The notes beneath the pieces are model-generated. The model ran no database searches and had not been told where the DNA came from. It saw only the letters and a list, made by a program, of their open reading frames with translations. The translations under genes and the position numbers were made by a program. This document shows positions 1 to 64,000 of a stretch of 64,000 nt of DNA, piece after piece. The stretch is from Psilocybe cubensis (lineage: Eukaryota). Location of the stretch: contig CM039006.1 of assembly GCA_017499595.2 (NCBI GenBank), positions 2,294,001 to 2,358,000 on the forward strand. Reading direction: 5' to 3'. Within the stretch, counting starts at the first letter, position 1, and every line of letters starts with the position of its first letter.

Positions 1-2525
1 TTGAGGTTTTTCAACATCATCTTCATCCTACTGATTCCAATGGTCTCCAATTTCTGCCTTTCAAGTCTTAGCTAAAGTTTTTTGTAGAAAACAGGACAGT
101 TTTCTAATTTTTGATAAATATGAATGCAGAAATTGATAAAATTGACAGTGCACTTAAAGCACTTGGCCAGAAGATCTTGGTGGTCCTTGACTCCCGCTTT
201 GGTATACAAGTCGTGGGTGAGATTGACTAACTTAACAAGTTCCTCCATTGGAACTGCTTTGTCCTTTTGAGGTCTTGTGTGCCACAATTTGAGAGGTGCA
301 TATTGTTCTTTTGCAACTTCATTGGCAATCCTCTGACAAGTGTCATGCTTATCCCTACGCCTTGCCGCTTCCTTGGCTTCCTCCTTGTTGTATCCCTGTT
401 TTTGTTTAAGTTCTTGCTGTGCCTGTTTTTTGGGGGACAGTGGCTGAAATACAAGGGACTTTATCTAAATGGTTGATTTTTTATTGATAACATCATATGA
501 TGTTATGCGACTGATAAAAATGTCAAATGACTTTGAGTCTGTCCAGGTGGGGATATGTAGAGCACGGCTATTGCTGTTATTAGGGTTCAGAAGAAGAATA
601 TGGATGTAAATAGAAATAAGAGGAAATTTTAAGGAAAGGTCAGAGACAAGCAGTAAGTGAATATAATATCTTCCTTCTTCATCATTTTCATCAGATTGAA
701 TATAAAGGGGATATATAGGAGACTTGCAAGCTTCAAAAACTAGATGGCTATTAGATTTGTCTAGACTAATGAATTGACCCAGATATTTGAGGGCACTGTT
801 GGGTTAGAGTCTGGCAAGGACAGATCCCAATATAAGTTTGAGTGCACATACTGCAAGGATTGCATAGTCAGTTATTGTTATATGCAGTTATAGTCTAACT
901 TACAATTATGGAGCGGTTGCTTGCAAAAAATTTTCATAGTAATGGCAAAGTCAAGGCTGAGTATATTGCTATCAGGACATGGTTGATCTAGTGCCAGTAA
1001 GTAATCATAGTTGGTTTCCATGAATTTGGCAATAGCAATGTGGAAGGCAAAGATAGCAACAGGTTGACCGGAAGCATCTCCAGGCTGTGCACTAGCCTAA
1101 GACAATGGTGTAACTTATTTGTTATTTATCATAGAGCAAGTTAATTGAGAGTTGTCATCATCCAATAGTTCTGTCAGATTAGACTGTTCTTCTTCAGAAG
1201 AAGGAATGATTCAACCCTTCTCAACACTTCTACAAACTAAAGCTTTAAAGGATTCAAGATTTGACATATTGTTGTCTAGGATTTGATCCCAATCAACCTC
1301 TGGCTGGTGCAAAATTATTTGTCCTATAGCCAAATGTTTCTCGGCTGGGTGATTCTTCAGTTCACCTGCTGTTGCAACTCTTTCAAGTATTGAAAGAAGT
1401 TCTTGGGTGTCTGTGAGCATAGTAGTAAAAATATATGGAAAAACTTATTACTAGATAGGCAAAATGGGGCACAAGTACTGAATGGGAGACAACAAGATGA
1501 GCATAAAAATATGCAAACTGTGGCTATGCTCACAATTGTTCTTTGATCATTTGTTGAGGTGCTATTGAGGACTATCAAACAAATGTAAAGGGTTTGTGAC
1601 AGGGCAGAATTAAACAGGAGTACCGGTTTATTTTTTGTTCTTTACCAAGTATTTAACATTTCAAATCAACGGGATATAAAAAAATGGTTGCATAGGAGTG
1701 CATAGGCTGGCCAGGTAAACAACCAATTTTTTTGCTGAATGATCAAATGTTACATAGCTATTTGCATTTCCTATCTACTTGGTATTCTTATGAGATCAAA
1801 AAACGGTAGACTATAAATCTTCTATACAATGACCAGCTGCCAAAGCAGAAGCAAATTCCGAAGTATTTTTCACCTTCTTTCATATCTTGCAATGGTCTAA
1901 ATATGTGGAAGAGACATAGGGTATCCCACCACAAACAGACTTAAATTTGATTTTTATCTTAGAATTTTTAGGTATATCATTCATGCATTTAAAACAGTGG
2001 TCCATATTACAGGCATATCTCAGGGGAAAACCGGATTTTGATGGGCCATGAATCCTAAAAGAGGGAATAAATAGTGAAAGTTATGCAAGTAAGACAAATC
2101 AATGACTTACAATGAGGCATGGGTAGTCTCAGGTTGTGATTGCGGAGCATTGATACTATGGCAATTGAATGCCACCCTGGTTAAATAAATAATGTAGTAA
2201 AAAAGTAAATATTGAGGTTGAGCATACTGAATGGTGTGGTTCTGCGTAGATGATAGTGCTAGTGCAGTACCTTGACCTGAGATATCTGTGTTGTTTTTAG
2301 ATGTGGTATCTAGTTTACTGTCACACAAAGTACCAATTTTAAGAGCATAAGTTTCGACCAAAGTACACAAAACCCTACTCACAGGTCAAAAATATCCTGG
2401 AATGCAGGTTGTTGATGCATATAAGCAAACAGACAGACTAGTACAGGATTTCCTGTTGCATTCAGAACACGTAACTTTTGAAGATATGGTTCAGCTGCTG
2501 AGAAGGATTGCTTATTATTGGTATC

Positions 2526-4418
2526 CTACAGGCGCCGTGCAGTAGGTGAGGTATTGTATTTCTCAAAATCAAGACATTGCTTAACATGTACATGCCTCAA
2601 AAGGACTGTGCTAGTAGTTTTGTTAACTGTTACGGATCTTTGAGTTATGGGCCATTCTCCTATGGATGGATCGTAAGCCCTAAATGTTTCATATTCAGTG
2701 AACTGGGGGTCTTCAGGAAAGGCTTTGCAAAGGGCAAAAGCCAAGTCTAAGGCTGGTTGAAAACAGAGATGAGTTGCAAGTCTGCTTTGAAGAGTTCAGA
2801 ACATTCATCATCCTATGAAGTTTGAGAATTAATGACATAGGAATTAAAATATGAAAGACATATTGAGAACCACCACAATACCCTGACCTTCTGGTTTTCT
2901 AGATTGCAGAGCTACGCCTTGCTAGGACTATTGCCAATGGGAGATAAGGTAAACATCTTAGGAAAAGATGCAAGTTTCTCTTGATACAGGGGGTTAATCA
3001 TCCTTCCGTACGATTGAGGTGTTAGATTTTGAAAAGCTTGGGATGAGAAAGCTTGAGGAGATACATGCAGTAGACTCTGAGCAGGTGCATGTAATAGTGC
3101 ATTATGTTTGTTGTTTGAGGTGTCAGCTGAGATAGTATGGGCAGAGACAGTCTATCTTGTTTCAGGGGTGCTAGACTGGCGATTAATACAATAGGTTTTA
3201 TAGATTAAAAAGGTATATATTTAATTGCAAATTCCATTAAAACAGGGCCCTTCACAGATAGCCCATTTACCTCAATGTGATAGGGTAGAAAAAAAAAAGG
3301 TAGAATAAAATAGTGCACCAGGTGCTAGAGGCACTGAAACATTGACATTGGAGGGGTGTTCAGAATGGAATACCCACTGGAAAAATTTGCATTTGCCTTG
3401 AGTATGGATGTGGGTATATCAATCTGGATACATCTGGAAGTAGTAACCTAGGTTTTTGGTTTTACCTCCTGTGCATTTGATAGGATGGGAGATAGGTTGA
3501 GCATGGCAGCAAGGACAAGTTGCACTACTAGGCAAAGCAATCGCAAAATCCTTTACAGATGCTAGTAACTTGGGAGTGTTGGAAGTATCAAAGAGGTGGA
3601 AGGTTTCCATGTTGAGATTGTGGTTAAAGGAAGAAAAACAAAATAAAGCAATTTTTATATATATATTTATTCTTGTTGACATTGTTGTGGTAAGAATTAC
3701 TTGCATAGATCCACTACTGGAGTGATGATAGTAATATTTCCGCATTGTTTAGAAAGTATATTTAAAATGGAAATTGATTTGTAGTTGGTTTTAACAAAAT
3801 GTTGCCATGGTTGTTGAATATCATCAACCTTGTATTCAGGTTAGAGTATTGATGCAGGAACGTAAGAAACTCGCAATAACCAATTGGTTCAACAGCAGGT
3901 GCAGCTCTAGGTGTTGCCTTAAGAATGCAATATGTGAACAAAATGAAGTCTCATAGTTGAGCGGCGTATATGGAGTAAATGGACATATCTGGTGCAACAA
4001 TACCGTATTCATACTTGTCAGAGAATTGGAAGAGTACTGCAAATCCATGGATAGGAAAATTGATGAATACAGGCCAACCAAAGAAGTCATATGAATATAT
4101 TGGCACACTCAAAGCAGCATTGCTAAGTCCATCACTGGCTGATACTATCACAAATCTAAATTTAGTAAATGGGAATTTGTAAAAAATCAAGTGTAATATA
4201 TATTGGCTAGTGCCCGTTGCTTCAACAAAGTTGTCCACTGTTGCCTGTGCAGGAATGGGTGCTAGTACAGCTAGATTTATATTACTTGTAGTGTTTGGAG
4301 CTAGAAAACTGTCCAATGTGCCACTTTCTGTAGTAGCAATAGTTAAAAAACTGTCATTGCTTGCTATAGTGGTGTCTTGATCTAGTGTATCTGAACTTGC
4401 AATGTACATGCTGTTCAT
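2526..4418 (-). pseudogene. Degraded ORF remnants 3' of the Gypsy chromodomain, including a GRF-type zinc-finger-like segment (~3375-3530)
   Basis: Minus-strand CPCC...KCTGGKTKNLGYYFQM.PD*...GKCKFFQW resembles the zf-GRF pattern (C..C/N.GR.F..C/C.FF.W). Other broken ORFs lie at 3951-4418 and 2526-2744; many stops. Confidence 0.35.
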
Positions 4419-4624
4419 TTGCTACTTGACCAGGATGATGCTTGGATAAATAGGAATAGGGAAAGTATCAATTAACATGCAAAGCGAGTGTGGATAATAT
4501 AGAAGTGTGCATTAGTGCTCTCTTTTGTCTTTATTTTTCTGTTTATATATGTCTAGTTCAGATTGAATTTTAAATTGAGCAATATCTACAAGTATCAAAA
4601 AAATACCTGAAACTTTCTGCTCAC

Positions 4625-5771
4625 TGTTCTTGGCAAGGTCATTGATAGTTCTAACACCTTTTACTTCTAGGTATTCTTTATACTGGTGTAGGTGTTGAAT
4701 TTGGTTGTATAGTACCCATGTTTTATCTCCAGTTTTCCACTAAACTTCCAATAACATTATTCCATCAGTATTTTTTCTGTAGTTTGTAATCTTATTCACT
4801 ATCCACTTGCCCTTCAGATCTTCAACTATAAAGATTTGATTGTTTGCTCTCCTAGAAAAAAATCTATTATCATTAGATATATGAATTCTAAGCAAAAAAG
4901 CATGAAAAACATTATTTACATCTTGTTTACACAACTTACTAGATATATCCACATAATATGAGTTATTTTTGAAGTCTTCCAGTATTTTATATGGCCTAAT
5001 AAACCTAGGAGCCAGTTTACAAGATAAACCTTTAGGCAAATCAATGTTCATTGTAGAAATATATACCAAGTCTCCAAAGGCAAAAGGTGCTCAAATACGC
5101 TTCTAATTTGCATTACGGACCAACTTAACCCTTGAAGCAATCAAGACATCATGTGCTCATAAAATAGCTGACTTTATATGCCTAGCAAATGCTCATACTT
5201 CTAGGTACTTCACAGATTTACTTGAATCCCAAATAAATGACTGAGACACTTTCCCATAGTTTAAGAAAAATAGAGTGTAACCAGTACTCTCAGAACTGGC
5301 AGAATTTATTGCAAATTCAATAGCTGGCAACTTAATTACCCAATCTTTTTGATTTGGGAAGATACAGTACCAAAACATCTGTCCTATTGGTTTGTTTGCC
5401 TGCTCTGTTAAACCATCTGTTTGAGGATGATACACGCTTGACATCCGTAGCTTAGTACCAATTAAACAATGCAGTTCATCCTAAAAATGACTAGTAAACC
5501 ATTTGTCTCTGTCACTAATTATTATACTAGGTAGACTATGCAGTTTATAGGCCTCAGAAAATACAAGCTCTGCAATATCCTTAGCAGTATAATTTTCCCG
5601 GCTAGAAATCAAATAAGCCATGCCTATAAACAAATCAATGATTATAACAATCAAGTTATAGGATCCATTGTGGTCTTCAGATATAGGCAAAGAACCCACA
5701 AAATTAATCCTAATAATGTCCTATGGTCATCTGTTAATCTCTAGTGGGTTAATCAATCCATATGGTTGCTT
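4625..5771 (-). pseudogene. Gypsy integrase core / GPY-F / chromodomain remnant
   Basis: ORF fragments 5481-5699, 5193-5444 and 4740-5069 with rve and GPY/F motifs; LEV*WKTGDKTWVLY downstream. Confidence 0.85.
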
Positions 5772-5776
5772 ATGAC

Positions 5777-6018
5777 TGTTAGACCATTACCATAGACACG
5801 TGACACCATTAGTACATATAGCTCATTCCCTTCTATTCCTCCTTTCCCTCAGTCGTTCATTCATAATGTCCACTGAGGTAAAGTTCTCGTCTCCCTATTT
5901 CCATGATACCTAGATATTGATTACCATCTTATCTAGTGCAGTCTCACTGTCTAGGTAGATTCAACAGTCGTTCATTCACAATGTCTACTGAGTGCAGTCT
6001 CACTGTCTAGGTCTGATA
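5777..6018 (+). repeat. Copia 5' LTR (TGTTAG...CTGATA)
   Basis: Direct repeat of 11951-12192; 4 differences seen, all C/T. Confidence 0.95.
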
Positions 6019-6030
6019 GGTTATGGGCCC
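6019..6030 (+). promoter_or_regulatory. Primer-binding site GGTTATGGGCCC (internal tRNA-iMet fragment type)
   Basis: Immediately follows the 5' LTR; same type as the Drosophila copia / Ty5 half-tRNA-iMet PBS. Confidence 0.85.
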
Positions 6031-6097
6031 CGCCTAAGGTGGAATTCTTCGGATTTTTCAAGACAGTGTCTCGCCCAGTGGGAATTACTCGCCACGG

Positions 6098-9000
6098 ATG
6101 TCAGGAAATCCAATGGACCTCACTGAGCCGGTCAACGCTCAGATATATGCGCCTTTTGATATTGTTAATTCTGATTCTTTACCTTCGTTGCATTCAAATT
6201 TTTCTCGCATTACGCGTTCTTCCAATTGCGATTCGCTTCTTCAGTATTATAGATTACCTTTCCATTCCCCTTTTCGGATGAACCCAGGCCATCTTGGTCT
6301 GGGACTTAGTTCTTTGCTCCATGTACCGCTTACGGAGACGGCAAGAACCCCATCTTTTCACAACCACTCTGGGTCTGGTGTAAATTTTGCCAACCGCCCA
6401 ACACCACCACACATGACTCGTTGTCCTGGTGTTCCTATCATCACGCACCGCTCACCTACGCATTCACCGACTCCACAACCACGTCGTCTACCATCTCCTG
6501 CCTTGACCCACCTTTCTGCAATCACACCAGGTGCCGCTGCCCAACAGGCATCTGCAAGTCCAGTTCCACGAGCTCCACCGCCTCCTTCCCCGCCTCGTCC
6601 AGGAGGTACTGTCGGATCTGATGACTCGTCTTTGTCGTATGATTCTTCTCACCATTCCTCTCATTTATCTTCTTCTTCTCACGAGGCTACTACTGGCTCT
6701 GATTGGTCCATTATCTCCCCGCCCTCCGCTGCAACCGGTAGTTCATCTACGCGGGTATCGCATGGCCATTGTTCCACAAGATCTTCCACGGGTTCTTCTG
6801 CCCTATTCTCTTCGAATTATATGTTCTTAAGTCAAGTTGACAATTCACGTTCTTTAAATTCTCATAGACAGTCTTCTTCACATTCCATTCCTCCACCTCG
6901 TACTCCAGATGACCATTCATACTCTTTTGCTCAAGGTTCCCAGAACCATCCTTCTTATAATGCACTTTCTTCTCCTTTTTCCTTACTTTCTGTCCCATCT
7001 CGGGATAAGGTGCATACATCTGCAGTGAAACCCTCGGTGCGTCACCCATTTGCCTCTACCCAGCGACACCATACTCCGGCGGCTTTTCGAGTACATCCCC
7101 CTCAGACTCATATTGGTCATCATGCTGTTTTCCCGGATGGATATGCAATGCCACAACCTCCCATTCACCATACGACCGCACCACCGACCCTTCCCATGGC
7201 GGCACCACAGCAACAACATGCCCTACCGCCATCTACCAAAGAGATTCCCGTGCTCACCGGCCGCGAGAACTGGACTACCTGGAACAATGGCGTTACCCTA
7301 CTCATCACCTCCCTAGGATTGTATGGCCACATCGCGGAGGACTGGCAGATTCCTACCCACATTATCCCTGACCCTCTGTTGATGCCATCCCATCCACCTA
7401 TTCTCATGCCAGGCTACTCGCCTAACGATCTGGCGGCTTACACCTGTTGGTGGTCCCAGGATAACCAAGTCCTTTGGGTTCTTACATCGCGTCTCTTATC
7501 GGCCGTACTGGGTAGCATACCCACAGCCCTACCGTTCGCGGGACAACGGCATTCTTCCCGTGAGATCTACGCACACCTTTGGCAATTGTATAGCGTCGGC
7601 GATTACTACTCTGCGATGCTGGTGGAACAGAAACTACGTGCACTGCGCGTCCGCTCAGGTCCAGGTTCCGGGGGTGTGACACTTGCCGATTACATCGCAA
7701 CATGGCGTTTGGGTTACCTTCAGCTCTTCGAAGCGGGTTACCCGTTACCTCATCGTCAGGTCCTCCAACTCCTCGTCTGCGGATTGCCATCCAACTCGCT
7801 CGCATTTACGCAGGTTAAGACTTCTGTTTTTCTCCAGCTTCGCAACTCCGATGACAACACGCTACCATCGTTCGATGAGATCCTTGACATGATTCATGTG
7901 GTAGGGGATTCCCAGGCTATGACTTCTACCCTTTCTCGTATGCCCAAAACTCCACATGCACCTAACCCTTCGCGCCGCCCAACCATATCTTCTGCGATAC
8001 CGAATACACACCCTACTACTGCGACTACTGTTCGACCGACTTGTTCAACCTGCCATGGTAGCCACCCGACCGAAAACTGCTTCCAACCTGGGGGTGCAAT
8101 GGAAGGACGGAAAGACGAAGTCTTGGCTAACCGGCGTGCTCAAATCCCTGCACAGGCTCACCTCGCGGATACTGTAGATGCGGTGCTGGATGATGGAATC
8201 GTAGATTCGTTTAAAGAAGCCATTGAGTCACCTGTAGTACAACCGTTTGGGGCCCTTTTGGTAGCTAGGCCTTCCTCTGCGCAATCCATTGAATTTTCCT
8301 CCTACTTTCCATCCGAATCCCCTGAGTGTGCATTTGTTGCCCCGCTAGACTGGGTCCTTCTTGCTCCTACAATCACTCAGTTCAACTCCGCGTTAGACTC
8401 CGGATGCACGGTCCACCTCATCAAGGACCATAATCTTTTCTGGACATACAACGAGCAGGAACGAGCCGTCGTGGGCACTGCAAATTGCGGTCAGATGGAG
8501 ACATGCGCACGGGGTGATGTGAAAGTGAGGATCACGGCTATGGGAATTGATGGTTCATCCATTAACATCAACTGGACTCTTCGCGATTGTCTACACACAC
8601 CAGACGTCCCCTTCAACCTGCTGTCGGTCGGCCAGATGGCGGAAGCGGGTATAGCGTGCAGATTTGAACCGGGTCTGGGGAAACCATACACCAAAGTATG
8701 CTTCTCTGAGGAAGCCAATCATCCAGCCTCACTATCTGGCAAATTTTTCAACGCCACTATTAAACATCGCATATCATTCCTTTCTCTTACTTTCTTACCA
8801 CCAATACTTCTTTCCTCACCTCCCATGTTCGCTTGCCCTGCGCTCCCTATTGTCAAACCAACTCCTACACTGTGGCATCGTTGTCTTGAACACCCCGGCC
8901 AGGATACAACGCGGATTGTGCTACAAAATCACCTGTCAAAGGGTATTGACTGGTCTGGTGATTCAGCATTGCGTTATTGCGTGCCGTGTATACTAGGCAA

Positions 9001-11806
9001 GATGCCACAGACTCCATATGTCTCCAATCACAAACGTGCCGCGAATCCGTGCGACCTGGTACATATGGATACATGCGGACCTTTCCCTATCCTGGCCACA
9101 TCTAAAGCCAAGTACTACGTCGCCATATTGGATGATTGCACTAACATGGGCGATGTTGGCCTCATGTCTGCAAAGAACAATGCTACATCCATATGGAAAC
9201 GTACCACGGCTTGTTGGGAAACGGTATCCAATCGTAAAGTCAAAGCAATACGCATGGATGGCGCTGCAGAGTTTGTCGCAGGTGCCTTCCGGAACCTTTT
9301 GGAGGAACGGGGTATTCTCATACAACAGACAGCACCTTATGCGCACCAGCAAAACGGCAAGATAGAACAATATATCCGTACAATTTCTGACACTGCCGCT
9401 GCCTTGATGGCCGATGCGGGATTACCCTCCTCGTTCTGGGGTTGGGCTGTGCTGGCTGCTGTGTACCTTCAAAACCGCATTCCAACAAAGACACTACCTG
9501 CTACCACCTCTCCCTACGAACGCATGTATAAGACAAAACCTGACTTGACAATCCTGCGTGTATGGGGGTGTCGGTGTTTTGCATACCAGCCAGAGGAACT
9601 CCGTGGTAAAGGTTCTCTAATGTGTTATGAAGGTATCTTTGTCGGATATGAGAAAAACCGGATTGGTTGGAATGTAATGGACTTATAGGGTAAAGTCCGC
9701 TTCACGCGTGATGTTATTTTTGTCGAGGATGAACATGGCCACCTCCTGTCACCCAAACAACAGAAACCAGACCACACCACTACCAACCACCCACTGCCTC
9801 CCCCGACAAGGGTACTCCGATCTGCTGCCTACCAAAACGTTCCACAACATGCCTCCCTTCTCGCGGAACACGACGACTCTCTAAAACCTCTTTCATACCT
9901 TTCACAAGTCACTTCCCTTGTACATAATACCTTTCATCCTTTTATCCACCCACTTCAAACTTTCGATTCTCTTTCTTGCTTCGCAGACGTTAACGCCCTT
10001 GATAGCTTTGTAGATAGATGCAAAACGGACAATGTAGTACAGCACATTTTTTCACTTTCCGATTTTCAGCCTGATGACACTTCCCATTTCTTACATTCTT
10101 CTTATTATTCCAACTCGCGCTTCCCTTATCGTTTCTGAATCGCTGATTATGATCCTGACAAACCCCCCGAATCATACCAGGAAGCCATCGCTCGACCTGA
10201 TAAAGCAATTTGGATTGCGGCAATGCAGCGGGAATACGACAGCTTGCAAAAACGTGGTGCCTTCAAACGGACAACGCCAATTCCACAAGGCTACAAAGCA
10301 ATTGGCATGGTCTGGCGATTCTCCTTCAAATATCATCCAGACGGCAGCATACGTCAAGGCAAAGAAAAGGCCTATTTAGTCGCCCAGGGTTTCCACCAGC
10401 AATACGGCATTGATTTCGTCGATACATATGCACCTGTTTGCAAACTGTCTAGTGTCAAGTCAATCCTCGCTCATGCCTCCTACAACGACCTTGAAATCAT
10501 GAGTTTCAATGTCAAAACGGCATTTCTTCACGCGAAGCTGACAAACTCGATATATGTTAAGCAAGTACCGGGATTCCCTGAAGCAGACCCAACCACAGTC
10601 CTGCGCCTTATGGTGGCACTCTACGGCCTGCGTCAATCGGCCCATGAATTCTATCAATTCTTCATGAAGCTGCTGGTGCGTATCGGCTTGATGCGTTGTG
10701 AAGTTGACCATTCTGTCTTTGTCGGATATTGGGCAACACCATCCCACTCGTCAATTCCCCCGCTACCAGACAAATCCCGACTATACCTGATAGTCCCGAT
10801 CCATGTCGATGATGGGCTCGTGGTTATGAACTCCATTCCACTGTACCACTGGTTAATTTAACAATTGATACCTGACCTCGAGGTGATTGACATGGGCCCG
10901 GTCTTCATGTATCTGGGTTGTCGTATAACACGGGATAGGGCAAGAAAGAAACTCTGGATCTCCCAAAAGCCTCTGATTTATGACCTACTGTCGACGTGGG
11001 ATATGCTGGAATGCGCACCCGCAAAAGTCCCCATGTATTCCCCACTGCATAAACTCCCACCTGTCCCATCCAACTCAATGCCCTCTATAGCTGACGCGGA
11101 TATCAAAATCAATTTCCAACGTATTGTGGGCAGTCTCATCTACATCGCCATTTCAACCCGCCCAGATATCTCATACGCGGCTATGGCACTTGGACAGCAT
11201 AATGCCAACCCCACGCGGGCCCATCTGCTTGCCGCTAAAGGTGTATTACGCTACCTCACCAGTACTATGGATTACGGTCTGGAATACGCAGTGGATACAT
11301 CGAAGGTGTCGGCACCTACCACCCCATTTCTTAATGGATGTGTGCTGACCGATGCTGACTGGGCTTCAGACGAGACCAACCGTAAGAGTATTTCGGGATA
11401 CTGTTTCTTCTACCTGGGTTGCCTTATTTCATGGTCAGCCTCGAAACAGAGGATTGTTGCATTGTTGTCGACTGAAGCGGAATATTATTCCATGTCTCAT
11501 GCACTGCGAGAAGCTATATGGCTGCGGCTTTTCTTGACATTGCTCTCTTTACCCATCCCGACCCCATTTCCCATGCTAGGAGACAACCAAAGCACCCTAT
11601 GTCTCGCCAATAACGATGCAATATCTTCACGCTCAAAACATATCGATGTGCGCTACCACATAATACGCAAGAAAATAGCCGATGGATCGTTCGAAACACA
11701 TTGGATACCCACCGCAGACATAACAGCCGACATATTCACAAAGCCTCTCCCGTATGCCATTTTTTCCAAACATTGCGATGCATTAGGAATCGTGAAAATC
11801 CCTTGA
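6098..11806 (+). pseudogene. Copia gag-pol polyprotein, one reading frame broken by three premature stops (9686 TAG, 10136 TGA, 10859 TAA)
   Basis: ORFs 6098, 10223 and 10865 are in the same frame. Motifs: CSTCHGSHPTENC knuckle, LDSGCTVH protease, LWHRCLEHP..C..C and DTCGP/DGAAEF/QQNGKIE integrase, IHVDD RT, TDADWA/AEY/KHIDVRYH RNase H. Confidence 0.93.
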
Positions 11807-11940
11807 TTCTCGACGCTTGTGTTACCCCTTCCATTCCATTCTTTCCCGTTGTTTTTTTTTTTTTTTCTTTTTCTTTTCTCTTAGCCTTTTTCTCTTTCCT
11901 CTCTATCTCTCTCCTTCCATGCACTCGTCACCCTCATACA

Positions 11941-11950
11941 TGTGGGGGTG
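11941..11950 (+). promoter_or_regulatory. Polypurine-tract-like sequence before the 3' LTR
   Basis: TGTGGGGGTG directly abuts the 3' LTR. Confidence 0.6.
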
Positions 11951-12192
11951 TGTTAGACCATTACCATAGACACGTGACACCATTAGTACATATAGCTCAT
12001 TCCCTTCTATTCCTCCTTTCCCTCAGTCGTTCATTCACAATGTCCACTGAGGTAAAGTTCTCGTCTCCCTATTCCCATGATACCTAGATATTGATTACCA
12101 TCTTATCTAGTGCAGTCTCACTGTCTAGGTAGATTCAACAGTCGTTCATTCACAATGTCCACTGAGTGTAGTCTCACTGTCTAGGTCTGATA
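11951..12192 (+). repeat. Copia 3' LTR
   Basis: Direct repeat of 5777-6018, followed by TSD ATGAC. Confidence 0.95.
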
Positions 12193-12197
12193 ATGAC

Positions 12198-12948
12198 CAT
12201 CCTTATTGTGCAAGTACAAAGAACAGGAACAACAATAGAACTTCACATCCTTTGCCAATGATTTCTACCATACAAAATCATGCAAATAAGTATAGGTTTT
12301 ACAGGCACTTAAATGTGCCAACAGAGTATGTTCTTCCACAATGACAATTTTTTGTATGGCACATCCATCAGAAGTCTTAATATTAGGTATATATAATAGC
12401 TTTGCATCATTGTTAATGAAATATAACAATTCAGACTCTGTATCAAACTCAAAGCTCTTGAATTTTTGTGGTTTGTCAACAATGGATTTAAAGATAGGAT
12501 CCTTAGTATATTTCTTTTTCATACTATTTACAATACTAATCTCATTCACATTATCAAATACATTCAATGAATTATAACTAGTCATAAGAAATACAGACAG
12601 TACAATATTGTCTGGAGTTTTTTCAAGACTAGGCTAAACCTGTATGCCTATATCCTGACAAATTGCCAAACCATAAGCATTGGAACATCTTGAAGGTAGT
12701 CAAATTACTAACCTCTTGTTGTTAGAAGATAATGTGCCCTCCTGAGGTTCCTTAGGGCTCTTAACCTTTACCAATCCTTGCATTTGTGCTGCAAACTTGT
12801 CCAAGGTTTTAGGCTATCCAGTTTTGGCCCCTTCACGATTTTGTATTTGTTTTGATTACCATCCTACAAAATTTGGATTAAGCGCTGAGCATTCAGCTTC
12901 TAAACCAACCAAAACAAAGTATGTTATTGTACTCAATATGACTGCCAT
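12198..12948 (-). pseudogene. Gypsy integrase N-terminal (H2C2 zinc-binding) region remnant
   Basis: EEHTLLAHLSACKTYTYLHDFVW..YCCSCSLYLHNK continues across the Copia TSD into KQPYGLINPL. Confidence 0.8.
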
Positions 12949-12950
12949 TA

Positions 12951-14555
12951 CAGTGGGCAAAAAAACCGTTCAAGTGTTGGTCACGTATAAAAAGATTAAT
13001 TTATAACTTTGAAATTAAAAATGTTAAAAATATGAGATTATTCACAGATATACTATATGGTGTTAGCTAAAGGATGACACACTGATCATGTGATTTGTCC
13101 AAGAATTGACCAAACAGCAGCATACACAATTTGCTAAGTCATTCGAACAGTTTTTTTGCTAGTAATTTAAATGCTATAAACTATGTATTATCACATGACT
13201 TTGTTGATATACCAAACAACTATCAATAAAATCATGTGACTACATGTTGAATAGGTATATAATAGCTACAACCAACCTCTTTATCCCCCCAATCAAGCAT
13301 GAAACCCCTCTCTAAAGCAACCATTGCTACTATTGTCTCTCTTCTTACTTCTGGTCACTCCTATGCCTCTATCAAGGCCCAGACTGGAGCTAGTGCTGGT
13401 TCTATCACCAAGATTTGCCAAGACTACTGTCCTGAGGCAGTGGTTTCCCATGGACGACGCCCAAAGAAGCTGACTGGTGCCAATATCACCTATACCAAGC
13501 GTGGAATTCAAACTGGACAAATCAAGAATGCTGTGCAAGCTGCCAAGTCTCTGGCTACTATTAATGGCCAGAATATCAGTCCTCAAACAGTTAGGAATAC
13601 ACTCAAATCAACTGGCATAGTCTCAGTGGCAAAACAAAAGAAGCCTTTGTTATCAAAAAAGCATAGGAGGGCTAGATTGGAGTTTGCAGAAAGGCATTTG
13701 GAGTGGACTGTGGATGACTGGGCAAGGGTCTGGTGGTTAGATGAGACCAAAATCAATAGATTGGGTTTAGATGGCAGAGATCAGGTGTGGATAGACAAGG
13801 AAAACAGACAGGACCCCAGGAGGATCAAGCAAACTGTGAAGTTTGGAGGAGAAAACTTGATGATGTGGGGTTGTATGGGATGGGAAGGAATTGGATTTGC
13901 CACTAGAATTGATGGGAAGATGGATGCTTAGTTATATACTGAGATTCTAGGTGATGAGCTCCTAAAATTCTTGGAGTAGTATGGTCAACAGGTAGAAGAT
14001 ATCCACTTTCAGCAAGACAATGACCCCAAGTACACCTCAAAATTGGCCAAGAAATGGTTTCAAGAGCAGAATTTTAGGGTCCTCATATGGCTTGCACAAT
14101 CTCCAGATCTCAACCCCATTGAACATCTATGGGAATACCTCAAAAGAAGATTTAATGAACATGAAGTCACACCAAAGGGTATCCATGAACTTTGGGAGAG
14201 GGTTGAGAAGGAATGGAATGGAATACCCAAGAAAGTGGTGCAGAATTTGATTGCTAGCATGCCTAGAAGGTGTGCAGCAGTGATTAAGGCCAAGGATGGA
14301 CATACAAAGTACTAGTAGATATGATTTATTAATACTCAAGTGTTTAGCAAAAAAACTGTTTGAATGACTTAGCAAACTGTATATGCTCCTGTTTGGTCAA
14401 TTCTTGGAAAAATCACATGATCAGTATGCCATCCTTTAGCTAATACCCTCTAGTATATCTGTGAATAATCTCATATTTTTAACATTTTTAATTTCAAAGT
14501 TATAAATTAATCTTTTCATACGTGACCAACACTTGAACGGTTTTTTTGCCCACTG
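12951..14555 (+). mobile_element. Tc1/mariner (Tc1, DD34E) DNA transposon, copy 1, 1605 bp
   Basis: TA|CAGTGGGCAAAAAAACCG...CGGTTTTTTTGCCCACTG|TA; ~211-bp imperfect TIRs (12951-13161 and 14345-14555); TA TSD. Confidence 0.96.
13299..14315 (+). pseudogene. Tc1 transposase (338 codons) with two in-frame TAG stops
   Basis: HTH N-terminus, WLDETK, QQDNDPK, SPDLNPIEHLW. Stops at 13929 and ~13977 correspond to CAG and TGG in copy 2. Confidence 0.93.
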
Positions 14556-14557
14556 TA

Positions 14558-17500
14558 AGTCTCCAGTCTCTGGTGAGTCATACTCTATATATTCTGATTC
14601 CAAACAAACTATTCTAAGTGCGTCATTTGAATATATTCAAGATAACACGTCACTAAGTATATTTTCTATACTAGGGACATAAATAATCTTAAAATCAAAC
14701 ATTGCAAGCTGTTCTAGCCACCAGGCGCAACAACCACTGCTGGCACAATCAATATTCCAATGACTTAATATAGTAACAAGGCCTTTATGATCTGTAAACC
14801 ACCAAAATTTTACACCTAATAGTAAGTCTCTATATCTCATTATTATTTCTAGCCCAGCTAACATCTCTGTCTCATAAATAGGATAATTTTTCTGGGCAGG
14901 CAAGAGCTTAGCTGAATAGAAAACAGCAACAGGAGCAGTTTTCCAATCCATCTCTTAACTAATGACACTAGCTATTCTAATAATACTGGCATCCATTATC
15001 ATGTTAATAGGCAGTACATTCTCCAAATAATCAAGCGGGCACCTATAGTGATTACGGTAAGCATTTGTGCACTGCTTTATCTCTTTGAAAGCATATTGGT
15101 GAGTTGGTTCCTACTGGTAAGGTGCATCTTTACTAGTCAGTATGTACAATATTCTCATTGGGATGCAGACACTTTCAATATCATTTGCAAGATAATTTGC
15201 TGATCCTAGAAACCTGTGCAACAATTTACGGCTAGTTGGTGTCTTTCATTTCAGCAGTGCATCAACCTTATGCAGATCCATTTGGATTTTTTGGTTGTCA
15301 ACAATCTACTCTAATATCTTGACTTTTTTGCATAGAAAGTCTAGCTTGTTAGTGGCAAAAACATAAAACTTCTCTCTTTAGAGTACATCTAGGATAGTCA
15401 ATACCTGTTCAATATGTTCTTCTAATGTGTCTGAGTAAATTACTATGTCATCTAAGTAAGCATCTATGAATTTTGCAATGTAGGATAAGAATATATGATT
15501 TATTAGTGACTGGAAAGTAGCAGGAGCATTGCAATTACCCTGCTGTAATACATATGATACCATATTTATATTAGGTGTGGAGAAGGCCATTTTCCATATG
15601 TTTGCTGGTTCAATTCTGACCTGCTCATAAGCATTTTTCAAATCAATTAAATTTTAGTATGGTTTACTTAATATCCATTGCATAATGCCATTGATATCCA
15701 GCAGTGGATTTGTAAGTTTTTTGGTATTACTATTGCAAGCACGCAAATCAATGACTGTGCGTAGCTTTGCAGGTTTGCCAGGCTTTGCCAGCTTTGGTAT
15801 GAACATCATAGGAACAACTTATTGGGGCATAAAAACCTCAAAGCATTATGAGGGGTGCTAGCAATACTAAAATTTGTCATTTATTAACTCTATATAATGG
15901 TTAATTGCTCAAAGGGGTGGCAATGGTGTTTCAGCTACTGTTTTACATAATGGTGTGGCCTTTGCCTTCAAAAATTCACAAACTTTATCAAGATTTTTCT
16001 CTTGAATTCTTGCTATTTGTAAATGAAGAGTCCAAATAGCCAAGCCTTTAATTGGAAGGGCCATATTACTGCCTACAATAACTTGAGTAGGATTAAATCC
16101 TACCAGCACTTAATGCTGATACATAAAAGATGTACCTAAAATCAAGTCATAACTTGACAAATTAATCATATCAAATGATCACACTTCATTGATGTCTTGG
16201 TACGTTAATCAAGCACTTGTATTGTAGTTGACTTTAGAGCAAAAACCCAGAACCGCAAGCTGAACAGTGAGTGGAGTCTTCAATTCATATTTATTCAGTC
16301 TTAACTGATCAACTAAAATAAAAGACATGAAGGTCACATAACAATCTGATATCAATTAATACTTGCACCAGGCATCCCTGTATGTTTACTACAACTACTA
16401 CGGAGTCTGGTATGACTCTAGAAGGATTTTGCACAATTGCTGCGTTTCTTTAAGCTGCAGGTAAGCCATTTGTTAATGCTACCAATTCTTAGGCACTTAA
16501 TTTAACTATTAATTTTTTATCTAAACCAATTGCCTCTGCATCCTCGTTAATAGTCTCATCCTCATCATAAAAGTCATATTGATCACAGGAGTTGTCAATT
16601 GGTTCAGATTGGTTGTAAAATAGTTCATTTAGCCCAAATAAAGACTAATTTTCAACATCTGATATCACATAGTCCTTTATTAGCTTGGTTAGCCACTTGA
16701 AATACCAGGTTTGAATGTTGAGTCTTGGTTTTTCTATTTCTTTCGCTGATATTCTGAATGTCAGATATGTATAAATTCCAATCTATTATAACATACTTGA
16801 GTTTATTGAGCTTTTTTGTATTATCCAAGTGAACTACAAATCTACTGGTGCACTTGAGGCAAGATTCCTTAGTCATGGAAAGATATTTACCAAAACTGCA
16901 ACCTGTGGCTAATTTTCACTTGCAATTACGCTCCCAAACATTGAGCAAAATTGTTTTACAATACTAGCGCTTGTCTGGCCTTATTCTAAACAATCACACT
17001 TTTTGGGTATATTTTATTGTGTACCATCTCCCTATTAGAAAATCACAATACAAGACTAATCCCACGTCTAGCAATTAATCTGTATGATTGACTATATTGA
17101 GTATAACCAGTTTCTAACCTTTGTGGCTAGTATATACCATAAATCTGTTAGAAATATGAGATTCCCAGCATGGATTACCAGAATAAGGCCACATACTTTC
17201 TAACTAATGTTTTACTAAGTCACAAATTGGACTATCTAGTGTTTCATCTGATACACTACCCATATCCAGCCTGTATAGTCCTTGGGCTGCTTTCTTGTAT
17301 AATGGTGTATTTTGCAAGTAAAGGTTGTTGTCTTTAATCTCACACATTGACATATCAACCTGCATGCAATGTGATTTAATTGATGTTTCTATAGTGTCCT
17401 GGAGACCGATTAATATGTTTTCATTGTCTACTGCAACTTTAACATTAAAGCTCTTTACTCCAGGTGGTTTTCCATTGTTACCACTTGCTTTTACTATTTG

Positions 17501-19111
17501 GGACAATTTACAATGTCTTCCAATGTGTCTAATCTCTCCACACCAATAGCATTTAATATAAGAGCTGTATCCTTCTGGTTTGGATCGGTTATTTCCAAAT
17601 CTCTTATTGGGTGCTAATTCCTTTTTGTCACCTTTAGATCTATTTATATTTGAATCCTTGCAATTGTCTCTGTGATAGTTTCATTTAATTTCATTATTTC
17701 CAAACCTAGATTTCTTATTAAAGGTTCATTGACATTTCTGTGGGATTGTTTCTGGTTGTTCTTAATTTGTTGAGCAATCTCATGATAAGTAGCCACTTGT
17801 ATGACCTTGTCCCGTAATTCTGGCTTTAATCTGTTCCATAGATGGTCCACTTTCTATTTAGGTGTGGACTTACCAATTATATGGAAGAGAATCATTAACT
17901 CTGCTGCATACTCTGCTACAGTCAATAATCCTTGAGAGAAATTCTCAAGCTTTTTTCTTTGCTTCAGTCTATAGTCTAGTGGAAAGCAATAGTTGTATAG
18001 CTCAGTAAAGAAGTATTGTCTGTCCCAGTACTCTACATTTACTGATATCATAGTAGAGTAGAACTTGTACACTTTTTCTGCAAAATAATTAGCACACTTT
18101 ACTATTTAATCTTGAGGAGGTAATGCTGCTTCTTTACAGAATCTTTTATACTATATAATATATTTGTAGAACTTTATAAAGTCTGTTGCCGTGATATTTA
18201 TTCAGGGCTGTAGATGGTAATGGTTTAAACCTTGCATGACTGATGGTCTGTTCCTCTGTGTCTAATGGTCCCAGTACTTGGGCACTTGACTCTGGTAGCT
18301 TTCTACTACCATTATCCTTTATGTTGATAAAAAGCTGTCCCAGCAAACTTTCTGCAGATAGCTGGTTGCTAGGCTTAATAGTCTTGGCCTGTTTAGCCTG
18401 CATTTGCTAATATGCCACTTGTGTGATAAGTTCTTTGATGTTGCAAGACATAGGCATAGTTAAAATTTCATACTTGTTATTGATATTTGGTTGTTCACTC
18501 TGTGAATAAAGTTTTTGAATTTAGTAAGCTCTTTTAACTTTGTTTAGCTGTTTCTTTAAATCTTGAATCCGTTCATATTCTATATCAAGTTTGTTATTGT
18601 CTGTATTTTCTTGTTCTATATCTAAGTTGCTCAACTTGCAAGCGTAGAAATTAAGAATCTCATGCTTAATGGCTTGTTATATTTTCTTGGATAATTTATC
18701 CTTGGGAATGCTGACATTGTCCCAATTCCTGGGGTCAATGTTTTTTCTTTTATTAAATGGACTAGGTTTAGTTTCTGTCACATCCCTTTCTGTAGTTACT
18801 TTGTCAATATTATTCAGCTTAATAGCTTCTTCATTTTTTTCCAATCTTTCCATGAGCGATAATATTAAATTCTTAGTTTTAGCAACTACTATTTGTGCAT
18901 CATGCACACTAGTACACATGAAAGTATTGTCAGCTATTACATTCATATAATTTCTATCTAAGCTACTAAGGCTTAAGCTATGACAGATGTGCCTGGCTGC
19001 AGCGGCTGCATCCCTGGCCTTTAAATGGTATCCTTTACTGTGGCTGTCAATTTCAAATTCATCATGATGGTTGCTGCAACCACACATGTCATTCCCTCCC
19101 AATCCAGTCAC
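14558..19111 (-). pseudogene. Gypsy gag-protease-RT-RNase H remnant
   Basis: Fragments 14637-14951 (RNase H), 15378-15641 (RT, YLDD), 17854-18072 (gag: ELYNYCFPLDYRLKQRKKL..FSQG) and 18677-19111. Confidence 0.85.
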
Positions 19112-21139
19112 GGGACATCCAGCTTTTTGGTTTTTTCACCCTTCAAAGCAGAAGGATCTCTGTTAGATCCCATAGCAGCCATATCTCTGGAGATAACTTG
19201 GCTCCTCAGTGTGCAGCTACTTCTCAAAGCTAGGCCCTTATTAGCCATAAGGTTCTGCAAGCAAGTATTAGTAACACAATAGAAGTTGTCAACAACGTAC
19301 CAGGTATCCTTGGGTGATCAGGCCAAAGGAAACATAAAGATGGAGGTCAAAACAATGTGGTAAGGTGGTTGAGTAGAGTAGAGAGAGAGATAGTAGATGT
19401 GTAGTCAAAAATATATGACAGGGTGTGATAATCACATAAATCCTAGCACATATTTGAAACCCAAAAAGACTGTTCAAATGAGAATCTATTCAAGCTTGTT
19501 CTCTACCTACTCTACCTATGTCCTTATATATCTTTTATGTACCTATATACATCATTTATTTATGTCTAAAGTTGAATAATATGCTAAGACTTTTCAGAAA
19601 TCATGAGCATGGCTGCATCTGAGATTGAAAGTTGTTATTTACAAAGTGACTCTGTCATACAAAGACCCAGATGGATATGGGCCTTTATTTATGCTTTGCT
19701 TGTGGTCACCTACCTAGGGTCTCTCCTAGATACATTTTGACATATCTTGGCTTATACTCATTGGATTTCTATGATTCTATATACCACAGATAGGTGTCAC
19801 TTGGGGCTACACAGCTATGCTATTTAAGTATTTTTTAAATATTATCTTGCCCATCATATTTTGCCTTTTTGCTATTTTTGGACAATATTGCTTATTCTTC
19901 TTATACCATCTTGTGAAACATTTTGGCTATTTAGCACTTTAAATATAGAATGTAGGAGATATTAATGGCTATCCATAAATGTATAATATGTGCATTTTGG
20001 TGAAGAATAAGTGGTGATATACTAATATTATAATAGAAACCCAACCCCTTCTTGTTTACCTCATAACCAAAGTGTTCTTCTTTATCCAGAATGTTTCAAA
20101 GATATGTATTGCGTTTGTGGCACTATATAAAATAGCATTACATATCTATATGTGCTAGGAATGATTATTCTATCCCATAATAAAATATATAAGTTCTGGA
20201 GAGGATGAGGTAGCATCCTGAGATCTTAGAGTTGCACCAAGATTTTAGGCTTTAAAAATTGGTATAATAGATGCCTACCCAGCCCTAGTTAGGCCTGAAT
20301 TTGTCTAACTGGGAATGCATTCATACAAGGGGTAGGAGGAGGGGTAGGATGCATATTATAGTTTAATAGGTTTTACTGCTCCAATTAGACTAAAACCTGG
20401 CATGTACTCTGCCTAACAGAAATATAAAACAATGGCATAGTCAAAAAGATATATACCAACCCCTGGAGGGTGCTATTTAAGGTGCATCTTTTGGCCAAAA
20501 CATTGTATGCTTAATTGCACAATAACAAGTAAACATATTGCAATTGTAATTTTAGAATTAGATTGGGACACATTAAAGCTATAGGACTACCAAAAAACAC
20601 CAAGGGAAAGAGTTAAGAAATGCTCCTAAAAGCGCCTAATCCATTGCCAGCAATATACAAAAGTAGTATAGGATGAGTGTTATTTATAGAGCCAAAAGCC
20701 AAGGTAAGGAGCAGGGACAGGACTCTGATATAATGGCTATCAGTCCTAATTCTAATATATCTAGTCCAAGTTCCTGAGCCAAAAATAGTATGCACTAATC
20801 AATCTAGTATAGGATTACCAAGCCTAGATAATCATAAGATTAGATATAAAATCATAATAAAATCCTATGCATAAACATTGAAATCAATGCTATACAGCAA
20901 TAAAATCCTTCTAGATAACAATTGAAATCTAATTAAAATCATGCTAAGTAGTTAAATGAAACAGCCTGGATTTGAAATCAAATATATAAGTAAGTTAATA
21001 AAATATAATCAAAGTGAAATGAAATCAAGCAAATAAAAGCAATAAAATCATTGAAGATTTCATCATTCTTTTACTTGGATATCATTGATATGAAATGCCT
21101 GGTAAGAATGTAATTTGCCACCTAGACAGTTACTTGTTA

Positions 21140-21892
21140 CAAGACTTTTAGGAAGTAAAAATAAGTTTTTTTTACCAAGAATATTAGCCATCAAAAGTGT
21201 AATGCCTGTAGACACCGTGAAAACATATTTGTGATGCCATCAATTTGTTTGTTTTATCTTATTGGTTTGCATCAACCATCAGTAATGCTATTAACTGATC
21301 ACATCATTATCTAACACTTGGTTACATAATAATTTGTCATGCTTATTCATCTGTTGTCTTGTTATATCTGAGTTCTAAACTGTGACATTGACACAAATAC
21401 TGATGCCATCAATATTTTGTAATACCATCAACTCCTTCAAATGGCTATGCATTATGCATGTGATTTAAAACCATATGACTCAAAATTTAAAACCCAGCTC
21501 CACTCAGCTCCAATATCCGCAGAAACAAAGACTTTGAAGGTATCCATCTTGATGGATATTACATTATTAATATAAATTTTTGAAACAAATGTTTCATAAT
21601 TTAAAACAAGTATATAACAGCCAGATCTTTATCAAATCTAGTAAAATAAGTTGCAAATCATTTACAAAATTCAAAGCAACATTACTGCTTATGTAATATG
21701 TCAGTATGTGACACTTTTATATTATAAACAAAGAAATTTCAAAAGATTAAATTAAAAACAATCAATGTTATTAGATTTAAACCCAGTATCCATAGATAAA
21801 ATTAGCTGGCTTATACATATAGCTTTTTAATATTGATCAATATCATTTATATGATAAACTTTATCTTAATATATTTAAAGGGAGGGTACTAT
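21140..21892. repeat. Degenerate block duplicated at ~28040-28652 plus 29566-29772
   Basis: Shared strings, e.g. ccatcaaaagtgtaatgcctgt, gatgccatcaatatt, aaacccagtatccatagataaaattagctggctt. Confidence 0.8.
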
Positions 21893-23334
21893 CTATTTCA
21901 ACTACAAAAACTAGTATAATTTATTCATAAATAAATGCATGTAATTGACTCTTGGTGTGTTTTGGATACAAATAGAAATAAAAGTTTTATATAAGATTAT
22001 TATGTAATATCAAGATACCAAGCCAATACATGTCATTGTTATATCAAATGCAGCACAATTTAAATAATATAATCTGCTACTTTTGTGTCAGAAAAGTATT
22101 ATATTATATCTTCAATGTACAACACTTGTGTCAAGCTTATATTCCAAATGATTGCTTATTCTAACATTGCCAGATTTACTATATAACAAGTCAAAAGGCA
22201 GTTCACAAGCTAGACCTATTATGACTTCAATACTATATAGAAGAAAAATAGGATCAACAGAAATTTATTAACCTGTTTGAGTATTGTTTAAGATATATTG
22301 GCTTGAGCCCAACTTACAATTATCTACTTAAGTCAAATCCAGATTGAAAAGTTAGTGTTTTTTACTTGCTAGATTTGTTTAAAACATTTTAGGATCAAAC
22401 TCTATAGCAGAAAAATAAATAATTAATAAAAAAAGTGTAGTCAAAAACTAATAATGCCCTAATGCTTGTGGTTATCTGTAGAGCCATAAATATAAAAAAA
22501 TATATTTAAGCATTTTTCAAGCTCTTACTCAATTTTTTTAAAGCTAATAAACAGACAATAGAAAGAAAATTAAAATTATCATCCTCTTTGATAAGCAATA
22601 AAGAAAATATAATAGTTTTTAATATAATCCGTATAGGCTTAAGAGGTGCATATAAAGCAGAAAAAATAAAAGACAAGTCCTGTCAATCTGTAAGCATAAC
22701 AAGAATAAAATCTTTTAGAATTTTAGTAATGCTGCAAGCACTCACAAATGTAATAGTAGGATGAGTAAGTAAGCAGCTCAAATTTATTAGCATACAAAAA
22801 AAACATCTTCTGCAATGCAATAGAGGTATTATTATTGTTGAATAAGTTGATATTAATCAATAGTGGCTCTTACATGATACTAGTATTACCTTCTATTGGT
22901 ATGAGTAGGTGTGATCTAAATACTACATTAAGTGTCCCAGACTCCACTCTTTTTTAATGTTACATCCCATCCAAATAGAGATGATTAAAAACATCCAATG
23001 ATTTTTTTAAAAAATTGATAGAATATTAGTTATTTGATATCCTAAGCCTCTATTCTACATGTTGTTGAGAATACAGACAAAATTATAAATCAAGAAAATT
23101 AGATTTGATTAAAACATATCTTATTATCCAGAATATACAGTATGCAGTCAAAAAATAAATGATAAAAAAATATAATTCTTGTTAAAAAAGCATGTCTAAG
23201 ACTAACACCATGCAGTTAAATATGCTGTGTATAATTTGCACATAATCTGGCCATTATCTGGTATTAGTCATAGGAGTATAATATTCTTATTTTCCAGATT
23301 AGTATGCATAGTGCAGCATAATTTTGCACTTGTA

Positions 23335-23511
23335 AAAAGGCTAACTCTATAATTGCAGATTTTTTGAAATTCAAGAATTTACTATAAACATATTAGAATG
23401 TAAAATATTTTTAAATACACAACAATTTTCTAAGACTCATATTATATAAAAAAATCAAAATAAGTAAAAGTCTTGTATTGCTGTGCTTTGCAATAGCCCC
23501 ACAAACCAAGT
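23335..23511. repeat. Degenerate block duplicated at ~30145-30322
   Basis: ggctaactctataattgcagatt...gtaaaagtcttgtatt...caaaccaagt in both copies. Confidence 0.75.
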
Positions 23512-23943
23512 TCAAACCGGTTTAAACTAAACTTTTAGTGCAAAAAATTTCATAATTTTTGGTGCAGAACTTGTTGTTTTACAATTAAAAAACATAATAA
23601 GACATTAAAATTCAGTTTGAAAACTAAGTTTTAATTGTAACCAGCCACTTTAGAGTCATTATATAATACAAATGGCTTCTGGTAATGGCTGGTACATGAA
23701 GCATAGAAAATGTTCATTAAAGTTGCAGATCTATCTGGGACAGAAAGTGTTCATTAAAGTTGCAGGACTATCTGGGATAACTTGAAAGGAGGGCCATTGT
23801 TTACCTATGGCAGTTACAAGGCTAGATGCCATTATGTGAATATTTTAATGTAGAGCTGTTCAATAACATTATTTCTAATTTATATTTTATGCTGCTATTT
23901 ATTTATAATCACAACTCTACAGTGTTATATATGCCTTGAATTA

Positions 23944-25548
23944 CAGTGGGCAAAAAAACCGTTCGAGTGTTGGTCACGTATGAAAAGATTAATTTATAAC
24001 TTTGAAATTAAAAATGTTAAAAATATGAGATTATTCACAGATATACTATATGGTGTTAGCTAAAGAATGACACACTGATCATGTGATTTGTCCAAGAATT
24101 GACCAAACAGCAGCATACACAATTTGCTATGTCATTTGAACAGTTTTTTTGCTAGTAATTTAAATGCTATAAACTATGTATTATCACATGACTTTGTTGA
24201 TATACCAAACAACTATCAATAAAATCATGTGACTACATGTTGAATAGGTATATAATAGCTACAACCAACCTCTTTATCCCCCCAATCAAGCATGAAACCC
24301 CTCTCTAAAGCAACCATTGCTACTATTGTCTCTCTTCTTACTTCTGGTCACTCCTATGCCTCTATCAAGGCCCAGACTAGAGCTAGTGCTGGTTCTATCA
24401 CCAAGATTTGCCAAGACTACTGTCCTGAGGTAGTGGTTTCCCATGGAGGACGCCCAAAGAAGCTGACTGGTGCCAATATCACCTATACCAAGTGTGGAAT
24501 TCGAACTGGACAAATCAAGAATGCTGTGCAAGCTGCCAAGTCTCTGGCTACTATTAATGGCCAGAATATCAGTCCTCAAACAGTTAGGAATACACTCAAA
24601 TCAACTGGCATAGTCTCAGTGGCAAAACAAAAGAAGCCTTTGTTATCAAAAAAGCATAGGAGGGCTAGATTGGAGTTTGCAGAAAGGCATTTGGAGTGGA
24701 CTGTGGATGACTGGGCAAGGGTCTGGTGGTTAGATGAGACCAAAATCAATAGATTGGGTTCAGATGGCAGAGATCAGGTGTGGATAGACAAGGAAAACAG
24801 ACAGGACCCCAGGAGGATCAAGCAAACTGTGAAGTTTGGAGGAGAAAACTTGATGATGTGGGGTTGTATGGGATGGGAAGGAATTGGATTTGCCACTAGA
24901 ATTGATGGGAAGATGGATGCTCAGTTATACACTGAGATCCTAGGTGATGAGCTCCTAAAATCCTTGGAGTGGTATGGTCAACAGGTAGAAGATATCCACT
25001 TTCAGCAAGACAATGACCCCAAGCACACCTCAAAATTGGCCAGGAAATGGTTTGAAGAGCAGAATTTTAGGGTCCTCATATGGCCTGCACAATCTCCAGA
25101 TCTCAACCCCATTGAACATCTATGAGAATACCTCAAAAGAAGACTTAATGAACATGAAGTCCCACCAAAGGGTATCCATGAACTTTGGGAGAGGGTTGAG
25201 AAGGAATGGAATGGAATACCCAAGAAAGTGGTGCAGAATTTGATTGCTAGCATGCCTAGAAGGTGTGCAGCAGTGAATAAGGCCAAGGGTGGACATATAA
25301 AGTACTAGTAGATATGATTTATTGATACTCAAGTGTTTAGCAAAAAAACTATTTGAATGACTTAGCAAACTGTATATGCTCCTGTTTGGTCAATTCTTGG
25401 AAAAATCACATGATCAGTATGCCATCCTTTAGCTAATACCCTCTAGTATATCTGTGAATAATCTCATATTTTTAACATTTTTAATTTCAAAGTTATAAAT
25501 TAATCTTTTCATACGTGACCAACACTTGAACGGTTTTTTTGCCCACTG
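23944..25548 (+). mobile_element. Tc1 DD34E transposon, copy 2, 1605 bp
   Basis: Same termini, TA TSD and length as copy 1. Confidence 0.96.
24292..25308 (+). pseudogene. Tc1 transposase with one premature TGA (25123-25125; TGG in copy 1)
   Basis: D (WLDE), D (QQDN) and E (NPIE), with 34 residues between the second D and E. Confidence 0.93.
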
Positions 25549-26639
25549 TATATAATTTATTACAGTAAACAAAAATGAATTGTCTCTATAGTATTATAAG
25601 TATATAATTTAGCAATGCTATGAAAATAAATACAAACTTTTAATTAAAAAAAAACTACAAAGTATAAGATTTGAATGCTTGACATTGGGAACAGCAATAC
25701 ACAAATACTTACCAACTAATTCTCATCAGCTTTGTACTGCTGGTTGTCAAAGGAAGAATGATTGGCAAGATGGATATACCAGTAATACACTGGTTATCAA
25801 GAGGATGGAAAGTAATGATAACACACTGCCGGTTATCTAGAGAATAAGTGGCAATGGAAAAAACTACCAGCCAGCACTTGCATTGGCCCTTGCTGCTGAT
25901 TGTCAATAGATGGATGGTGATGAGTAGCAATCCACAAGCCAAGTAACATGTGGACTTTGAACCTAATTGCTGAAAATAGCATTGCATTTGAATTTGGAAT
26001 GAATACCTATATATGGAAAGGCCAAGGAAAATTTGGACTTTGGGATTTGCCAGCTACTCAAGTATTATATAGCCAAAATTTTGGCAAGGGTCAAAGATGA
26101 AAAGAACAAGTCTTCCCTATAGTCAGCCTTGTTACAAGATTTTATGTAAGTAAAGTGAGTTCTTTTATCTCGACAACCCACTGTGCAAAAAAATATCCTT
26201 GCCAATTGTCCCCATTAGTAAATCATTGATGCCATCAAAATTGCGTGATTAATACTGGTTTTTATTTAACTGGTATGCTTCTTATGTGGTGGAAAACAAA
26301 ATTAAATATTATTACATCATGACCTTTTAGTCACAAATTAAACATTTTGAAGCAGATAGTTATTGATCAAGACTAAAAATTTTATAATAATGACCTCATT
26401 TAATTGATTTGAGCCCATTAATTAGTCACCATCAATTCCATACCAAGTATTTTGCATGCTTTTTACACCTCTAACTGCAAATAGAGGTAAATAGAATACT
26501 CTGTTGTTACCAAATGAAGTTAGTATAAATAACTATCAGACTGCAGAAAAATAGAATAAAAAATAATAAACATTATGTATTTAGCTATTATTAATGCCAC
26601 TTCAGATAACTTGTCATATTAGACTTATTGTGGTATTTC

Positions 26640-26995
26640 TACTGGCCATAAATTAATAAGCAGGTTGTGGGAATAACTTGCATATAGTGTATGCAAGTTA
26701 TTCTCATGATCATTCCAGTATGTTTAAGCAAGTTAAACTTTTTTGATAATTTCTGATACATTACTAAGATGCATTGCATATGTTTCAGGTAAAATACAAG
26801 TATCTTTGGCAATAGTAATTATTTTCAATGCTACTTCAAATAATCTTGTCATATTAAACTTGTTGTGCTGTTTGTATTGGCTATAAATTAATAAGCAGAT
26901 TGTGGGAATAACTTGCATATAGTATATTCAAGTTATTTCCATGGTCATTTCAGTATGTTTAAGCAAATTGAACTTTTTTGATAATTTCTAATATA
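26640..26995. repeat. Degenerate tandem duplication (~240-bp period), second unit truncated at 26995
   Basis: ataaattaataagcag.ttgtgggaataacttgcatatagt...ttttttgataatttct occurs at ~26647 and ~26883. Confidence 0.8.
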
Positions 26996-27026
26996 CTAGT
27001 AGTGCCCCTATGCTTTTTACGGAAAG
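26996..27026 (-). mobile_element. Probable Helitron 3' terminus
   Basis: Minus strand CCGTAAAAAGCATAGGGGCACTACTAG|T: decayed hairpin, then CTAG followed by T. The breakpoint falls at an A^T of the duplicated flank. Confidence 0.45.
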
Positions 27027-27163
27027 TTGGGCTGTTATTTAGGCCCTAAAAAGCTCTCCTAAGGGTTTTTAGGCCCAATTATAGTGTTTTTCAGATAGAA
27101 TAGATTATTATAATTATAATATCCACTGGACAGAGTGTTTGGCGGACAGCACATGACTCACGT

Positions 27164-27570
27164 AACCATTGCAGTGATGAAATTGACATATTAGTTTTTA
27201 CCACTGAAGTAGTCGAATTTGACATGTAAATTTGGTCACTCCAGTAATCAAGTACAGCATGTCAGTATGATTACTTTAGTAGTGGAATATAGCAAGTTTA
27301 TGTCAGTACTGAAAATGACTTGTTGTATTCCACCACTGCAGTAGTCATAATTGTATGTTAGATAGAATAAATACAATCCTAAGAATACTAACTATTACTA
27401 CTTTTATAATTCCTATACCACTGAAGTGGTAAGATTTTGAATGTATCTTATATCACTCAAGTGCTAGAATAGTATACATGATTTGTACCACTGTAGTGGT
27501 GAAATAGTCTACATAACTTGTACCACTGCAGTAGTGCAATTTTTGGCTTCAATCTTACCACTCTAATGCT
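27164..27570. repeat. Array of quasi-palindromic TACCACTGNAGT(G/A)GT motifs
   Basis: About 9 degenerate copies, e.g. ~27199, ~27331, ~27416, ~27486, ~27521. Confidence 0.6.
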
Positions 27571-27598
27571 TGCCATATTTAAGCAGTTCTTTTATTTC

Positions 27599-27687
27599 TT
27601 AGGGTTGGATTAATTAGTTAGTTAGTTTAGGGTTGGGATTAGGTAGTTTAGGGTTGGGTGTAGGGGTTAGGGATTAGGGATTAGGAT
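27599..27687 (+). repeat. Degenerate interstitial TTAGGG-like repeats
   Basis: ttagggttgg...ttagggttggg...ttagggttgggtgtaggggttagggattaggggattagg. Confidence 0.65.
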
Positions 27688-28652
27688 TGTTGAGTATATA
27701 CAAAGTGCATGAGAGCGTGCGCACGCAATGTTGAGACATAATATGACAAGGTAGTCATGTGAGTCTGTCTAGCGGATGTCTGGCGGATGCGCGAACATAG
27801 TAATCCATTTGGTCTTGTGTTTTTCAGTCTTGATTACAACATTTTCAGGCATATTTTAAATTTTTGGGTGATCAAAAAGCAATGTTGCTTTTCTGCTTGA
27901 AATATGTTTTTGCACAGCCAATTGTGTTCATGGCAACATCAAACTAGGCCAAAAAGCAATCTATGCACCAAACAAATATTTCCGCCAACAAATTTTATTT
28001 TATTCTTGATGCACTTTTCAAAAATTAGGAAATTATTACGAGACTTTTACTTTGTAAAAGTGAGTTCTTTTTACTGAGAATATTGGCCATCAAAAGTGTA
28101 ATGCCTGTTGACCCCGTGAGAACATATTTGTGATGCCATCAAGTGACTTACTATATTGGTACTTCATTCCTCTTAAAAGCTGTATATTTCTTTCAAATCT
28201 TTCTCAAACCATTTTTTTTTTGTAGGATAGATGCTAGGCATTATTATTCTTTTATAAATTTATTTAGTCAAAAAAATCATATTTAGGGATGGATGCAGAG
28301 ACAGTATTCTGGATGTAGTTGCTTGTTACATCTGAGTTCTAAATTGTGACATTGTCACAAATACTGATGCCATCAATATTGTGCAATACTATCAACTCCA
28401 TCAAATGGCTGTGCATTATGCATGTGATTTAAAACCATATGACTCAGAATTTGAAACCCAACTCTACTCAGCTCCAATATCCGCAGAATTGAAGACCTTG
28501 AAGGTGTCTGTCTTGACGGATATTACATCATTAATATATATTTTTGAAACAAATGTTTCATAATTTAAAACAAGTATATAATAGCCAGTTCTTTATCAAA
28601 TCTAGTGAAATAAATTGCAAATCATTCACAAAATTCAAAGCAACATTACTGC

Positions 28653-28708
28653 TGAAGAGATTGTAATGTTTTACGTAGTAGAACCACACACACACACACA
28701 CACACATA

Positions 28709-28739
<31 letters not shown>

Positions 28740-29565
28740 TTTGTACATGGCAAGGTTACTAAAGTATTAATATCACAATTCTAAAAACATATACAGATAT
28801 TTAATGGTTTGATTTGTATAGTAATTCAAGTTGTTTTGAGGGGTTTTGTTAGGGTTTTAAGATATATTGGATTTCACAAGACTAATTCTAAATCTCAAGT
28901 ACAAGTGCTCTAGCCTCCTCTTGAACTGGCTGACTTATCACTTTGCCTGACTACTAACTTCTGACTCTTACTTAGCTCTGTGACTTCTATGCTATATTTC
29001 AAAACTTTATACTAATTTGCTTGAAGACTCACAGGTACAATGCTTGCCTTTCAGCTTCCTTCTTGAGCCGTATTTATAGGATTTCTTCCCGAAATACCCA
29101 ACGCTCTGATTGTACTTGGCTATTGGTTTAATTGGCGTTATTGGAAATGATTCTGCTGGGCGCTTATCTGTTACTGAGCTTGGACTGCCTGCTCGTCCAT
29201 TCTGTGTACCATGACCAGGATTCTGCATTCTTGTTTAGCAGGCTGGTGCCTTGTCTTTTAGGGGCTGAGTTTATTATTATCATGAACTTCTATACATGTT
29301 AACTGACTGATCAAGCAGTAAATCCTATTTTTATAACTGAGGCCACCTTCCTGCACTACACTTTGTTACCAACTATTCAGACTGGCCTTTCTCTCAGTTT
29401 GCCGTTCACAACACTCTGTGAGATTTCCCTTGCTTTCTGCCTCGTTAATCTTGTGCTGTTTACTTTGGTAAGCCTTATCTCAGTTATTTCATATTTCTCT
29501 CTGCTTGTTTTTAATTTTACAGTCATATCTGCATTTCTACGGCTGTCATGTGTGCACACACATCA
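28653..29565. mobile_element. Probable solo LTR (913 bp, TGA...TCA)
   Basis: Interrupts the block whose empty form is at ~21680 (attactgcttatg). Flanked by duplicated CTGC, or ACTGCT if the ends are shifted. Confidence 0.7.
28685..28739 (+). repeat. (CA)n microsatellite
   Basis: Near-perfect CA run of ~55 bp with two TA interruptions. Confidence 0.95.
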
Positions 29566-30609
29566 CTGCTTATGTAATATGCTAGTATGTGACACTTTTA
29601 TATTACAAACAAGGAAATTTCAAAAGATTAAATTAAAAACAATCACTTTACTAGACTCAAACCCAGTATCCATAGATAAAATTAGCTGGCTTATACATGT
29701 AGCTTTTTAGTATTAATCAATATCATTTATGTGATAAACTTCATCTGAATATATTTAAAGAAAGGGTACTATGGGTGATTAGTTGTTTAGATTGGACATA
29801 CATTTGGGTTGATGGCCACTTACCATTGGTCAACAGCAAAAATTATAACTCCAAGTCGTGCCAACCATTGATAGCTCATAGAAATGCCATGCCGCTTGTT
29901 AACTCAGATTAATGGCAATGATGAGAGGTAATGGGAAGTCAGTTTGGACATTCATTCATGCTACCCATTTTCTATTTGTTTTCTATGATTTTATTTTTAT
30001 TTTTATGCAAATAGTATGTATTAGAATGTATATACCAATTTTTATGAGGAACAGAGCACAGGATCTTGAGATCCGAATCAGTGTCCAATCTGAACAACTG
30101 ATCACCCATAGTATTAGCTATTTTAACTATAAAAACTAGCTTGTAAGAGGCTAACTCTATAATTGCAGATTATTTAATATTCAAGAACCTGCTACAAATA
30201 TATTAGAATATAAAATATTTTTAAGTATACAAAAACTTTCTAAGGCTCATTTTATGTGAAAAAAATTAAAATGAGTAAAAGTCTTGTATTTCCGCGCTTT
30301 GTGATGGCTCCGCAAACCAAGTATTTATGGGGAATATTTTCCCACTTGGGTAGCCATACACATGAGTATTTTCTTATCAGTTTCCCCTATGAGATTCTCC
30401 TAGTAGATTTGGAGCTCTTAAATATTTAGCAGATGTGCAGATTATAATAAACAAGTCTTTTCTTATAATTAGGCCTTATAATCTGTACAGCTCTTTTTTG
30501 TGTCTGATACAACTGAGCTTGTAGTAGACCTAAGTCATAATAACCATTAGATTAGGAAATGCATGTAATTACTTTATTTTATTTTGAAATACACTCTTTA
30601 TAATATTTT

Positions 30610-30779
30610 ATTGGTTCAAGCAATTCAAACCAAAACTGAACCAGAACTAAACTGAAAGAACCAGTTTTTACGGTTTAGGTTTAGTTCAGTTCAGGTTCAG
30701 AAAAAAAATTATTGGTTTAGTTTTGGTTCAGCAAAAATTGGGCCCTAAACCAAACTAAACTGAACTTTGGCATCCTTAG
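30610..30779. mobile_element. Decayed hAT-like / MITE terminal region
   Basis: Clustered AAC(C/T)(G/A)AAC and GGTT(C/T)AG motifs ending ...aactttgggcatccttag (reverse complement CTAAGGATGCCCAAAGTTC). Confidence 0.4.
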
Positions 30780-30917
30780 ATTATACTGCAATCTATATCT
30801 AATCTACATGAGGTACATTCAACTCAAGGAGTTTGACAAGGTAGTCATATGGGTCCTGTCTACCAGACATATAGTATGCGGCAGACCTGTGGACACATTA
30901 ATCTATAGGCTCTGTAT

Positions 30918-31320
30918 CACTGCGGGCTCCGACACATGTTTGATGTCAAACATCGTCAATCAAACAGATCTTATGTAAGATGACGATGTTTGATGTCAAA
31001 CATAAACTGTGGTTGGTGGCAAACGGGCATCAAACACAAGTTATGTTTGATAGCCATGTGATATCAAACACAACTTGTGTTTGACGCCTGTTTGTCAAAG
31101 AACATGGGCTTGACAGAATTTCTGTCAAGTTCGCTGTAAGATTACAAACGTATCTTGTGTTTGATAAATAGTGTTTGATTTCAAATATAATTTCTGTTTG
31201 ATAATTTGTGTCTGAAATCATCCACATATTCTGTATGTTATCTACCATAAACATCAAACAGAATGTATGTAAGAAATCAAACAGAATATCTGTTTGAAAT
31301 CAAACAAACAGTCAAACAGA
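30918..31320. repeat. CACTG terminus plus subterminal repeat array (TGTTTGA/TCAAACA)
   Basis: CACTGCGGGCTCCGACAC at 30918; 17 exact heptamer copies counted in both orientations, including TGTTTGATGTCAAACA twice. Confidence 0.8.
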
Positions 31321-31929
31321 CATCGACTCGCTTATCGTGTCGATAATCGCGCGATCAGGCGCGCGATCGGCGCGCGTTGAGCGACACGCCCGGCGATTTT
31401 ACGGCTGTATCGGCGTCTCGGTGATACGCGACGCGCCCTCACCAACGCTACATAGGCGCTTGTAAATTCAGCGACGAGAACTCACTCTCCAGTCGATAAC
31501 ACGGCATCGGCGACACATATTTACTCAGCGAGTAAAAAGGCATTTTTACTCAAATATATGTATTTCTGGTGCCCGGGTGTGTCCTACTACCATACATATA
31601 AATTCACAAAATTCTGCACATTCAAATCTACTTTTCTCCCTTCTTATTTCTAGACCTGTAGTCTGTATCTCACTGTAGTAGCATTGTATGTACTCACCTC
31701 AATGTATTGTATTCGTTTGACATCGTTTGCCATTGCCTTCTATAAAAATGATGTCTCTCAGAACAACTTTCTCGCAGTCTCTTATCACTAAATTACTCAC
31801 TCACCTACTCACTTCACTCGCCTCACTCGCTCACCCTCGCGCGCCTTACTCACTCATTCTCACTCGCTCACTCTCACTCACTCATCACCCTCGCTCAGCA
31901 CCTACTCCATCGACAACAACATCCGCATC

Positions 31930-32473
31930 ATGTCCACCATCGTCCGCAACGTCTTTTCTGGGTTGGTTTCCTTCGGCAACGGTGTCAAATACCTATTCGC
32001 GTCGGGGTGCGAGGTTGTAGAGTGGTTGTGCACGTACGGAGGGCCTGTTTTTGGGGCTGTAGCTCGCTATATCAACAAGCATAGCGATGCACTAGTTGTT
32101 CTGAGAAATCGTAACGGTATGTCAGTGAGGAGTTGTAGCTTCGAACCGCGTCTTACCGTTCCTTTTAGGGGGAAACTTGATCACCGACGTGGAGGCTCAA
32201 CACCCATCCGCCACCGACGCCGATTTCGAGGAATTCATCCGCGTTCGCCAGGAGATTAAAAACCTCAAAAAACTTCTCGACAATCGCAGCGCGCGTACTC
32301 GGCCTGGTACATCGGAAGCGCACGAAATTCAGCTGGACCGCTTCAAACTCGAGCGCAAGAATGTTCTCAACGACATCGCAATCGAGGCCCAAATACGTGC
32401 CACCTACCCTGCGCGAACCCTGTATCTCGCAATGTGCGAGACATACGATGTCCCTCCTGTCCGCACCAACTAG
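31930..32473 (+). CDS. Small two-exon hypothetical protein (~160 aa) with C-terminal coiled coil
   Basis: TATAAAA at 31741 and a CTCA-rich leader. Intron GTATGT...TTTTAG (~32117-32168) joins ...LRNRN to GGNLITDVEAQ... in frame. Confidence 0.65.
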
Positions 32474-32779
32474 GCGTCCCGGCGGGTTTTTCTTGTTCTC
32501 GAAGTGCCATATGCCTTCGTGTTCCCGTGTCAGTTTTCTTATTGTTTTCTTGTTGCTTTCGATTTGTTGCTATTGCTTTCAATTATTGTACATATTTCTC
32601 TAAAGTTTACCATCTGATTCGCTATATTGTATCATACCCGTTGAACATGGATATCTTTTCTGAACGATATAATTCAATAACGTTCGCGTACATCTGTATA
32701 TGAGAGCGATTAAGCGAGCGAATCCCACAAGTCAAGACTCTCTCTCGTCGATAAAAGCGCATTCCTCTCATCGTGATTC

Positions 32780-33840
32780 GAAGCTGCCCAGTGACGCCAC
32801 GTTCACATGGAACCGCCGCTCGTCGTCGCGGTCTTCATGCACTCACCATAACCACGCGACTTCTTCACCTCTTGCCCCTCCCGAAACTCGTCCCACACGC
32901 AGTCTGTTCAAGCAGACCCGTACCAGTCGCATGCCATCCCATCGCCACAGGGCCAATCTCGCTCCACACAACAGCCATCAGCGACACCTTCAGCAGCTCC
33001 ATCGCCGTGAACTCAGGTGGTCGCCCTGCTGCTCCCCCGCCTCCGCTAGAGCCTAAACCGAAAGGATACGAAGACGACGACGCGGACGAGTCCATACGGC
33101 CTCCTTCGTCTTCTTCCTCCTCCCCATAGTCCTCCATCATGTTCATCTCTCTGTCTTTTCCCTTCCCCTTTCCTCTATCTTTCTCCCGATCTCTCCCTCA
33201 TTCTCTCTCCATATTCCTAACACTCTCAAGCTCTTCATGTCCTCCACCTCCTCCCGGCCCCTCTCAACATCCTCGCAATACCGCCTCTGCATCTCCTCCG
33301 CCTCGTCCCGGCCCCTCTCCTTTAGCGCCGCCAGCTCCTCCCGATGCACCGCCGCGAGCTGCTCAATAGTCTGCTGCTGGCTCCGCCTCAGCTCGTCCTT
33401 GATCCCCTTGATCTCGCTCACGATTGCGTCCACCACGGGCGACGCCGACGACACCGCCGCCGCCGAGGGCACCGCGCCGCACCTCCATCCTGCTCAACAA
33501 ACTCCCTCGAAACCACCACCTCCCCTTCATCCGCCAGCGACGTCGGTCCTCCTCCTCCTAGCCCGGACGACGACGACGACGACGACGACGATGCACTTCC
33601 TGCTGCCGCTGCGGGTGGCGGAAATGGCCCTGCTTTGGGTTTAGGCGCAGCCGTAGCCGTAACCGGACCTGCAGGCGACGACGCGCCGGCGTGGTGTGTG
33701 AAATGGGCGAGTAGATTTTGAGCCCTGCGGGCCGGAGCGCGGGGTGGAGCGTGTCGATCGTGCGCGCGTTCGCAGCGGCCGAGGCGGATGCGGCGGTTCC
33801 GCCGCGTGGTGCGTTCGACGATGTGTGCCCCGCGCCGTGG
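32780..33840 (-). pseudogene. GC-rich captured fragment of an unidentified host gene (low-complexity and coiled-coil), frameshifted
   Basis: High-GC3 codons; segments PKPKAGPFPPPAAAGSASSS, VVDAIVSEIKGIKDELRRSQQ and PEFTAMELLKVSL lie in different frames. Confidence 0.4.
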
Positions 33841-33841
33841 T

Positions 33842-34902
33842 CAGGAAGGCCTGTATGTACGTCAAGAAGTTGGCTTCAAGAGCTGGAAAGAGGGAAATGT
33901 GCGGTGAATTAGGGGAGGTATTCATTTAGATGATTGATATTTACCTGAGGCTAGTGCGCCAACGATCAAGAATGTATCCTCGAGGACTGTTGAGGTCTTG
34001 CCTGCGGATTGGATAAGTTGGATAATAAGGGTCATAATACGGTCAGCAAGGGCTCTCCATGGATTTGGTTCTGAAAAAAATGAATGGTCAATAAAAAGTG
34101 TAACAAAACATGACGGAAATGATGCCAGAAGCTACCTGGATGCTGAGAAGATGCTCCATTCTCTGAAGGATTGTAACGGCAGTGCTTTGAACAACGGTAA
34201 TAACATCAGGTGTGGCCTGAATGAGATTGGAGGTGATAGCCTCATAAGCAGCAGTAATGTAGTTTCATGCCAACTACAGTCAGCTATGATTTGACATTAG
34301 ATTACAATTTCATAGAAATGCAGAGATGGTCACAACCCAACCAACGCTTGTTCCACTTAAGGAGCCATCTTATCGTAATAGAGACTCATGAACCGCACAA
34401 GACATCCAAAGGCGCCAACCTGAACGGCGACCGTGGCGTTCAGAGTCGCCTCACATGTAGTTACGCTCGCCCTGGTGATTTATCAGGTTCTGTATGATCA
34501 CACAATGGAGTAAATCAAAGCTTACATCGCGGTCAAGGTTCTCGCGGACAAACTCGAGAAAGTTGTACGCGTGAATAGCTGCGAGCTGAACTTCCGGGAA
34601 AGGGTCCTCCTATCGCGTGCCGTGAATGACAGCGGTCAAGATCTCGTTCGATTTCAGGCTCAGGAGCTCCGGTTTCTATGCCGTCACCAAAAAATCATGC
34701 TGTACAAGATAGGAATAGTATTAAAACCAAAAACACAACTCCCAATCGCCTCACAGATAAATCCAATGGTCTGAAGAGTCGCGATTCTGAGGTTGGCGTT
34801 GGCTCGGGTATTGACGAAGCCGAGCAGGATCTCGATCAACTCAGGCCAGTGCCCCGCTCTGGATGTTCGACAGCAGCGATAGCTGAGACATCCTGGGCAG
34901 CT
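33842..34902 (-). pseudogene. KAP95: Captured importin-beta-1 (karyopherin beta) fragments, introns retained, internal deletions
   Basis: Spliced pieces WPELIEILLGFVN..NLRIATLQTIGFICEAI / KPELLSLKSNEILTAVIHG..VQLAAIHA..LEFVREN / GERNY..QVGAFGCLVRFMSLYYDKM / LTVVGMK..TAAYEAI..ILQRMEHLL / LADRIMTLIIQLIQSAGKTSTVLED..GALAS / ALEANF..YIQAFL match importin-beta HEAT repeats. Confidence 0.85.
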
Positions 34903-35209
34903 GCCTCCATTGTCTAGAAGATCCAGAAAGAAAGAGATGAGCCCAATCGCGTTTGTTGACGCGCAGGAGCAGATGCAAACAGGCTACCCAAGTCATATAT
35001 CGGCGTTGACGCATGGTTCAAGGACTGGCGTTGGAAGGTAAGCCGGCATTTGGCTCGCGGTCGGTGCAGGATCTTTTCAAGGGGCGGATGTGCCGAATGT
35101 CGACCGTCGTGTAGTGTGTAGCTTCACTCGCCGAAGCAAATGGTGTCGAAAGCTGGACACCACTCTACACAGCGCCCCTGGACATCGTCGGATTTCTAGA
35201 CCTGTCGGG

Positions 35210-36458
35210 AGCATCAGCGACGCGAGATGATATATAATGCGGTCTTACTCACCTGTTCCCACCCAGAGGGCCCTGTCCGTTGGAATGGGGTCGTGGAGTT
35301 GAGTTGGAAGGCGCGCCAGTTATTCTGTAGGTGCGATGTGCCTAGTTGATTAGCATCGTGTAGTGCGCAGAGACAGGAATATCGGCGAATCTGCGAAACC
35401 AGGACGTACAGTAGCCATCTCTTCGGTCTTCGGTTGGCGTCCGTATGGTAGAGCACGTATAATGTCCTACTATACCTCTTGCGCGTCATTGTTCCGTCCT
35501 CATCTCATAGCAGAATAATTCCATTGTACACTAAGCTGATTCATGGACATGCATTGCTACATTACTCAATCTGAATGAGCTGCCTCAGCAGGTTCACCCC
35601 GCCGTACAGCCAGGAGGTGATGGGGACACAGGAAGAAGAAACCGTGAGAATCGGTCCAGCTCGCCAACATGTACCGCAGAAGTTTGATGCCGCTCATGCC
35701 GTCGCCAAATTGGTGATGCGCGTGATTGGTGGCACGGCATCAGCGGCATCAAACTTCTGTCCTGTATCATGGCGATTTTGTGACGGTGTGACGCCTTTCC
35801 ACCTCTCTCTCAACACTCACTCCTATGAAGCACGTCGTACGTAGAGATGGTTCGCATACGAGCTTACTGTAGTAGTAGCACTTTAGTGTAGACTCTAATA
35901 CCATAAACTTAGCTAGCTGCGTACTCTAGTAATACAATTTTAGTTCAAGTGACATAGACCCGGCTTGGAAGGGCAGAGGAAATAGTCGGGTGAGCAACAC
36001 AGAACGAGGAGGAACTACAATTCATTTGGATAGTGAATTACGCAGAAACATAGGTGCGAATAGTATTTGTATTTACTATCAGGCACAAAACACAAGCCAA
36101 AAACACATTCTACAGCACACCCGCCGCCTCTTCGCCTGCCAGACCCGTATTCGAGCGTCACAAACATAGGTGAGGAATCATCTTTGCTATCAGTGCAGGA
36201 AACATATTCTACAGCACATGTGCCGCCTCATTGCTTTACAGACCTCACTTATTCAACGACGCACCCACCTACATTCAAGAATTGAACGTTGAATGCTGCC
36301 ATAACTTTATGTTTTGTACGACGCTGCCTACTGTAAGCACCCGATCTGCGAGGTACCCTCTTTGCAGGTTGCCGTTTTAATTTGGATTTCACGATATCGG
36401 GACTTGTGTAGGATGTGCACATGGCTTCCGTCAACTCTCCTGCTAATGCAACTATATG
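35210..36458 (+). repeat. Non-coding repeat module, copy 1
   Basis: 35630-36458 is a close inverted copy of 53018-54550; 35250-35310 resembles 63468-63527. Confidence 0.85.
35677..35759. other. 83-bp hairpin (26-bp arms, 31-nt loop), copy 1
   Basis: cagaagtttgatgccgctcatgccgt ... acggcatcagcggcatcaaacttctg, one mismatch. Confidence 0.9.
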
Positions 36459-37599
36459 CAAGTCTATTCTCATCTGACACGAGTAACGTAAATATCTCAT
36501 TTACCCCCCCCCCCCCCCCCGTTGCTCTATTGAACCCCACAATTGGGATGACAGCCAGCGCTTTCACATGTTATTTACAACATCCTGATTTAATCAGGGG
36601 CTGCTAGAATTTTCGCTCATTCCGCACCTCGACTCGAGCCATATTTTTGAGAAGTAAGTTCAACCTTACACGCGTGTAGGCAACGCTCGTGTCCTTTCTG
36701 CCTCCGTACTAGTCTCTTGTTTGGTAAAGACCAATATGCTTTCTTACCACCTACATGAGATTATGAATCACCAGTTTCAGCAACGTTAAAAACAGTCGAG
36801 GTGTAATGAGAGCACCGCAAATAAGCTGCCTTATACTGAGAGCGAGCCTGCTGCGCCTTCTTTTCTGTGACCCGCTCGGCCCTGAAGACTCAATGGATGC
36901 ATATAGCACGGAAACCATATATCTGGAAAAGTAGAGACAATGCGGTGTCAGTAGGAATCGTTGGCGTAAAAATACCTGAGTAGAGCAACACGAAGGAGCC
37001 GGCATTTCAGCAAGCATAGGGTATGTCTAATTGCACAGTTAACAAACGTTTGACGGTTTTTATTCGCTAAAACTACATCTGCGCTAGATGATTGACCAGA
37101 TATATCTCCCCGGATCCGAATCTGTGTTGGCACACTGTTTTATTTTCCATTGCTCCTCTTGCGTGTTATCATTCTGTCCTCGTTTCATAGGGACTACATC
37201 TAGTATGTAGACTACATGTTCGACGCCGCTCATGCCGTCGCTTGATTGGTGATTGCGCCAGCATCACATGTCGCCCAATTATCTTATCTTATCGCTGTCA
37301 GAATAGACAAAACAGCAAGAGATCCCTTAAGACTGCCGGCGCAGCGCGATGGCAGGCGCAGAGCGAGACCTGTACTCGGATAATCCAAGGTGGCTTTACA
37401 ATACGGATTGGTTTAACGGGCAGCCTATGATCAGATCAGAGTGGTGAAAGTGTCAAAATGAGTGAAGGCGTTAACAGCCGTGATTCATACGAGTTCTGAG
37501 AACACACCCCCGAGATTGTGTGGTTCAGCAAAGAAACAAAAAGATGATTGAGATATCTGGATATGAAGAGCTGTTTGAATTGCACCAATGCTAACGGAA

Positions 37600-38660
37600 G
37601 GCCACAACATATGTGCTTGTGGGACTCGATGAGAGCCATGAGCAATTCACATAAGATAAACACAGTCCGGCTCGATATGGTGCAATCCAATTAAAACAGC
37701 ACCTGCAAAGGGGGTACCTCCTAGACAGAATGCTTATCGTAAGAAGCATCGCAGAAAAAAATATGGCAGCGTTCTGTGAGTGTGGCGTCGTTTATTAAGT
37801 GACGTCTGTCAGGCGACGAGGCGGCGCATATAGAATATGTTTTCCATACTAGTGATAGCAAGATGATTCTCACCTATGTTTCTGTGTAATTATGTGACCT
37901 CGAATGAAGGACTGGTGGGAGAAGAGGCGGCGCGTATGCTAGAACATGTTTTTGGTTTATCTTCTCTGTACTGATAGCAAAAGATGATTCTCACCTATGC
38001 TTTTGCATAATTCACCAGCACATGAATTGTCATGTTCACCGGTCTTTGAATTAAAGTTATTATGGTGTTAAAATCTACGTTAAAGTATCCCTACCGCTAA
38101 GCTAAATATTTGAATCGAATTTACATTCGACCCGCCGCATTGGAGAGTGGGGGTTGTCAGAGGAAGAAAGGCGTCACACCGTCACAAAATCGCCCTGATA
38201 CAGCACAGAAGTTCGATGCCGCTCAAGCCGTCGCAACATTGGTGATGTGCGTGATTGGTGGCACGGCATGAGCGGCATCGAACTTCTGCGGTACATGTTG
38301 GAGAGCTGGACATATTCCCACGGTTTTCCCTTCTTTCCTGCGCACCATCCTGGCCACGACGTTTGGCGGGGCTGGTGAACCTGAACCTGTCGAAGCAGCA
38401 CGTTGAGATTGAGTAGCGTAGCAATTTATGTACATGGACTAGCGTAGTGTGCAATGTATATAGTACTAGATCAGAGGAAATATTCTGCACGTCAGAGGCA
38501 TGGGGATCATATAGACTCTACCACCCGGTGCGATGTCTAGCGTACGCCCTGGTTTTGTAGGAGGTATGATGCTGCACATTTGGTCAGTTATCCACACAGA
38601 TCCACCTTTAGTGAACAGAACATCTCTTGGTTGGTGAGTCGCAACTCCAGTCTACCCTTC
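37600..38660 (-). repeat. Non-coding repeat module, diverged copy 2 (inverted relative to copy 1); hairpin at 38206-38288
   Basis: Matches 53040-54880 in direct orientation, e.g. aattaaaac.gc..cctgcaaag.gggtacctc, gatagcaaagatgattc.tcacctatgttt, aaaggcgtcacaccgtcacaaaatcgcc, gtcgcaactccagt.taccc. Confidence 0.8.
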
Positions 38661-39022
38661 AATAGCAAAGCACACTGACTGCTTGCGGACCGTCCCGACC
38701 GTCCCAAGGAAAATTACAGACTGCTTGCTGAGCGTCCCTGGAAAAACTACACTCACTTATTTCTTACCGAAGGTGCTCGTTGCACCGTCTGCTTCGTCTT
38801 GCTTCACTTAGGTATATTCGGTACACTCTACGTGCAATTTCTTACAACTATAAACTTAGATTGAGTGCGTCGCAGCAAAGGAGGCCACAGGGCAGCTCTT
38901 AGCACCCACAAGACAGCTCACCTCCTTCCTTATGTTTTTACTCCAAGGTAAGCGTTCATCTCATAGCCGTTTATTAGCTGAAATTTATCGTTTCCGTAAC
39001 AGTACTGCCTAATCCCTACTGT

Positions 39023-39941
39023 CTATTCTGCATCATTGACTCCTGCGATGTTGGCAAGGGCAGCTCGAACCCGAGCGCTTTCCCTCCTCCCCTCGACACG
39101 ACGATGTGCCTCCGCCCTATATTTCAGCTTCAACTTCAACACGCTATGAACTGGCCAACATTTATCGTAATCCCTGAGAACCGGCCAACGCCTAGTTGCC
39201 TACCACGTGTGTCAGCCTTGCTTTTGAGTAGTAAAACAAACTGGTAATTACCTCTTGACATATTGCTTCAATTTTTTCCTTTTTCTGAGATCTGTAGCTT
39301 TTACTCATATCCAGCGACCTCCTTGCTTCTCGGGTGATGTATCCCTACGGACAAAATCAAGGCATCAGTCAAGTATGGTGAGCCACTATTGATTTACATA
39401 CCACCATATCTCCTATATCTTCCTCAGACCAGTGGAAGTCGTCCCTCAGGACTGTCTGGATATTAAACCCACCACTTCCCCGACGGCCAGGTTCTCCCTT
39501 TGGCTTCTTATACATTTCGCCTCCTGGGACCGGCGAAGTCACGCGAGGATGAGAAGGCCCCGCCACTTGGAGGATCATAGCGGGATCAATGGGTTGCCCA
39601 GGATCGACCTGCACATGAGTTGCTGGTGTTGCAATTGAAGGCCCGATTGGAGGGACAGGTACGGTGTCCTGGCCTGAAGGTCCCTCTGCCTGTATGAGCT
39701 CTTCAGGCCCTGGAGCTGCGACGGATGATGGCTGTGGCGCGGCTCCACGCGGAATGGCGTGTCGCTGTAGCAGCTCTGGAGTCCATTGGATACGAGGGGT
39801 AATCTTAGGTAGAGGTTCTTGACTGGGTAAGAGGAATTCGATCCGGGGAGTGATGAGGGGGAGATGACGAATGTATTCGTGTGAAGGATGCGAGGATGAC
39901 ATGGTATATGTCGAGGAAAGATTGTGCGTTTTTCTTTTCAT
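39023..39941 (-). CDS. Three-exon hypothetical protein: Pro-rich N-terminus and KPKGEPGRRGSGGFN...W / YDKCWPV helical domain
   Basis: ORF 39369-39941 spliced to GYITREARRSLDMSKSYRSQKKEKIEAICQE and ATRRWPVLRDYDKCWPVHSVLKLKLKY...* via GT-AG introns with CTGA(C/T) branch sites. Confidence 0.7.
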
Positions 39942-40488
39942 TCACTATTTGTAGTTTCGTATTCGTCGCTCAATCATCCCCTTTGTTTATTCTATGTAAC
40001 GTCTCGCTCTTCCGCAGACACTCATCCTCAGTGTGCACGTCAAATCTCAGTGCACGTCAAATACGCACCAATTGTTTCGCAAAGTCGCTCTGCTAGTGTC
40101 AAAGATTGTTTGATCGATATCTTCTCACCGTAGGGGTAACCATTGATCGCTACCTATCATTCTTTCATCAATATCTATTTCAGGGAGGGCTCAAGAAAGC
40201 ATCATTTGTCTCTACAATGAGTGAAAACCCCAATGACAATATTATCAGACATTGAGCCTTAGTTATACTGAAAATGAGCCTTAGTTCCAATATGAATACG
40301 GTTTGGCGAAAACGTGACAAAAAGGCGACACGACTCAAAGGGAGATGTTATCTTTGACGAGTTATCTGTGACTCGTCAATGGCCAGTGCCAAGGGTGTCA
40401 CAATGACTTCCGGCGGCGCTGGCGGTAAAGTACTTAAAGAGCAGGAGTTATCACCAGTCGTAAACGATTCAAACCATCAGCACCCGCC

Positions 40489-42318
40489 ATGGCAAGTGTA
40501 AGCTTTGCATCCTGTAGTTGTCGCCCGCTGACATGTTCGATAGGAGAATTTCGCAATATTCAGAACATATAAGTTGCCATCCATTCTGCCTATCAACACT
40601 TTATTGTTCTCAGAGGACGCTAGACTCTTAATATCTGGCGGTGAGTCTTTTCCTATCGTCAGTGTTAGGTAATCTTTAATAAGAACAATATCATACTTAG
40701 GAGATGACGAGACGGTATATGTCTTGGACACAAAAACGGGGGAATGCATTCAAACTCTTGAGGATGACAACTGGGGACAAATCACCACAGTTGTCTGGGG
40801 ACAACAGGAGTTACCCAACAGAGAAAACGGCGTTGTGTTATGCATTGGCACGGGGAGAGGGTGTTTGGCGTTGGTTGCGCTAGACTATGATGCCACCAAA
40901 GTACTTCTCTTTCTCGTTTCAACTTCCTGTGTCCTTACATTCTGTATATCATTCCTTAGCCATTCCCAGTAGGCGCGAACACATCTCCTGTATTTGCGTT
41001 CAATGACTCTGTCGAGAAAATGGCTTTCGACAAGCTCAACAATCGATTAGCCGTCACAAGTCACTCCGGTGAGATCAAGGTTTTTGCAGTAAACAACAGT
41101 AAGTACTCTTGTCAATCGCCCTAGCACTCAAACCACACGAATATGGTACTCCTAGCTTCCTTGAGGTTATTGTGGGCCGATAATATTGGCAAAGTGATCA
41201 CCAGCGGCCTATTCTTTTTTGGGGGGTCGAATCAAAGCCTCTTGACCATCGGGTTGGAGACATCGGAAATGTGCGTTGATGTTTCTGTTTCCTTGCAATA
41301 TATTCACGAATTTCTACCACAGGAAGTGCCTCGATGCTTCAAAGAGAGGTCCGCCATTATGGACGAAACATTTGATTGGTGGGATGTACGTGCTACTTTA
41401 TGGAAACCCTCCATTATTTTGATAAATTTTTGAATATTTGACAGTGGAAGCGCGTCTCTGTCCAGCGATGAAACGTTGCTTCTTGTAGACAACCTTGCTA
41501 CCGGTAACTTCGACGTCTATCAGATCGCCGACAACTCCCCTCTTCGTTCCCTGCCAATAGGCTCGACCCGTCGATTTTCCAAGCAATGCGCCTTCTTTGA
41601 AGGTTCGAAAATAGCAGTTTGCGGCAGTGACACCAATAAAGTTTTCATTGTGGATGTCGCAAACAACTATGTTGTTCAGACACTGACAACATGTCGAGGT
41701 TCGACTTTTCGCTTACCTCCGCATTTCAGTTTATTAATTTGTGGACTTAGGTACTTACATGACACAAACGGTCTGTGTTACTCCATCGTCATCGCGCAAC
41801 GTCTTTGTCGCCGCCGCATGTCGTGGCTATGTATATATCTGGGAAAAATCAACTCCTCAAGTCCAGGTAAATGTTTGCGCAGATGACCCTCCCCCTTCGA
41901 GGTACCGTCGCGTTGGATCCGCTATTTTGCCTTACCTGGGATTTGCTGTCGCTGGTACTGTCGGCCATTGGTTACCACACGCCTGGAAGGTGAGCAGCTT
42001 ACAATCCTTTTGGCATTTGACAAACTAATGATATTCAAGTTGGGCCAAGACATAATCATGAAGACTGCTGATTATCTCATCCAGAATGGCGCAGATAGGA
42101 CGATGGAACTTCCAAGAGAAGCTGTTGACAAAATCTTCGAGATGGCGGCAGCGGCCTCGAGGGCTTTGGATATGTCGTCGGCACTGGTGTCGTCGAGGAC
42201 TCTCGACATGGCTGCTATTGCTACAACAACATACACGGCTGCTACTGCAACTGCTACGATGACATCCCCTTCTGCTACCTCTCTTTTTGACATGGCAGCA
42301 GCAGCGGCTGGCCATTAG
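40489..42318 (+). CDS. Multi-exon WD40-repeat protein with hydrophobic / Ala-Thr-rich C-terminus
   Basis: PINTLLFSEDARLLISG-GDDETVYVLDTKTGECIQTL, WGQITTVVW, VTSHSGEIKVF, LLVDNLATGNFDVY, AVCGSDTNKVFIVD, GYVYIWE; about 8 short introns. Confidence 0.8.
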
Positions 42319-42466
42319 AATCTGCATCTGCGTATCCTTCTAATTTGAAACGTGCCCTAGATTTCTTTTGTACATTTATGATATCGGATAATGACATTTT
42401 GCTGAGTAACCTGACTACATGCATCGAAGCTATGATCTACACAGTTTTCCATTATGTTCTCAGTGG

Positions 42467-45400
42467 TCAAAGAATTTGCCTATCTACAGGTCGGAGTCGG
42501 GATAAAGATACACATACAGCGACGTCTCTATCTTCCCATGGGATGATACATTTGGCAAAGTGTCCTTCTACAGCTGAAAAAGGAAGGACTTCGAGGATAT
42601 CTTGGACGTCGGTTCCCCATAGTTTGGCACGAAAATGAACCCACGGGATATAAGGATCGTATTTGACCCCCGCTTCTTGGTATCGATTAACCACAAACCA
42701 TATATCATCCCTAAGTACTTTTTTAGGAAACTTGAGGACATTCTTGATACGGTAGGGCACATTTGACGCATTGAGGACCCCGCTATTGCCTTCATGTACG
42801 TCCCAAGATGTATAAGATATCCGACCAACGCGATAACGGTTTGTATACATTGCCCGCGCGGGCACGGTTGTCACACCATACCGTAAAAATGCCCGAGTAA
42901 TGTCCATCTTTAACACCACCGCACGTCGATCATCGTATGGGATGGCTTCTTCTTGAAGATCTTCTTCGCTTTCCTCGTCGTCTGTCTCAGTGTCATCGTC
43001 AGCCTCAGCATTTGCGACATCGATTGTCTCTGCTTCTCCTGCGAGTATGTACCGTCCTTGGGGCATCACCAACTTGCGAAAGATCGGCCAACAGTCCCGA
43101 ATAGCTTGTGGACATCCTGGTCTTTGAAAAATTGCCATAAGTTTGGACCTTCTGTGCCAGGAAGTCGCAATTGTTTCCTCGTACTCGCCTACTATAGATC
43201 AGTAACCATGAAAGAGCAGGCAACAGGTAAAGCAAATTACCTTGCTTGTAATTTGTGGGAATTCTTTGCAGCATCCCAATCATACGTTCGAAGGGAAACG
43301 TCCACCAACCATGAACAGGCCCATATTCGATGATAAACTCCCTCATATGCATAGCCATATGATGATTAGGAACACACTGGTAGCTTGGAAACAGCCTTGA
43401 AAGCTCGGAACGGTATTGTACCATCAAATTCAGGTATTCATTGGCCATAGCTGGTGATGCGACCCGGGAAGTGATGACAGATATGGCCTCAAAAAGAAGC
43501 ATTGTGAGGCGCAAAAGTTCTCGACGTGTTTGGGCAGGTTTCGAATGGTCAATTCCCGACCATATTCGGATGAGGGTAACTGGGATGTAAAGTGCTGCCG
43601 CAATGCGCCATTGGTCTGATTTGAGTTTTCCACTCTTTGCGGACATCGACCAGGGTAACGACGAGACCCATGACGGTTTTACCATAGCTGCAATGTCTCG
43701 TCGGATGGATTTCATGTCTTCTGCTGTAAGTATCTTTCCCTGCTTGCCATCCACTTCTGAAGTAGCCTGGCTTGACTGTGACTGGCCGAAATTTTTAGTT
43801 GTTAGAAGAATTGAAAAATTTAACAACGTACGGATCTTTCTTTACGCTATTCACCGCGTATTAAACTATCAGATTGATGTTGAGGTAACGACGATGCAGA
43901 CGTACCCATTGAACAAGCATTTGGGCCAGATCTTCTTTCTTGACTCGCATCATACCATTTAACATGTCCCGGCCACGATTGGTGATGGTAGAGGGTATAC
44001 ACCCCAGATGTTTACCAACAAAAACAAGGGCTTCTGCTGCGGTCTTCTTTGCCAACTCGTTTGCTACGTCGGCATCTTCGATTGGAAGAGGCTCTGCCAA
44101 CCATTTTCTGATGATGCGTATTCCTTTTTGACCAGACTCTGAGGTTGGCAAAGGATTACTTTCATTGCCCTCAATGTTTTGTAATATAACGCTATCGCTC
44201 GATATAGGTGTTTGTTGTTTCTTCTTCTGCTTGGGTAAATCAGAACCGTCACCGAGAATGTGCTGAAAATGCTCTTTGATGAGTCCAAGAAAAAGGTTAT
44301 GCATCGGGTCTACAACAAGGCTCATGGTTGGCCGATAATAGGGCAATCGATGAAATTCTGACGTGCGCAATCCGGATTTGTCGAAAAGGCTTGCAGCGGC
44401 CTTTTCGGAGGGGGCTGCCTGGTATTTCCAGGCACCATCTCGACATTCGTCATCGGTGCGCCATGTCCATTTTTCATAATCGAAGTTGTTGAATGTATGC
44501 ACAGTTTTACTACACCAGCACATCGAACAGAAATATTCCTGATTGTATGAAGAAAATCCACCAGCCTTCCGTGCTGCAGGAAGATTGGCGATGATTGCAA
44601 GAAGAGCACAAAGAATAATGCGCCCCATAGCGTAAAGAGCGGTGCGCGTAAAAAAAACACCCACCCAAAACAGCAGGAAAGTGTCAACAATAGGGCGGAA
44701 GTATGGGTTTGCTGCTTCTAGACTGGGTTCATTGGGACCCGGAATAATACCCGCGAGAAAGATGTTTTCAGGTTTATATCGAGTAGTTATGGGAAGGTTG
44801 AGGCATGTTAATGCGATAACTCCAATTGAAATCTTCTTTCCAGCCGTAAGATTACGCAAAGGATTAAAGAAATCAAAGCCGAGTGAAAATAGATAACGTC
44901 CAGTAGTTTCATTTCCGGATACACCGAAAAATTTCTTATCGCATCCCTTGAAGTTACGGATGCTGGAAGACTGAAAAATATCGTCCATGCGCCCATTTTC
45001 TTGAACAGGTTCGAACGTTTTCTTCCAAGCACCGTCCATTGCTTCCTCGTATCCTCGATGCGATAACATGTCACCAAGCCAGTCCTGGAAATCGAATGAT
45101 AGGAAGGGTTTGATGGGTACATTAATGGTCTTATTGCTGTATCTCTTTGGCCGGACAAGAAGTTCCCCACAACGATTACCGAACTTCCGGGCATTGCATC
45201 GTTCGCGATAGGTAGAAATATCGTCCTCTAGGGTTGGCTTGTAGATTTCATTGCACTTTGGACAAGCGGCATACACGATGAACTTCGAATCAATGTCAAA
45301 ACGCTTGATTGCCGCTCGAACGTCTAGAGGAAACGAACGAAGAACTTGCTCGAGCCAACGAGGAAGGATTTTGTCGACAAAGATAGCCTCTCCCGTTCTT

Positions 45401-46300
45401 TGAGCGATATATTCGCACATGGAAAAGACAAAATAGCATCCACGTCGAGGAAACCTCAATATAGCGTAGCAAGAAACAACCATAAGGTTGATCATCTGCA
45501 TCGCGTCAATTATCCATGGGGGTAGCCAAGGCATACTGTATGCATAGGGAAGGAAGGGAAGGAAGTGGTGCCCTAGGGTCGATAGTTGATAAATAGTTCA
45601 TCGAATACAAAGTGAAAAATAAACATGCTCGCTCACTTGAATCGTATAAATTAGGTACGCTATCCTGAATAGAAACTCGCTGGCGAGATCTCTTCGTTTG
45701 CCTCTCCTTCCATGTTGCCTCTACACGGTCTACATCTTCATTAAGTCGCTCGATATTTTGGTGTGCATCATGTCGCAAAGATTTGATCGAGGCTTCCTTG
45801 CGCAAAGGACCGGATTTCGTAAAGTCTAAATCTCTCGATGCGTTGGAATTAAGAGCTCGTACTTCATGGCAAAGTTGAATTGCCTTATCAATTTCCCCAT
45901 TGCTGAAATATTTCTCTCCTGACAGGTCAATGGTGTTGATTTGTTGGGCACGAAGTCTGGTATTGTCTAGAATATCTGCAATCAGAGCCACGATTTTTTT
46001 CTTCTGTTCGTGCTTGTACTGCACTTCCTTTTCCTTGATCGTCTCGGTGTCCGGGTCCTGAACAGATAAAAGTTGCATTGCTTTCTCCAAGGTGGTTTCG
46101 ACCTTCTCCATGGCCCTTTGCTGCTCAAGGATCGCCCGTGATTCAAGATTCCTCTTCATCTGACCCACGCTTTCCTCGTGTTGGTGCTTTTTATATGTAG
46201 ATGGCGACAATTGAACACCTGGCTGTCCTGTGACAGGATCGCGTTTCGCGCCGCACCCATGCACAGTGCACAGGCAAAACTTGGCTTTCCAAACCGGCAT
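42467..46300 (-). CDS. CACTA/En-Spm (TnpD / Transposase_21-like) transposase, multi-exon; the second catalytic Asp appears as Asn
   Basis: CLCTVHGC N-terminal exon; CPKC..C..C; LGFDFFNP, CLNLP...ENIFLAGIIPGPNEP, ANLPAARK..GF..FCSMC, VDPMHNLFLG, KLKSDQWR, PNHHMAMH..YGPVHGWWTFPFERMIG. Confidence 0.9.
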
Positions 46301-46831
46301 AGGTCTGTCGAATCAACCAGAATATCGATATCGATGTGGTAACGGTTAAGCAATGATAAGAGAAATTTTACCACATGAGAAATTATTATGCGATCACGCA
46401 GCTGCAGCTGCAGCGGAGGCAATGACCCGGAGGAACTCGATAAGGTGATGTCGCCGAAACGCCGAGGCATAACAAAGGGACTGAGCGATGAAAGACTAGC
46501 GTTTTCTTTTAAAGCGCTTGTTCAGGAACTTTCTTCATTACCCTCACCTTCCAAACACCCAGCACAACTGAGTCTAGTCGTCCAACTAAACTATGTCTCA
46601 ACCTTCCAGGAGTCGTAGTAACAGCAAATCATCTGTAACAGGGGCTACCCCAATATATACCGCGATGCTTTCCCGCGAACACTATATAAAGGCTGTTAGC
46701 GCGAGATCAAGAAAGAACGCAGGGGTAAGTTGTCTAAGGATTGATTGAGGCGCATTTTTCAATGATACATTACCTTCTGTAAGAAGTCTGCTTCGAGGCA
46801 ACGCCGGTCTCCTGAAGCAGGGGACGCTAGC

Positions 46832-48152
46832 ATGGTGGCAGGGCCATCGAGATTCCAGGAAGTTGATGATGACGACATGGACCAATCCTTTGAATCCAAT
46901 TCAACTGCGTTAGTCACCAACACCTTGACGTCCAACAAAACCCAGGCTGCGGTGCGCTTGAGTATAATGATTTATGTATTTCAATCTGACAGTACATACT
47001 TTCACCAGGGGAGTATTCAAAGGGCCTACACGGCCCCAATGGTCTCGTCCTTTGCCAAGAACCGTGAGGTTTCCACCGAAGGTCCATCGACAGAGATTGC
47101 GAATGTGTCGGTGGATGCTGGGAGAGACAATCTTATGACCAGACGTCCTCCTATACAGGTGGCCAACGTGAATGCTATATTAGCCATACTCCCAGGCCGG
47201 AATGAATTGTTTCCCGCCGTTCAACATAACCGATCTATTGCCAATGGATCGTATGCAGCATCCACCAATGTCCAGAATGATCGAGGCATAACCAATCAAC
47301 AAAGCGGAGTGGATGCTGGGATAGACCAAGTGATCATTAGTCAAGTACGCCACGATCATACGCCGTCGACTTTAGCACTAATCAACTACTTTCGATGAAC
47401 AGGATGAATATGACAGGCTGAAGTCCACTTCAAATGCTGCAAGGTTGAGAAGTGATGATATAATAGCGACCGTAAGAATAATGAAATGATTCATAAGGCA
47501 GCGACTTACATCTGCATCCATTTTCCAGGTTAGAGAAGTTCAAGCCGACAGGGAGCGCATTGCCGCCCTTGAGCGAGGTCTAACCGAGCAGGGAGAGACG
47601 TTTAAATGGGTTAGTTTGGTTTCTTCCCTCACATAACCTTATGACGTTTATCCGAGACCGTCACACTTTTTAAACAATTATATTATAGGAAATTGACAAA
47701 GCGAGCAAGATGTATACTGAGCTCTTGAAGGAGAAGGTGGCCCAGGAAAACCTGTACCTTGAAACGAAGAGGGTAAATTTACAATATGACCGATATCGAT
47801 AATGTTAATGACAAATTTAAATAGGAAAATGACAGGTTGAAGGAGCTGGAAGAGACAGTACTTGGATTCGCAAAATGCACAATTTGCTATGAATTTATGG
47901 AGCAAATTTGCGTGTAAGCCTTTTCGAGAACTGTGTTTACAGATCAAAGTGACCTCAGAACATTATCACAGCTTTGCTTGTGGTCATGTTTGCTGCAACG
48001 ATTGCAGGACAAAGCTTGAGTTATTTGACACACTGAGGTGCTGCTTTGTATGCCGCACATTTGTTCCAGATGAACAACCCCTCTCGCGTTACCATCCCCT
48101 CAGCCAGATTCTGTCCAATGTAAAGGATAAGGCTAATGCAGAGGGTGTTTAG
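46832..48152 (+). CDS. Multi-exon protein with coiled coil and C-terminal C3HC4 RING finger
   Basis: Spliced KCTICYEFMEQIC-V-FACGHVCCNDCR...RCCFVCR gives the full C-C-C-H-C-C-C-C pattern. Confidence 0.75.
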
Positions 48153-48296
48153 AGTAATCCTACTCCCTCTGCACGCTGCAGCTTCTGTTCGAGGTGATCA
48201 TATAAGTATATAGCAAATGAAGAATGTCATGTTTCATACCAGAATTTATATTATCTTCACAAGACGAGGTGATGGTAGAGAAATACCAAAAACAGG

Positions 48297-51200
48297 TCAC
48301 AGTATCTTTTTCTTGTACTGGTCTTTTAACTGAGTCATAACATTGGAGTTGAGGTCTCTGTCTTTCTTGGACTCGGGAACTGAACACAGGAAATCCGTGC
48401 TGAGTATAAATCGCTCGCCAGTTAAAACGTCTACACGATCTTTAGATCGGGTGACTACAGCGACCAAGACAGTTGGATTATCCGAGGTGCCTTCATGATG
48501 AATGCGACGAACGAATTTCCCGCAATGTTCCCCCTTGATAACCACTAGAGGCCCATTGTCATGTATTCGATTTGCATACTTCGGAGTGACCCAAGCGGGG
48601 TCCACCATAGTCCATGAACTGTACTTTTTGCACCTGAGTACGAGGTTGTTTGCATCCCAAACCGTTGAGGCGACTAATGTTTTATTGCTGAACTGTCCGC
48701 CGTTGACTACCACATTCAGGCTGATGTCCACCAGTTTGGGGTTTAAGAGAACATGTTCGCACACAGAAGAGGAAGTCGTATGACAGTTTGTTTCAGATGA
48801 GGAGGAAACAGATGTAGAGACGTCTGATAACGCAAGACTTGTTGGCGAATGAGCAGTTGGGTCAGGTGTCCTTGAGGAGGGGTCCCAAGCTGGAGTGATA
48901 GATTGCGGTGTACCGATGGGTGTCCTTGAGGAAGGATCCCAGGCTGGAGTTGCAGTGGGTTCTGAGTACATCGGTGTGCCGCTCACTGACGCAATCGTTT
49001 GCGGTACGCCAGGGAGAACGCGGACGTGCTTCATGGAAGACTTAGGTATAGGACGGAAAAATTTTGGCCCAGGATCAAGGAAAAGAACGAGCTCATTGAA
49101 CGTCCTTGCGTACAAGTTAGACAGAGGGTACATGCAATGACAACACACTTACGAAAGTTCGACGACATCGTCATAGTCCACAACGATTGTTTGGAACGGT
49201 GCAAAGGGATTAAAACGGGTGAGTTGAATAACGAGCTGCAGTCCGGCGTTGTCTGTATGATGAAGGACGTCTTTGATTTGTCCAGTCTCACCCTTGCGTG
49301 GGTGAAGATGCTTCTGTATAATGACCTCTAAACCAGTCCATGGGTGTCTTAAAAACTTGGTGTGGACTGGGTCTGACTCCGACAATAATGTCACATCGAC
49401 AAGAGGTAGGGGCTCAGTAAATGAAGTGTCCAAGAGATTGACGTGTACCGCAAAATGCTGTTGAAAGGTATAGCCACGTTAAGAGAAAAACCGGTGAATA
49501 TGTCAAGCTGCAAATTTACTCACTTCCACAATCTCAACCTTGTTATCATCTCCTACCCCAGAATTAAACTGGTTAGATGCTGCTGTTGTACTGACCACAG
49601 CGCCCTGGTTGTACGACTCCTGAGCTGCTGTTGGTTTTCCTACTCCTGTGACACACGAACTCCCTCCCGGCATCGACATTTCTTCTTCATCTGACGTTGC
49701 TGCTGATTCATCCAAAGTTAGAGCGATATCCGAATGCACCATTATACCCCCTGGCATCATTTGCGCTTCTACCGCCGTCCCCAGATCTGTCTCCGCCGAA
49801 CCTTTTCTCAGATCATCGTTCCCTGTCGGCACGGGATATTGTTCTTTTCCGTTGGTGGGCGTCGAAGATGTTTCAGCATTTGTTTCCACAATGGAAATGC
49901 GACCATGCACCGAACTTTTCGTTATTAGTGCATGGTCTCCATGGATTCCAACGACCCAACCTCTGTGATCGAAATAGGGGCCGCTCACAACTCGAACGAA
50001 TTGCCCGATTTTTGGTGACTTGAGAATGTCTAGCCATGTTCCCCTAACACTGTAGCGGATTTCACGTTCACCTTCGATTGTTGATTGTTCTGCTTCAACG
50101 TCGTATGTGTCCAGCTTTTTCAGCACTGCAGGTTCCCACTTTGCAGACCGATTCGCAACGTCGGGTGTACGAAAAAGAACCTCCTCTTCCAGTCCTAAGC
50201 ACCATTCCCGAGGACGTGGCATACGCGCTCGCATTATGTCGGGATGATTGGTGCTCCTAAACATGGAGAAGTGGGAATACGGAATATCCATGACGGAATT
50301 TGCGATGGAGGTATAGTCGAAATCCTTTTCCAACAGTCCATGGTCAAACTTGAGAAGTCCAAGCGTGTATGATCCATCCGCATTGCGAATAATGGGAGTA
50401 GAAATGAGTTTGCGGGCTTCTTCAGGGTCGAAAAGTTTTGCTGGGGGTACTAGTACCGATGACTTTCTCTTTTGTGACTTTGCAGATTGCGAATTTAGCC
50501 GAGGAATGAGAAGAACCTGAGCGCCCCAGGAAAAAGTCGCTGAAATCAGTCCAACGTCTCCTTTGTATATGCCTTTCTTAACCAAAACCCAGGTCCCAAC
50601 CTCAAAATCCTTCTTGACATCCCTCATCGTAAGAAGTTCGTGCTGATGGTTCCGATCCACTATTTCGCGCTTGACTCCAAGGTGGTTACGAAGAATTCCG
50701 GGCGTGGACAAGAGCAGATTCACGAGGGCTGGATCCATGATACCTTCAACGTAGATACTTCCGCGTATAGAGCCGCGAGTAAATGCGGAACGAATATGGT
50801 GGATCTCCCTTGCGGTCTGGAGAAGGGATAGGACAGCTGCATCCTCAGAGCCGATCTGCAAAAGTTGATAGAAAAATAATCAAGGGATAGGTATTCAGAC
50901 TTACCCGACATCCAACCCTCCAGAGAGGATAGTCATTCTCAAGCGGAAGACGCGCAATCTTCTCCTGGAGCATGGTTATCCTATCTTCCTCCTCCAAACG
51001 TATAACCGGACGTGGTTGACGAGGGCCCTTTGCTTGAGCCTCCAGGCGAGCCAGTAGTTGGTTAAATGAATCCTCCTCGCTGTCATCTTCTGGCCTATGG
51101 AACGCCATAGAGCCTATGTGATCTTCCCCGTCCACTTCCGCTCCGTCGTTAATGAAGGCATCTGTAAAGACAGTCAAATCAAGTCTATCGCAACATTCTG

Positions 51201-51383
51201 GACAGCTCGCCTTCAAGGTCCCGTTCTGCAGACGTAAGCTGCTCATCGTCAGAAAGCTCTCCATCATCAGCTACCTGTGCCTCCGTGTCCAGAAATTGGC
51301 GGACGTTCCTCATAACCTAGGGAGAAAAAATCATGAGTATCAAGATGCTTTGAACAGAAATCAAGCAAGCCTACCCGCTTCAT
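48297..51383 (-). CDS. SPT5: Spt5-like transcription elongation factor paralogue (acidic N-terminus, NGN, several KOW, TPAW CTR repeats)
   Basis: FLDTEAQV..FIND; PLWRVGCR-IGSE..SAFTRGSIRGSIYVEG; VGTWVLVKKGIYKGDVGLI..LIPRL..PPAKLFDP; IGQFVRVVSGPY; WTGLEVII..RKGETGQIKDV; TPAWDPSSRTP x2; LVVIKGEHCGK. A paralogue, not necessarily the host orthologue. Confidence 0.85.
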
Positions 51384-52639
51384 CCTTTGGACTGTGTCGT
51401 TCGATGGAAATGAACAAATTTAATTAGATGATCAGTTACCACTCTGACTTAGGAATCGGAATCTATATGACGTTGGTGTGCTCAGTAAGTTTTTTTCATC
51501 TTCATTACGATGGTGATCTCATTTTCATTTTCCAACTATCCAAATCTATCACTGAACTACGTGTAATAGTACATATTCTCGTTCCGGTTCAACGCCAATG
51601 CAGAATCCGTGGCGTATCTTACCTGGAATGACAGCCCCTGAGCAACGAGGAGACAAAACGGTATGGTGGAGAGAAGAAGAAAAAGAGCGTGGGAATGGGT
51701 GGGGGGCTGTAGAAATGGCGCAGAAGTTCGATGCCGCAAATGCCGAAACATATCACGTGTTAATGTTCCTCGGGCATCCCGGGTGTGGATGAGGGTTCAA
51801 AACATTGAGAGCTGAGCGTCGTGCTGAAACTTATCAATGCGGAAGCGCTCATGTGAACACTTAAGCTCGTATCCTGTTAAAAATGCATGGTGAAACCTAT
51901 TGTAGGGAACCTAGATGATGGAGCGACACGAAGTAGTCGGCTCGTCCTGAATGAAAAATTCATAGAAAATGGACATAATAAATTATTGACATGACCGTTG
52001 AGACAACTCTTCCAGAATAAAATTTAGGGGCAGAACCAAGGGGCACACCGTTAGTTCCATCAAAAACCAAGGCACAAGTTATGTATGGCGTACCCAGGTC
52101 TATGCTACCGCGAAACTAAGTATTTCGTTGCTTGCATATTCAAAAGTACGTACTACAGTTTACAAACAGTGGGAAATCAGCTACTCTACAAGAGTCTCAG
52201 GTGTTTGTATTTCCGAAGGAAAATAAGCACATTCAAATAATCTTGTAGTGAGCGGCGACCTTAGCATTTTGTGAGCCCAATAATTCGAGTATCAACGGTA
52301 GATATATTTGCGTGGAAAACGGTAAAAACAGACGAGGCCGTACTTCCAAGGACCCGCAGAAATAAGTTAAGGAGAACATCCTGGTTCATTGATCCAATCA
52401 TGTAGATAGGGTCACCATGACACTGTAATAGAAGAAGCGCGGTTGTAAAAATACAGGGCCAAGTCCTCAATAACGAATATGTGAAACATACAAATTAGGC
52501 ACCTTGTCGTCGAAGTCGACAGATTTGCGGGCCACGTTGCGGTGTCTACCACAACCTTTGCGATAATAAACATGGATAAGCTCGTACAGTTAGTGAGCAA
52601 TGCAGAGCGGTGATGAAGCTCTACACATAATATGTCACT

Positions 52640-52970
52640 GAACATCTCGTGTTCGTGAGAGTAAATTCGGCTTACAGTACGTGTAAAACAATACCTCACG
52701 GCGATTCGAGTTCGAGGGTGAAGTGGGCGCTGGGCAATGGCCGTGTTAGATTGTTGAACGAGATTTTAAACCACCCACTGGCAGGACAAAATGGGGTTGG
52801 AAAGTCACCGAAGATTATTATATCAAGTAGAGCTTGGGTTAATAAATTTAGTATATCAATTGCAGATATTGATGAAGCGACATACTTCATAGATTGAAGA
52901 GAATTATTAGACGGGAACATCTCGCGTGTTCGAGAGAGTAAATTTGGCTTACAGTACGTGTAAAACAATT
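52640..52970 (+). repeat. ~55-bp direct repeat pair
   Basis: gaacatctcg..tgttcg.gagagtaaatt.ggcttacagtacgtgtaaaacaat at ~52640 and ~52915. Confidence 0.8.
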
Positions 52971-53017
52971 GAGACTGGTGCCGCTCGAATACCTGATAGA
53001 AAAAAGACGGAGCCAAT

Positions 53018-55788
53018 CTATAGTTGCATAAGCAGGAGACTCGACGGGAGCCATGTGCAAATCCTGTATATTCCAAGTCCCGATATCGTGAAATCCAAAT
53101 TAAAACGGCAACCTGCAAAGAGGGTACCTCGCAGACCGGGTGCTTACAGTAGGCAGCGTCGTACAAAACATAAAGTTATGGCAGCATTCAACGTTCAATT
53201 CTTGAATGTAGGTGGGTGCGTCGTTGAATAAGTGAGGTCTGTAAAGCAATGAGGCGGCACATGTGCTGTAGAATATGTTTCCTGCACTGATAGCAAAGAT
53301 GATTCCTCACCTATGTTTGTGACGCTCGAATACGGGTCTGGCAGGCGAAGAGGCGGCGGGTGTGCTGTAGAAGGTGTTCTTGGCTTGTGTTTCCTGCCTG
53401 ATAGTAATAAAATACGATTCGCACCTATGTTTCTGCGTAATTCACTATCCAAATGAATTGTAGTTCCTCCTCGTTCTGTGTCGCTCACCCGACTATTTCC
53501 TCTGCCCTTCCAAGCCGGGTCTATGTCACTTGAACTAAACGTTCAATTCTTGAATGTAGGTGGGTGCGTCGTTGAATAAGTGAGGTCTGTAAAGCAATGA
53601 AGCGGCACATGTGCTGTAGAATATGTTTCCTGCACTGATAGCAAAGATGATTCCTCACCTATGTTTGTGACGCTCGAATACGGGTCTGGCAGGCGAAGAG
53701 GCGGCGGGTGTGCTGTAGAAGGTGTTCTTGGCTTGTGTTTCCTGCCTGATAGTAAATAAAAATACGATTCGCACCTATGTTTCTGCGTAATTCACTATCT
53801 AAATGAATTGTAGTTCCTCCTCGTTCTGTGTTGCTCACCCGACTATTTCCTCTGCCCTTCCAAGCCGGGTCTATGTCACTTGAACTAAACGTTCAATTCT
53901 TGAATGTAGGTGGGTGCGTCGTTGAATAAGTGAGGTCTGTAAAGCAATGAAGCGGCACATGTGCTGTAGAATATGTTTCCTGCACTGATAGCAAAGATGA
54001 TTCCTCACCTATGTTTGTGACGCTCGAATACGGGTCTGGCAGGCGAAGAGGCGGCGGGTGTGCTGTAGAAGGTGTTCTTGGCTTGTGTTTCCTGCCTGAT
54101 AGTAAATAAAAATACGATTCGCACCTATGTTTCTGCGTAATTCACTATCTAAATGAATTGTAGTTCCTCCTCGTTCTGTGTCGCTCACCCGACTATTTCC
54201 TCTGCCCTTCCAAGCCGGGTCTATGTCACTTGAACTAAAATTGTATTACTAGAGTACGCAGCTAGCTAAGTTTATGGTATTAGAGTCTACACTAAAGTGC
54301 TACTACTACAGTAAGCTCGTATGCGAACCATCTCTACGTACGACGTGCTTCATAGGAGTGAGTGTTGAGAGAGAGGTGGAAAGGCGTCACACCGTCACAA
54401 AATCGCCATGATACAGGACAGAAGTTTGATGCCGCTGATGCCGTGCCACCAATCACGCGCATCACCAATTTGGCGACGGCATGAGCGGCATCAAACTTCT
54501 GCGGTACTTGTTGGCGTGCTGGCCATATTCTCACGCTTTCTTCTTCTTCTGTTCCAACCATGCTCATCTAGCGGGTGAAGTAGCACATATAGACCGAGTA
54601 GCGCTGCTATCCATGTAGGCAGTCTAGCGTAGTGTACCATGTAAATAATACAAATACTACTACAGGGAGCGAAATGGGGACCGAATGATATTGTGCGTGA
54701 GGTGTAATCGAAGTGCCAACACAGATGTTAAGCACGTATGAGATCTCTACGCTCGCCGTAAGTAACACAATTTTCTGCACAGTGTTGTATATTGGGTCAG
54801 TCATTCAGCGCAGATACAGGTCAGCGAACAAGACATCGCAAAAGTTTCGAAGCATGTCTGGTAAGTCGCAACTCCAGTGTACCCGCCGTTTGCTAACCAT
54901 GCGATTAGACGCACACGATTCTCACTCAAGTCGTTCGTTTCACCATTTCCTTCCTCTTGTTCTACACAGGTATGTTTCGTTCTGTCTACCTAATTTTCTG
55001 TAGTAACTTACATAGTATAGCCCATCTCCTATCCCGAACACCAACGATCCGCACTATGCGCTATTAAGCAAACAAGATCCCGGACTTGTCATCGTTCGGA
55101 TACCGGTGTTCCTTCCAACTCAACTCCACAACCCCTTTTGCACGGATAGGGCCCTCTGGATGGGAATAGGTTATCAGAATTGCATTGCATGATGTGTAGA
55201 GCGCGTATACGCAGACGTATGACTGGGTAAGTCTGTTTACGTCGCATGTCCCATGGCATTCGCTGATATACCTGACAGACCCTGATTCCCATATCCTCCA
55301 TGCACATTGCGCAGGTGGATGACATTCGCATCCTTCTCTCTGTGCAGAACGAGCATCGCTGAGAGTGCACGATAAAATACCAATCAAGTAAGTAGCAGGT
55401 TCACTTACCTTGACGCTTCCACTGATTTGCCACATCCAAACTTTGGCTAGCAAGTCGTCGAACCTGGATGGCCAGCGAGGGGTCCATCGTCGCCCGACAC
55501 GAACGCATGTACTTCAGTCGTGGAGACGTGTAGGCTCGAGCGGGAAACTGGGGCAACATTAATGTACGTGGCTGAACGAAGACGGCTGCGCACAGTACTC
55601 ACTCCTCACACAGAGTTGCAACGCCCGTCCTTTGCTGTGTCCTCTCCATTCCATCGGTTGCATCAACGTTTTAGGGCAAACCATGACATATACAGAAGGT
55701 CATCATTTCGCGAGAGTACGTTTTTCGTCTTCTGTCTCTCTTTCTTAAGCACCAGGTTTTGATCTACAACTTCTCCTTAGCACGCTAT
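53018..55788 (-). repeat. Non-coding repeat module, copy 3 (longest); hairpin at 54419-54501
   Basis: Left part is inverted against copy 1; right part (54636-55788) is inverted against 62848-64000. Confidence 0.9.
53191..54238. repeat. Tandem triplication of a ~350-bp unit
   Basis: Units start acgttcaattcttgaatgtagg at 53191, 53539 and 53889 and are nearly identical; a single inverted unit sits at ~35940-36290. Confidence 0.95.
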
Positions 55789-58700
55789 TTCGAGTCCAAT
55801 TTCGGGCAAGGACAGAATTCAAGTCTGCGATTATAGATTGTGAGCCCCTCTTTATTCAGTCTATGCGTTACCATAACCAACGCCCTGGTTATATTTGAAG
55901 GACCTTCAATCTGTCTCAAGAACGGTGCATTTCCTATTACAGGTCGATCCCATTTGGTTCTAGCACCATTTCCGTAGAAAAGATACACCCCAGAGCAGAC
56001 AACTGATGCAACCCTTATTGATTTATTATTTAGTGATCTTTGCATGCTGCCTGCACGCTTACCTACTGTGATCCTTGATGTTGAGAGCAATGCCCATCCT
56101 AGCCTAAGAGTTGGCATGTAAAAATAGATGTCGTTTGCGCATTTGCTAGTTAATATGATCTTCCCCCTGTAATTCTCATTTTCCAGGTCAATTATATTTC
56201 TGAGTATCGCGCGGACTACATAAGCGTAAAGTCAATTATTAACCGTTGAAGCCGTTTGTCTGGCTGTCCTTATGAAAGCGGAGATCTTTCTGGTTTAACC
56301 GCATTTTGGACGAAGGACTGAATAACGTGCGATGCATTGTGAATATATCTTTGTACATACATAGAAGCATGAGATTAACAGCTAGAATCTTTGTGACAGG
56401 AAATATCCGAGTTGATTTAAAAAAGTGATTCTACGCCTACTCCCCGAAAAATGGTTTTGCATCTTTCATTTTCAAGAGCGCTATATCATAACAAGATAAG
56501 CAGGCCCGCCAAGAAGAATAGTAATAATTTTCTGGACGCTGATCTGGAGCTGGTTGATAACCTTCCCGTGCGGATTGTAGTCTTCTGCGTTTAAGGGGTC
56601 GGCTACCTGGTCGTCTGGTTCCATTGACGCTTGTAGCCGGTCGCAGGCTATCAGCGATCTTTAATGGAGTCAGGAGCTTTGGGTTGCGCCATTGCGTCAA
56701 AAGGACGACTGTGGAATCTTCTCCGTCTGTTTCGTCTTCGCTCATTCCATCTTTGCCAAGTGTCAAGACGACATCTGCAATATCATGACGACCGGCATCT
56801 ATGCAGTTACTATAACGGTCCACATACAACTTCTCCGACATTAGCAAAGAAATTGTGTAAGTGTAAGGAAACAGATATTGACATACATTACGTTGCCTAG
56901 TGCGGCGCCGCTTCCTGCGATTGGCATTTAGACGTTCCTCCCTTACGCGATCGAAACATTGTTCGCTGGTTTCTCCTGGCCTTGGAACGATGGAAATCAA
57001 TTTCTCACGAAACATTTGCACTCTTGCCATGAAGTGTTCCTTGATTTGATCGGCAGTAGCATTAAGATTGCTGTGTAATCGCAAGAACTGTTCAGCAAAG
57101 AGGTCCGCAAGATAAGCGTTCCATTTCACTTTCACTTGGTCGAAGTGAAGTTGAAGAGGTTCCAATGGTGGGGGGTCTCGTAGCGAATTCTCGAACTTAT
57201 CTACTTCGGCTGGTGATGCAATGTGAATGGAATCCATTATGAAGATGTCGTCATCTTCGGATATTCCGAGGAGATATTGTTGTAACTGCCGGCTGGCATT
57301 CTAAAAAATCATATTCAGTCAATGGATGATGTGGAGGCGAAAAGAATACTACTAGAATAAGAACTCTGTCCGCTGAGCGGGGACGAACAGGACCAGCTTG
57401 CTTGTAAGGAGAGTAAGGTTTCCTGTTTGGAATCCTCCTACGAGGGGTTGCAGGTTGTGTATTTGCATTAGACCGAAGTTCTTGCACGTCCGAAACGACG
57501 CCTCTCACATCACTCGACAGAGTGCTTAGCGTATTCAATATTCTTTCTTGAAAAGCACGTTCAGCAGCAGATACTGAGGCAACAGGAGGAACAGGAGTGA
57601 CAGGAGGCGTCGAAGAGAATACAGAGTGAGGTGGAACCACAGAGGGGTCAGCGACCGTTGCCGGAGTATCTGCATGGAAGGCTGTCGAAGCCTCGACTCC
57701 TCGCACATCGTCTCGACCAGATCTGGGTATAGCACTGGAAGGTGGAGGTGGAGATTGATGTGTAGCTCTACCTCTTCGATAGTGACCCGGCTTTGAAAAT
57801 CTGTTGGGTATTGATGGCCCTGGATTGGAAGAAGAGGCCAGGTCACCGTCTCGGACGGGCGAAGAACGGTTCGCAGAGGTAGAGAGAGTGGGAGTAAATT
57901 CCGTTTGGTTAAAAAAATTTGAAAAGGTGGGTCGTTCTGCTGAATTTTCTGGCTCCATATTTACCTGCAGGTCGCCGTTCCTATGGTTCATCTAAAGGAT
58001 ATTTGACTTCAGTTATACCAAATAAAGTGGCGGTAGTCGGTATCTTACAAACGTATAGACAGGTGTGCTGCCTACGATATCCGGTGTTGGCTGGAAACAC
58101 TTTCCTGGTAGTTTTTTTGATAACCTTGAAAAGGGCGAACGCTGTGGCCATTCTTTGGGCATATCATTCATCTGCAGGACATTGTTAGCGACATGTGGCC
58201 AAGCTACAACACCGCTAATTGTCTTACAAGCGTATATAGGGTGGTATCCGGCATCATCGACATTTGACGACGTTTGCCCGCCGCTTTTTGAGATTTTCCA
58301 GTCGCCGACGGAGTACTTTCTGGTGCATCCGGGTCCATCGCCTATGGAGTTTTCATTAGATATACATCAAAAGATACAATTAGAAGTAATTACCGAGTCC
58401 GAATCTTGCGCTTCCTCTCCAAATTCGATGTGGTCAGCCATGGTGGCCTCTAATTGACTGTTAAGAATTGAGATGGCTTTTTGAGAGTCCACAAGGTCGC
58501 TTTGTAAAAGCTCCAACAGTGACTTGGTATTACCATGGTCCTCAAATTCTTTTTCAAGAGCGGCCTTGACAGTACTGAGATCTTCAGTTGTTTGAGATAG
58601 CGCTGCTTGTTGTTTTTGAAACTCAACGGACATCTGTTGGTATCGCTCCCGTTCTTTACTAAGTGAATCGCGAGAGTTGGTCGCGGCTTGTTCCAACTCC

Positions 58701-59071
58701 TTTTCGAGGTCTCGAACTCGTGCGTTAAGCGTTTTAATTTGCTCACTGCGCTTTTCACGCACAGTTTGGAGTTCTGAAGCGAAAACATTCTCGCGATGGC
58801 TTGATAATTATTGTGCTTGAATCAATTTCTCCCTTTTGCTGTCAGACTCCTGGAGACGAGCCTGTAAGTCACCAATGCGATTTTCAAGTTGCTGGGCATG
58901 AGAGGTTGACTCCTCCCTGGACTTCTTCAGTTCTGCAGTCTTCGCGTCTAGATCGTTGTTGAGTTGAACGATACGGTTCTCTCTGTCGATACCATCAGTT
59001 AACTGTCCCTCAAGCTCCTGAACAGCACGCGTTAGCCTTGACGACTCCGCCTTCTGATCCTTCAAATCAGC

Positions 59072-60590
59072 ATTGAGCTTCGCTATCTCAGCCTCGTCAG
59101 CGGTCCTACGCTGGGTAGACGCCGCGCGCAGTCTCTCCAGCTCCTGACCTTGATCTTTAAGTGCAGTTTGATTTCCGGACAATTCGTTTTCGAGGAGTTG
59201 CACTTGGGCAGTAAGCGTTTTAATTTGCTCACTGCGCTTTTCGCGCACAGTTTGGAGTTCTGAAGCTAAAACATTCTCGCGATGGCTTGATGATTGTTGT
59301 GCTTGAATCAATTTCTCCCTTTCGCTGTCAGACTCCTGGAGACGAGCCTGTAGTTCGTTGATGCGATTTTCAAGGTCTTGGGCGTGAGAGGTAGAATGCT
59401 TCAACTCTTCAAGTTCGGTCGTCTTCGCCCTCACAAGAGCTTCAAGTTCCGTGATACGCTCCTGCTTGCTGATACCATCAATAGACTGTCCCTCCCGTTC
59501 TCTTTCGAACTCCCCAAGACAAGCCTGTAGTTCGTTGATGCGATTTTCAAGGTCTTGGGCGTGAGAGGTAGAGTGCTTCAACTCTTCAAGTTCGGTCGTC
59601 TTCGCCCTCACAAGAGCTTCAAGTTCCGTGATACGCTCCTGCTTGCTGATACCATCGACAGACTGTCCCTCAAGCTCCTGAACAGCACGCGTCAGCTTTG
59701 ACGACTTCGCCTTCTGCGCCTCCAAATCAGACTCAAGTTGTTTTACACGAGTCTCGTAAGCAGACGCATTCTCGATAGAGGCTGCGTTCATTATCTCGAG
59801 CTGTTGAACCCTATTTGTCTGTGCCGTCAACTGAGCTTCAAGCTTTTGAATGTGGTCGGCGTCCAAGGCACCACGATCAGCGGATGACTGTTGCGAATCC
59901 TTGAGCGCCTTCAAATTAGCATTGAGCTTCGCTATCTCAGCCTCGTCAGCGGTCCTACGCTGGGTAGACGCCGCGCGCAGTCTCTCCAGCTCCTGATCTT
60001 GATCTTTAAGTGCAGTTTGATTTCCGGACAATTCGTTTTCGAGGAGTTGCACTTGGGCAGTAAGCGTTTTAATTTGCTCACTGCGCTTTTCGCGCACAGT
60101 TTGGAGTTCTGAAGCTAAAACATTCTTGCGATGGCTTGATGATTGTTGTGCTTGAATCAATTTCTCCCTTTCGCTGTCAGACTCCTGGAGAGAACCCTGT
60201 AGTTCGTTGATGCGATTTTCAAGGTCTTGGGCGTGAGAGGTAGAGTGCTTCAACTCTTCAAGTTCGGTCGTCTTCGCCCTCACAAGAGCTTCAAGTTCCG
60301 TGATACACTCCTGCTTGCTGATACCATCAATAGACTGTCCCTCCCGTTCTCTTTCGAACTCCCCAAGACGAGCCTGTAGTTCGTTGATGCGATTTTCAAG
60401 GTCTTGGGCGTGAGAGGTAGAGTGCTTCAACTCTTCAAGTTCGGTCGTCTTCGCCCTCACAAGAGCTTCAAGTTCCGTGATACGCTCCTGCTTGCTGATA
60501 CCATCGACAGACTGTCCCTCAAGCTCCTGAACAGCATGCGTTAGCTTTGACGACTCCGCCTTCTGCTCCTCCAAATCAGCATTGAGCTTC
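59072..60590. repeat. Nested in-frame coding repeats: 849-bp offset duplication, each copy containing a 180-bp (60-aa) duplication
   Basis: EGQS(V/I)DGISKQE(R/C)ITELEALVRAKTTELEELKHSTSHAQDLENRINELQ x4; QTVREKRSEQIKTL x3. Confidence 0.9.
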
Positions 60591-61462
60591 GCTATCTGAG
60601 CCTCATAAGCAGTTATTTGCTCCGTAAACGCCATATTCGAATCCTCGAGCTCCTTGATATGGGACGTGTCCTCTTCCAAGATATTGGACCCCTCTCCATT
60701 GGGTTCATTTAGCAATATTTTCGCAGTTTCTGATTCTTCAAGACTGTCTTCCACCAGAGATGAAATCTGAAGAGACTGGGATTCAACCTTTTTGTTTAAT
60801 TCCTCCACCGTACGGTCATGATGAATTTGGAGTTCTTCGATTTGTTGTTTGAACTTTGCTTCCAGCTTGAAAACAGCTAGCAATGAGAGGCTGATGCTTC
60901 TGATTTTTGGTAGACTACATACCTCAGACATTTCGTGCTCTTTAGCACGGGATGCTTCTTTATGTTGGCGATCCACGTCCTGTTCGATGCTTAAACGCAG
61001 GTACGATAACATGAAGCCTGGGAAACGTACTCGTTTATAGTCTTCGAATTGGGATTGTAAGGTCTTATATGCCCCATCAGACGCCGATTTCTCTTTGGAT
61101 ATCTGGATGATACATTACTATTAGTACATATATCTTTCCAATAATCAAAGTCTCAACCTTTTGCTCTACAACGCGAAGGTGTCGAATTTCAGCATCTTTC
61201 AAATCGTTGACGCTCGGCTCTATGCTCTGAAGGCGCTTTATTTCTTTATCCTTCGATTTGAGCTTCTTAGTCAACTCATCAACCTTGAATACAACGGTAT
61301 GTTGAGTTAAAATTTGAGACGGCAATTGAAGTGAGTTACCGCGAACTCGAGTTCTTGAAGATACTCAGGCTCGACTGCAATTAACTTTCTCGACGATATC
61401 TCTTCATGATCACTCCTTTTTCGCTTGCCCGATTCTTGTGGTTTGAGAATCTGGGACTGTAA

Positions 61463-61618
61463 TTGGGGAGTCTGGGACGGTCCTGGATGATTGCGGGCGT
61501 CGTCGTCGCTGGAGGTGATATCCATTTGCTCTGTAGGGGATTGGGGAGTCTGGGACGGTCCTGGATGATTGCGGGTGACGTCGTCGCTGGAGGTGATATC
61601 CATTTGCTCTGTAGGGGA
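61463..61618. repeat. 78-bp coding tandem repeat x2
   Basis: SPTEQMDITSSDD..RNHPGPSQTPQ twice. Confidence 0.9.
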
Positions 61619-62005
61619 GCTGTTGAAGGCTCCCGGCAGAGAGAGATTTTCCATCGAAGCGTCGTCCATGCTTGGATCTGGTGTGATGATTGGGAGTGGC
61701 GCTCTTACAAGATGGAAATACTGACGATCAAGTATAAGCCATGCCAGGTTCTTTGTCAAAGGACGAGCAAGTGAACACACCGTATCTTCCTTTGTTAAAT
61801 GCGCCGCGCCGAACCGGCGCGGATTGAAGGAAGCAAGTGCATGCCCATTCGCGTGCTTTTGATGGAAACCTGGGCCAAACAACTTCTTTGTATCAAAGGC
61901 GTCGTGAATGATTATGTTAAAACTCACTGGTCCTGTACCTTCAACCTCTCTTTCAACCCTATACACCCACATTCACCCTCTACCGTCATTCAGTCCCGCC
62001 AAACT

Positions 62006-62571
62006 ATGGTTTCTGCACTTGCTAAATATATCCCACGGACTAGGGTGAGCAATTTCGCGAGGATACTTGACGTTCTTCTTAAGGATTCCAGGACACCTCG
62101 CTATCATTAAGAGCGCGCTACTATGGCGCGCACGCAGAAAGACCCGTGAACAAAGCGATACACACCCTTCAGAACACAAACGGCAGAAGCCCCCGTCTCG
62201 ACCTGGTCATGGGAGGGAAACGCCTGCAGCCATACATCCACGATGCTATTGTTTCAATTTCGAATAGAGGGAAGATTGCGCAGTTTCATGTCTTTGTCAA
62301 GAACCATTGCAGGCTCCCCCCTAACAGAAGCATTCGGAGATGGAGAGTGCGCAATTGGAAGGGTGATATTGTTGTCTTTAAGAAAGGAAAACACCAAGAA
62401 TTGGTAAACCTCGGGGGGCGCGACAGAATTTTAGCTGATTTTGCGACCAAAAGGTGAGGCCGGATGCCAATATGAAGTTTGACGACACTAACAACCCCTA
62501 GTTTCATTCAATCAGTGAATCAAACCAGGCCATTCAAAATCCCGAAAAACCTGTTTTTTGTAAAGCATTAG
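62006..62571 (+). CDS. Three-exon small basic hypothetical protein
   Basis: MVSALAKYIPRTR / DTSLSLRARYYG...PYIHDAIV..FHVFVKNH.RLPPN..WKGDIVVFKKG..VNL..RDRILADFATK / FIQSVNQ..KH*, joined by GT-AG introns. Confidence 0.65.
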
Positions 62572-62847
62572 CCTGCATGAAAGCACCGACAACGAATCCA
62601 CAGACCAGCGGTGCACAAAGACTGTCTGCGTTAGTAGACTTCGTGTTATCTTCGGTCACACTTGCACGATAGCATTCGGTCGTCATTTCATAGCAGAAAA
62701 GTCCCCCGTAGTACTGTTGTTTACGTTGTACGCTACGGTAGACTATTGCTGCGCTTTTTCGGTCTGTATGTGGTACTTCACCCTCCAGATGTCCATTCTG
62801 CGGAGGGCCCGCCCTTGCGGATGATGGCTAGTATCTCGGGCGTAAGT

Positions 62848-64000
62848 ATAGCGTGCTAAGGAGAAGTTGTAGATCAAAACCTGGTGCTTAAGAAAGAGAG
62901 ACAGAAGACGAAAAACGTACTCTCGCGAAATGATGACCTTCTGTATATGTCATGGTTTGCCCTAAAACGTTGATGCAACCGATGGAATGGAGAGGACACA
63001 GCAAAGGACGGGCGTTGCAACTCTGTGTGAGGAGTGAGTACTGTGCGCAGCCGTCTTCGTTCAGCCACGTACATTAATGTTGCCCCAGTTTCCCGCTCGA
63101 GCCTACACGTCTCCACGACTGAAGTACATGCGTTCGTGTCGGGCGACGATGGACCCCTCGCTGGCCATCCAGGTTCGACGACTTGCTAGCCAAAGTTTGG
63201 ATGTGGCAAATCAGTGGAAGCGTCAAGGTAAGTGAACCTGCTACTTACTTGATTGGTATTTTATCGTGCACTCTCAGCGATGCTCGTTCTGCACAGAGAG
63301 AAGGATGCGAATGTCATCCACCTGCGCAATGTGCATGGAGGATATGGGAATCAGGGTCTGTCAGGTATATCAGCGAATGCCATGGGACATGCGACGTAAA
63401 CAGACTTACCCAGTCATACGTCTGCGTATACGCGCTCTACACATCATGCAATGCAATTCTGATAACCTATTCCCATCCAGAGGGCCCTATCCGTGCGAAA
63501 GGGGTTGTGGAGTTGAGTTGGAAGGAACACCGGTATCCGAACGATGACAAGTCCGGGATCTTGTTTGCTTAATAGCGCATAGTGCGGATCGTTGGTGTTC
63601 GGGATAGGAGATGGGCTATACTATGTAAGTTACTACAGAAAATTAGGTAGACAGAACGAAACATACCTGTGTAGAACAAGAGGAAGGAAATGGTGAAACG
63701 AACGACTTGAGTGAGAATCGTGTGCGTCTAATCGCATGGTTAGCAAACGGCGGGTACACTGGAGTTGCGACTTACCAGACATGCTTCGAAACTTTTGCGA
63801 TGTCTTGTTCGCTGACCTGTATCTGCGCTGAATGACTGACCCAATATACAACACTGTGCAGAAAATTGTGTTACTTACGGCGAGCGTAGAGATCTCATAC
63901 GTGCTTAACATCTGTGTTGGCACTTCGATTACACCTCACGCACAATATCATTCGGTCCCCATTTCGCTCCCTGTAGTAGTATTTGTATTATTTACATGGT
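62848..64000 (+). repeat. Non-coding repeat module, copy 4; near-identical inverted repeat of 54636-55788, runs off the window
   Basis: Coordinates pair without indels (sum 118636). Identical spurious ORFs on opposite strands; one substitution noticed (YPCK vs YPCE). Confidence 0.95.

Follow-up and report, generated by a model that had tools for sequence, protein, structure and literature searches.

Closest described systems

Plant En/Spm elements carry CACT(A/G) termini, subterminal motif arrays in two orientations and a TnpD-like transposase of the Transposase_21 type; they capture host fragments and can be large. Starships of the Pezizomycotina, known from Ascomycota and far larger, carry a tyrosine-recombinase 'captain'. 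For fungal EnSpm elements, Kojima 2025 (PMC12730594) describes termini of the form 5'-CAC..GTG-3' with 3-bp TSDs, and according to the same paper Agaricomycete EnSpm/Plavaka families carry TET/JBP, an additional gene with a presumed role in silencing. A different kind of accessory factor is RfaH, which activates xenogenes, as stated in PMC7593976.

Here we describe a stretch of 64,000 nucleotides from Psilocybe cubensis (GCA_017499595.2 CM039006.1:2294001-2358000; the window), with a focus on positions 30918-64000. The locus shares with plant En/Spm a CACT(A/G) end, a subterminal motif array, a Transposase_21-type DDE transposase and a captured host fragment. In contrast to the plant elements, no TnpA homologue was recognised in the window element, and its lineage instead has a conserved set made up of a WD40 gene, an Spt5 paralogue, a coiled-coil/DUF8263 protein of 1500 aa and the genes Y and Z; neither a second terminus nor a TSD was seen here. 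This end fits the fungal EnSpm pattern 5'-CAC..GTG-3' and is unlike PlavakaA (TGT..ACA) and PlavakaB (CATCA..TGATG). While the Agaricomycete families mentioned above carry TET/JBP, the cargo of the window comprises Spt5L, WD40 and CC-DUF8263, and there was no TET/JBP in the Pfam-scanned ORFs. Like a Starship, the locus appears as a large fungal mobile element with several non-transposase genes. However, its enzyme is a DDE transposase, its accessory genes form a fixed family set and not a variable cargo, and Pfam scans of 30 ORFs from 31-64 kb, mostly ORFs of at least 120 aa, revealed no recombinase and hence no tyrosine-recombinase captain. On balance, we favor reading 30918-64000 as a mosaic and probably recombinant copy of a large CACTA/EnSpm family of Agaricales that carries several genes.

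A CACTA/EnSpm-type terminus at position 30918

A search of the window sequence placed CACTGCGGGCTC at 30918..30929 (+), reading inward, to the right. Loose ends exactly at 30918 were found in 101 reads of X11 and 107 reads of X12, with a flank agreement of 0.4, and one X6 contig also breaks at this position, with another flank. The terminus is genuine: in two strains, about 100 reads each run from it into differing flanks. At their right terminus, the related loci L052, L054, L055 and L057 have exactly the same first 10 nt, and in these the L054/L055 pair and the L052/L057 pair show one terminus with two different flanks. More generally, CACTGC(T/G)GGC is located on the minus strand 3' of a related transposase in at least 13 of 80 loci (metagenome contigs), and the distance from the transposase stop was about 0.5-0.8 kb where it was read off (L016, L023, L038, L045, L052 and L054). 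The 30918 end is a true CACTA/EnSpm-type terminus, and it and the internal transposase are of one lineage.

The terminus is followed by a subterminal array (30930..31320) of TCAAACA/TGTTTGA in both orientations. As many as 17 of the 29 window-wide sites of this motif fall in 30937-31312 (376 nt), and the first 450 nt contain the 8-mer ATCAAACA 12 times. The composition changes at the same place: CpG o/e is 0.07-0.27 at 12-30 kb, 0.95 at 30-32 kb and 0.83-1.2 further right, and GC climbs from about 0.33 to 0.43-0.61 across the boundary. Thus, the CACTG end with a dense subterminal array and the sharp AT-to-GC/CpG boundary of the preliminary description were both recovered. The terminus, taken as 88 bp, is present in roughly 4-5 copies, which could be small derivatives, for example of the 430-bp kind seen in L053, and not copies of the core. 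The L053 derivative is flanked by TTA and GTA, which is ambiguous as a TSD; the left flank of the 30918 terminus reads ..TAT. An inverted copy of the terminus (...GCCCGCAGTG end) was absent from the window to the right of 30918 with up to 2 mismatches allowed, barring coding and repeat-internal matches.

Transposase and conserved accessory genes

A DDE transposase of the CACTA/EnSpm type is encoded at 42470..46300 (-) in four large exon ORFs, all of which are conserved in related loci. The exon ORF at 43864-45597(-) reached 34.1 bits with Pfam Transposase_21 (PF02992; cut-off 28.6). Running from about 46300 to 42470, the gene lies 11.5-15.4 kb inside the terminus, in agreement with the En/Spm transposase that had been proposed about 12-15 kb from the end. 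It has 123 relatives, the best of them 52% identical; in one relative the Plavaka model stayed below threshold (19.4 bits vs 26.3).

To the left of the transposase lies a spliced WD40 beta-propeller gene of about 500 aa (40379..42315, +). Its query exon matches P0159 of Psilocybe cubensis at 99% identity, and the domain was assigned through this protein (Pfam WD40, PF00400, 30.9 bits, cut-off 27; ANAPC4_WD40, 30.3 bits, cut-off 22.9). One annotated assembly contains five dispersed copies of this gene that are 97-99.6% identical. Divergent from it is gene Y (39026..39941, -), a conserved family gene found by tblastn, for which Pfam, PDB and Atlas gave no lead. On the far right, CC-X (56440..61669, -) encodes a coiled-coil protein of 1578 aa that contains 59-aa repeats and carries a DUF8263-like domain at its C-terminus. 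The large coiled coil is a single gene, reading from 61669 to 56440, and corresponds to P0173, which is 100% identical over the X ORF (56440-57300, DUF8263-like). With P0159 and P0173, both annotated in Psilocybe cubensis, matching at 99-100%, the sequence must come from this species or a very near relative. For this X domain the Atlas gave DUF8263 with a score of 0.96, carried by 19-25% of cluster members. Gene Z (62083..62454, +) is a conserved small family gene with matches in relatives; it is fused to one sister-family Spt5L gene model, and the window gene aligns at 59% identity with the first 117 aa of P0166, a gene model of that family. A candidate RING-like gene (46766..48149, +) has sub-threshold matches only, namely zf-RING_5 in ORF 47841-48149(+) (E 0.037, 14.4 bits, cut-off 27.9, second half of the model only) and TRIM23 (E 0.079).

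We compared the gene set with 80 loci that contain related transposases, 16 of which are at least 11 kb long. A homologue of WD40, Y, X or Z lies beside the related transposase in 25 of the 80 loci, and in 13 of the 16 longer ones. The single genes were matched in 18 (WD40), 15 (Y, E<=1e-3), 11 (X) and 6 (Z) of the 80 loci; these counts are not independent events because near-duplicate loci are included (L002/L003, L054/L055, L052/L057 and L017/L018). RING, the coiled-coil part of CC-X and the ORFs at 31.9-33.8 kb were matched in 0/80 loci with the low-complexity filter on, which can hide coiled coils. The relatives are large elements, since no left terminus was found up to 13.5 kb from their right terminus. 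Judged from these comparisons, the lineage carries a conserved accessory set that includes WD40, the predicted coiled-coil/DUF8263 protein and an Spt5 paralogue. This substantiates much of the earlier proposal of at least seven further intron-containing genes and of a conserved accessory set: the Spt5-like, WD40, coiled-coil, Y and Z genes stand, with WD40, Y, X and Z recurring as above and the Spt5-like gene in two loci. The RING gene, and with it the 'ubiquitin' part of the proposed toolkit, is weakly supported and absent from all 80 loci.

A diverged Spt5 paralogue in the element family

Spt5L (48300..51313, -) was recognised by Pfam and profile searches and combines an acidic N-terminus, NGN, several KOW domains and TPAWDPSSRTP repeats. 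Pfam KOW reached 31.7 bits (cut-off 22.3), and NGN reached 28.1 and 28.3 bits (cut-off 22.4) in the family members P0121 and P0166. The family profile matched Spt5 chains with E values from 5e-44 (8qsz_Y) to 4e-27, and Arabidopsis RDM3 (8hyj_W) with 3e-29. The closest relative is 44% identical among the matches listed, and Spt5L is weak on the Spt5 Pfam models. In two loci, L003 and L002, Spt5L adjoins the closest transposases (KOW2_Spt5 30.7 bits, cut-off 28.9). Furthermore, in the sister family of Psilocybe cubensis all five NCBI-annotated CC-X (coiled-coil/DUF8263) proteins have an Spt5L protein of neighbouring accession, a neighbourhood that is read from consecutive accession numbers and locus tags and not from coordinates. 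A single assembly contains 5 or more copies of the Spt5L sister subfamily. We considered whether Spt5L might be the canonical housekeeping SPT5; the 44% identity of the best listed relative, the adjoining transposase and the copies of the sister subfamily argue against this.

As a diverged extra elongation-factor copy beside the housekeeping one, Spt5L resembles RfaH-type proteins, plant SPT5L/KTF1 (RDM3) and ciliate Spt5m. It differs from them in that it is encoded by a eukaryotic DNA transposon, and its role is a predicted one. Our literature search found no paper that ties Spt5 to CACTA/EnSpm.

Copy-number classes and repeat units of the region

Depth was profiled over 27001-47000, a range that leaves most of Spt5L, CC-X and Z outside. 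Reads were counted at >=95% identity, and the expected single-copy depth is about 35x for X11 (1632 M letters, divided by the roughly 46 Mb of contigs in a run) and about 38x for X12. The core at 37-47 kb gave depth sums per bin of about 140-185 in X11 and 105-160 in X12, and contig depths of 249-269 in X6 and 75-85 in X7; it is present 4-5 times, in near-identical copies, in all four runs. The region 31.0-35.67 kb, including the subterminal array, had single-copy contig depth in X6 (41-69) and X7 (18-26), and was nearly uncovered in X11/X12 (depth sum 0.6 to about 19 per bin), an 'absence' that may reflect more than 5% divergence because of the identity threshold of the read count. The depth step lies at 35.67-35.7 kb, beyond which bin 35672-36338 has a depth of about 400 (A module, roughly 11x single-copy). 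High-depth contigs of 9044 bp (X6, from 39478) and 10275 bp (X7, from 38267) matched up to 47000; by their lengths both would reach about 48521, inside Spt5L, and would cover the RING-like gene. Either the core copies diverge at this point or the unit ends there.

The copy-specific segment defined by read and contig depth (31321..35670) contains a CG-rich repeat and, at 31.9-33.8 kb(+), a GC-rich set of ORFs, together with a paralogous exon (35236-35320). Its ORF 34687-34983(-) is an importin-beta fragment (E 3.5e-4 to 1ukl_A residues 108-162), so that one of the captured host fragments claimed earlier could be substantiated. An X7 contig has a loose end at 34971.

Alignments identified four copies (1-2.7 kb) of a repeat module in alternating orientation, interleaved with genes, in line with the recurring module first described. 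Unit U1 (35522..36456, +) consists of a T part (35522-35622) and an A part (35623-36456), the latter with a 115-nt hairpin at 35661-35775. U2 (37623..38672, -) is an old copy inside the multi-copy core and 70-74% identical to U1 and U3. In U3 (53019..55788, -), A' holds three tandem 350-bp units and is followed by T3 and B. U4, or B' (62848..64000, +), repeats B in inverted orientation, differing at 1 of 1153 nt, and is cut off by the end of the window; position 64000 is the B'/T edge of a repeat unit. When U1 and U3 are compared, the T part is roughly 60-70% identical (by eye, not computed), and from 35623 onward identity is 96-97%.

A probable mosaic copy and its alternatives

This identity break coincides with the depth step at 35.67-35.7 kb, which is the basis for the mosaic reading. 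A single-copy, strain-variable stretch of 4.7 kb by the terminus and a multi-copy core would be joined inside U1, and the simplest cause of such a join would be that two related elements recombined or underwent gene conversion. The same coincidence argues against an intact CACTA element longer than 33 kb that extends from 30918 to a matching terminus past 64 kb and transposes as a single cargo unit, as the preliminary description had it. Several observations would fit such a unit: the genuine terminus points inward and sits 3' of the transposase, which is also its position in relatives, family genes are spread across 39-62.5 kb, no other family terminus occurs in 30.9-64 kb, composition is uniform and CpG-normal over 31-64 kb, and the closest relatives L001-L003 likewise show no termini within 12.9-19.9 kb. 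However, depth splits the region into copy-number and strain classes, with 31.0-35.67 kb single-copy in X6/X7 or nearly uncovered in X11/X12 against a core at 4-5x in four runs, and a right end within the window, a TSD or an empty site was not seen. The single mobile unit is therefore not upheld, and we regard it as doubtful.

A join of this kind might also be produced by the assembly, through a mis-join at the high-copy A module that concerns the left part and the core or the order of segments. The depth of that module speaks for this, as does the window stopping exactly at a B'/T repeat edge like a repeat-broken contig. Yet the independent contigs X6 (34938-35715) and X7 (34938-35698) run from the single-copy part into the A part of U1, which they cover for about 75-90 nt, and at just about 0.8 kb the A module is easily spanned by long reads, which makes an artefact improbable. 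Least credible is that ordinary single-copy host genes (Spt5-like, WD40, coiled-coil) happen to neighbour a solo transposon end and a transposase. In favor of this, no gene is interrupted, but the dispersed WD40 copies, the core depth, the association of WD40, Y, X and Z with related transposases, the CC-X and Spt5L neighbours of the sister family, and an Spt5L that is at most 44% identical among listed members and weak on Spt5 models have already largely refuted it.

The right half of the window is DNA of a large CACTA-type family with an Spt5 copy of its own and further conserved genes; in the favored reading it is pieced together, and movement as one giant element is a minority view. Using the CACTG ends together with the subterminal motifs, the DDE transposase would move the element by cut-and-paste, the accessory genes would travel along, and the Spt5 paralogue may support the element's own transcription. 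It is conceivable, though at present speculative, that mushrooms harbor a large DDE (CACTA/EnSpm) lineage with its own Spt5 paralogue for element-specific elongation or anti-silencing, WD40 and a giant coiled-coil/DUF8263 protein, in which long, perfect internal inverted repeats flip modules and the largest form exceeds 33 kb. If true, it would be a eukaryotic counterpart of the NusG paralogues of RfaH type, by which bacteria activate DNA acquired horizontally. The 1.15-kb inverted repeats B/B' may permit inversion of the CC-X/Z segment. A partial T-like piece (62717-62791) lies between gene Z and B'.

A CACTA/EnSpm terminus at a compositional boundary

The sequence read directly at window position 30918 is CACTGCGGGCTC. 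The preliminary description had placed a CACTG end with a dense motif array and a sharp CpG boundary here, and this was correct. Of the 29 TCAAACA/TGTTTGA sites in the window, 17 fall in the 376 nt directly after the end. The DNA to the left is AT-rich and CpG-depleted (CpG o/e 0.07-0.27 over 12-30 kb), and 30918-64000 has a normal CpG o/e of 0.83-1.2 at a GC content of 0.42-0.61. Raw reads matching from exactly 30918 rightward were recovered in two strains (101 and 107 reads) with left flanks that differ (agreement 0.4), and a third strain has one contig with yet another flank. In at least 13 of 80 metagenome loci with related transposases, the transposase is followed downstream by CACTGC(T/G)GGC on the minus strand, and in six loci (L016, L023, L038, L045, L052, L054) it lies about 0.5-0.8 kb past the transposase stop. 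The first 10 nt of the window end are common to four loci, and an identical terminus occurs in two different flanks (L054/L055 and L052/L057). As in these relatives, the window end faces inward and lies 3' of the transposase. We conclude that the terminus at 30918 is genuine and of the same lineage as the window transposase. According to Kojima (PMC12730594), EnSpm termini have the form CAC..GTG and are distinct from PlavakaA and PlavakaB; by these criteria the window end is of the EnSpm type and neither PlavakaA nor PlavakaB.

Several other candidate termini were rejected. Positions 35529 and 54634 had been considered as inner CACTA termini bearing a TA duplication, but a four-copy alignment shows homology running about 25 nt outside the CACTA, and CACTGATAGC in a 350-bp repeat has an identical 6-nt flank in all copies. 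In L054, position 5186 was discarded as a possible left terminus because its flanks do not match. Three loose-end motifs from other strains gave no match within the window.

Gene content

The ORF at 43864-45597 (-) matches Pfam Transposase_21 above cut-off, in line with the En/Spm transposase proposed earlier. Together with three adjacent ORFs it forms a gene from about 46300 to 42470, and all four ORFs are kept in relatives. The WD40 gene was likewise recovered: the annotated P. cubensis protein P0159, 99% identical to the WD40 exon used as query, was placed on 40379-42315 (+) and scores above the WD40 cut-offs. An Spt5-like paralogue, Spt5L, runs from 51313 to 48300 (-). It combines an acidic N-terminus with NGN and KOW domains and TPAWDPSSRTP repeats, and its family profile matches solved Spt5 chains (E 5e-44) and Arabidopsis RDM3 (E 3e-29), which bears out the Spt5-like gene of the preliminary description.

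The large coiled coil is present as well, but it is the same gene as ORF 56440-57300. P0173, an annotated P. cubensis protein of 1578 aa, is 100% identical over this ORF, and we treat 61669 to 56440 (-) as the single gene CC-X. The ESM Atlas pointed to a resemblance between the C-terminal domain of CC-X (X domain) and DUF8263, which 19-25% of cluster members carry. The DUF8263-like profile had no PDB relative, and our literature search found no mention of the term 'DUF8263'. The coiled-coil part (58811-61114) carries repeats of 177 nt (59 aa) and a duplicated stretch of 849 nt with 98% identity, and the repeat number probably varies between copies.

Two small genes, Y (39026-39941, -) and Z (62083-62454, +), belong to no known family. 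Pfam and the Atlas gave no lead for Y, and neither Z nor an ORF at 32.1-32.5 kb had a PDB relative. For the proposed RING gene, 47841-48149 (+) gave only sub-threshold matches. A captured host fragment was confirmed by a sequence match to importin beta in ORF 34687-34983 (-). Searches for Rfam families and tRNA genes found none.

Conservation of the accessory genes

We aligned the 31 closest transposase relatives and compared the 80 related metagenome loci by tblastn with all window ORFs of at least 50 aa from 30.9-64 kb, with the low-complexity filter on. Accessory homologues were found beside the transposase in 25 of the 80 loci (WD40 in 18, Y in 15, the X domain in 11, Z in 6), and 13 of the 16 loci of at least 11 kb carried at least one. 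These counts do not represent independent events, because several loci are near-duplicates (L054/L055, L052/L057, L017/L018 and L002/L003). The RING-like ORF, the ORFs at 31.9-33.8 kb and the coiled-coil part matched none of the 80 loci under a filter that can mask coiled coils. The window Spt5L ORF had no direct match in these loci either; members of its family match L003 at 13588-14556 and L002 at 12425-13423, beside the closest transposases, and the L003 gene lies above the KOW2_Spt5 cut-off. In L001 the order X, transposase, WD40 (-), Y equals the window order on the opposite strand, and in L003 the Y/WD40 pair is inverted. Gene order thus differs among the related loci.

A sister family in the annotated P. 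cubensis assembly shares the X domain at 34-36% identity by tblastn (39% by phmmer) and Spt5L at 42% identity. Judged from consecutive accession numbers and locus tags, an Spt5-like protein neighbours each of the five NCBI-annotated coiled-coil/X proteins. One of these Spt5-like gene models begins with a Z homologue (59% identity). Upstream of 13 right termini in the metagenome loci, no left terminus was found within up to 13.5 kb of locus sequence, so the elements of these relatives are large. We conclude that the accessory gene set with its Spt5 paralogue, as the preliminary description had supposed, is real and conserved in a lineage of large CACTA/EnSpm elements.

To our knowledge, the gene content of fungal CACTA/EnSpm elements has barely been described, and we know of no transcription factor other than Spt5 that is conserved across all life. 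Here, a CACTA/EnSpm family shows a fixed multi-gene set, including a full-length Spt5 paralogue, that travels with a DDE transposase. If Spt5L serves the element's own expression, it would represent a new route for a eukaryotic transposon against host silencing, and this role is testable in a tractable mushroom. CACTA/EnSpm elements are common in Agaricomycetes according to PMC5751038. In the literature covered, neither Spt5-like genes nor the window gene set turned up as a described part of CACTA/EnSpm elements, and the supplements of PMC12730594 may hold related families.

In the metagenome contig L053, positions 57-483 hold a small element of roughly 430 bp, bounded by the family termini CACTGCTGGCAC / CACTGCTGGCGC with an inverted repeat of about 40 nt; it is a miniature derivative of the CACTA/EnSpm family. 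A seemingly complete 7.5-kb relative in L008 was rejected, because the sequences beyond its 'TIR' are homologous as well, in three copies. Three copies of an internal inverted repeat in L008 (50, 3068 and 7568) surround the Y/WD40 block and the transposase, similar to the alternating repeat units of the window.

Read depth and the mosaic structure of the window copy

Depth was determined on 27001-47000 with raw reads of two runs (X11, X12) and with contigs of two other runs (X6, X7). Single-copy depth, derived from the letters read and about 46 Mb of contigs per run, was about 35x in X11 and 38x in X12. Over 31.0-35.67 kb, depth per bin ranged from 0.6 to about 19 in X11 and from 0.5 to about 16 in X12 (X6 41-69, X7 18-26), with the peak due to a small multi-copy segment at around 32.3-32.4 kb. 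A step follows at 35.67-35.7 kb. Bin 35672-36338 reached about 410 in X11 and about 350 in X12, with bin means of 738 (X6) and 285 (X7), and 37-47 kb showed about 140-185 (X11) and 105-160 (X12) per bin, 249-269 (X6) and 75-85 (X7). One high-depth contig each aligned up to 47000 (X6 from 39478, X7 from 38267), and by length these contigs reach about 48521. From the depth of 37-47 kb relative to the single-copy level, this core is present in about 4-5 near-identical copies in all four strains, in agreement with the annotated assembly, where the WD40 gene has five copies of 97-99.6% identity. The 4.7 kb beside the terminus, subterminal array included, is single-copy in two strains and absent or more than 5% diverged in the other two; the multi-copy part of the end is limited to the first ~88 nt.

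The recurring repeat module noticed earlier turned out to be a unit U of parts B, T and A, with four copies in alternating orientation: U1 (35.2-36.46 kb, +), U2 (37.62-38.67 kb, -), U3 (53.02-55.79 kb, -) and U4 (62.85-64.0 kb, +, truncated at the window edge). U1 and U3 share roughly 60-70% identity up to about 35622, as judged by eye from the alignment and not computed, and 96-97% from 35623 on. This identity break and the depth step form the pattern expected if two related elements had recombined or undergone gene conversion.

The preliminary description had interpreted 30918-64000 as a single mobile unit of more than 33 kb, for which a terminus ...GCCCGCAGTG and a target site duplication of 2-3 bp were expected. 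The real CACTA/EnSpm end and the conserved accessory set with its Spt5 paralogue stand from that interpretation. The single unit itself is not supported by read depth, which differs between the single-copy or near-absent 31.0-35.67 kb and the core with its 4-5 copies, and it came without a right end, target site duplication or empty site; we regard it as unlikely. Our somewhat favored reading is that the window holds a mosaic, probably recombinant, copy of a large multi-gene CACTA/EnSpm family. As a caution, neither the terminus nor the compositional boundary, clean as both were, implied a single element, and here it was read depth that exposed the mosaic.

Further features lie in the right part of the window. 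The inverted repeats 54636-55788 (B) and 62848-64000 (B') differ by 1 mismatch in 1153 nt and lie on either side of CC-X and Z. Since Z stands directly before Spt5L in the sister family, the 7-kb CC-X/Z segment looks inverted in the window, and it may be invertible between B and B'. The window end at 64000 is the exact B'/T edge, which points to a contig that broke off at the high-copy A module. Within U3, a 350-bp unit is repeated three times in tandem at 53190-54239 (99% identity), with one unit in U1. For the junction 36406/53073, 247 loose-end reads in X11 give an estimate of about 12 copy-equivalents, above the 4-5 core copies. Small insertions specific to the window copy are 36736-37142 (407 bp, missing in other copies or strains in X7, X11 and X12) and 36848-37016 (169 bp, missing in all four runs).

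Repeats left of the terminus

The DNA left of 30918 is made up of old repeats, one copia-type retrotransposon of younger age and a pair of Tc1/mariner copies. The Ty1/copia-type LTR element (5777-12192) has rve, RVT_2 and gag_pre-integrs matches and 242-bp LTRs that are 98% identical, and it looks young because its CpG o/e is a normal 0.8-0.9 inside CpG-depleted DNA. The Tc1/mariner-type elements (12936-14557 and 23929-25550; HTH_Tnp_Tc3_2, DDE_3) are mutually 98% identical, with TIRs of about 213 bp each. Strain differences over the AT-rich 12000-30900 are mostly transitions (in X11 C>T 72, G>A 70, A>G 50, T>C 45, and 5-10 for each transversion), an excess that fits methylation-linked decay of old repeats. 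A 2.29-kb piece at 28036-30321 is skipped in all four runs (joint 28035 to 30322); it has a homologous counterpart at 21.1-23.5 kb and is therefore a repeat insertion variable between strains. Finally, the plus strand at 14735-14746 reads CACTGCTGGCAC. L032 and L038 have an identical right terminus, and the small element of L053 matches it too, so this site in the old repeats may represent a decayed terminus of the CACTA/EnSpm family.

Follow-up and report, generated by a model that had tools for sequence, protein, structure and literature searches.

Does a hairpin that occurs in flip and flop forms within one stretch of fungal DNA mark a programmed switch or a replication intermediate, or is the flip a mutational by-product? 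The question is raised by three copies of an 83-bp hairpin in a 64,000-nt stretch of Psilocybe cubensis DNA (the window). The original prediction gave them 26-nt arms and a 31-nt loop, and the sequence agrees in all three places. Hairpin A is located at 35677-35759 (arms 35677-35702 and 35734-35759, loop 35703-35733), with an O-type flank on its left and an I-type flank on its right. Hairpin B is located at 38206-38288 (arms 38206-38231 and 38263-38288, loop 38232-38262) and has the I-type flank on the left and the O-type flank on the right. Hairpin C (54419-54501) is a whole inverted copy of A. None of the three is assigned to a strand.

Each arm of 26 nt is built from a tandem pair of CGGCATSAR motifs with ACTTCTG after them. 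When the window was searched with a degenerate 25-nt arm pattern, 8 sites emerged, six of which are the arms of A, B and C without mismatches; the remaining two (37214-37238 and 51722-51746) show 3 mismatches apiece, and no site is expected by chance (100 shuffles). Likewise, a 24-nt loop pattern has three sites in the window (plus strand at 35709 and 38238, minus strand at 54446) where none is expected. Folded as single-stranded DNA the hairpins reach -38 (A), -36.2 (B) and -38 kcal/mol (C), corresponding to z values of -7.5, -6.5 and -7.5, and 0 of 200 shuffles fold that well. The arm-gap-arm pattern gave 0 matches in prokaryote genome contigs. An 89-aa ORF spanning hairpin A was compared with a set of 5.8 billion proteins, which returned one candidate with common words and none scoring.

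The loops of B and C were predicted to be opposite despite flanks of the same sense, which is what we find: the flanks are direct repeats (38107-38238 vs 54320-54451, 75%; 38263-38351 vs 54476-54564, 81%), whereas the 83-nt cores are 92% complementary. The B loop matches the C loop at 10/31 positions in the same sense and at 28/31 when C is reverse complemented. The loop itself is not palindromic (8/31). The inversion is limited to the spacer between the inverted arms, with arms 24/26 identical on each side and collinear flanks. Compared with A and C it is the B loop that is flipped relative to its flanks, and on the plus strand it is a direct repeat of the A loop.

For the copy set as a whole the flip/flop claim holds for B against C but not for A against C, which are related by a whole-segment inverted duplication with no flip. 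From about 35670 inward and across the hairpin A and C show no difference, with a 31/31 match of the C loop to the reverse complement of the A loop, and the I-type flank beside the hairpin is identical at 200/200 nt. Identity of the O-type flank declines outward (18/20, 16/20, 14/20, 11/20), so that the near-identity tract stops at the O-side base of the hairpin. A and C are a young pair with the same loop orientation relative to the flanks. The window contains only two independent lineages (A=C, and B), flip and flop being represented once each. Hence one inversion event suffices. Most likely the flip is one old inversion between inverted arms, separating paralogs with ~72% identical flanks, and not an active flip-flop switch; its direction and age are not set by two lineages.

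The arms co-vary as described before, with TTTG/CAAA in A and C vs TTCG/CGAA in B. The accompanying caveat that CpG decay on both arms could mimic this is weakened, as a mirrored change is hard to get by CpG decay alone (chance about 0.02, or 0.024, in a simple, post hoc simulation for a single pair of sites). One mismatch remains unrepaired in each stem, and its position differs between the two lineages.

Two partial copies, announced at ~37218 and ~51721, are both present. The latter, D (51663-51746, plus strand), consists of an O-type flank and a single arm (51721-51746) and is a candidate plain end of a transposase-bearing unit. D is homologous to the other copies as far as the arm/loop boundary and no further. 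Local alignment of the sequence downstream of the D arm with each of three targets gives a score of 9, the shuffle mean being 9.3, which rules out D as a degenerate full hairpin with a B-like loop downstream. The other, E (about 37213-37263, plus strand), is degenerate; it retains one arm and the first half of the loop, breaks off in mid-loop and has unrecognisable flanks. Neither D nor E folds into a hairpin (z = +0.8 and -1.4, respectively), and for E the folding also rejects a hairpin with symmetric arm deletions. Breakpoints besides the flip also fall on the hairpin, namely the end of the A/C tract, the end of D and the end of E.

The flanks form two modules. Homologues of the O-type module of A (35251-35676, minus strand) lie at 38289 to about 39050 beside B and at 54502 to about 55250 beside C. 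The I-type module of A (35760-36456, plus strand) has its counterparts at 37623-38205 beside B (about 70%) and at 53019-54418 beside C (minus strand, 96-99%), the latter being lengthened by a 350-bp tandem repeat (53190-54239, 3.0 copies, 99% matches). All three copies show the order O, loop, I, and homology extends over at least 330-750 nt on the O side and about 600-700 nt on the I side. O and I both start with the same 26 nt plus a common TGGCGA but are unrelated beyond the arms (score 10 vs a shuffle mean of 10.5), which places the hairpin on a module boundary. The same score rules out O and I as the two sides of one ancient long palindrome. At the far edge of the I module (36456 in A, 53019 in C) lies a tip-like ...CTGCT(A/T)ATG; past it A and C have a further 8 nt in common, where B fails to align.

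The region is a fungal (Agaricales-like) transposon cluster. The window contains a single Plavaka/tnp2 (Transposase_21) transposase gene, located between B and D at 43461-46282 on the minus strand. Its ORF matches Transposase_21 with E = 2e-8 (Pfam). A search at E <= 0.001 yields 269 relatives; where named, they come from Candolleomyces and Gymnopilus, and PF18759, which we take to be the 'Plavaka transposase' family, is present in many of the 269. In a tblastn search with seven relatives, 7/7 fell on this single locus. Among 67 ORFs between 31 and 64 kb the Plavaka/tnp2 DDE transposase was the sole enzyme domain recognised by Pfam, and no nickase, resolvase or serine/tyrosine invertase was found.

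A candidate autonomous Plavaka-type unit of 13.5 kb (38263-51746, no strand assigned) is delimited by the right arm of B and the arm of D. Its two ends have the arm and about 60-90 nt of inverted similarity in common. The inverted repeat between the O flanks of B and D scores 20 vs a shuffle mean of 10.3, a value reached in 1 of 300 shuffles. An arm with O-type flank forms both ends of this candidate transposase-bearing unit, element boundaries being judged from the copies in this window alone. At D the border of homology is the arm/loop boundary; at A, B and C homology continues past the loop and into the I module. Target-site duplications of 2-3 bp were not found at 38263-51746, at 35734-38231 or at the other candidate tips tried, the nucleotides adjoining the putative tips being complementary (CGG...CCG) and not direct repeats. 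Shifting the tip by one base yields a 2-bp 'CG', but CG is part of every arm and hence uninformative.

PlavakaB termini are described as 5'-CATCA..TGATG-3' with target-site duplications of 2-3 bp for Plavaka, and among the 14 PlavakaB consensus starts listed 13 begin with CATCA, five with CATCAGC and one with CATCAGCGG (PMC12730594). In the window CATCAGCGG is read towards the loop, at a distance of 4 nt, in the arms on the I side of A and C. These arms alone carry the exact published motif, a 7-mer match that could be chance. A second CATCA or CATCG is present in every full arm. The O-side arms read CATGAGCGG, the commonest arm variant, the I-side arm of B reads CTTGAGCGG and D reads CATTTGCGG. 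All three loops and E contain the loop motif GATTGGTG, which has 7 sites in the window vs 2.3 expected. Neither it nor the arm motif is a dispersed subterminal repeat: outside the hairpins and E there are 3 further loop-motif sites and 0 arm-motif sites.

We consider the hairpin to be a recombination-prone palindrome of Plavaka-type (CACTA/EnSpm-superfamily) end-repeats and the flip to be a mutational by-product, with no programmed switch or replication intermediate involved. We assign this reading a probability of roughly 0.6. The palindrome would consist of two inverted terminal-repeat copies parted by the 31-nt spacer. By analogy with the terminal and subterminal repeats of CACTA elements, what keeps the arms and the adjoining 20-40 nt on both sides is probably their role as binding sequence of transposition proteins. 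With a second inverted arm 31 nt past the element tip, the site could fold back during replication or repair. A polymerase switch between the arms, or a crossover, would then invert the spacer and overwrite one arm with the sequence of the other. Both forms could have arisen from a single such event, in either the B or the A/C lineage, and the same process may have matched the TTCG-to-TTTG change in both A/C arms. Template switching between the arms of an inverted repeat is described to homogenise the arms and invert the spacer (PMC8604942, PMC8794818), and palindrome-associated loop inversions are reported as recurrent within plant species (PMC2903610). Of the causes that the original prediction listed for the flip, recombination or copying between inverted arms is retained as the simplest origin, whereas hairpin resolution found no support in our tests.

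The core is strongly conserved. Between A and B 133/143 positions of the core including the loop are identical (93%) vs 308/567 (54%) in the far flanks (Fisher p = 3e-20), and the loop alone reaches 28/31 (p = 5e-5), equalling the arms. A functional cis-site had been proposed; the hairpin is indeed a conserved, non-random module, but the tests favour neither hairpin resolution nor a site-specific invertase nor a known RNA family. That the arms are the transposon's own end-repeat, a point absent from the original prediction, explains much of the arm conservation. The conservation of the loop counts against our preferred reading, as neither a mere spacer nor flanking DNA accounts for it.

The hairpin could instead be a junction of two elements, which we regard as possible if rather unlikely. 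O and I would then be the ends of the 13.5-kb unit and of a 2.5-kb non-autonomous element with long TIRs (35734-38231), facing each other over 31-39 bp of non-element DNA. The apparent flip would be a 39-bp direct repeat on the plus strand beside the 2.5-kb element, resulting from an unusual duplication or an att-like integration. This fits the loops of A and B, which have the same orientation on the plus strand on either side of 35760-38205, as well as the lack of relation between O and I beyond their common start of 26 nt and TGGCGA. Moreover D is an O end without loop or I module, and the tips face the loop as abutting ends should. However, the order O, loop, I recurs in all three copies, for which three copies of one end region are simpler than three juxtapositions, and the loop is conserved like a functional part. 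No integrase was found among the 67 ORFs at 31-64 kb (Pfam), and Plavaka duplications measure 2-3 bp, not 39 bp (PMC12730594).

A programmed or enzyme-driven flip-flop, in which the isomers are made repeatedly by hairpin resolution or by a transposase that cuts both tips and reinserts the fragment between them in inverse orientation, appears very unlikely. Inverted arms, an asymmetric loop that is conserved in either orientation and the presence of both orientations would suit it. Hairpin chemistry is used by Transib/RAG-type relatives. Plavaka is placed within the CACTA-Mirage-Chapaev-Transib group (PMC12730594). Against this stands a single flip between two old paralogs, the young pair A/C having the same orientation relative to the flanks. 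The hairpins are internal to the contig, and domains of Rep/nickase, telomere resolvase or serine/tyrosine invertase were not found in the 67 ORFs. The lineage-specific position of the arm mismatch furthermore implies that the arms are not constantly regenerated from one strand.

We likewise give very little credence to a pair of reversed tips, where the Plavaka transposase, being related to the Transib/RAG enzymes that form hairpins, would cut both tips and rejoin the 31-39 bp fragment either way, like V(D)J hybrid or inversional joints. If true, flip and flop would be transposase footprints at abutted ends and the conserved loop part of a synaptic site.

It is extremely unlikely that the hairpin acts as structured RNA, either as a transcribed Dicer substrate giving small RNAs against the transposon or as a terminator closing the transposase unit at its downstream end. 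Its stability (z = -6.5 to -7.5), the pairing-preserving double change at one pair of sites and the location of B downstream of the minus-strand genes of the 13.5-kb unit agree with such a role, but a perfect DNA palindrome folds alike on both strands, which makes folding silent on transcription. In addition each stem keeps its mismatch, D is left unexplained and no match over 31-64 kb, scanned at a permissive E-value, reached the Rfam gathering score, the best overlap being mir-3118 on B (25.8 bits vs a threshold of 89, E = 0.54). A promoter or regulatory palindrome has a similarly minimal chance: two CCAAT boxes (ATTGG on the opposite strand) are present in the loop, and CCAAT-binding factors could act on them either way round, in line with the orientation-blind conservation and with the presence of GATTGGTG in each loop and in E, but of the 7 motif sites 3 are situated outside the hairpins and E.

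Mushroom-forming fungi are rich in Plavaka elements, the ends of which have only lately been defined. A palindrome that is conserved, combines two inverted tip repeats and lies on a module boundary could help to define the cis-requirements of Plavaka. On our preferred reading as a recombination-prone end-repeat palindrome, it would in addition provide a clear case, in nuclear DNA, of a palindrome carried by a transposon as a local hotspot of inversion, gene conversion and truncation. A lesson for annotation is that a set of repeat copies may show both flip and flop without a switch being at work, as a single arm-mediated inversion and two lineages suffice.

In comparison to known systems, the locus resembles the hairpins of parvovirus ITRs and poxvirus telomeres in being a palindrome whose asymmetric centre occurs in two reverse-complementary orientations. 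Those hairpins are the physical ends of linear replicons, and replication gives both forms equally. The present hairpins, in contrast, lie within a chromosome-like contig and have homologous sequence to their left and right. Each lineage shows a single form, and Pfam recognised no initiator nickase or resolvase among the 67 ORFs (31-64 kb). It differs from switches of the Hin/Gin, Fim and FLP type in that no serine or tyrosine recombinase domain was found in the same ORFs. Foldback-type elements and Ac/Ds reversed-ends (alternative) transposition offer further parallels. With the former the locus shares long inverted arms with tandem subrepeats (35522-36456 vs 37623-38456; 350-bp repeats), although the foldback look may represent two element copies head to head. 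With the latter it shares transposon ends facing each other amid many inverted duplications, whereas a rearrangement product of reversed-ends transposition is not demonstrated here.

The ends of CACTA/En-Spm elements carry repeated motifs, also inverted, that are described as cis-determinants bound by element proteins (PMC2613891). The present locus has in common with these elements and with fungal Plavaka a tnp2-type transposase nearby and repeated end motifs. Its arm motifs are similar to the CATCA..TGATG tips of PlavakaB (PMC12730594), the exact published motif being limited to the I-side arms of A and C. The locus departs from Plavaka in that no 2-3 bp target-site duplication was found and a distance of 4 nt separates the tip-like motif from the loop, which it faces; the word 'hairpin' occurs 0 times in the available text of PMC12730594. 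Spacer inversion by template switching, including the plastid hairpin inversions, shares with this locus short inverted arms, a spacer reverse-complemented between homologs, matched arm changes and possible recurrence (PMC8604942, PMC8794818, PMC2903610). Those cases concern orthologs, whereas here paralogous copies of one genome are compared, the arms are long (26 nt) and represent a transposon end-repeat, and the spacer is conserved.

Three hairpins are present in the window as first described: A (35677-35759), B (38206-38288) and C (54419-54501), all with 26-nt arms and a 31-nt loop. Each arm consists of two tandem CGGCATSAR motifs followed by ACTTCTG. Scanning the window with a degenerate arm pattern returned the six arms of A, B and C and, beyond these, just two diverged arms, each standing alone, at 37214 and 51722; no match is expected by chance (none in 100 shuffles). 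The loop pattern hits three sites in the window, on the plus strand at A and B and on the minus strand at C. As single-stranded DNA the three hairpins fold at -36 to -38 kcal/mol (z = -6.5 to -7.5), a stability reached by 0/200 shuffles.

Each hairpin keeps apart two unrelated flank modules, termed O and I. O is homologous in A, B, C and in D (51663-51746), which consists of an O flank with a single arm and whose homology ends at the arm/loop boundary. I is homologous in A, B and C and is extended by a 350-bp tandem repeat in C. Beyond the arms O and I have nothing in common (alignment score 10 vs a shuffle mean of 10.5).

The original prediction held that the loop is inverted relative to its flanks, and for B and C this is borne out. 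Their flanks are collinear with 75-81% identity, while the 83-nt cores are 92% complementary. The loops are identical at 28/31 positions in opposite sense vs 10/31 in the same sense, and the loop is self-complementary at 8/31 positions only. Hence the flip is real and limited to the spacer.

A and C do not represent flip and flop; instead, C reproduces A in inverted orientation. Their near-identity begins abruptly at 35670 / 54508, 7 nt outside the hairpin base. From ~35670 inward they are identical over the entire hairpin and the first 200 nt past it, and on the O side identity drops immediately (18/20, 16/20, 14/20, 11/20). The near-identical stretch runs to the outer limit of the I module (36456 / 53019). 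It resembles a tract of gene conversion or duplication that the palindrome delimits on one side. B, with flanks ~72% identical to those of A, is an old paralog. With C as an inverted copy of A and B as an old paralog, the window contains two lineages, one per loop orientation, and a single event suffices for both orientations found here.

For the comparison of A and B, the core comprised both arms, the loop (read in its flipped sense) and the adjoining flank, 20 nt on the O side and 40 nt on the I side. Identity amounts to 133/143 in the core vs 308/567 in the far flanks (p = 3e-20), and the loop alone is identical at 28/31 positions (p = 5e-5). The module, loop included, is thus constrained or slow-changing. 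It tolerates either loop orientation. The terminal and subterminal repeats of CACTA elements are described as the cis-determinants to which element proteins bind (PMC2613891); repeats bound in this way would account for the conservation of arms and near flanks.

The window's one Plavaka/tnp2 transposase gene (43461-46282, minus strand) has 269 relatives, which, where named, belong to Candolleomyces and Gymnopilus. It is bracketed by the right arm of B and the arm of D. The flanks of these two arms are inverted repeats (score 20 vs a shuffle mean of 10.3, with 1/300 shuffles as high). Both observations argue for the arm being an end-repeat of a candidate 13.5-kb Plavaka-type unit (38263-51746). 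This unit also contains a divergent Spt5-like gene (48297-51267, minus strand) encoding KOW domains and CTD-like repeats. Its product resembles solved Spt5 structures only remotely (best E = 1e-10) and shares 35-44% identity with proteins from Flammula, Psilocybe and Pholiota. The gene looks like a member of a paralog family and may be transposon cargo.

Since the entire ~1.5-kb block recurs, we favour a layout in which O, hairpin and I would together form an end region that belongs to one element family and occurs here in three copies. Alternatively, the block is possibly the junction of two different elements lying tip to tip; A's and B's loops would then be direct repeats around a 2.5-kb non-autonomous element. 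PlavakaB termini are given as 5'-CATCA..TGATG-3' with TSDs of 2-3 bp (PMC12730594), and among 14 PlavakaB consensus starts from its supplement 13 start with CATCA, five with CATCAGC and one with CATCAGCGG. A and C carry the latter in their I-side arms, at a distance of 4 nt from the loop and directed away from it. The remaining arms carry CATGAGCGG, CTTGAGCGG or CATTTGCGG instead, and no TSD was found at any candidate element in the window; variant motifs and absent TSDs count against a simple reading of the arms as PlavakaB termini.

A ATCAAACA/TGTTTGAT motif is densely clustered in both orientations at 30930-31330, which holds 12/27 of the window's ATCAAAC sites. Within it, an 81-nt palindrome (31017-31097) contains GGCATCAAAC, a 10-mer common to the hairpin arms. 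The cluster may represent subterminal repeats from the end of a related element, perhaps from the opposite end of the unit terminating at hairpin A.

The surrounding DNA looks like that of an Agaricales-type fungus. Importin-beta-like gene fragments (TPR_IMB1 matches; 33922-34264, probably on to ~35100, minus strand) represent either a broken gene or a fragment captured among transposons, and are adjoined by GC-rich low-complexity sequence at 32-34 kb. A copia-type LTR retrotransposon at 5777-12192 (242-bp LTRs, 98% identical) has ORFs with integrase, then RVT_2 domains, its reading frame being in several pieces. A 1.6-kb Tc1/mariner-type element bearing terminal inverted repeats of ~213 bp occurs twice, at 12936-14557 and 23929-25550 (98% between copies), and its second copy retains the HTH_Tnp_Tc3_2 and DDE_3 domains. 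Duplication (84-92% identity) is also seen for AT-rich segments at 21.1-23.5 kb and 28.0-30.3 kb. A 1153-nt inverted repeat (54636-55788 and 62848-64000, 99.9-100% identity) reaches past the window end and reflects either an inverted duplication of very recent origin or an effect of the assembly. By extrapolation, a mirror copy of hairpin C would lie just past position 64000. The two arms of the 1153-nt repeat enclose 7 kb encoding coiled-coil ORFs that contain tandem repeats (58.5-60.6 kb).

The hairpin had been interpreted as a functional cis-site for recombination, resolution or structured RNA. The conserved module and the signatures of arm recombination described below support this in part. 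However, Pfam scans of 67 ORFs (31-64 kb) gave no nickase, resolvase or invertase domain, Rfam gave no family at its threshold, and A, B and C are all internal to the contig, none terminal. The single assembly available gives one loop orientation for each locus. Neither a pattern scan of prokaryotic genomes nor an ORF-based protein search revealed further hairpin copies.

According to published work (PMC8604942, PMC8794818), template switching between inverted-repeat arms inverts the spacer and also homogenises the arms. Both signatures are seen here, namely an exact spacer inversion and a TTCG-to-TTTG change that A and C each carry in matched form on their two arms. CpG decay alone produced such a matched change in ~2% of trials of a simple, post hoc simulation of one pair of sites. 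Three more breakpoints fall on the hairpin: the A/C tract end at the O-side base, D at the arm/loop boundary and, in mid-loop, the fragment E (~37213-37263; one arm and half a loop). Taken together, spacer inversion, matched arms and extra breakpoints point to a recombination-prone palindrome assembled from transposon-end repeats. The finding is chiefly of value for what it may tell about Plavaka ends. In plants, palindrome-linked loop inversions are described as recurring even inside one species (PMC2903610). The event reported here, in which the spacer between inverted repeats was inverted within a palindrome of transposon ends, adds a new example to a kind already known.

Follow-up and report, generated by a model that had tools for sequence, protein, structure and literature searches.

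Why should a stretch of mushroom DNA that carries a transposase also carry what reads as an RNA polymerase II (Pol II) elongation factor, and does that factor belong to the host or to the mobile element beside it? Spt5/NusG is, to our knowledge, the one transcription factor that every domain of life has conserved, and the eukaryotic Spt5 is regarded as a single essential gene of the host, with specialised host-encoded paralogues being rare. The window analysed here, a stretch of 64,000 nucleotides (nts) from Psilocybe cubensis (positions 2,294,001 to 2,358,000 of contig CM039006.1, assembly GCA_017499595.2), contains on its minus strand, at 51383..48297, a six-exon gene for a diverged Spt5 homologue. 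A preliminary description had proposed that this gene is a transposon-embedded Spt5 paralogue, free of premature stops in its spliced form and situated 2 kb from the transposase. The gene and the intron on which its reading frame depends are the following.

48297..51383, minus strand: Spt5-like gene, our own six-exon model, 938 amino acids plus stop
51383-51375, 51316-51211, 51161-50905, 50855-49524, 49457-49153 and 49104-48297, minus strand: exons of the Spt5-like gene
51210..51162, minus strand: putative GC-AG intron of 49 nts within the acidic N-terminal region, starting GCGAGC and ending TTTACAG

When joined, the exons give an open frame of 2817 nts whose single stop lies at its end, at position 48297. 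The sequence FLDTEAQVADDGELSDDE begins 27 nts past the ATG at 51383 after removal of a 58-nt intron, and from DAFINDGAE to the C-terminus our model is identical to the public model P0162. In between, the frame that contains FLDTEAQV meets a TAG at ~51186 unless spliced. Removal of the GC-AG intron produces the junction ..ERDLE/DAFIND.., colinear with the paralogue P0151, while two public annotation sets avoid the same TAG differently, one by a 19-nt GT-AG "intron" and the other by a GT-AG intron of 49 nts through which the acidic stretch is lost. All candidate N-terminal splices are awkward, being either a non-canonical GC-AG or one of the two public alternatives, and the splicing is predicted from the sequence. 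The 938-residue frame is whole only when the predicted 49-nt GC-AG intron is removed; the earlier claim of no premature stop stands given a particular splice in the acidic N-terminus, and without one it falls at the TAG. The frame is kept in all five near-identical P. cubensis copies.

The architecture announced for the encoded protein, an acidic N-terminus, an NGN domain, several KOW motifs, two TPAWDPSSRTP repeats and a C-terminal KOW-like motif, was recovered in full on the minus strand, each part where it had been placed.

50622..50932, minus strand: NGN domain, residues ~124-212 of P0162, split by a 49-nt intron (50904-50856)
50259..50606, minus strand: KOW1-linker1 domain, residues ~218-333
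49917..50195, minus strand: two KOW/Tudor-like barrels, residues ~355-447, profile-aligned to canonical KOW2 and KOW3
49153..49346, minus strand: further KOW-like barrel with HPWTGLEVIIQKHLHPRKGETG, residues ~616-680
48864..48956, minus strand: short CTR-like region, residues 730-760, holding two TPAWDPSSRTP repeats
48372..48758, minus strand: C-terminal tandem barrel resembling human SPT5 KOW6-KOW7, residues ~796-924

The acidic N-terminus carries 33 D/E in its first 125 residues together with FLDTEAQV, which aligns to the canonical FLDVEAEV; the Pfam Spt5_N profile exceeds its cut-off only in the relative P0126 (25.4 vs. 24.2) and not in the window protein. A profile search, the check suggested at the outset, placed both Spt5-NGN and KOW above their Pfam cut-offs: NGN (PF03439) scores 24.7 bits against 22.4 in the 948-amino-acid public model P0001, and KOW (PF00467) scores 31.8 bits against 22.3 at residues 418-443. 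Pfam also finds the NGN in seven of eight relatives scanned, at 28-38 bits, and none in P0122. Modelled, the domain superposes on the yeast Spt4-Spt5NGN structure 2exu with a Z of 11.7 and an rmsd of 1.8 over 85 residues. The adjoining KOW1-linker1 matches 4ytk (VIA-align, Z 13.6, rmsd 2.1, 109 of 116 residues), and its Pfam KOW1_SPT5 score of 17.5 bits stays under the cut-off of 22, as does a match to KOW5_SPT5. Profile columns aligned by hhalign pass through canonical KOW2-KOW3, and residues ~355-447 are predicted with pLDDT above 90. Beyond a long insert predicted to be disordered (residues 458-570), the next barrel has confident predicted beta-strands at residues 622-678, and its W618, K627, K633 and G634 show a conservation of 90% or more across the family; in relatives this region gives weak KOW5/KOW2 Pfam matches. 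The two TPAWDPSSRTP repeats, at residues 732-742 and 750-760 (window ~48950-48864), align to repeats of the TPAWNSGS type in the Spt5 chain of 8qsz. Pfam CTD scores them at 17.1 bits, under its cut-off of 25.4; across 12 family members A752, P755 and P760 do not vary, and the conservation of W753 is 90% or more. Toward the C-terminus the KOW-like motif PLVVIKGEHCGKFVRRIHH is present, and the tandem barrel superposes on human 5ohq (VIA-align, Z 11.3, rmsd 2.2, 104 of 110 residues; pLDDT ~95). Across the AlphaFold model, 472 of 948 residues have pLDDT above 90. Judged by these matches and predicted folds, the protein is an Spt5 paralogue with near-complete architecture.

Compared with canonical Spt5, the large subunit of DSIF, the protein is colinear from the acidic N-terminus through NGN, KOW1-linker, KOW2, KOW3 and a later KOW to a TPAW-type CTR. 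It differs in having only two CTR repeats, whereas canonical proteins have many more, and in lacking any match above Pfam cut-offs to KOWx, KOW4 or KOW5, all of which are matched in the canonical P0154 and P0173. Its C-terminal ~130 residues follow the CTR as KOW6-KOW7 do in human SPT5 and superpose on them, although identity to the human tandem is 18%. The fungal canonical-type P0154 and P0173 have no Pfam match past KOW5 and the CTD repeats; the tandem of the window protein could be ancestral or regained.

The kinship with Spt5 lies far beyond chance, because a phmmer search of solved structures finds the Spt5 of 8qsz at an E-value of 1.4e-17 and the family profile aligns to the canonical Spt5 profile with a probability of 100% and an E-value of 1e-39 over 524 columns. 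The top Foldseek matches are SPT5 chains without exception (~1e-18). In a quick tree with long basal branches, the protein falls in a clade apart from the four canonical-type Spt5 sequences compared, to which it is ~23-26% identical. An orthologue of the host SPT5 would be expected at one copy in a stable locus and to group with the SPT5 of other species; this gene belongs to a multi-copy unit and to that separate clade. That it is a paralogue rather than the only SPT5 of the genome is borne out by P. cubensis having five near-identical copies of the gene plus six or more diverged Spt5-like genes, a count that takes the source names of the protein records as given. The canonical P. cubensis SPT5 was not among the 7 and 11 proteins returned by two word-based protein searches.

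The gene lies within a repeated unit that also contains the transposase, bounded by inverted arms.

~35672..54506, no strand assigned: repeated unit, putative whole transposon of ~18.8 kb, delimited by depth and inverted arms
35672..36456, plus strand: left terminal inverted arm, 92-98% identical to the reverse complement of 53019-54647
53019..54506, minus strand: right terminal inverted arm, in which three tandem units of 350 bp occupy 53190-54239
35677..35759, no strand assigned: palindromic end module of 83 bp, made up of the 17-mer CAGAAGTTYGATGCCGC
42467..46312, minus strand: Tnp2/EnSpm (CACTA)-type transposase gene, four overlapping ORF pieces with introns ignored

In two raw-read runs, depth rises evenly over 35668-53676, a span that takes in the gene, the transposase and the arms. 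Between 37002 and 52342 it amounts to ~125-187 per bin (mean ~153) in X12 and ~105-161 per bin (mean ~140) in X13, the left flank bin having a depth of ~0.1. In one contig set, depth is 215-238 inside the unit, whereas the left flank contig, whose end is at 35715, has 36.4. Together, read and contig depth put the whole ~18.8-kb unit at ~4-6 copies per genome. Protein records agree in number: ten of them represent five loci, each annotated twice, and by the contigs given in their NCBI records these five genes, more than 99% identical, lie on five different contigs of 3.05-4.68 Mb. The copy-number check proposed in the preliminary description thus returned a multi-copy Spt5-like gene amplified with its transposase as one unit.

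Both genes are enclosed by the inverted arms, which are 97-99% identical. The number of 350-bp units differs between genomes, one contig skipping 699 nts. Further copies of the 83-bp module lie at 54419-54501 and 38206-38288, with a lone 17-mer at 51721-51737; all seven matches to the 17-mer fall within the unit, where 0.01 would be expected by chance and none of 100 shuffles reached seven. The transposase is identified by Transposase_21 (PF02992) on the ORF at 43861-45597 (E-value 2.1e-8; 34.1 bits against a cut-off of 28.6). Its first ORF starts from 46312, 1985 nts downstream of the Spt5-like gene and on the same strand, in agreement with the 2 kb first given. A Tnp2-type DDE transposase, terminal inverted repeats with subterminal repeats and several dispersed copies are features of the EnSpm/CACTA-Plavaka group, to which we assign the transposon on its sequence features, using "Plavaka-like" as a label only.

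Plavaka and KDZ were reportedly first named by Iyer et al. in 2014. Elements of the group characteristically end in CACTA, or, for Plavaka A and B according to PMC12730594, in TGT..ACA and CATCA..TGATG, respectively, with a target-site duplication of 2-3 bp; the left end of the unit reads TGTACCGCAG and the right end CTGCGGTACT. A palindromic GTAC at both junctions could be a target-site duplication or part of the repeat. The two flanks are weakly inverted-similar to each other and the right flank is a higher-copy repeat, so that the unit may belong to an element that is larger or composite. No empty-site joints that would define the termini were seen in the read and contig alignments. A joint from 51681 to 35675, with 39 letters between, was rejected as an element end, since it proved to be a paralogous form of the 17-mer site lying internally at 51721; so were the ends of a 99.9% inverted repeat (55788 and 62848), which show no terminal motif. 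The 23 further small ORFs inside the unit gave nothing over Pfam cut-offs, with weak beta-propeller and RING hints, and the ORFs scanned in 36400-53175 gave no family match to a TET/JBP domain. The window is crowded with unrelated repeats, namely Copia, Tc1/mariner and Gypsy remnants.

The gene belongs to a wide family, in which its pairing with a transposase recurs at least once. An exhaustive protein search yielded a family of 508 representatives, distinct from canonical Spt5, old, diversified and found in several mushroom genera, with several deeply diverged lineages within single genomes such as that of Panaeolus cyanescens. Among proteins of 2262-5000 residues, no gene model was found in which the Spt5-like gene is fused to the transposase. 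Full-length members at 23-43% identity retain every domain as well as the PAWDPSSRTP and GEHCGKYVRRIHH motifs. Retention of domains, motifs and frames across this divergence suggests, indirectly, that the gene has been under selection. A metagenome scan with an alignment of 7 closer family sequences produced the locus L008, in which an Spt5-like gene occupies 452-3669 and a PF02992 transposase lies after it, at 4504-8298, on the same strand. The Spt5-like protein of L008 is only ~24-28% identical to that of the window, and its transposase matches the window's at 30% over 429 amino acids (E-value 8e-53) and 34% over 165 (4e-27). In the quick tree with its long basal branches, L008 takes a basal position in the family and the window copy one in the crown. 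Two distinct metagenome loci extend 2.5 kb or more downstream; L008 alone has the transposase there, and L001/L002 instead have DUF6698, an RNase H ORF and DUF6548. The WD-like, RING-like, coiled-coil and X ORFs of the window found no tblastn matches at 1e-3 in eight metagenome loci. Because the gene sits in a multi-copy unit with the transposase, belongs to a separate family and recurs in the same order in so diverged a member, it is a gene of the transposon and not the host SPT5; "transposon-embedded", as first proposed, describes it correctly.

What might a transposon do with such a gene? The reading that we tentatively favour is that an intact Spt5 paralogue, resident in a Tnp2/EnSpm-type (Plavaka-like) transposon, acts as the element's own Pol II elongation or anti-silencing factor. 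The protein would bind elongating Pol II through its NGN and KOW1, probably together with host Spt4, and would replace host Spt5 on polymerases that transcribe the element. Transcription of the transposase could then stay processive in copies that the host has methylated or packed into heterochromatin, while the two conserved TPAW repeats may form a minimal docking platform for phospho-CTR readers. Mutations in the window copy bear on the silencing part of this proposal. Of its 30 near-fixed private differences, 24 change G:C to A:T, and CpG sites account for 20 of the 24, a bias as expected for methylated DNA; older repeats in the window have a CpG observed/expected of 0.13-0.21. The pattern points to host-silencing pressure on the element. 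For the hypothetical function put forward in the preliminary description, elongation through silenced chromatin or interference with host silencing, it is the only circumstantial support.

The bacterial precedent lies in the specialised NusG paralogues, RfaH and its plasmid- or island-borne relatives such as ActX, TraB and UpxY, which are encoded by or for mobile DNA, act on the transcription of that DNA and counter host silencing by Rho or H-NS. The element's Spt5-like protein would be their eukaryotic counterpart: it comes from the same universal NusG/Spt5 family, and its modelled NGN fold matches NusG with a Z of 10-12. RfaH-type proteins possess a single NGN and a single KOW and depend on the ops DNA signal for recruitment, whereas the window protein keeps the full multi-KOW Spt5 body, and the likeness serves as a working analogy. 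The broader proposition, that an old cut-and-paste lineage encodes its own Pol II elongation factor, resisting termination, heterochromatin or methylation, as the first eukaryotic equivalent of the RfaH type, is at present doubtful. A parallel in setting is offered by the TET/JBP dioxygenases, which, in the part of PMC12730594 that treats them, are carried by Kyakuja/Dileera/Zisupton, Plavaka, EnSpm and other fungal DNA transposons and are proposed to help them escape methylation-based silencing. As in that case, an accessory chromatin or transcription gene lies beside the transposase of a basidiomycete DNA transposon, the Plavaka/EnSpm group included, but the protein family and chemistry are unlike those of the Spt5-like protein. 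The text of that article, as distinct from the supplements that list Plavaka sequences, makes no mention of Spt5, KOW, NusG or elongation, and a literature search on Spt5, KOW, Plavaka, CACTA and Agaricomycetes topics and on P. cubensis genome papers returned no earlier description of a transposon-encoded Spt5.

The same modules could serve a different end. In B cells, Spt5 brings AID to paused polymerase, and on this model the element protein may be a targeting adaptor that links the transposase, or the element once excised, to Pol II in its elongating or paused state, directing integration or excision towards transcribed DNA. The gene order next to the transposase, common to two very distant members, and the retention of the Pol II-binding NGN and KOW1 agree with such a function, and the conserved C-terminal tandem barrel could bind a partner. 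A KOW6-7 tandem is also present in human SPT5, however, and need not be a new partner-binding module; we regard a targeting role as unlikely.

Cargo need not be useful to its carrier. CACTA-type elements capture host genes, and a host SPT5 copy captured once by such an element might persist as an inert passenger, comparable to Pack-type gene fragments. The odd splice that the N-terminal region requires would fit this account, as would the in-frame stop in the Spt5-like gene of L008, at 2752-2754 between two ORF pieces. What was captured, though, is the whole length and no fragment; domains, motifs and long open frames are kept in many species down to 23-25% identity, and the predicted domains fold with pLDDT above 90. 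Inert carriage is disfavoured because neutral decay to such divergence would have destroyed the frames, and we consider it quite unlikely.

Spt5 paralogues specialised in non-coding transcription have been described (PMC3111484, PMC5416832), the meiosis-specific Spt5m of Paramecium among them. Spt5m and the plant SPT5L/KTF1, which serves Pol V in RNA-directed DNA methylation, resemble the present case in being second Spt5-family proteins for a special, transposon-connected transcription, but are host genes of single or few copies. By analogy, the window protein could aid non-coding transcription for small-RNA or methylation pathways, as a host tool or a decoy in repeat-rich DNA. Plant RDM3/KTF1 (8hyj_W) is indeed among the sequence matches (E-value 2.2e-11), and the CpG signature of the window copy would suit a methylation pathway. 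Against this, the long GW/WG Argonaute-hook platform of KTF1 is missing, the 948 residues holding two GW/WG dipeptides, at positions 244 and 433 in folded domains. Amplification with a transposase on five contigs is the behaviour of a mobile element, unlike that of a host regulator, and the co-existence of deeply diverged lineages in single genomes likewise speaks against a silencing-side function, which we hold to be very unlikely. That an ordinary host paralogue came to lie beside the transposon by chance is scarcely credible: adjacency alone means little in a window so full of unrelated repeats, but the even depth of the unit, the five loci and the synteny of L008 all contradict it.

A whole family of Spt5 paralogues living in, and moving with, DNA transposons would mean that mobile elements can supply a part of the core machinery of Pol II elongation themselves, in a testable parallel to the bacterial RfaH-type factors; were the broader proposition true as well, it would be a second anti-silencing strategy besides transposon-borne TET/JBP enzymes. 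Such a family would also offer several hundred naturally diverged and trimmed-down variants of Spt5, with two CTR repeats and altered middle KOWs, for working out what each part of Spt5 is required for. Its genes bear the public name "Transcription elongation factor SPT5", a label that may confuse studies of orthology and gene families in mushroom genomes.

The Spt5-like gene lies inside a putative transposon of about 18.8 kb (about 35672-54506), where two inverted arms flank it together with a transposase gene that follows it on the same strand:

48297-51383, minus strand: Spt5-like gene in six exons, ATG at 51383 and stop at 48297
50855-49524, minus strand: its long exon (444 aa), followed by two further exons to the stop at 48297
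51162-51210, minus strand: putative GC-AG intron of 49 nt, 5′ GCGAGC and 3′ TTTACAG
46312..42467, minus strand: transposase gene in four ORF pieces
35672-36456 and 53019-54506: inverted arms, 97-99% identical, flanking both genes

The predicted protein starts with MKR, interrupted by a 58-nt intron and resumed by VMRNVRQFLDTEAQVADDGELSDDE; downstream of the first acidic motif come a second, FIND-GAEVDGED, and the NGN domain, starting YPLWRVGCR. The frame bearing the first motif stops at a TAG near 51186. The 948-aa public models, from one annotation set covering five loci, bypass this TAG with a GT-AG “intron” of 19 nt, too short to be plausible in a fungus; the other set uses a 49-nt GT-AG intron at the same five loci and loses the acidic stretch, giving 938 or 928 aa. 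In P0151, the model of a 73% identical paralogue, ..SAERDLE is joined straight to DAFINDGAE.., and taking out 51210..51162 of the window reproduces this junction exactly. The GC-AG candidate is of the same size as the other introns (58, 49, 66 and 48 nt), and its removal leaves a joined frame of 2817 nt that is open through the last codon and, from DAFINDGAE on, identical to P0162, a public model of the window copy. Judged from sequence, the GC-AG splice is the likeliest gene model. Since both annotation sets splice elsewhere, the deposited proteins of the five loci are probably wrong at their N-termini. The preliminary description, which had noticed no premature stop, therefore holds for the frame with the GC-AG intron spliced, and fails for the unspliced FLD acidic frame, which runs into the TAG.

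That the protein belongs to the Spt5/NusG family is established by several comparisons. On the 948-aa model P0001, the Pfam profiles that pass their cut-offs are Spt5-NGN, with 24.7 bits against 22.4, and KOW, with 31.8 against 22.3; KOW1_SPT5, KOW5_SPT5 and the Spt5 CTD repeat match below theirs. A phmmer search of all solved chains returned Spt5 proteins only, led by 8qsz_Y (1.4e-17) and followed by Komagataella Spt5 (about 1e-13), plant RDM3/KTF1 (2.2e-11) and human SPT5 (about 1e-6); the alignment spans the FLD-EAEV motif, NGN, KOW1 and KOW2-3, with the TPAW repeats aligned separately. A profile of 12 family members matched one of three canonical-type Spt5 proteins over 524 columns (probability 100%, E 1e-39). 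A family alignment of 91 sequences gave an AlphaFold2 model that is confident over residues 121-455, 575-700 and 795-948 and disordered in the acidic N-terminus, over 458-570 and in the CTR region (703-793). The 24 best Foldseek matches of this model, at about 1e-18 to 1e-11, were without exception SPT5 chains from Pol II complexes, and the individual domains superpose as follows:

Residues 124-212, NGN: yeast Spt5 NGN 2exu, Z 11.7, rmsd 1.8, 85 aligned
Residues 218-333, KOW1-linker1: 4ytk, Z 13.6, rmsd 2.1, 109/116
Residues 796-924, KOW6-KOW7-like tandem: human DSIF 5ohq, Z 11.3, rmsd 2.2, 104/110

Because NGN, KOW1-linker1 and the post-CTR tandem all match solved structures, the architecture was rightly called near-complete, and every feature read from the sequence beforehand (acidic FLD motif, NGN, KOWs, TPAW repeats and C-terminal KOW-like part) proved real. 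The tandem found no Pfam match in the canonical-type fungal Spt5 sequences compared. Unlike canonical Spt5, the protein has just two CTR repeats, middle KOWs (KOWx, KOW4, KOW5) under Pfam cut-offs and a disordered insert of roughly 110 residues. It is a family member, not the host SPT5 orthologue, and the model depicts it as intact, with the Pol II-contacting modules present.

The transposase matches PF02992 (Transposase_21/Tnp2; 34.1 bits, cut-off 28.6) and begins 1985 nt downstream of the Spt5-like stop, in line with the 2 kb first estimated. The right arm contains three 350-bp tandem units. A 17-mer, CAGAAGTTYGATGCCGC, has seven sites in the 64-kb window against 0.01 expected by chance, all within the unit: 83-bp palindromic modules five bases from each end, an internal module at 38206-38288 and a lone site at 51721. 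In this they resemble subterminal repeats bound by a transposase. At the left junction ..CAACA is followed by TGTACCGCAG, at the right junction CTGCGGTACT by TGTTG, with a palindromic GTAC at both. Plavaka A and B termini are TGT..ACA and CATCA..TGATG according to Kojima (PMC12730594); TGT agrees with the left end, and no clean fit is seen at the right one. We class the element as Tnp2/EnSpm-type and Plavaka-like, and claim no subgroup for it. The sequences flanking it are about 80% inverted-similar to each other, and the right flank (54508 on) is a repeat of still higher copy number with a 99.9% identical inverted copy at 62848-64000, so the unit may sit in, or form part of, a larger repeat architecture. 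Two further ORFs on the plus strand show sub-threshold Pfam hints only: a possible beta-propeller (WD-like) gene at 40673-42318, and a small Cys-rich RING-like ORF at 47841-48152, in the gap that separates the Spt5-like gene from the transposase. Copies of the element, or strains, also differ in structure: 407 and 169 nt are deleted close to the left arm (36735-37143, 36847-37017), and two 350-bp units are missing from the right arm (53405-54105).

Public DNA compared with 35001-55000 showed this unit to be multicopy. Over 37002-52342, read depth per bin was about 125-187 in raw-read run X12 and 105-161 in X13, against an estimated single-copy depth of roughly 38-40 (total letters read over the size of contig set X1, roughly 43.5 Mb), which puts the unit at about 3.5-4 copies. 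In X1, the left-flank contig (ending at 35715) has a depth of 36.4 and the element contigs 215-238; summed contig depth is not copy number, and this ratio of about 6 is used solely beside the count of five loci in the annotation. Coverage stays level over the transposase, the Spt5-like gene and all in between, which are amplified together as a single unit. At a likeness of 95%, X12 and X13 contain almost none of the left flank (35001-35667), so the insertion site or its surroundings are not common to those strains. The highest-copy sequence of the comparison is 54478-55000 (contig depth about 820).

The 90% cluster of the window protein holds ten records, >99% identical and from Psilocybe cubensis by source names; because their variant patterns pair one to one, they represent five loci annotated twice, the window copy being P0158/P0162. 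Each of the five NCBI records has a contig of its own, 3.05-4.68 Mb in size, and the copies differ at about seven amino-acid positions only. With these five loci, P0151 and a second cluster of several loci at about 40% identity (P0003, P0164, P0166), the gene is not the genome's only SPT5; had it been, this would have refuted the preliminary description. Word-based protein searches returned no canonical host SPT5 of P. cubensis; as Spt5 is universal, we infer that the species has one.

With the 444-aa exon as query, exhaustive HMMER searching yielded, as representatives of 50%-identity clusters, 508 sequences at E up to 1e-3, the weakest of which may include canonical Spt5, 198 up to 1e-10 and 64 up to 1e-30. 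Named members come from mushroom-forming species only (P. cubensis, Psilocybe cyanescens, Flammula alnicola, Pholiota conissans, Panaeolus cyanescens, Panaeolus papilionaceus, Dendrothele bispora and Armillaria novae-zelandiae), all of which we take to be Agaricales. Panaeolus cyanescens has at least six paralogues, each representing its own cluster. A quick maximum-likelihood tree with 36 rows and long basal branches places 32 family members and four canonical-type Spt5 sequences in two separate clades (SH-aLRT 100 each), and same-species paralogues are spread over deep branches, like transposon lineages. Among 12 full-length members, 23-77% identical to the window protein, (near-)invariant residues fall in NGN, KOW1, PAWDPSSRTP and, within the C-terminal tandem, the motif GEHCGKYVRRIHH.

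Metagenome contigs contributed eight loci, seven distinct (L001 lies within L002), and linkage was testable in two distinct ones, whose contigs run on for at least 2.5 kb past the end of the Spt5-like gene. One of these two, contig locus L008, has the window's arrangement:

452-3669, same strand as the transposase: Spt5-like gene, best matches family members, ..GEYVRRIHH motif kept
4504-8298, same strand, downstream: Tnp2 transposase, PF02992 E 7.5e-9

The L008 transposase is 30-34% identical to that of the window (E 8e-53 and 4e-27). Downstream of the gene in L001/L002 lie DUF6698, an RNase H-bearing insertion and DUF6548, without a transposase. The remaining loci, too short for this comparison, adjoin hAT or Copia remnants. 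Since the window and L008 share the order from opposite ends of the family tree, the sequences point to an old association, in a small sample. The sole difference between L002 and L001 is the 1.95-kb insertion with an RNase H ORF (L002 5517-7467), a polymorphism between two metagenome samples.

Proteins only 23-35% identical keep long open frames, domain order and confidently predicted folds, an indirect argument that the family is under constraint. Against nearly all reads, the window copy has 30 visible near-fixed differences within the unit (35996-54493; among the 40 variant rows listed out of 305), 24 of them G:C to A:T in the window copy and 20 of those 24 at CpG (CpG to TpG or CpA). C>T and G>A are the commonest minority variants in X12 reads (137/211). 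Such changes read as the mark of methylated-CpG deamination on individual copies, or a RIP-like one, in a basidiomycete repeat. CpG observed/expected is 0.93 in the unit and 0.13-0.21 in old AT-rich repeats at 1-5700 and 14600-23900. By these sequence signs the element is young and probably being methylated.

Taken together, the protein is very probably a transposon-resident Spt5 paralogue under selection. It would take the Spt5 site on Pol II, with NGN over the cleft and KOW1 on upstream DNA and with host Spt4 as probable partner, and might favour full-length transcripts of the element despite methylation by the host genome; as a specific anti-silencing mechanism this is tentative and rather doubtful. 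Alternatively, it could be an adaptor that recruits the transposase to transcribing polymerase. A silencing-side factor like plant SPT5L is less likely, as the protein has no GW/WG platform, and an inert passenger is unlikely given the conservation of the family. The nearest concepts to a transposon-resident Spt5 are the RfaH-type NusG paralogues, which belong to bacterial mobile DNA, and plant SPT5L/KTF1 and Paramecium Spt5m, reported as host-encoded specialised paralogues. TET/JBP, carried as cargo by fungal DNA transposons according to PMC12730594, is close too; the main text of that paper does not contain the words Spt5, KOW, NusG or elongation. Full-text literature searches found no description of a transposon-encoded Spt5, though an earlier passing mention is possible. 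The sequences themselves are already known, since public databases call these genes “Transcription elongation factor SPT5”, without saying what they are.

The window as a whole is a nest of repeats:

4743-5090: Gypsy/Tf2-like remnant
5777-12192: Copia-type LTR retrotransposon, LTRs of 242 nt, 98% identity
12947-14557 and 23940-25550: two Tc1/mariner copies, 98% identical, 213-nt inverted ends

Beyond the unit, a minus-strand ORF at 56440-57300, without a Pfam match, weakly resembles the C-terminal extension of the Panaeolus cyanescens model P0015 (E 2e-5, 20%, 192 aa) and is possibly a further gene travelling with the family. The plus-strand ORF at 62083-62454 shares 49% identity with the N-terminal extension of P0153, an Spt5-like model from P. 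cyanescens; this extension also heads the P. cubensis model P0166. The ORF is another one that, in related elements, immediately precedes Spt5-like genes. The 99.9% identical inverted repeat (54636-55788 and 62848-64000) is at least 1153 nt long and is cut by the window end; the 7 kb between its two copies contain a long coiled-coil ORF at 58811-61114, itself bearing internal 177-nt and 849-nt repeats.
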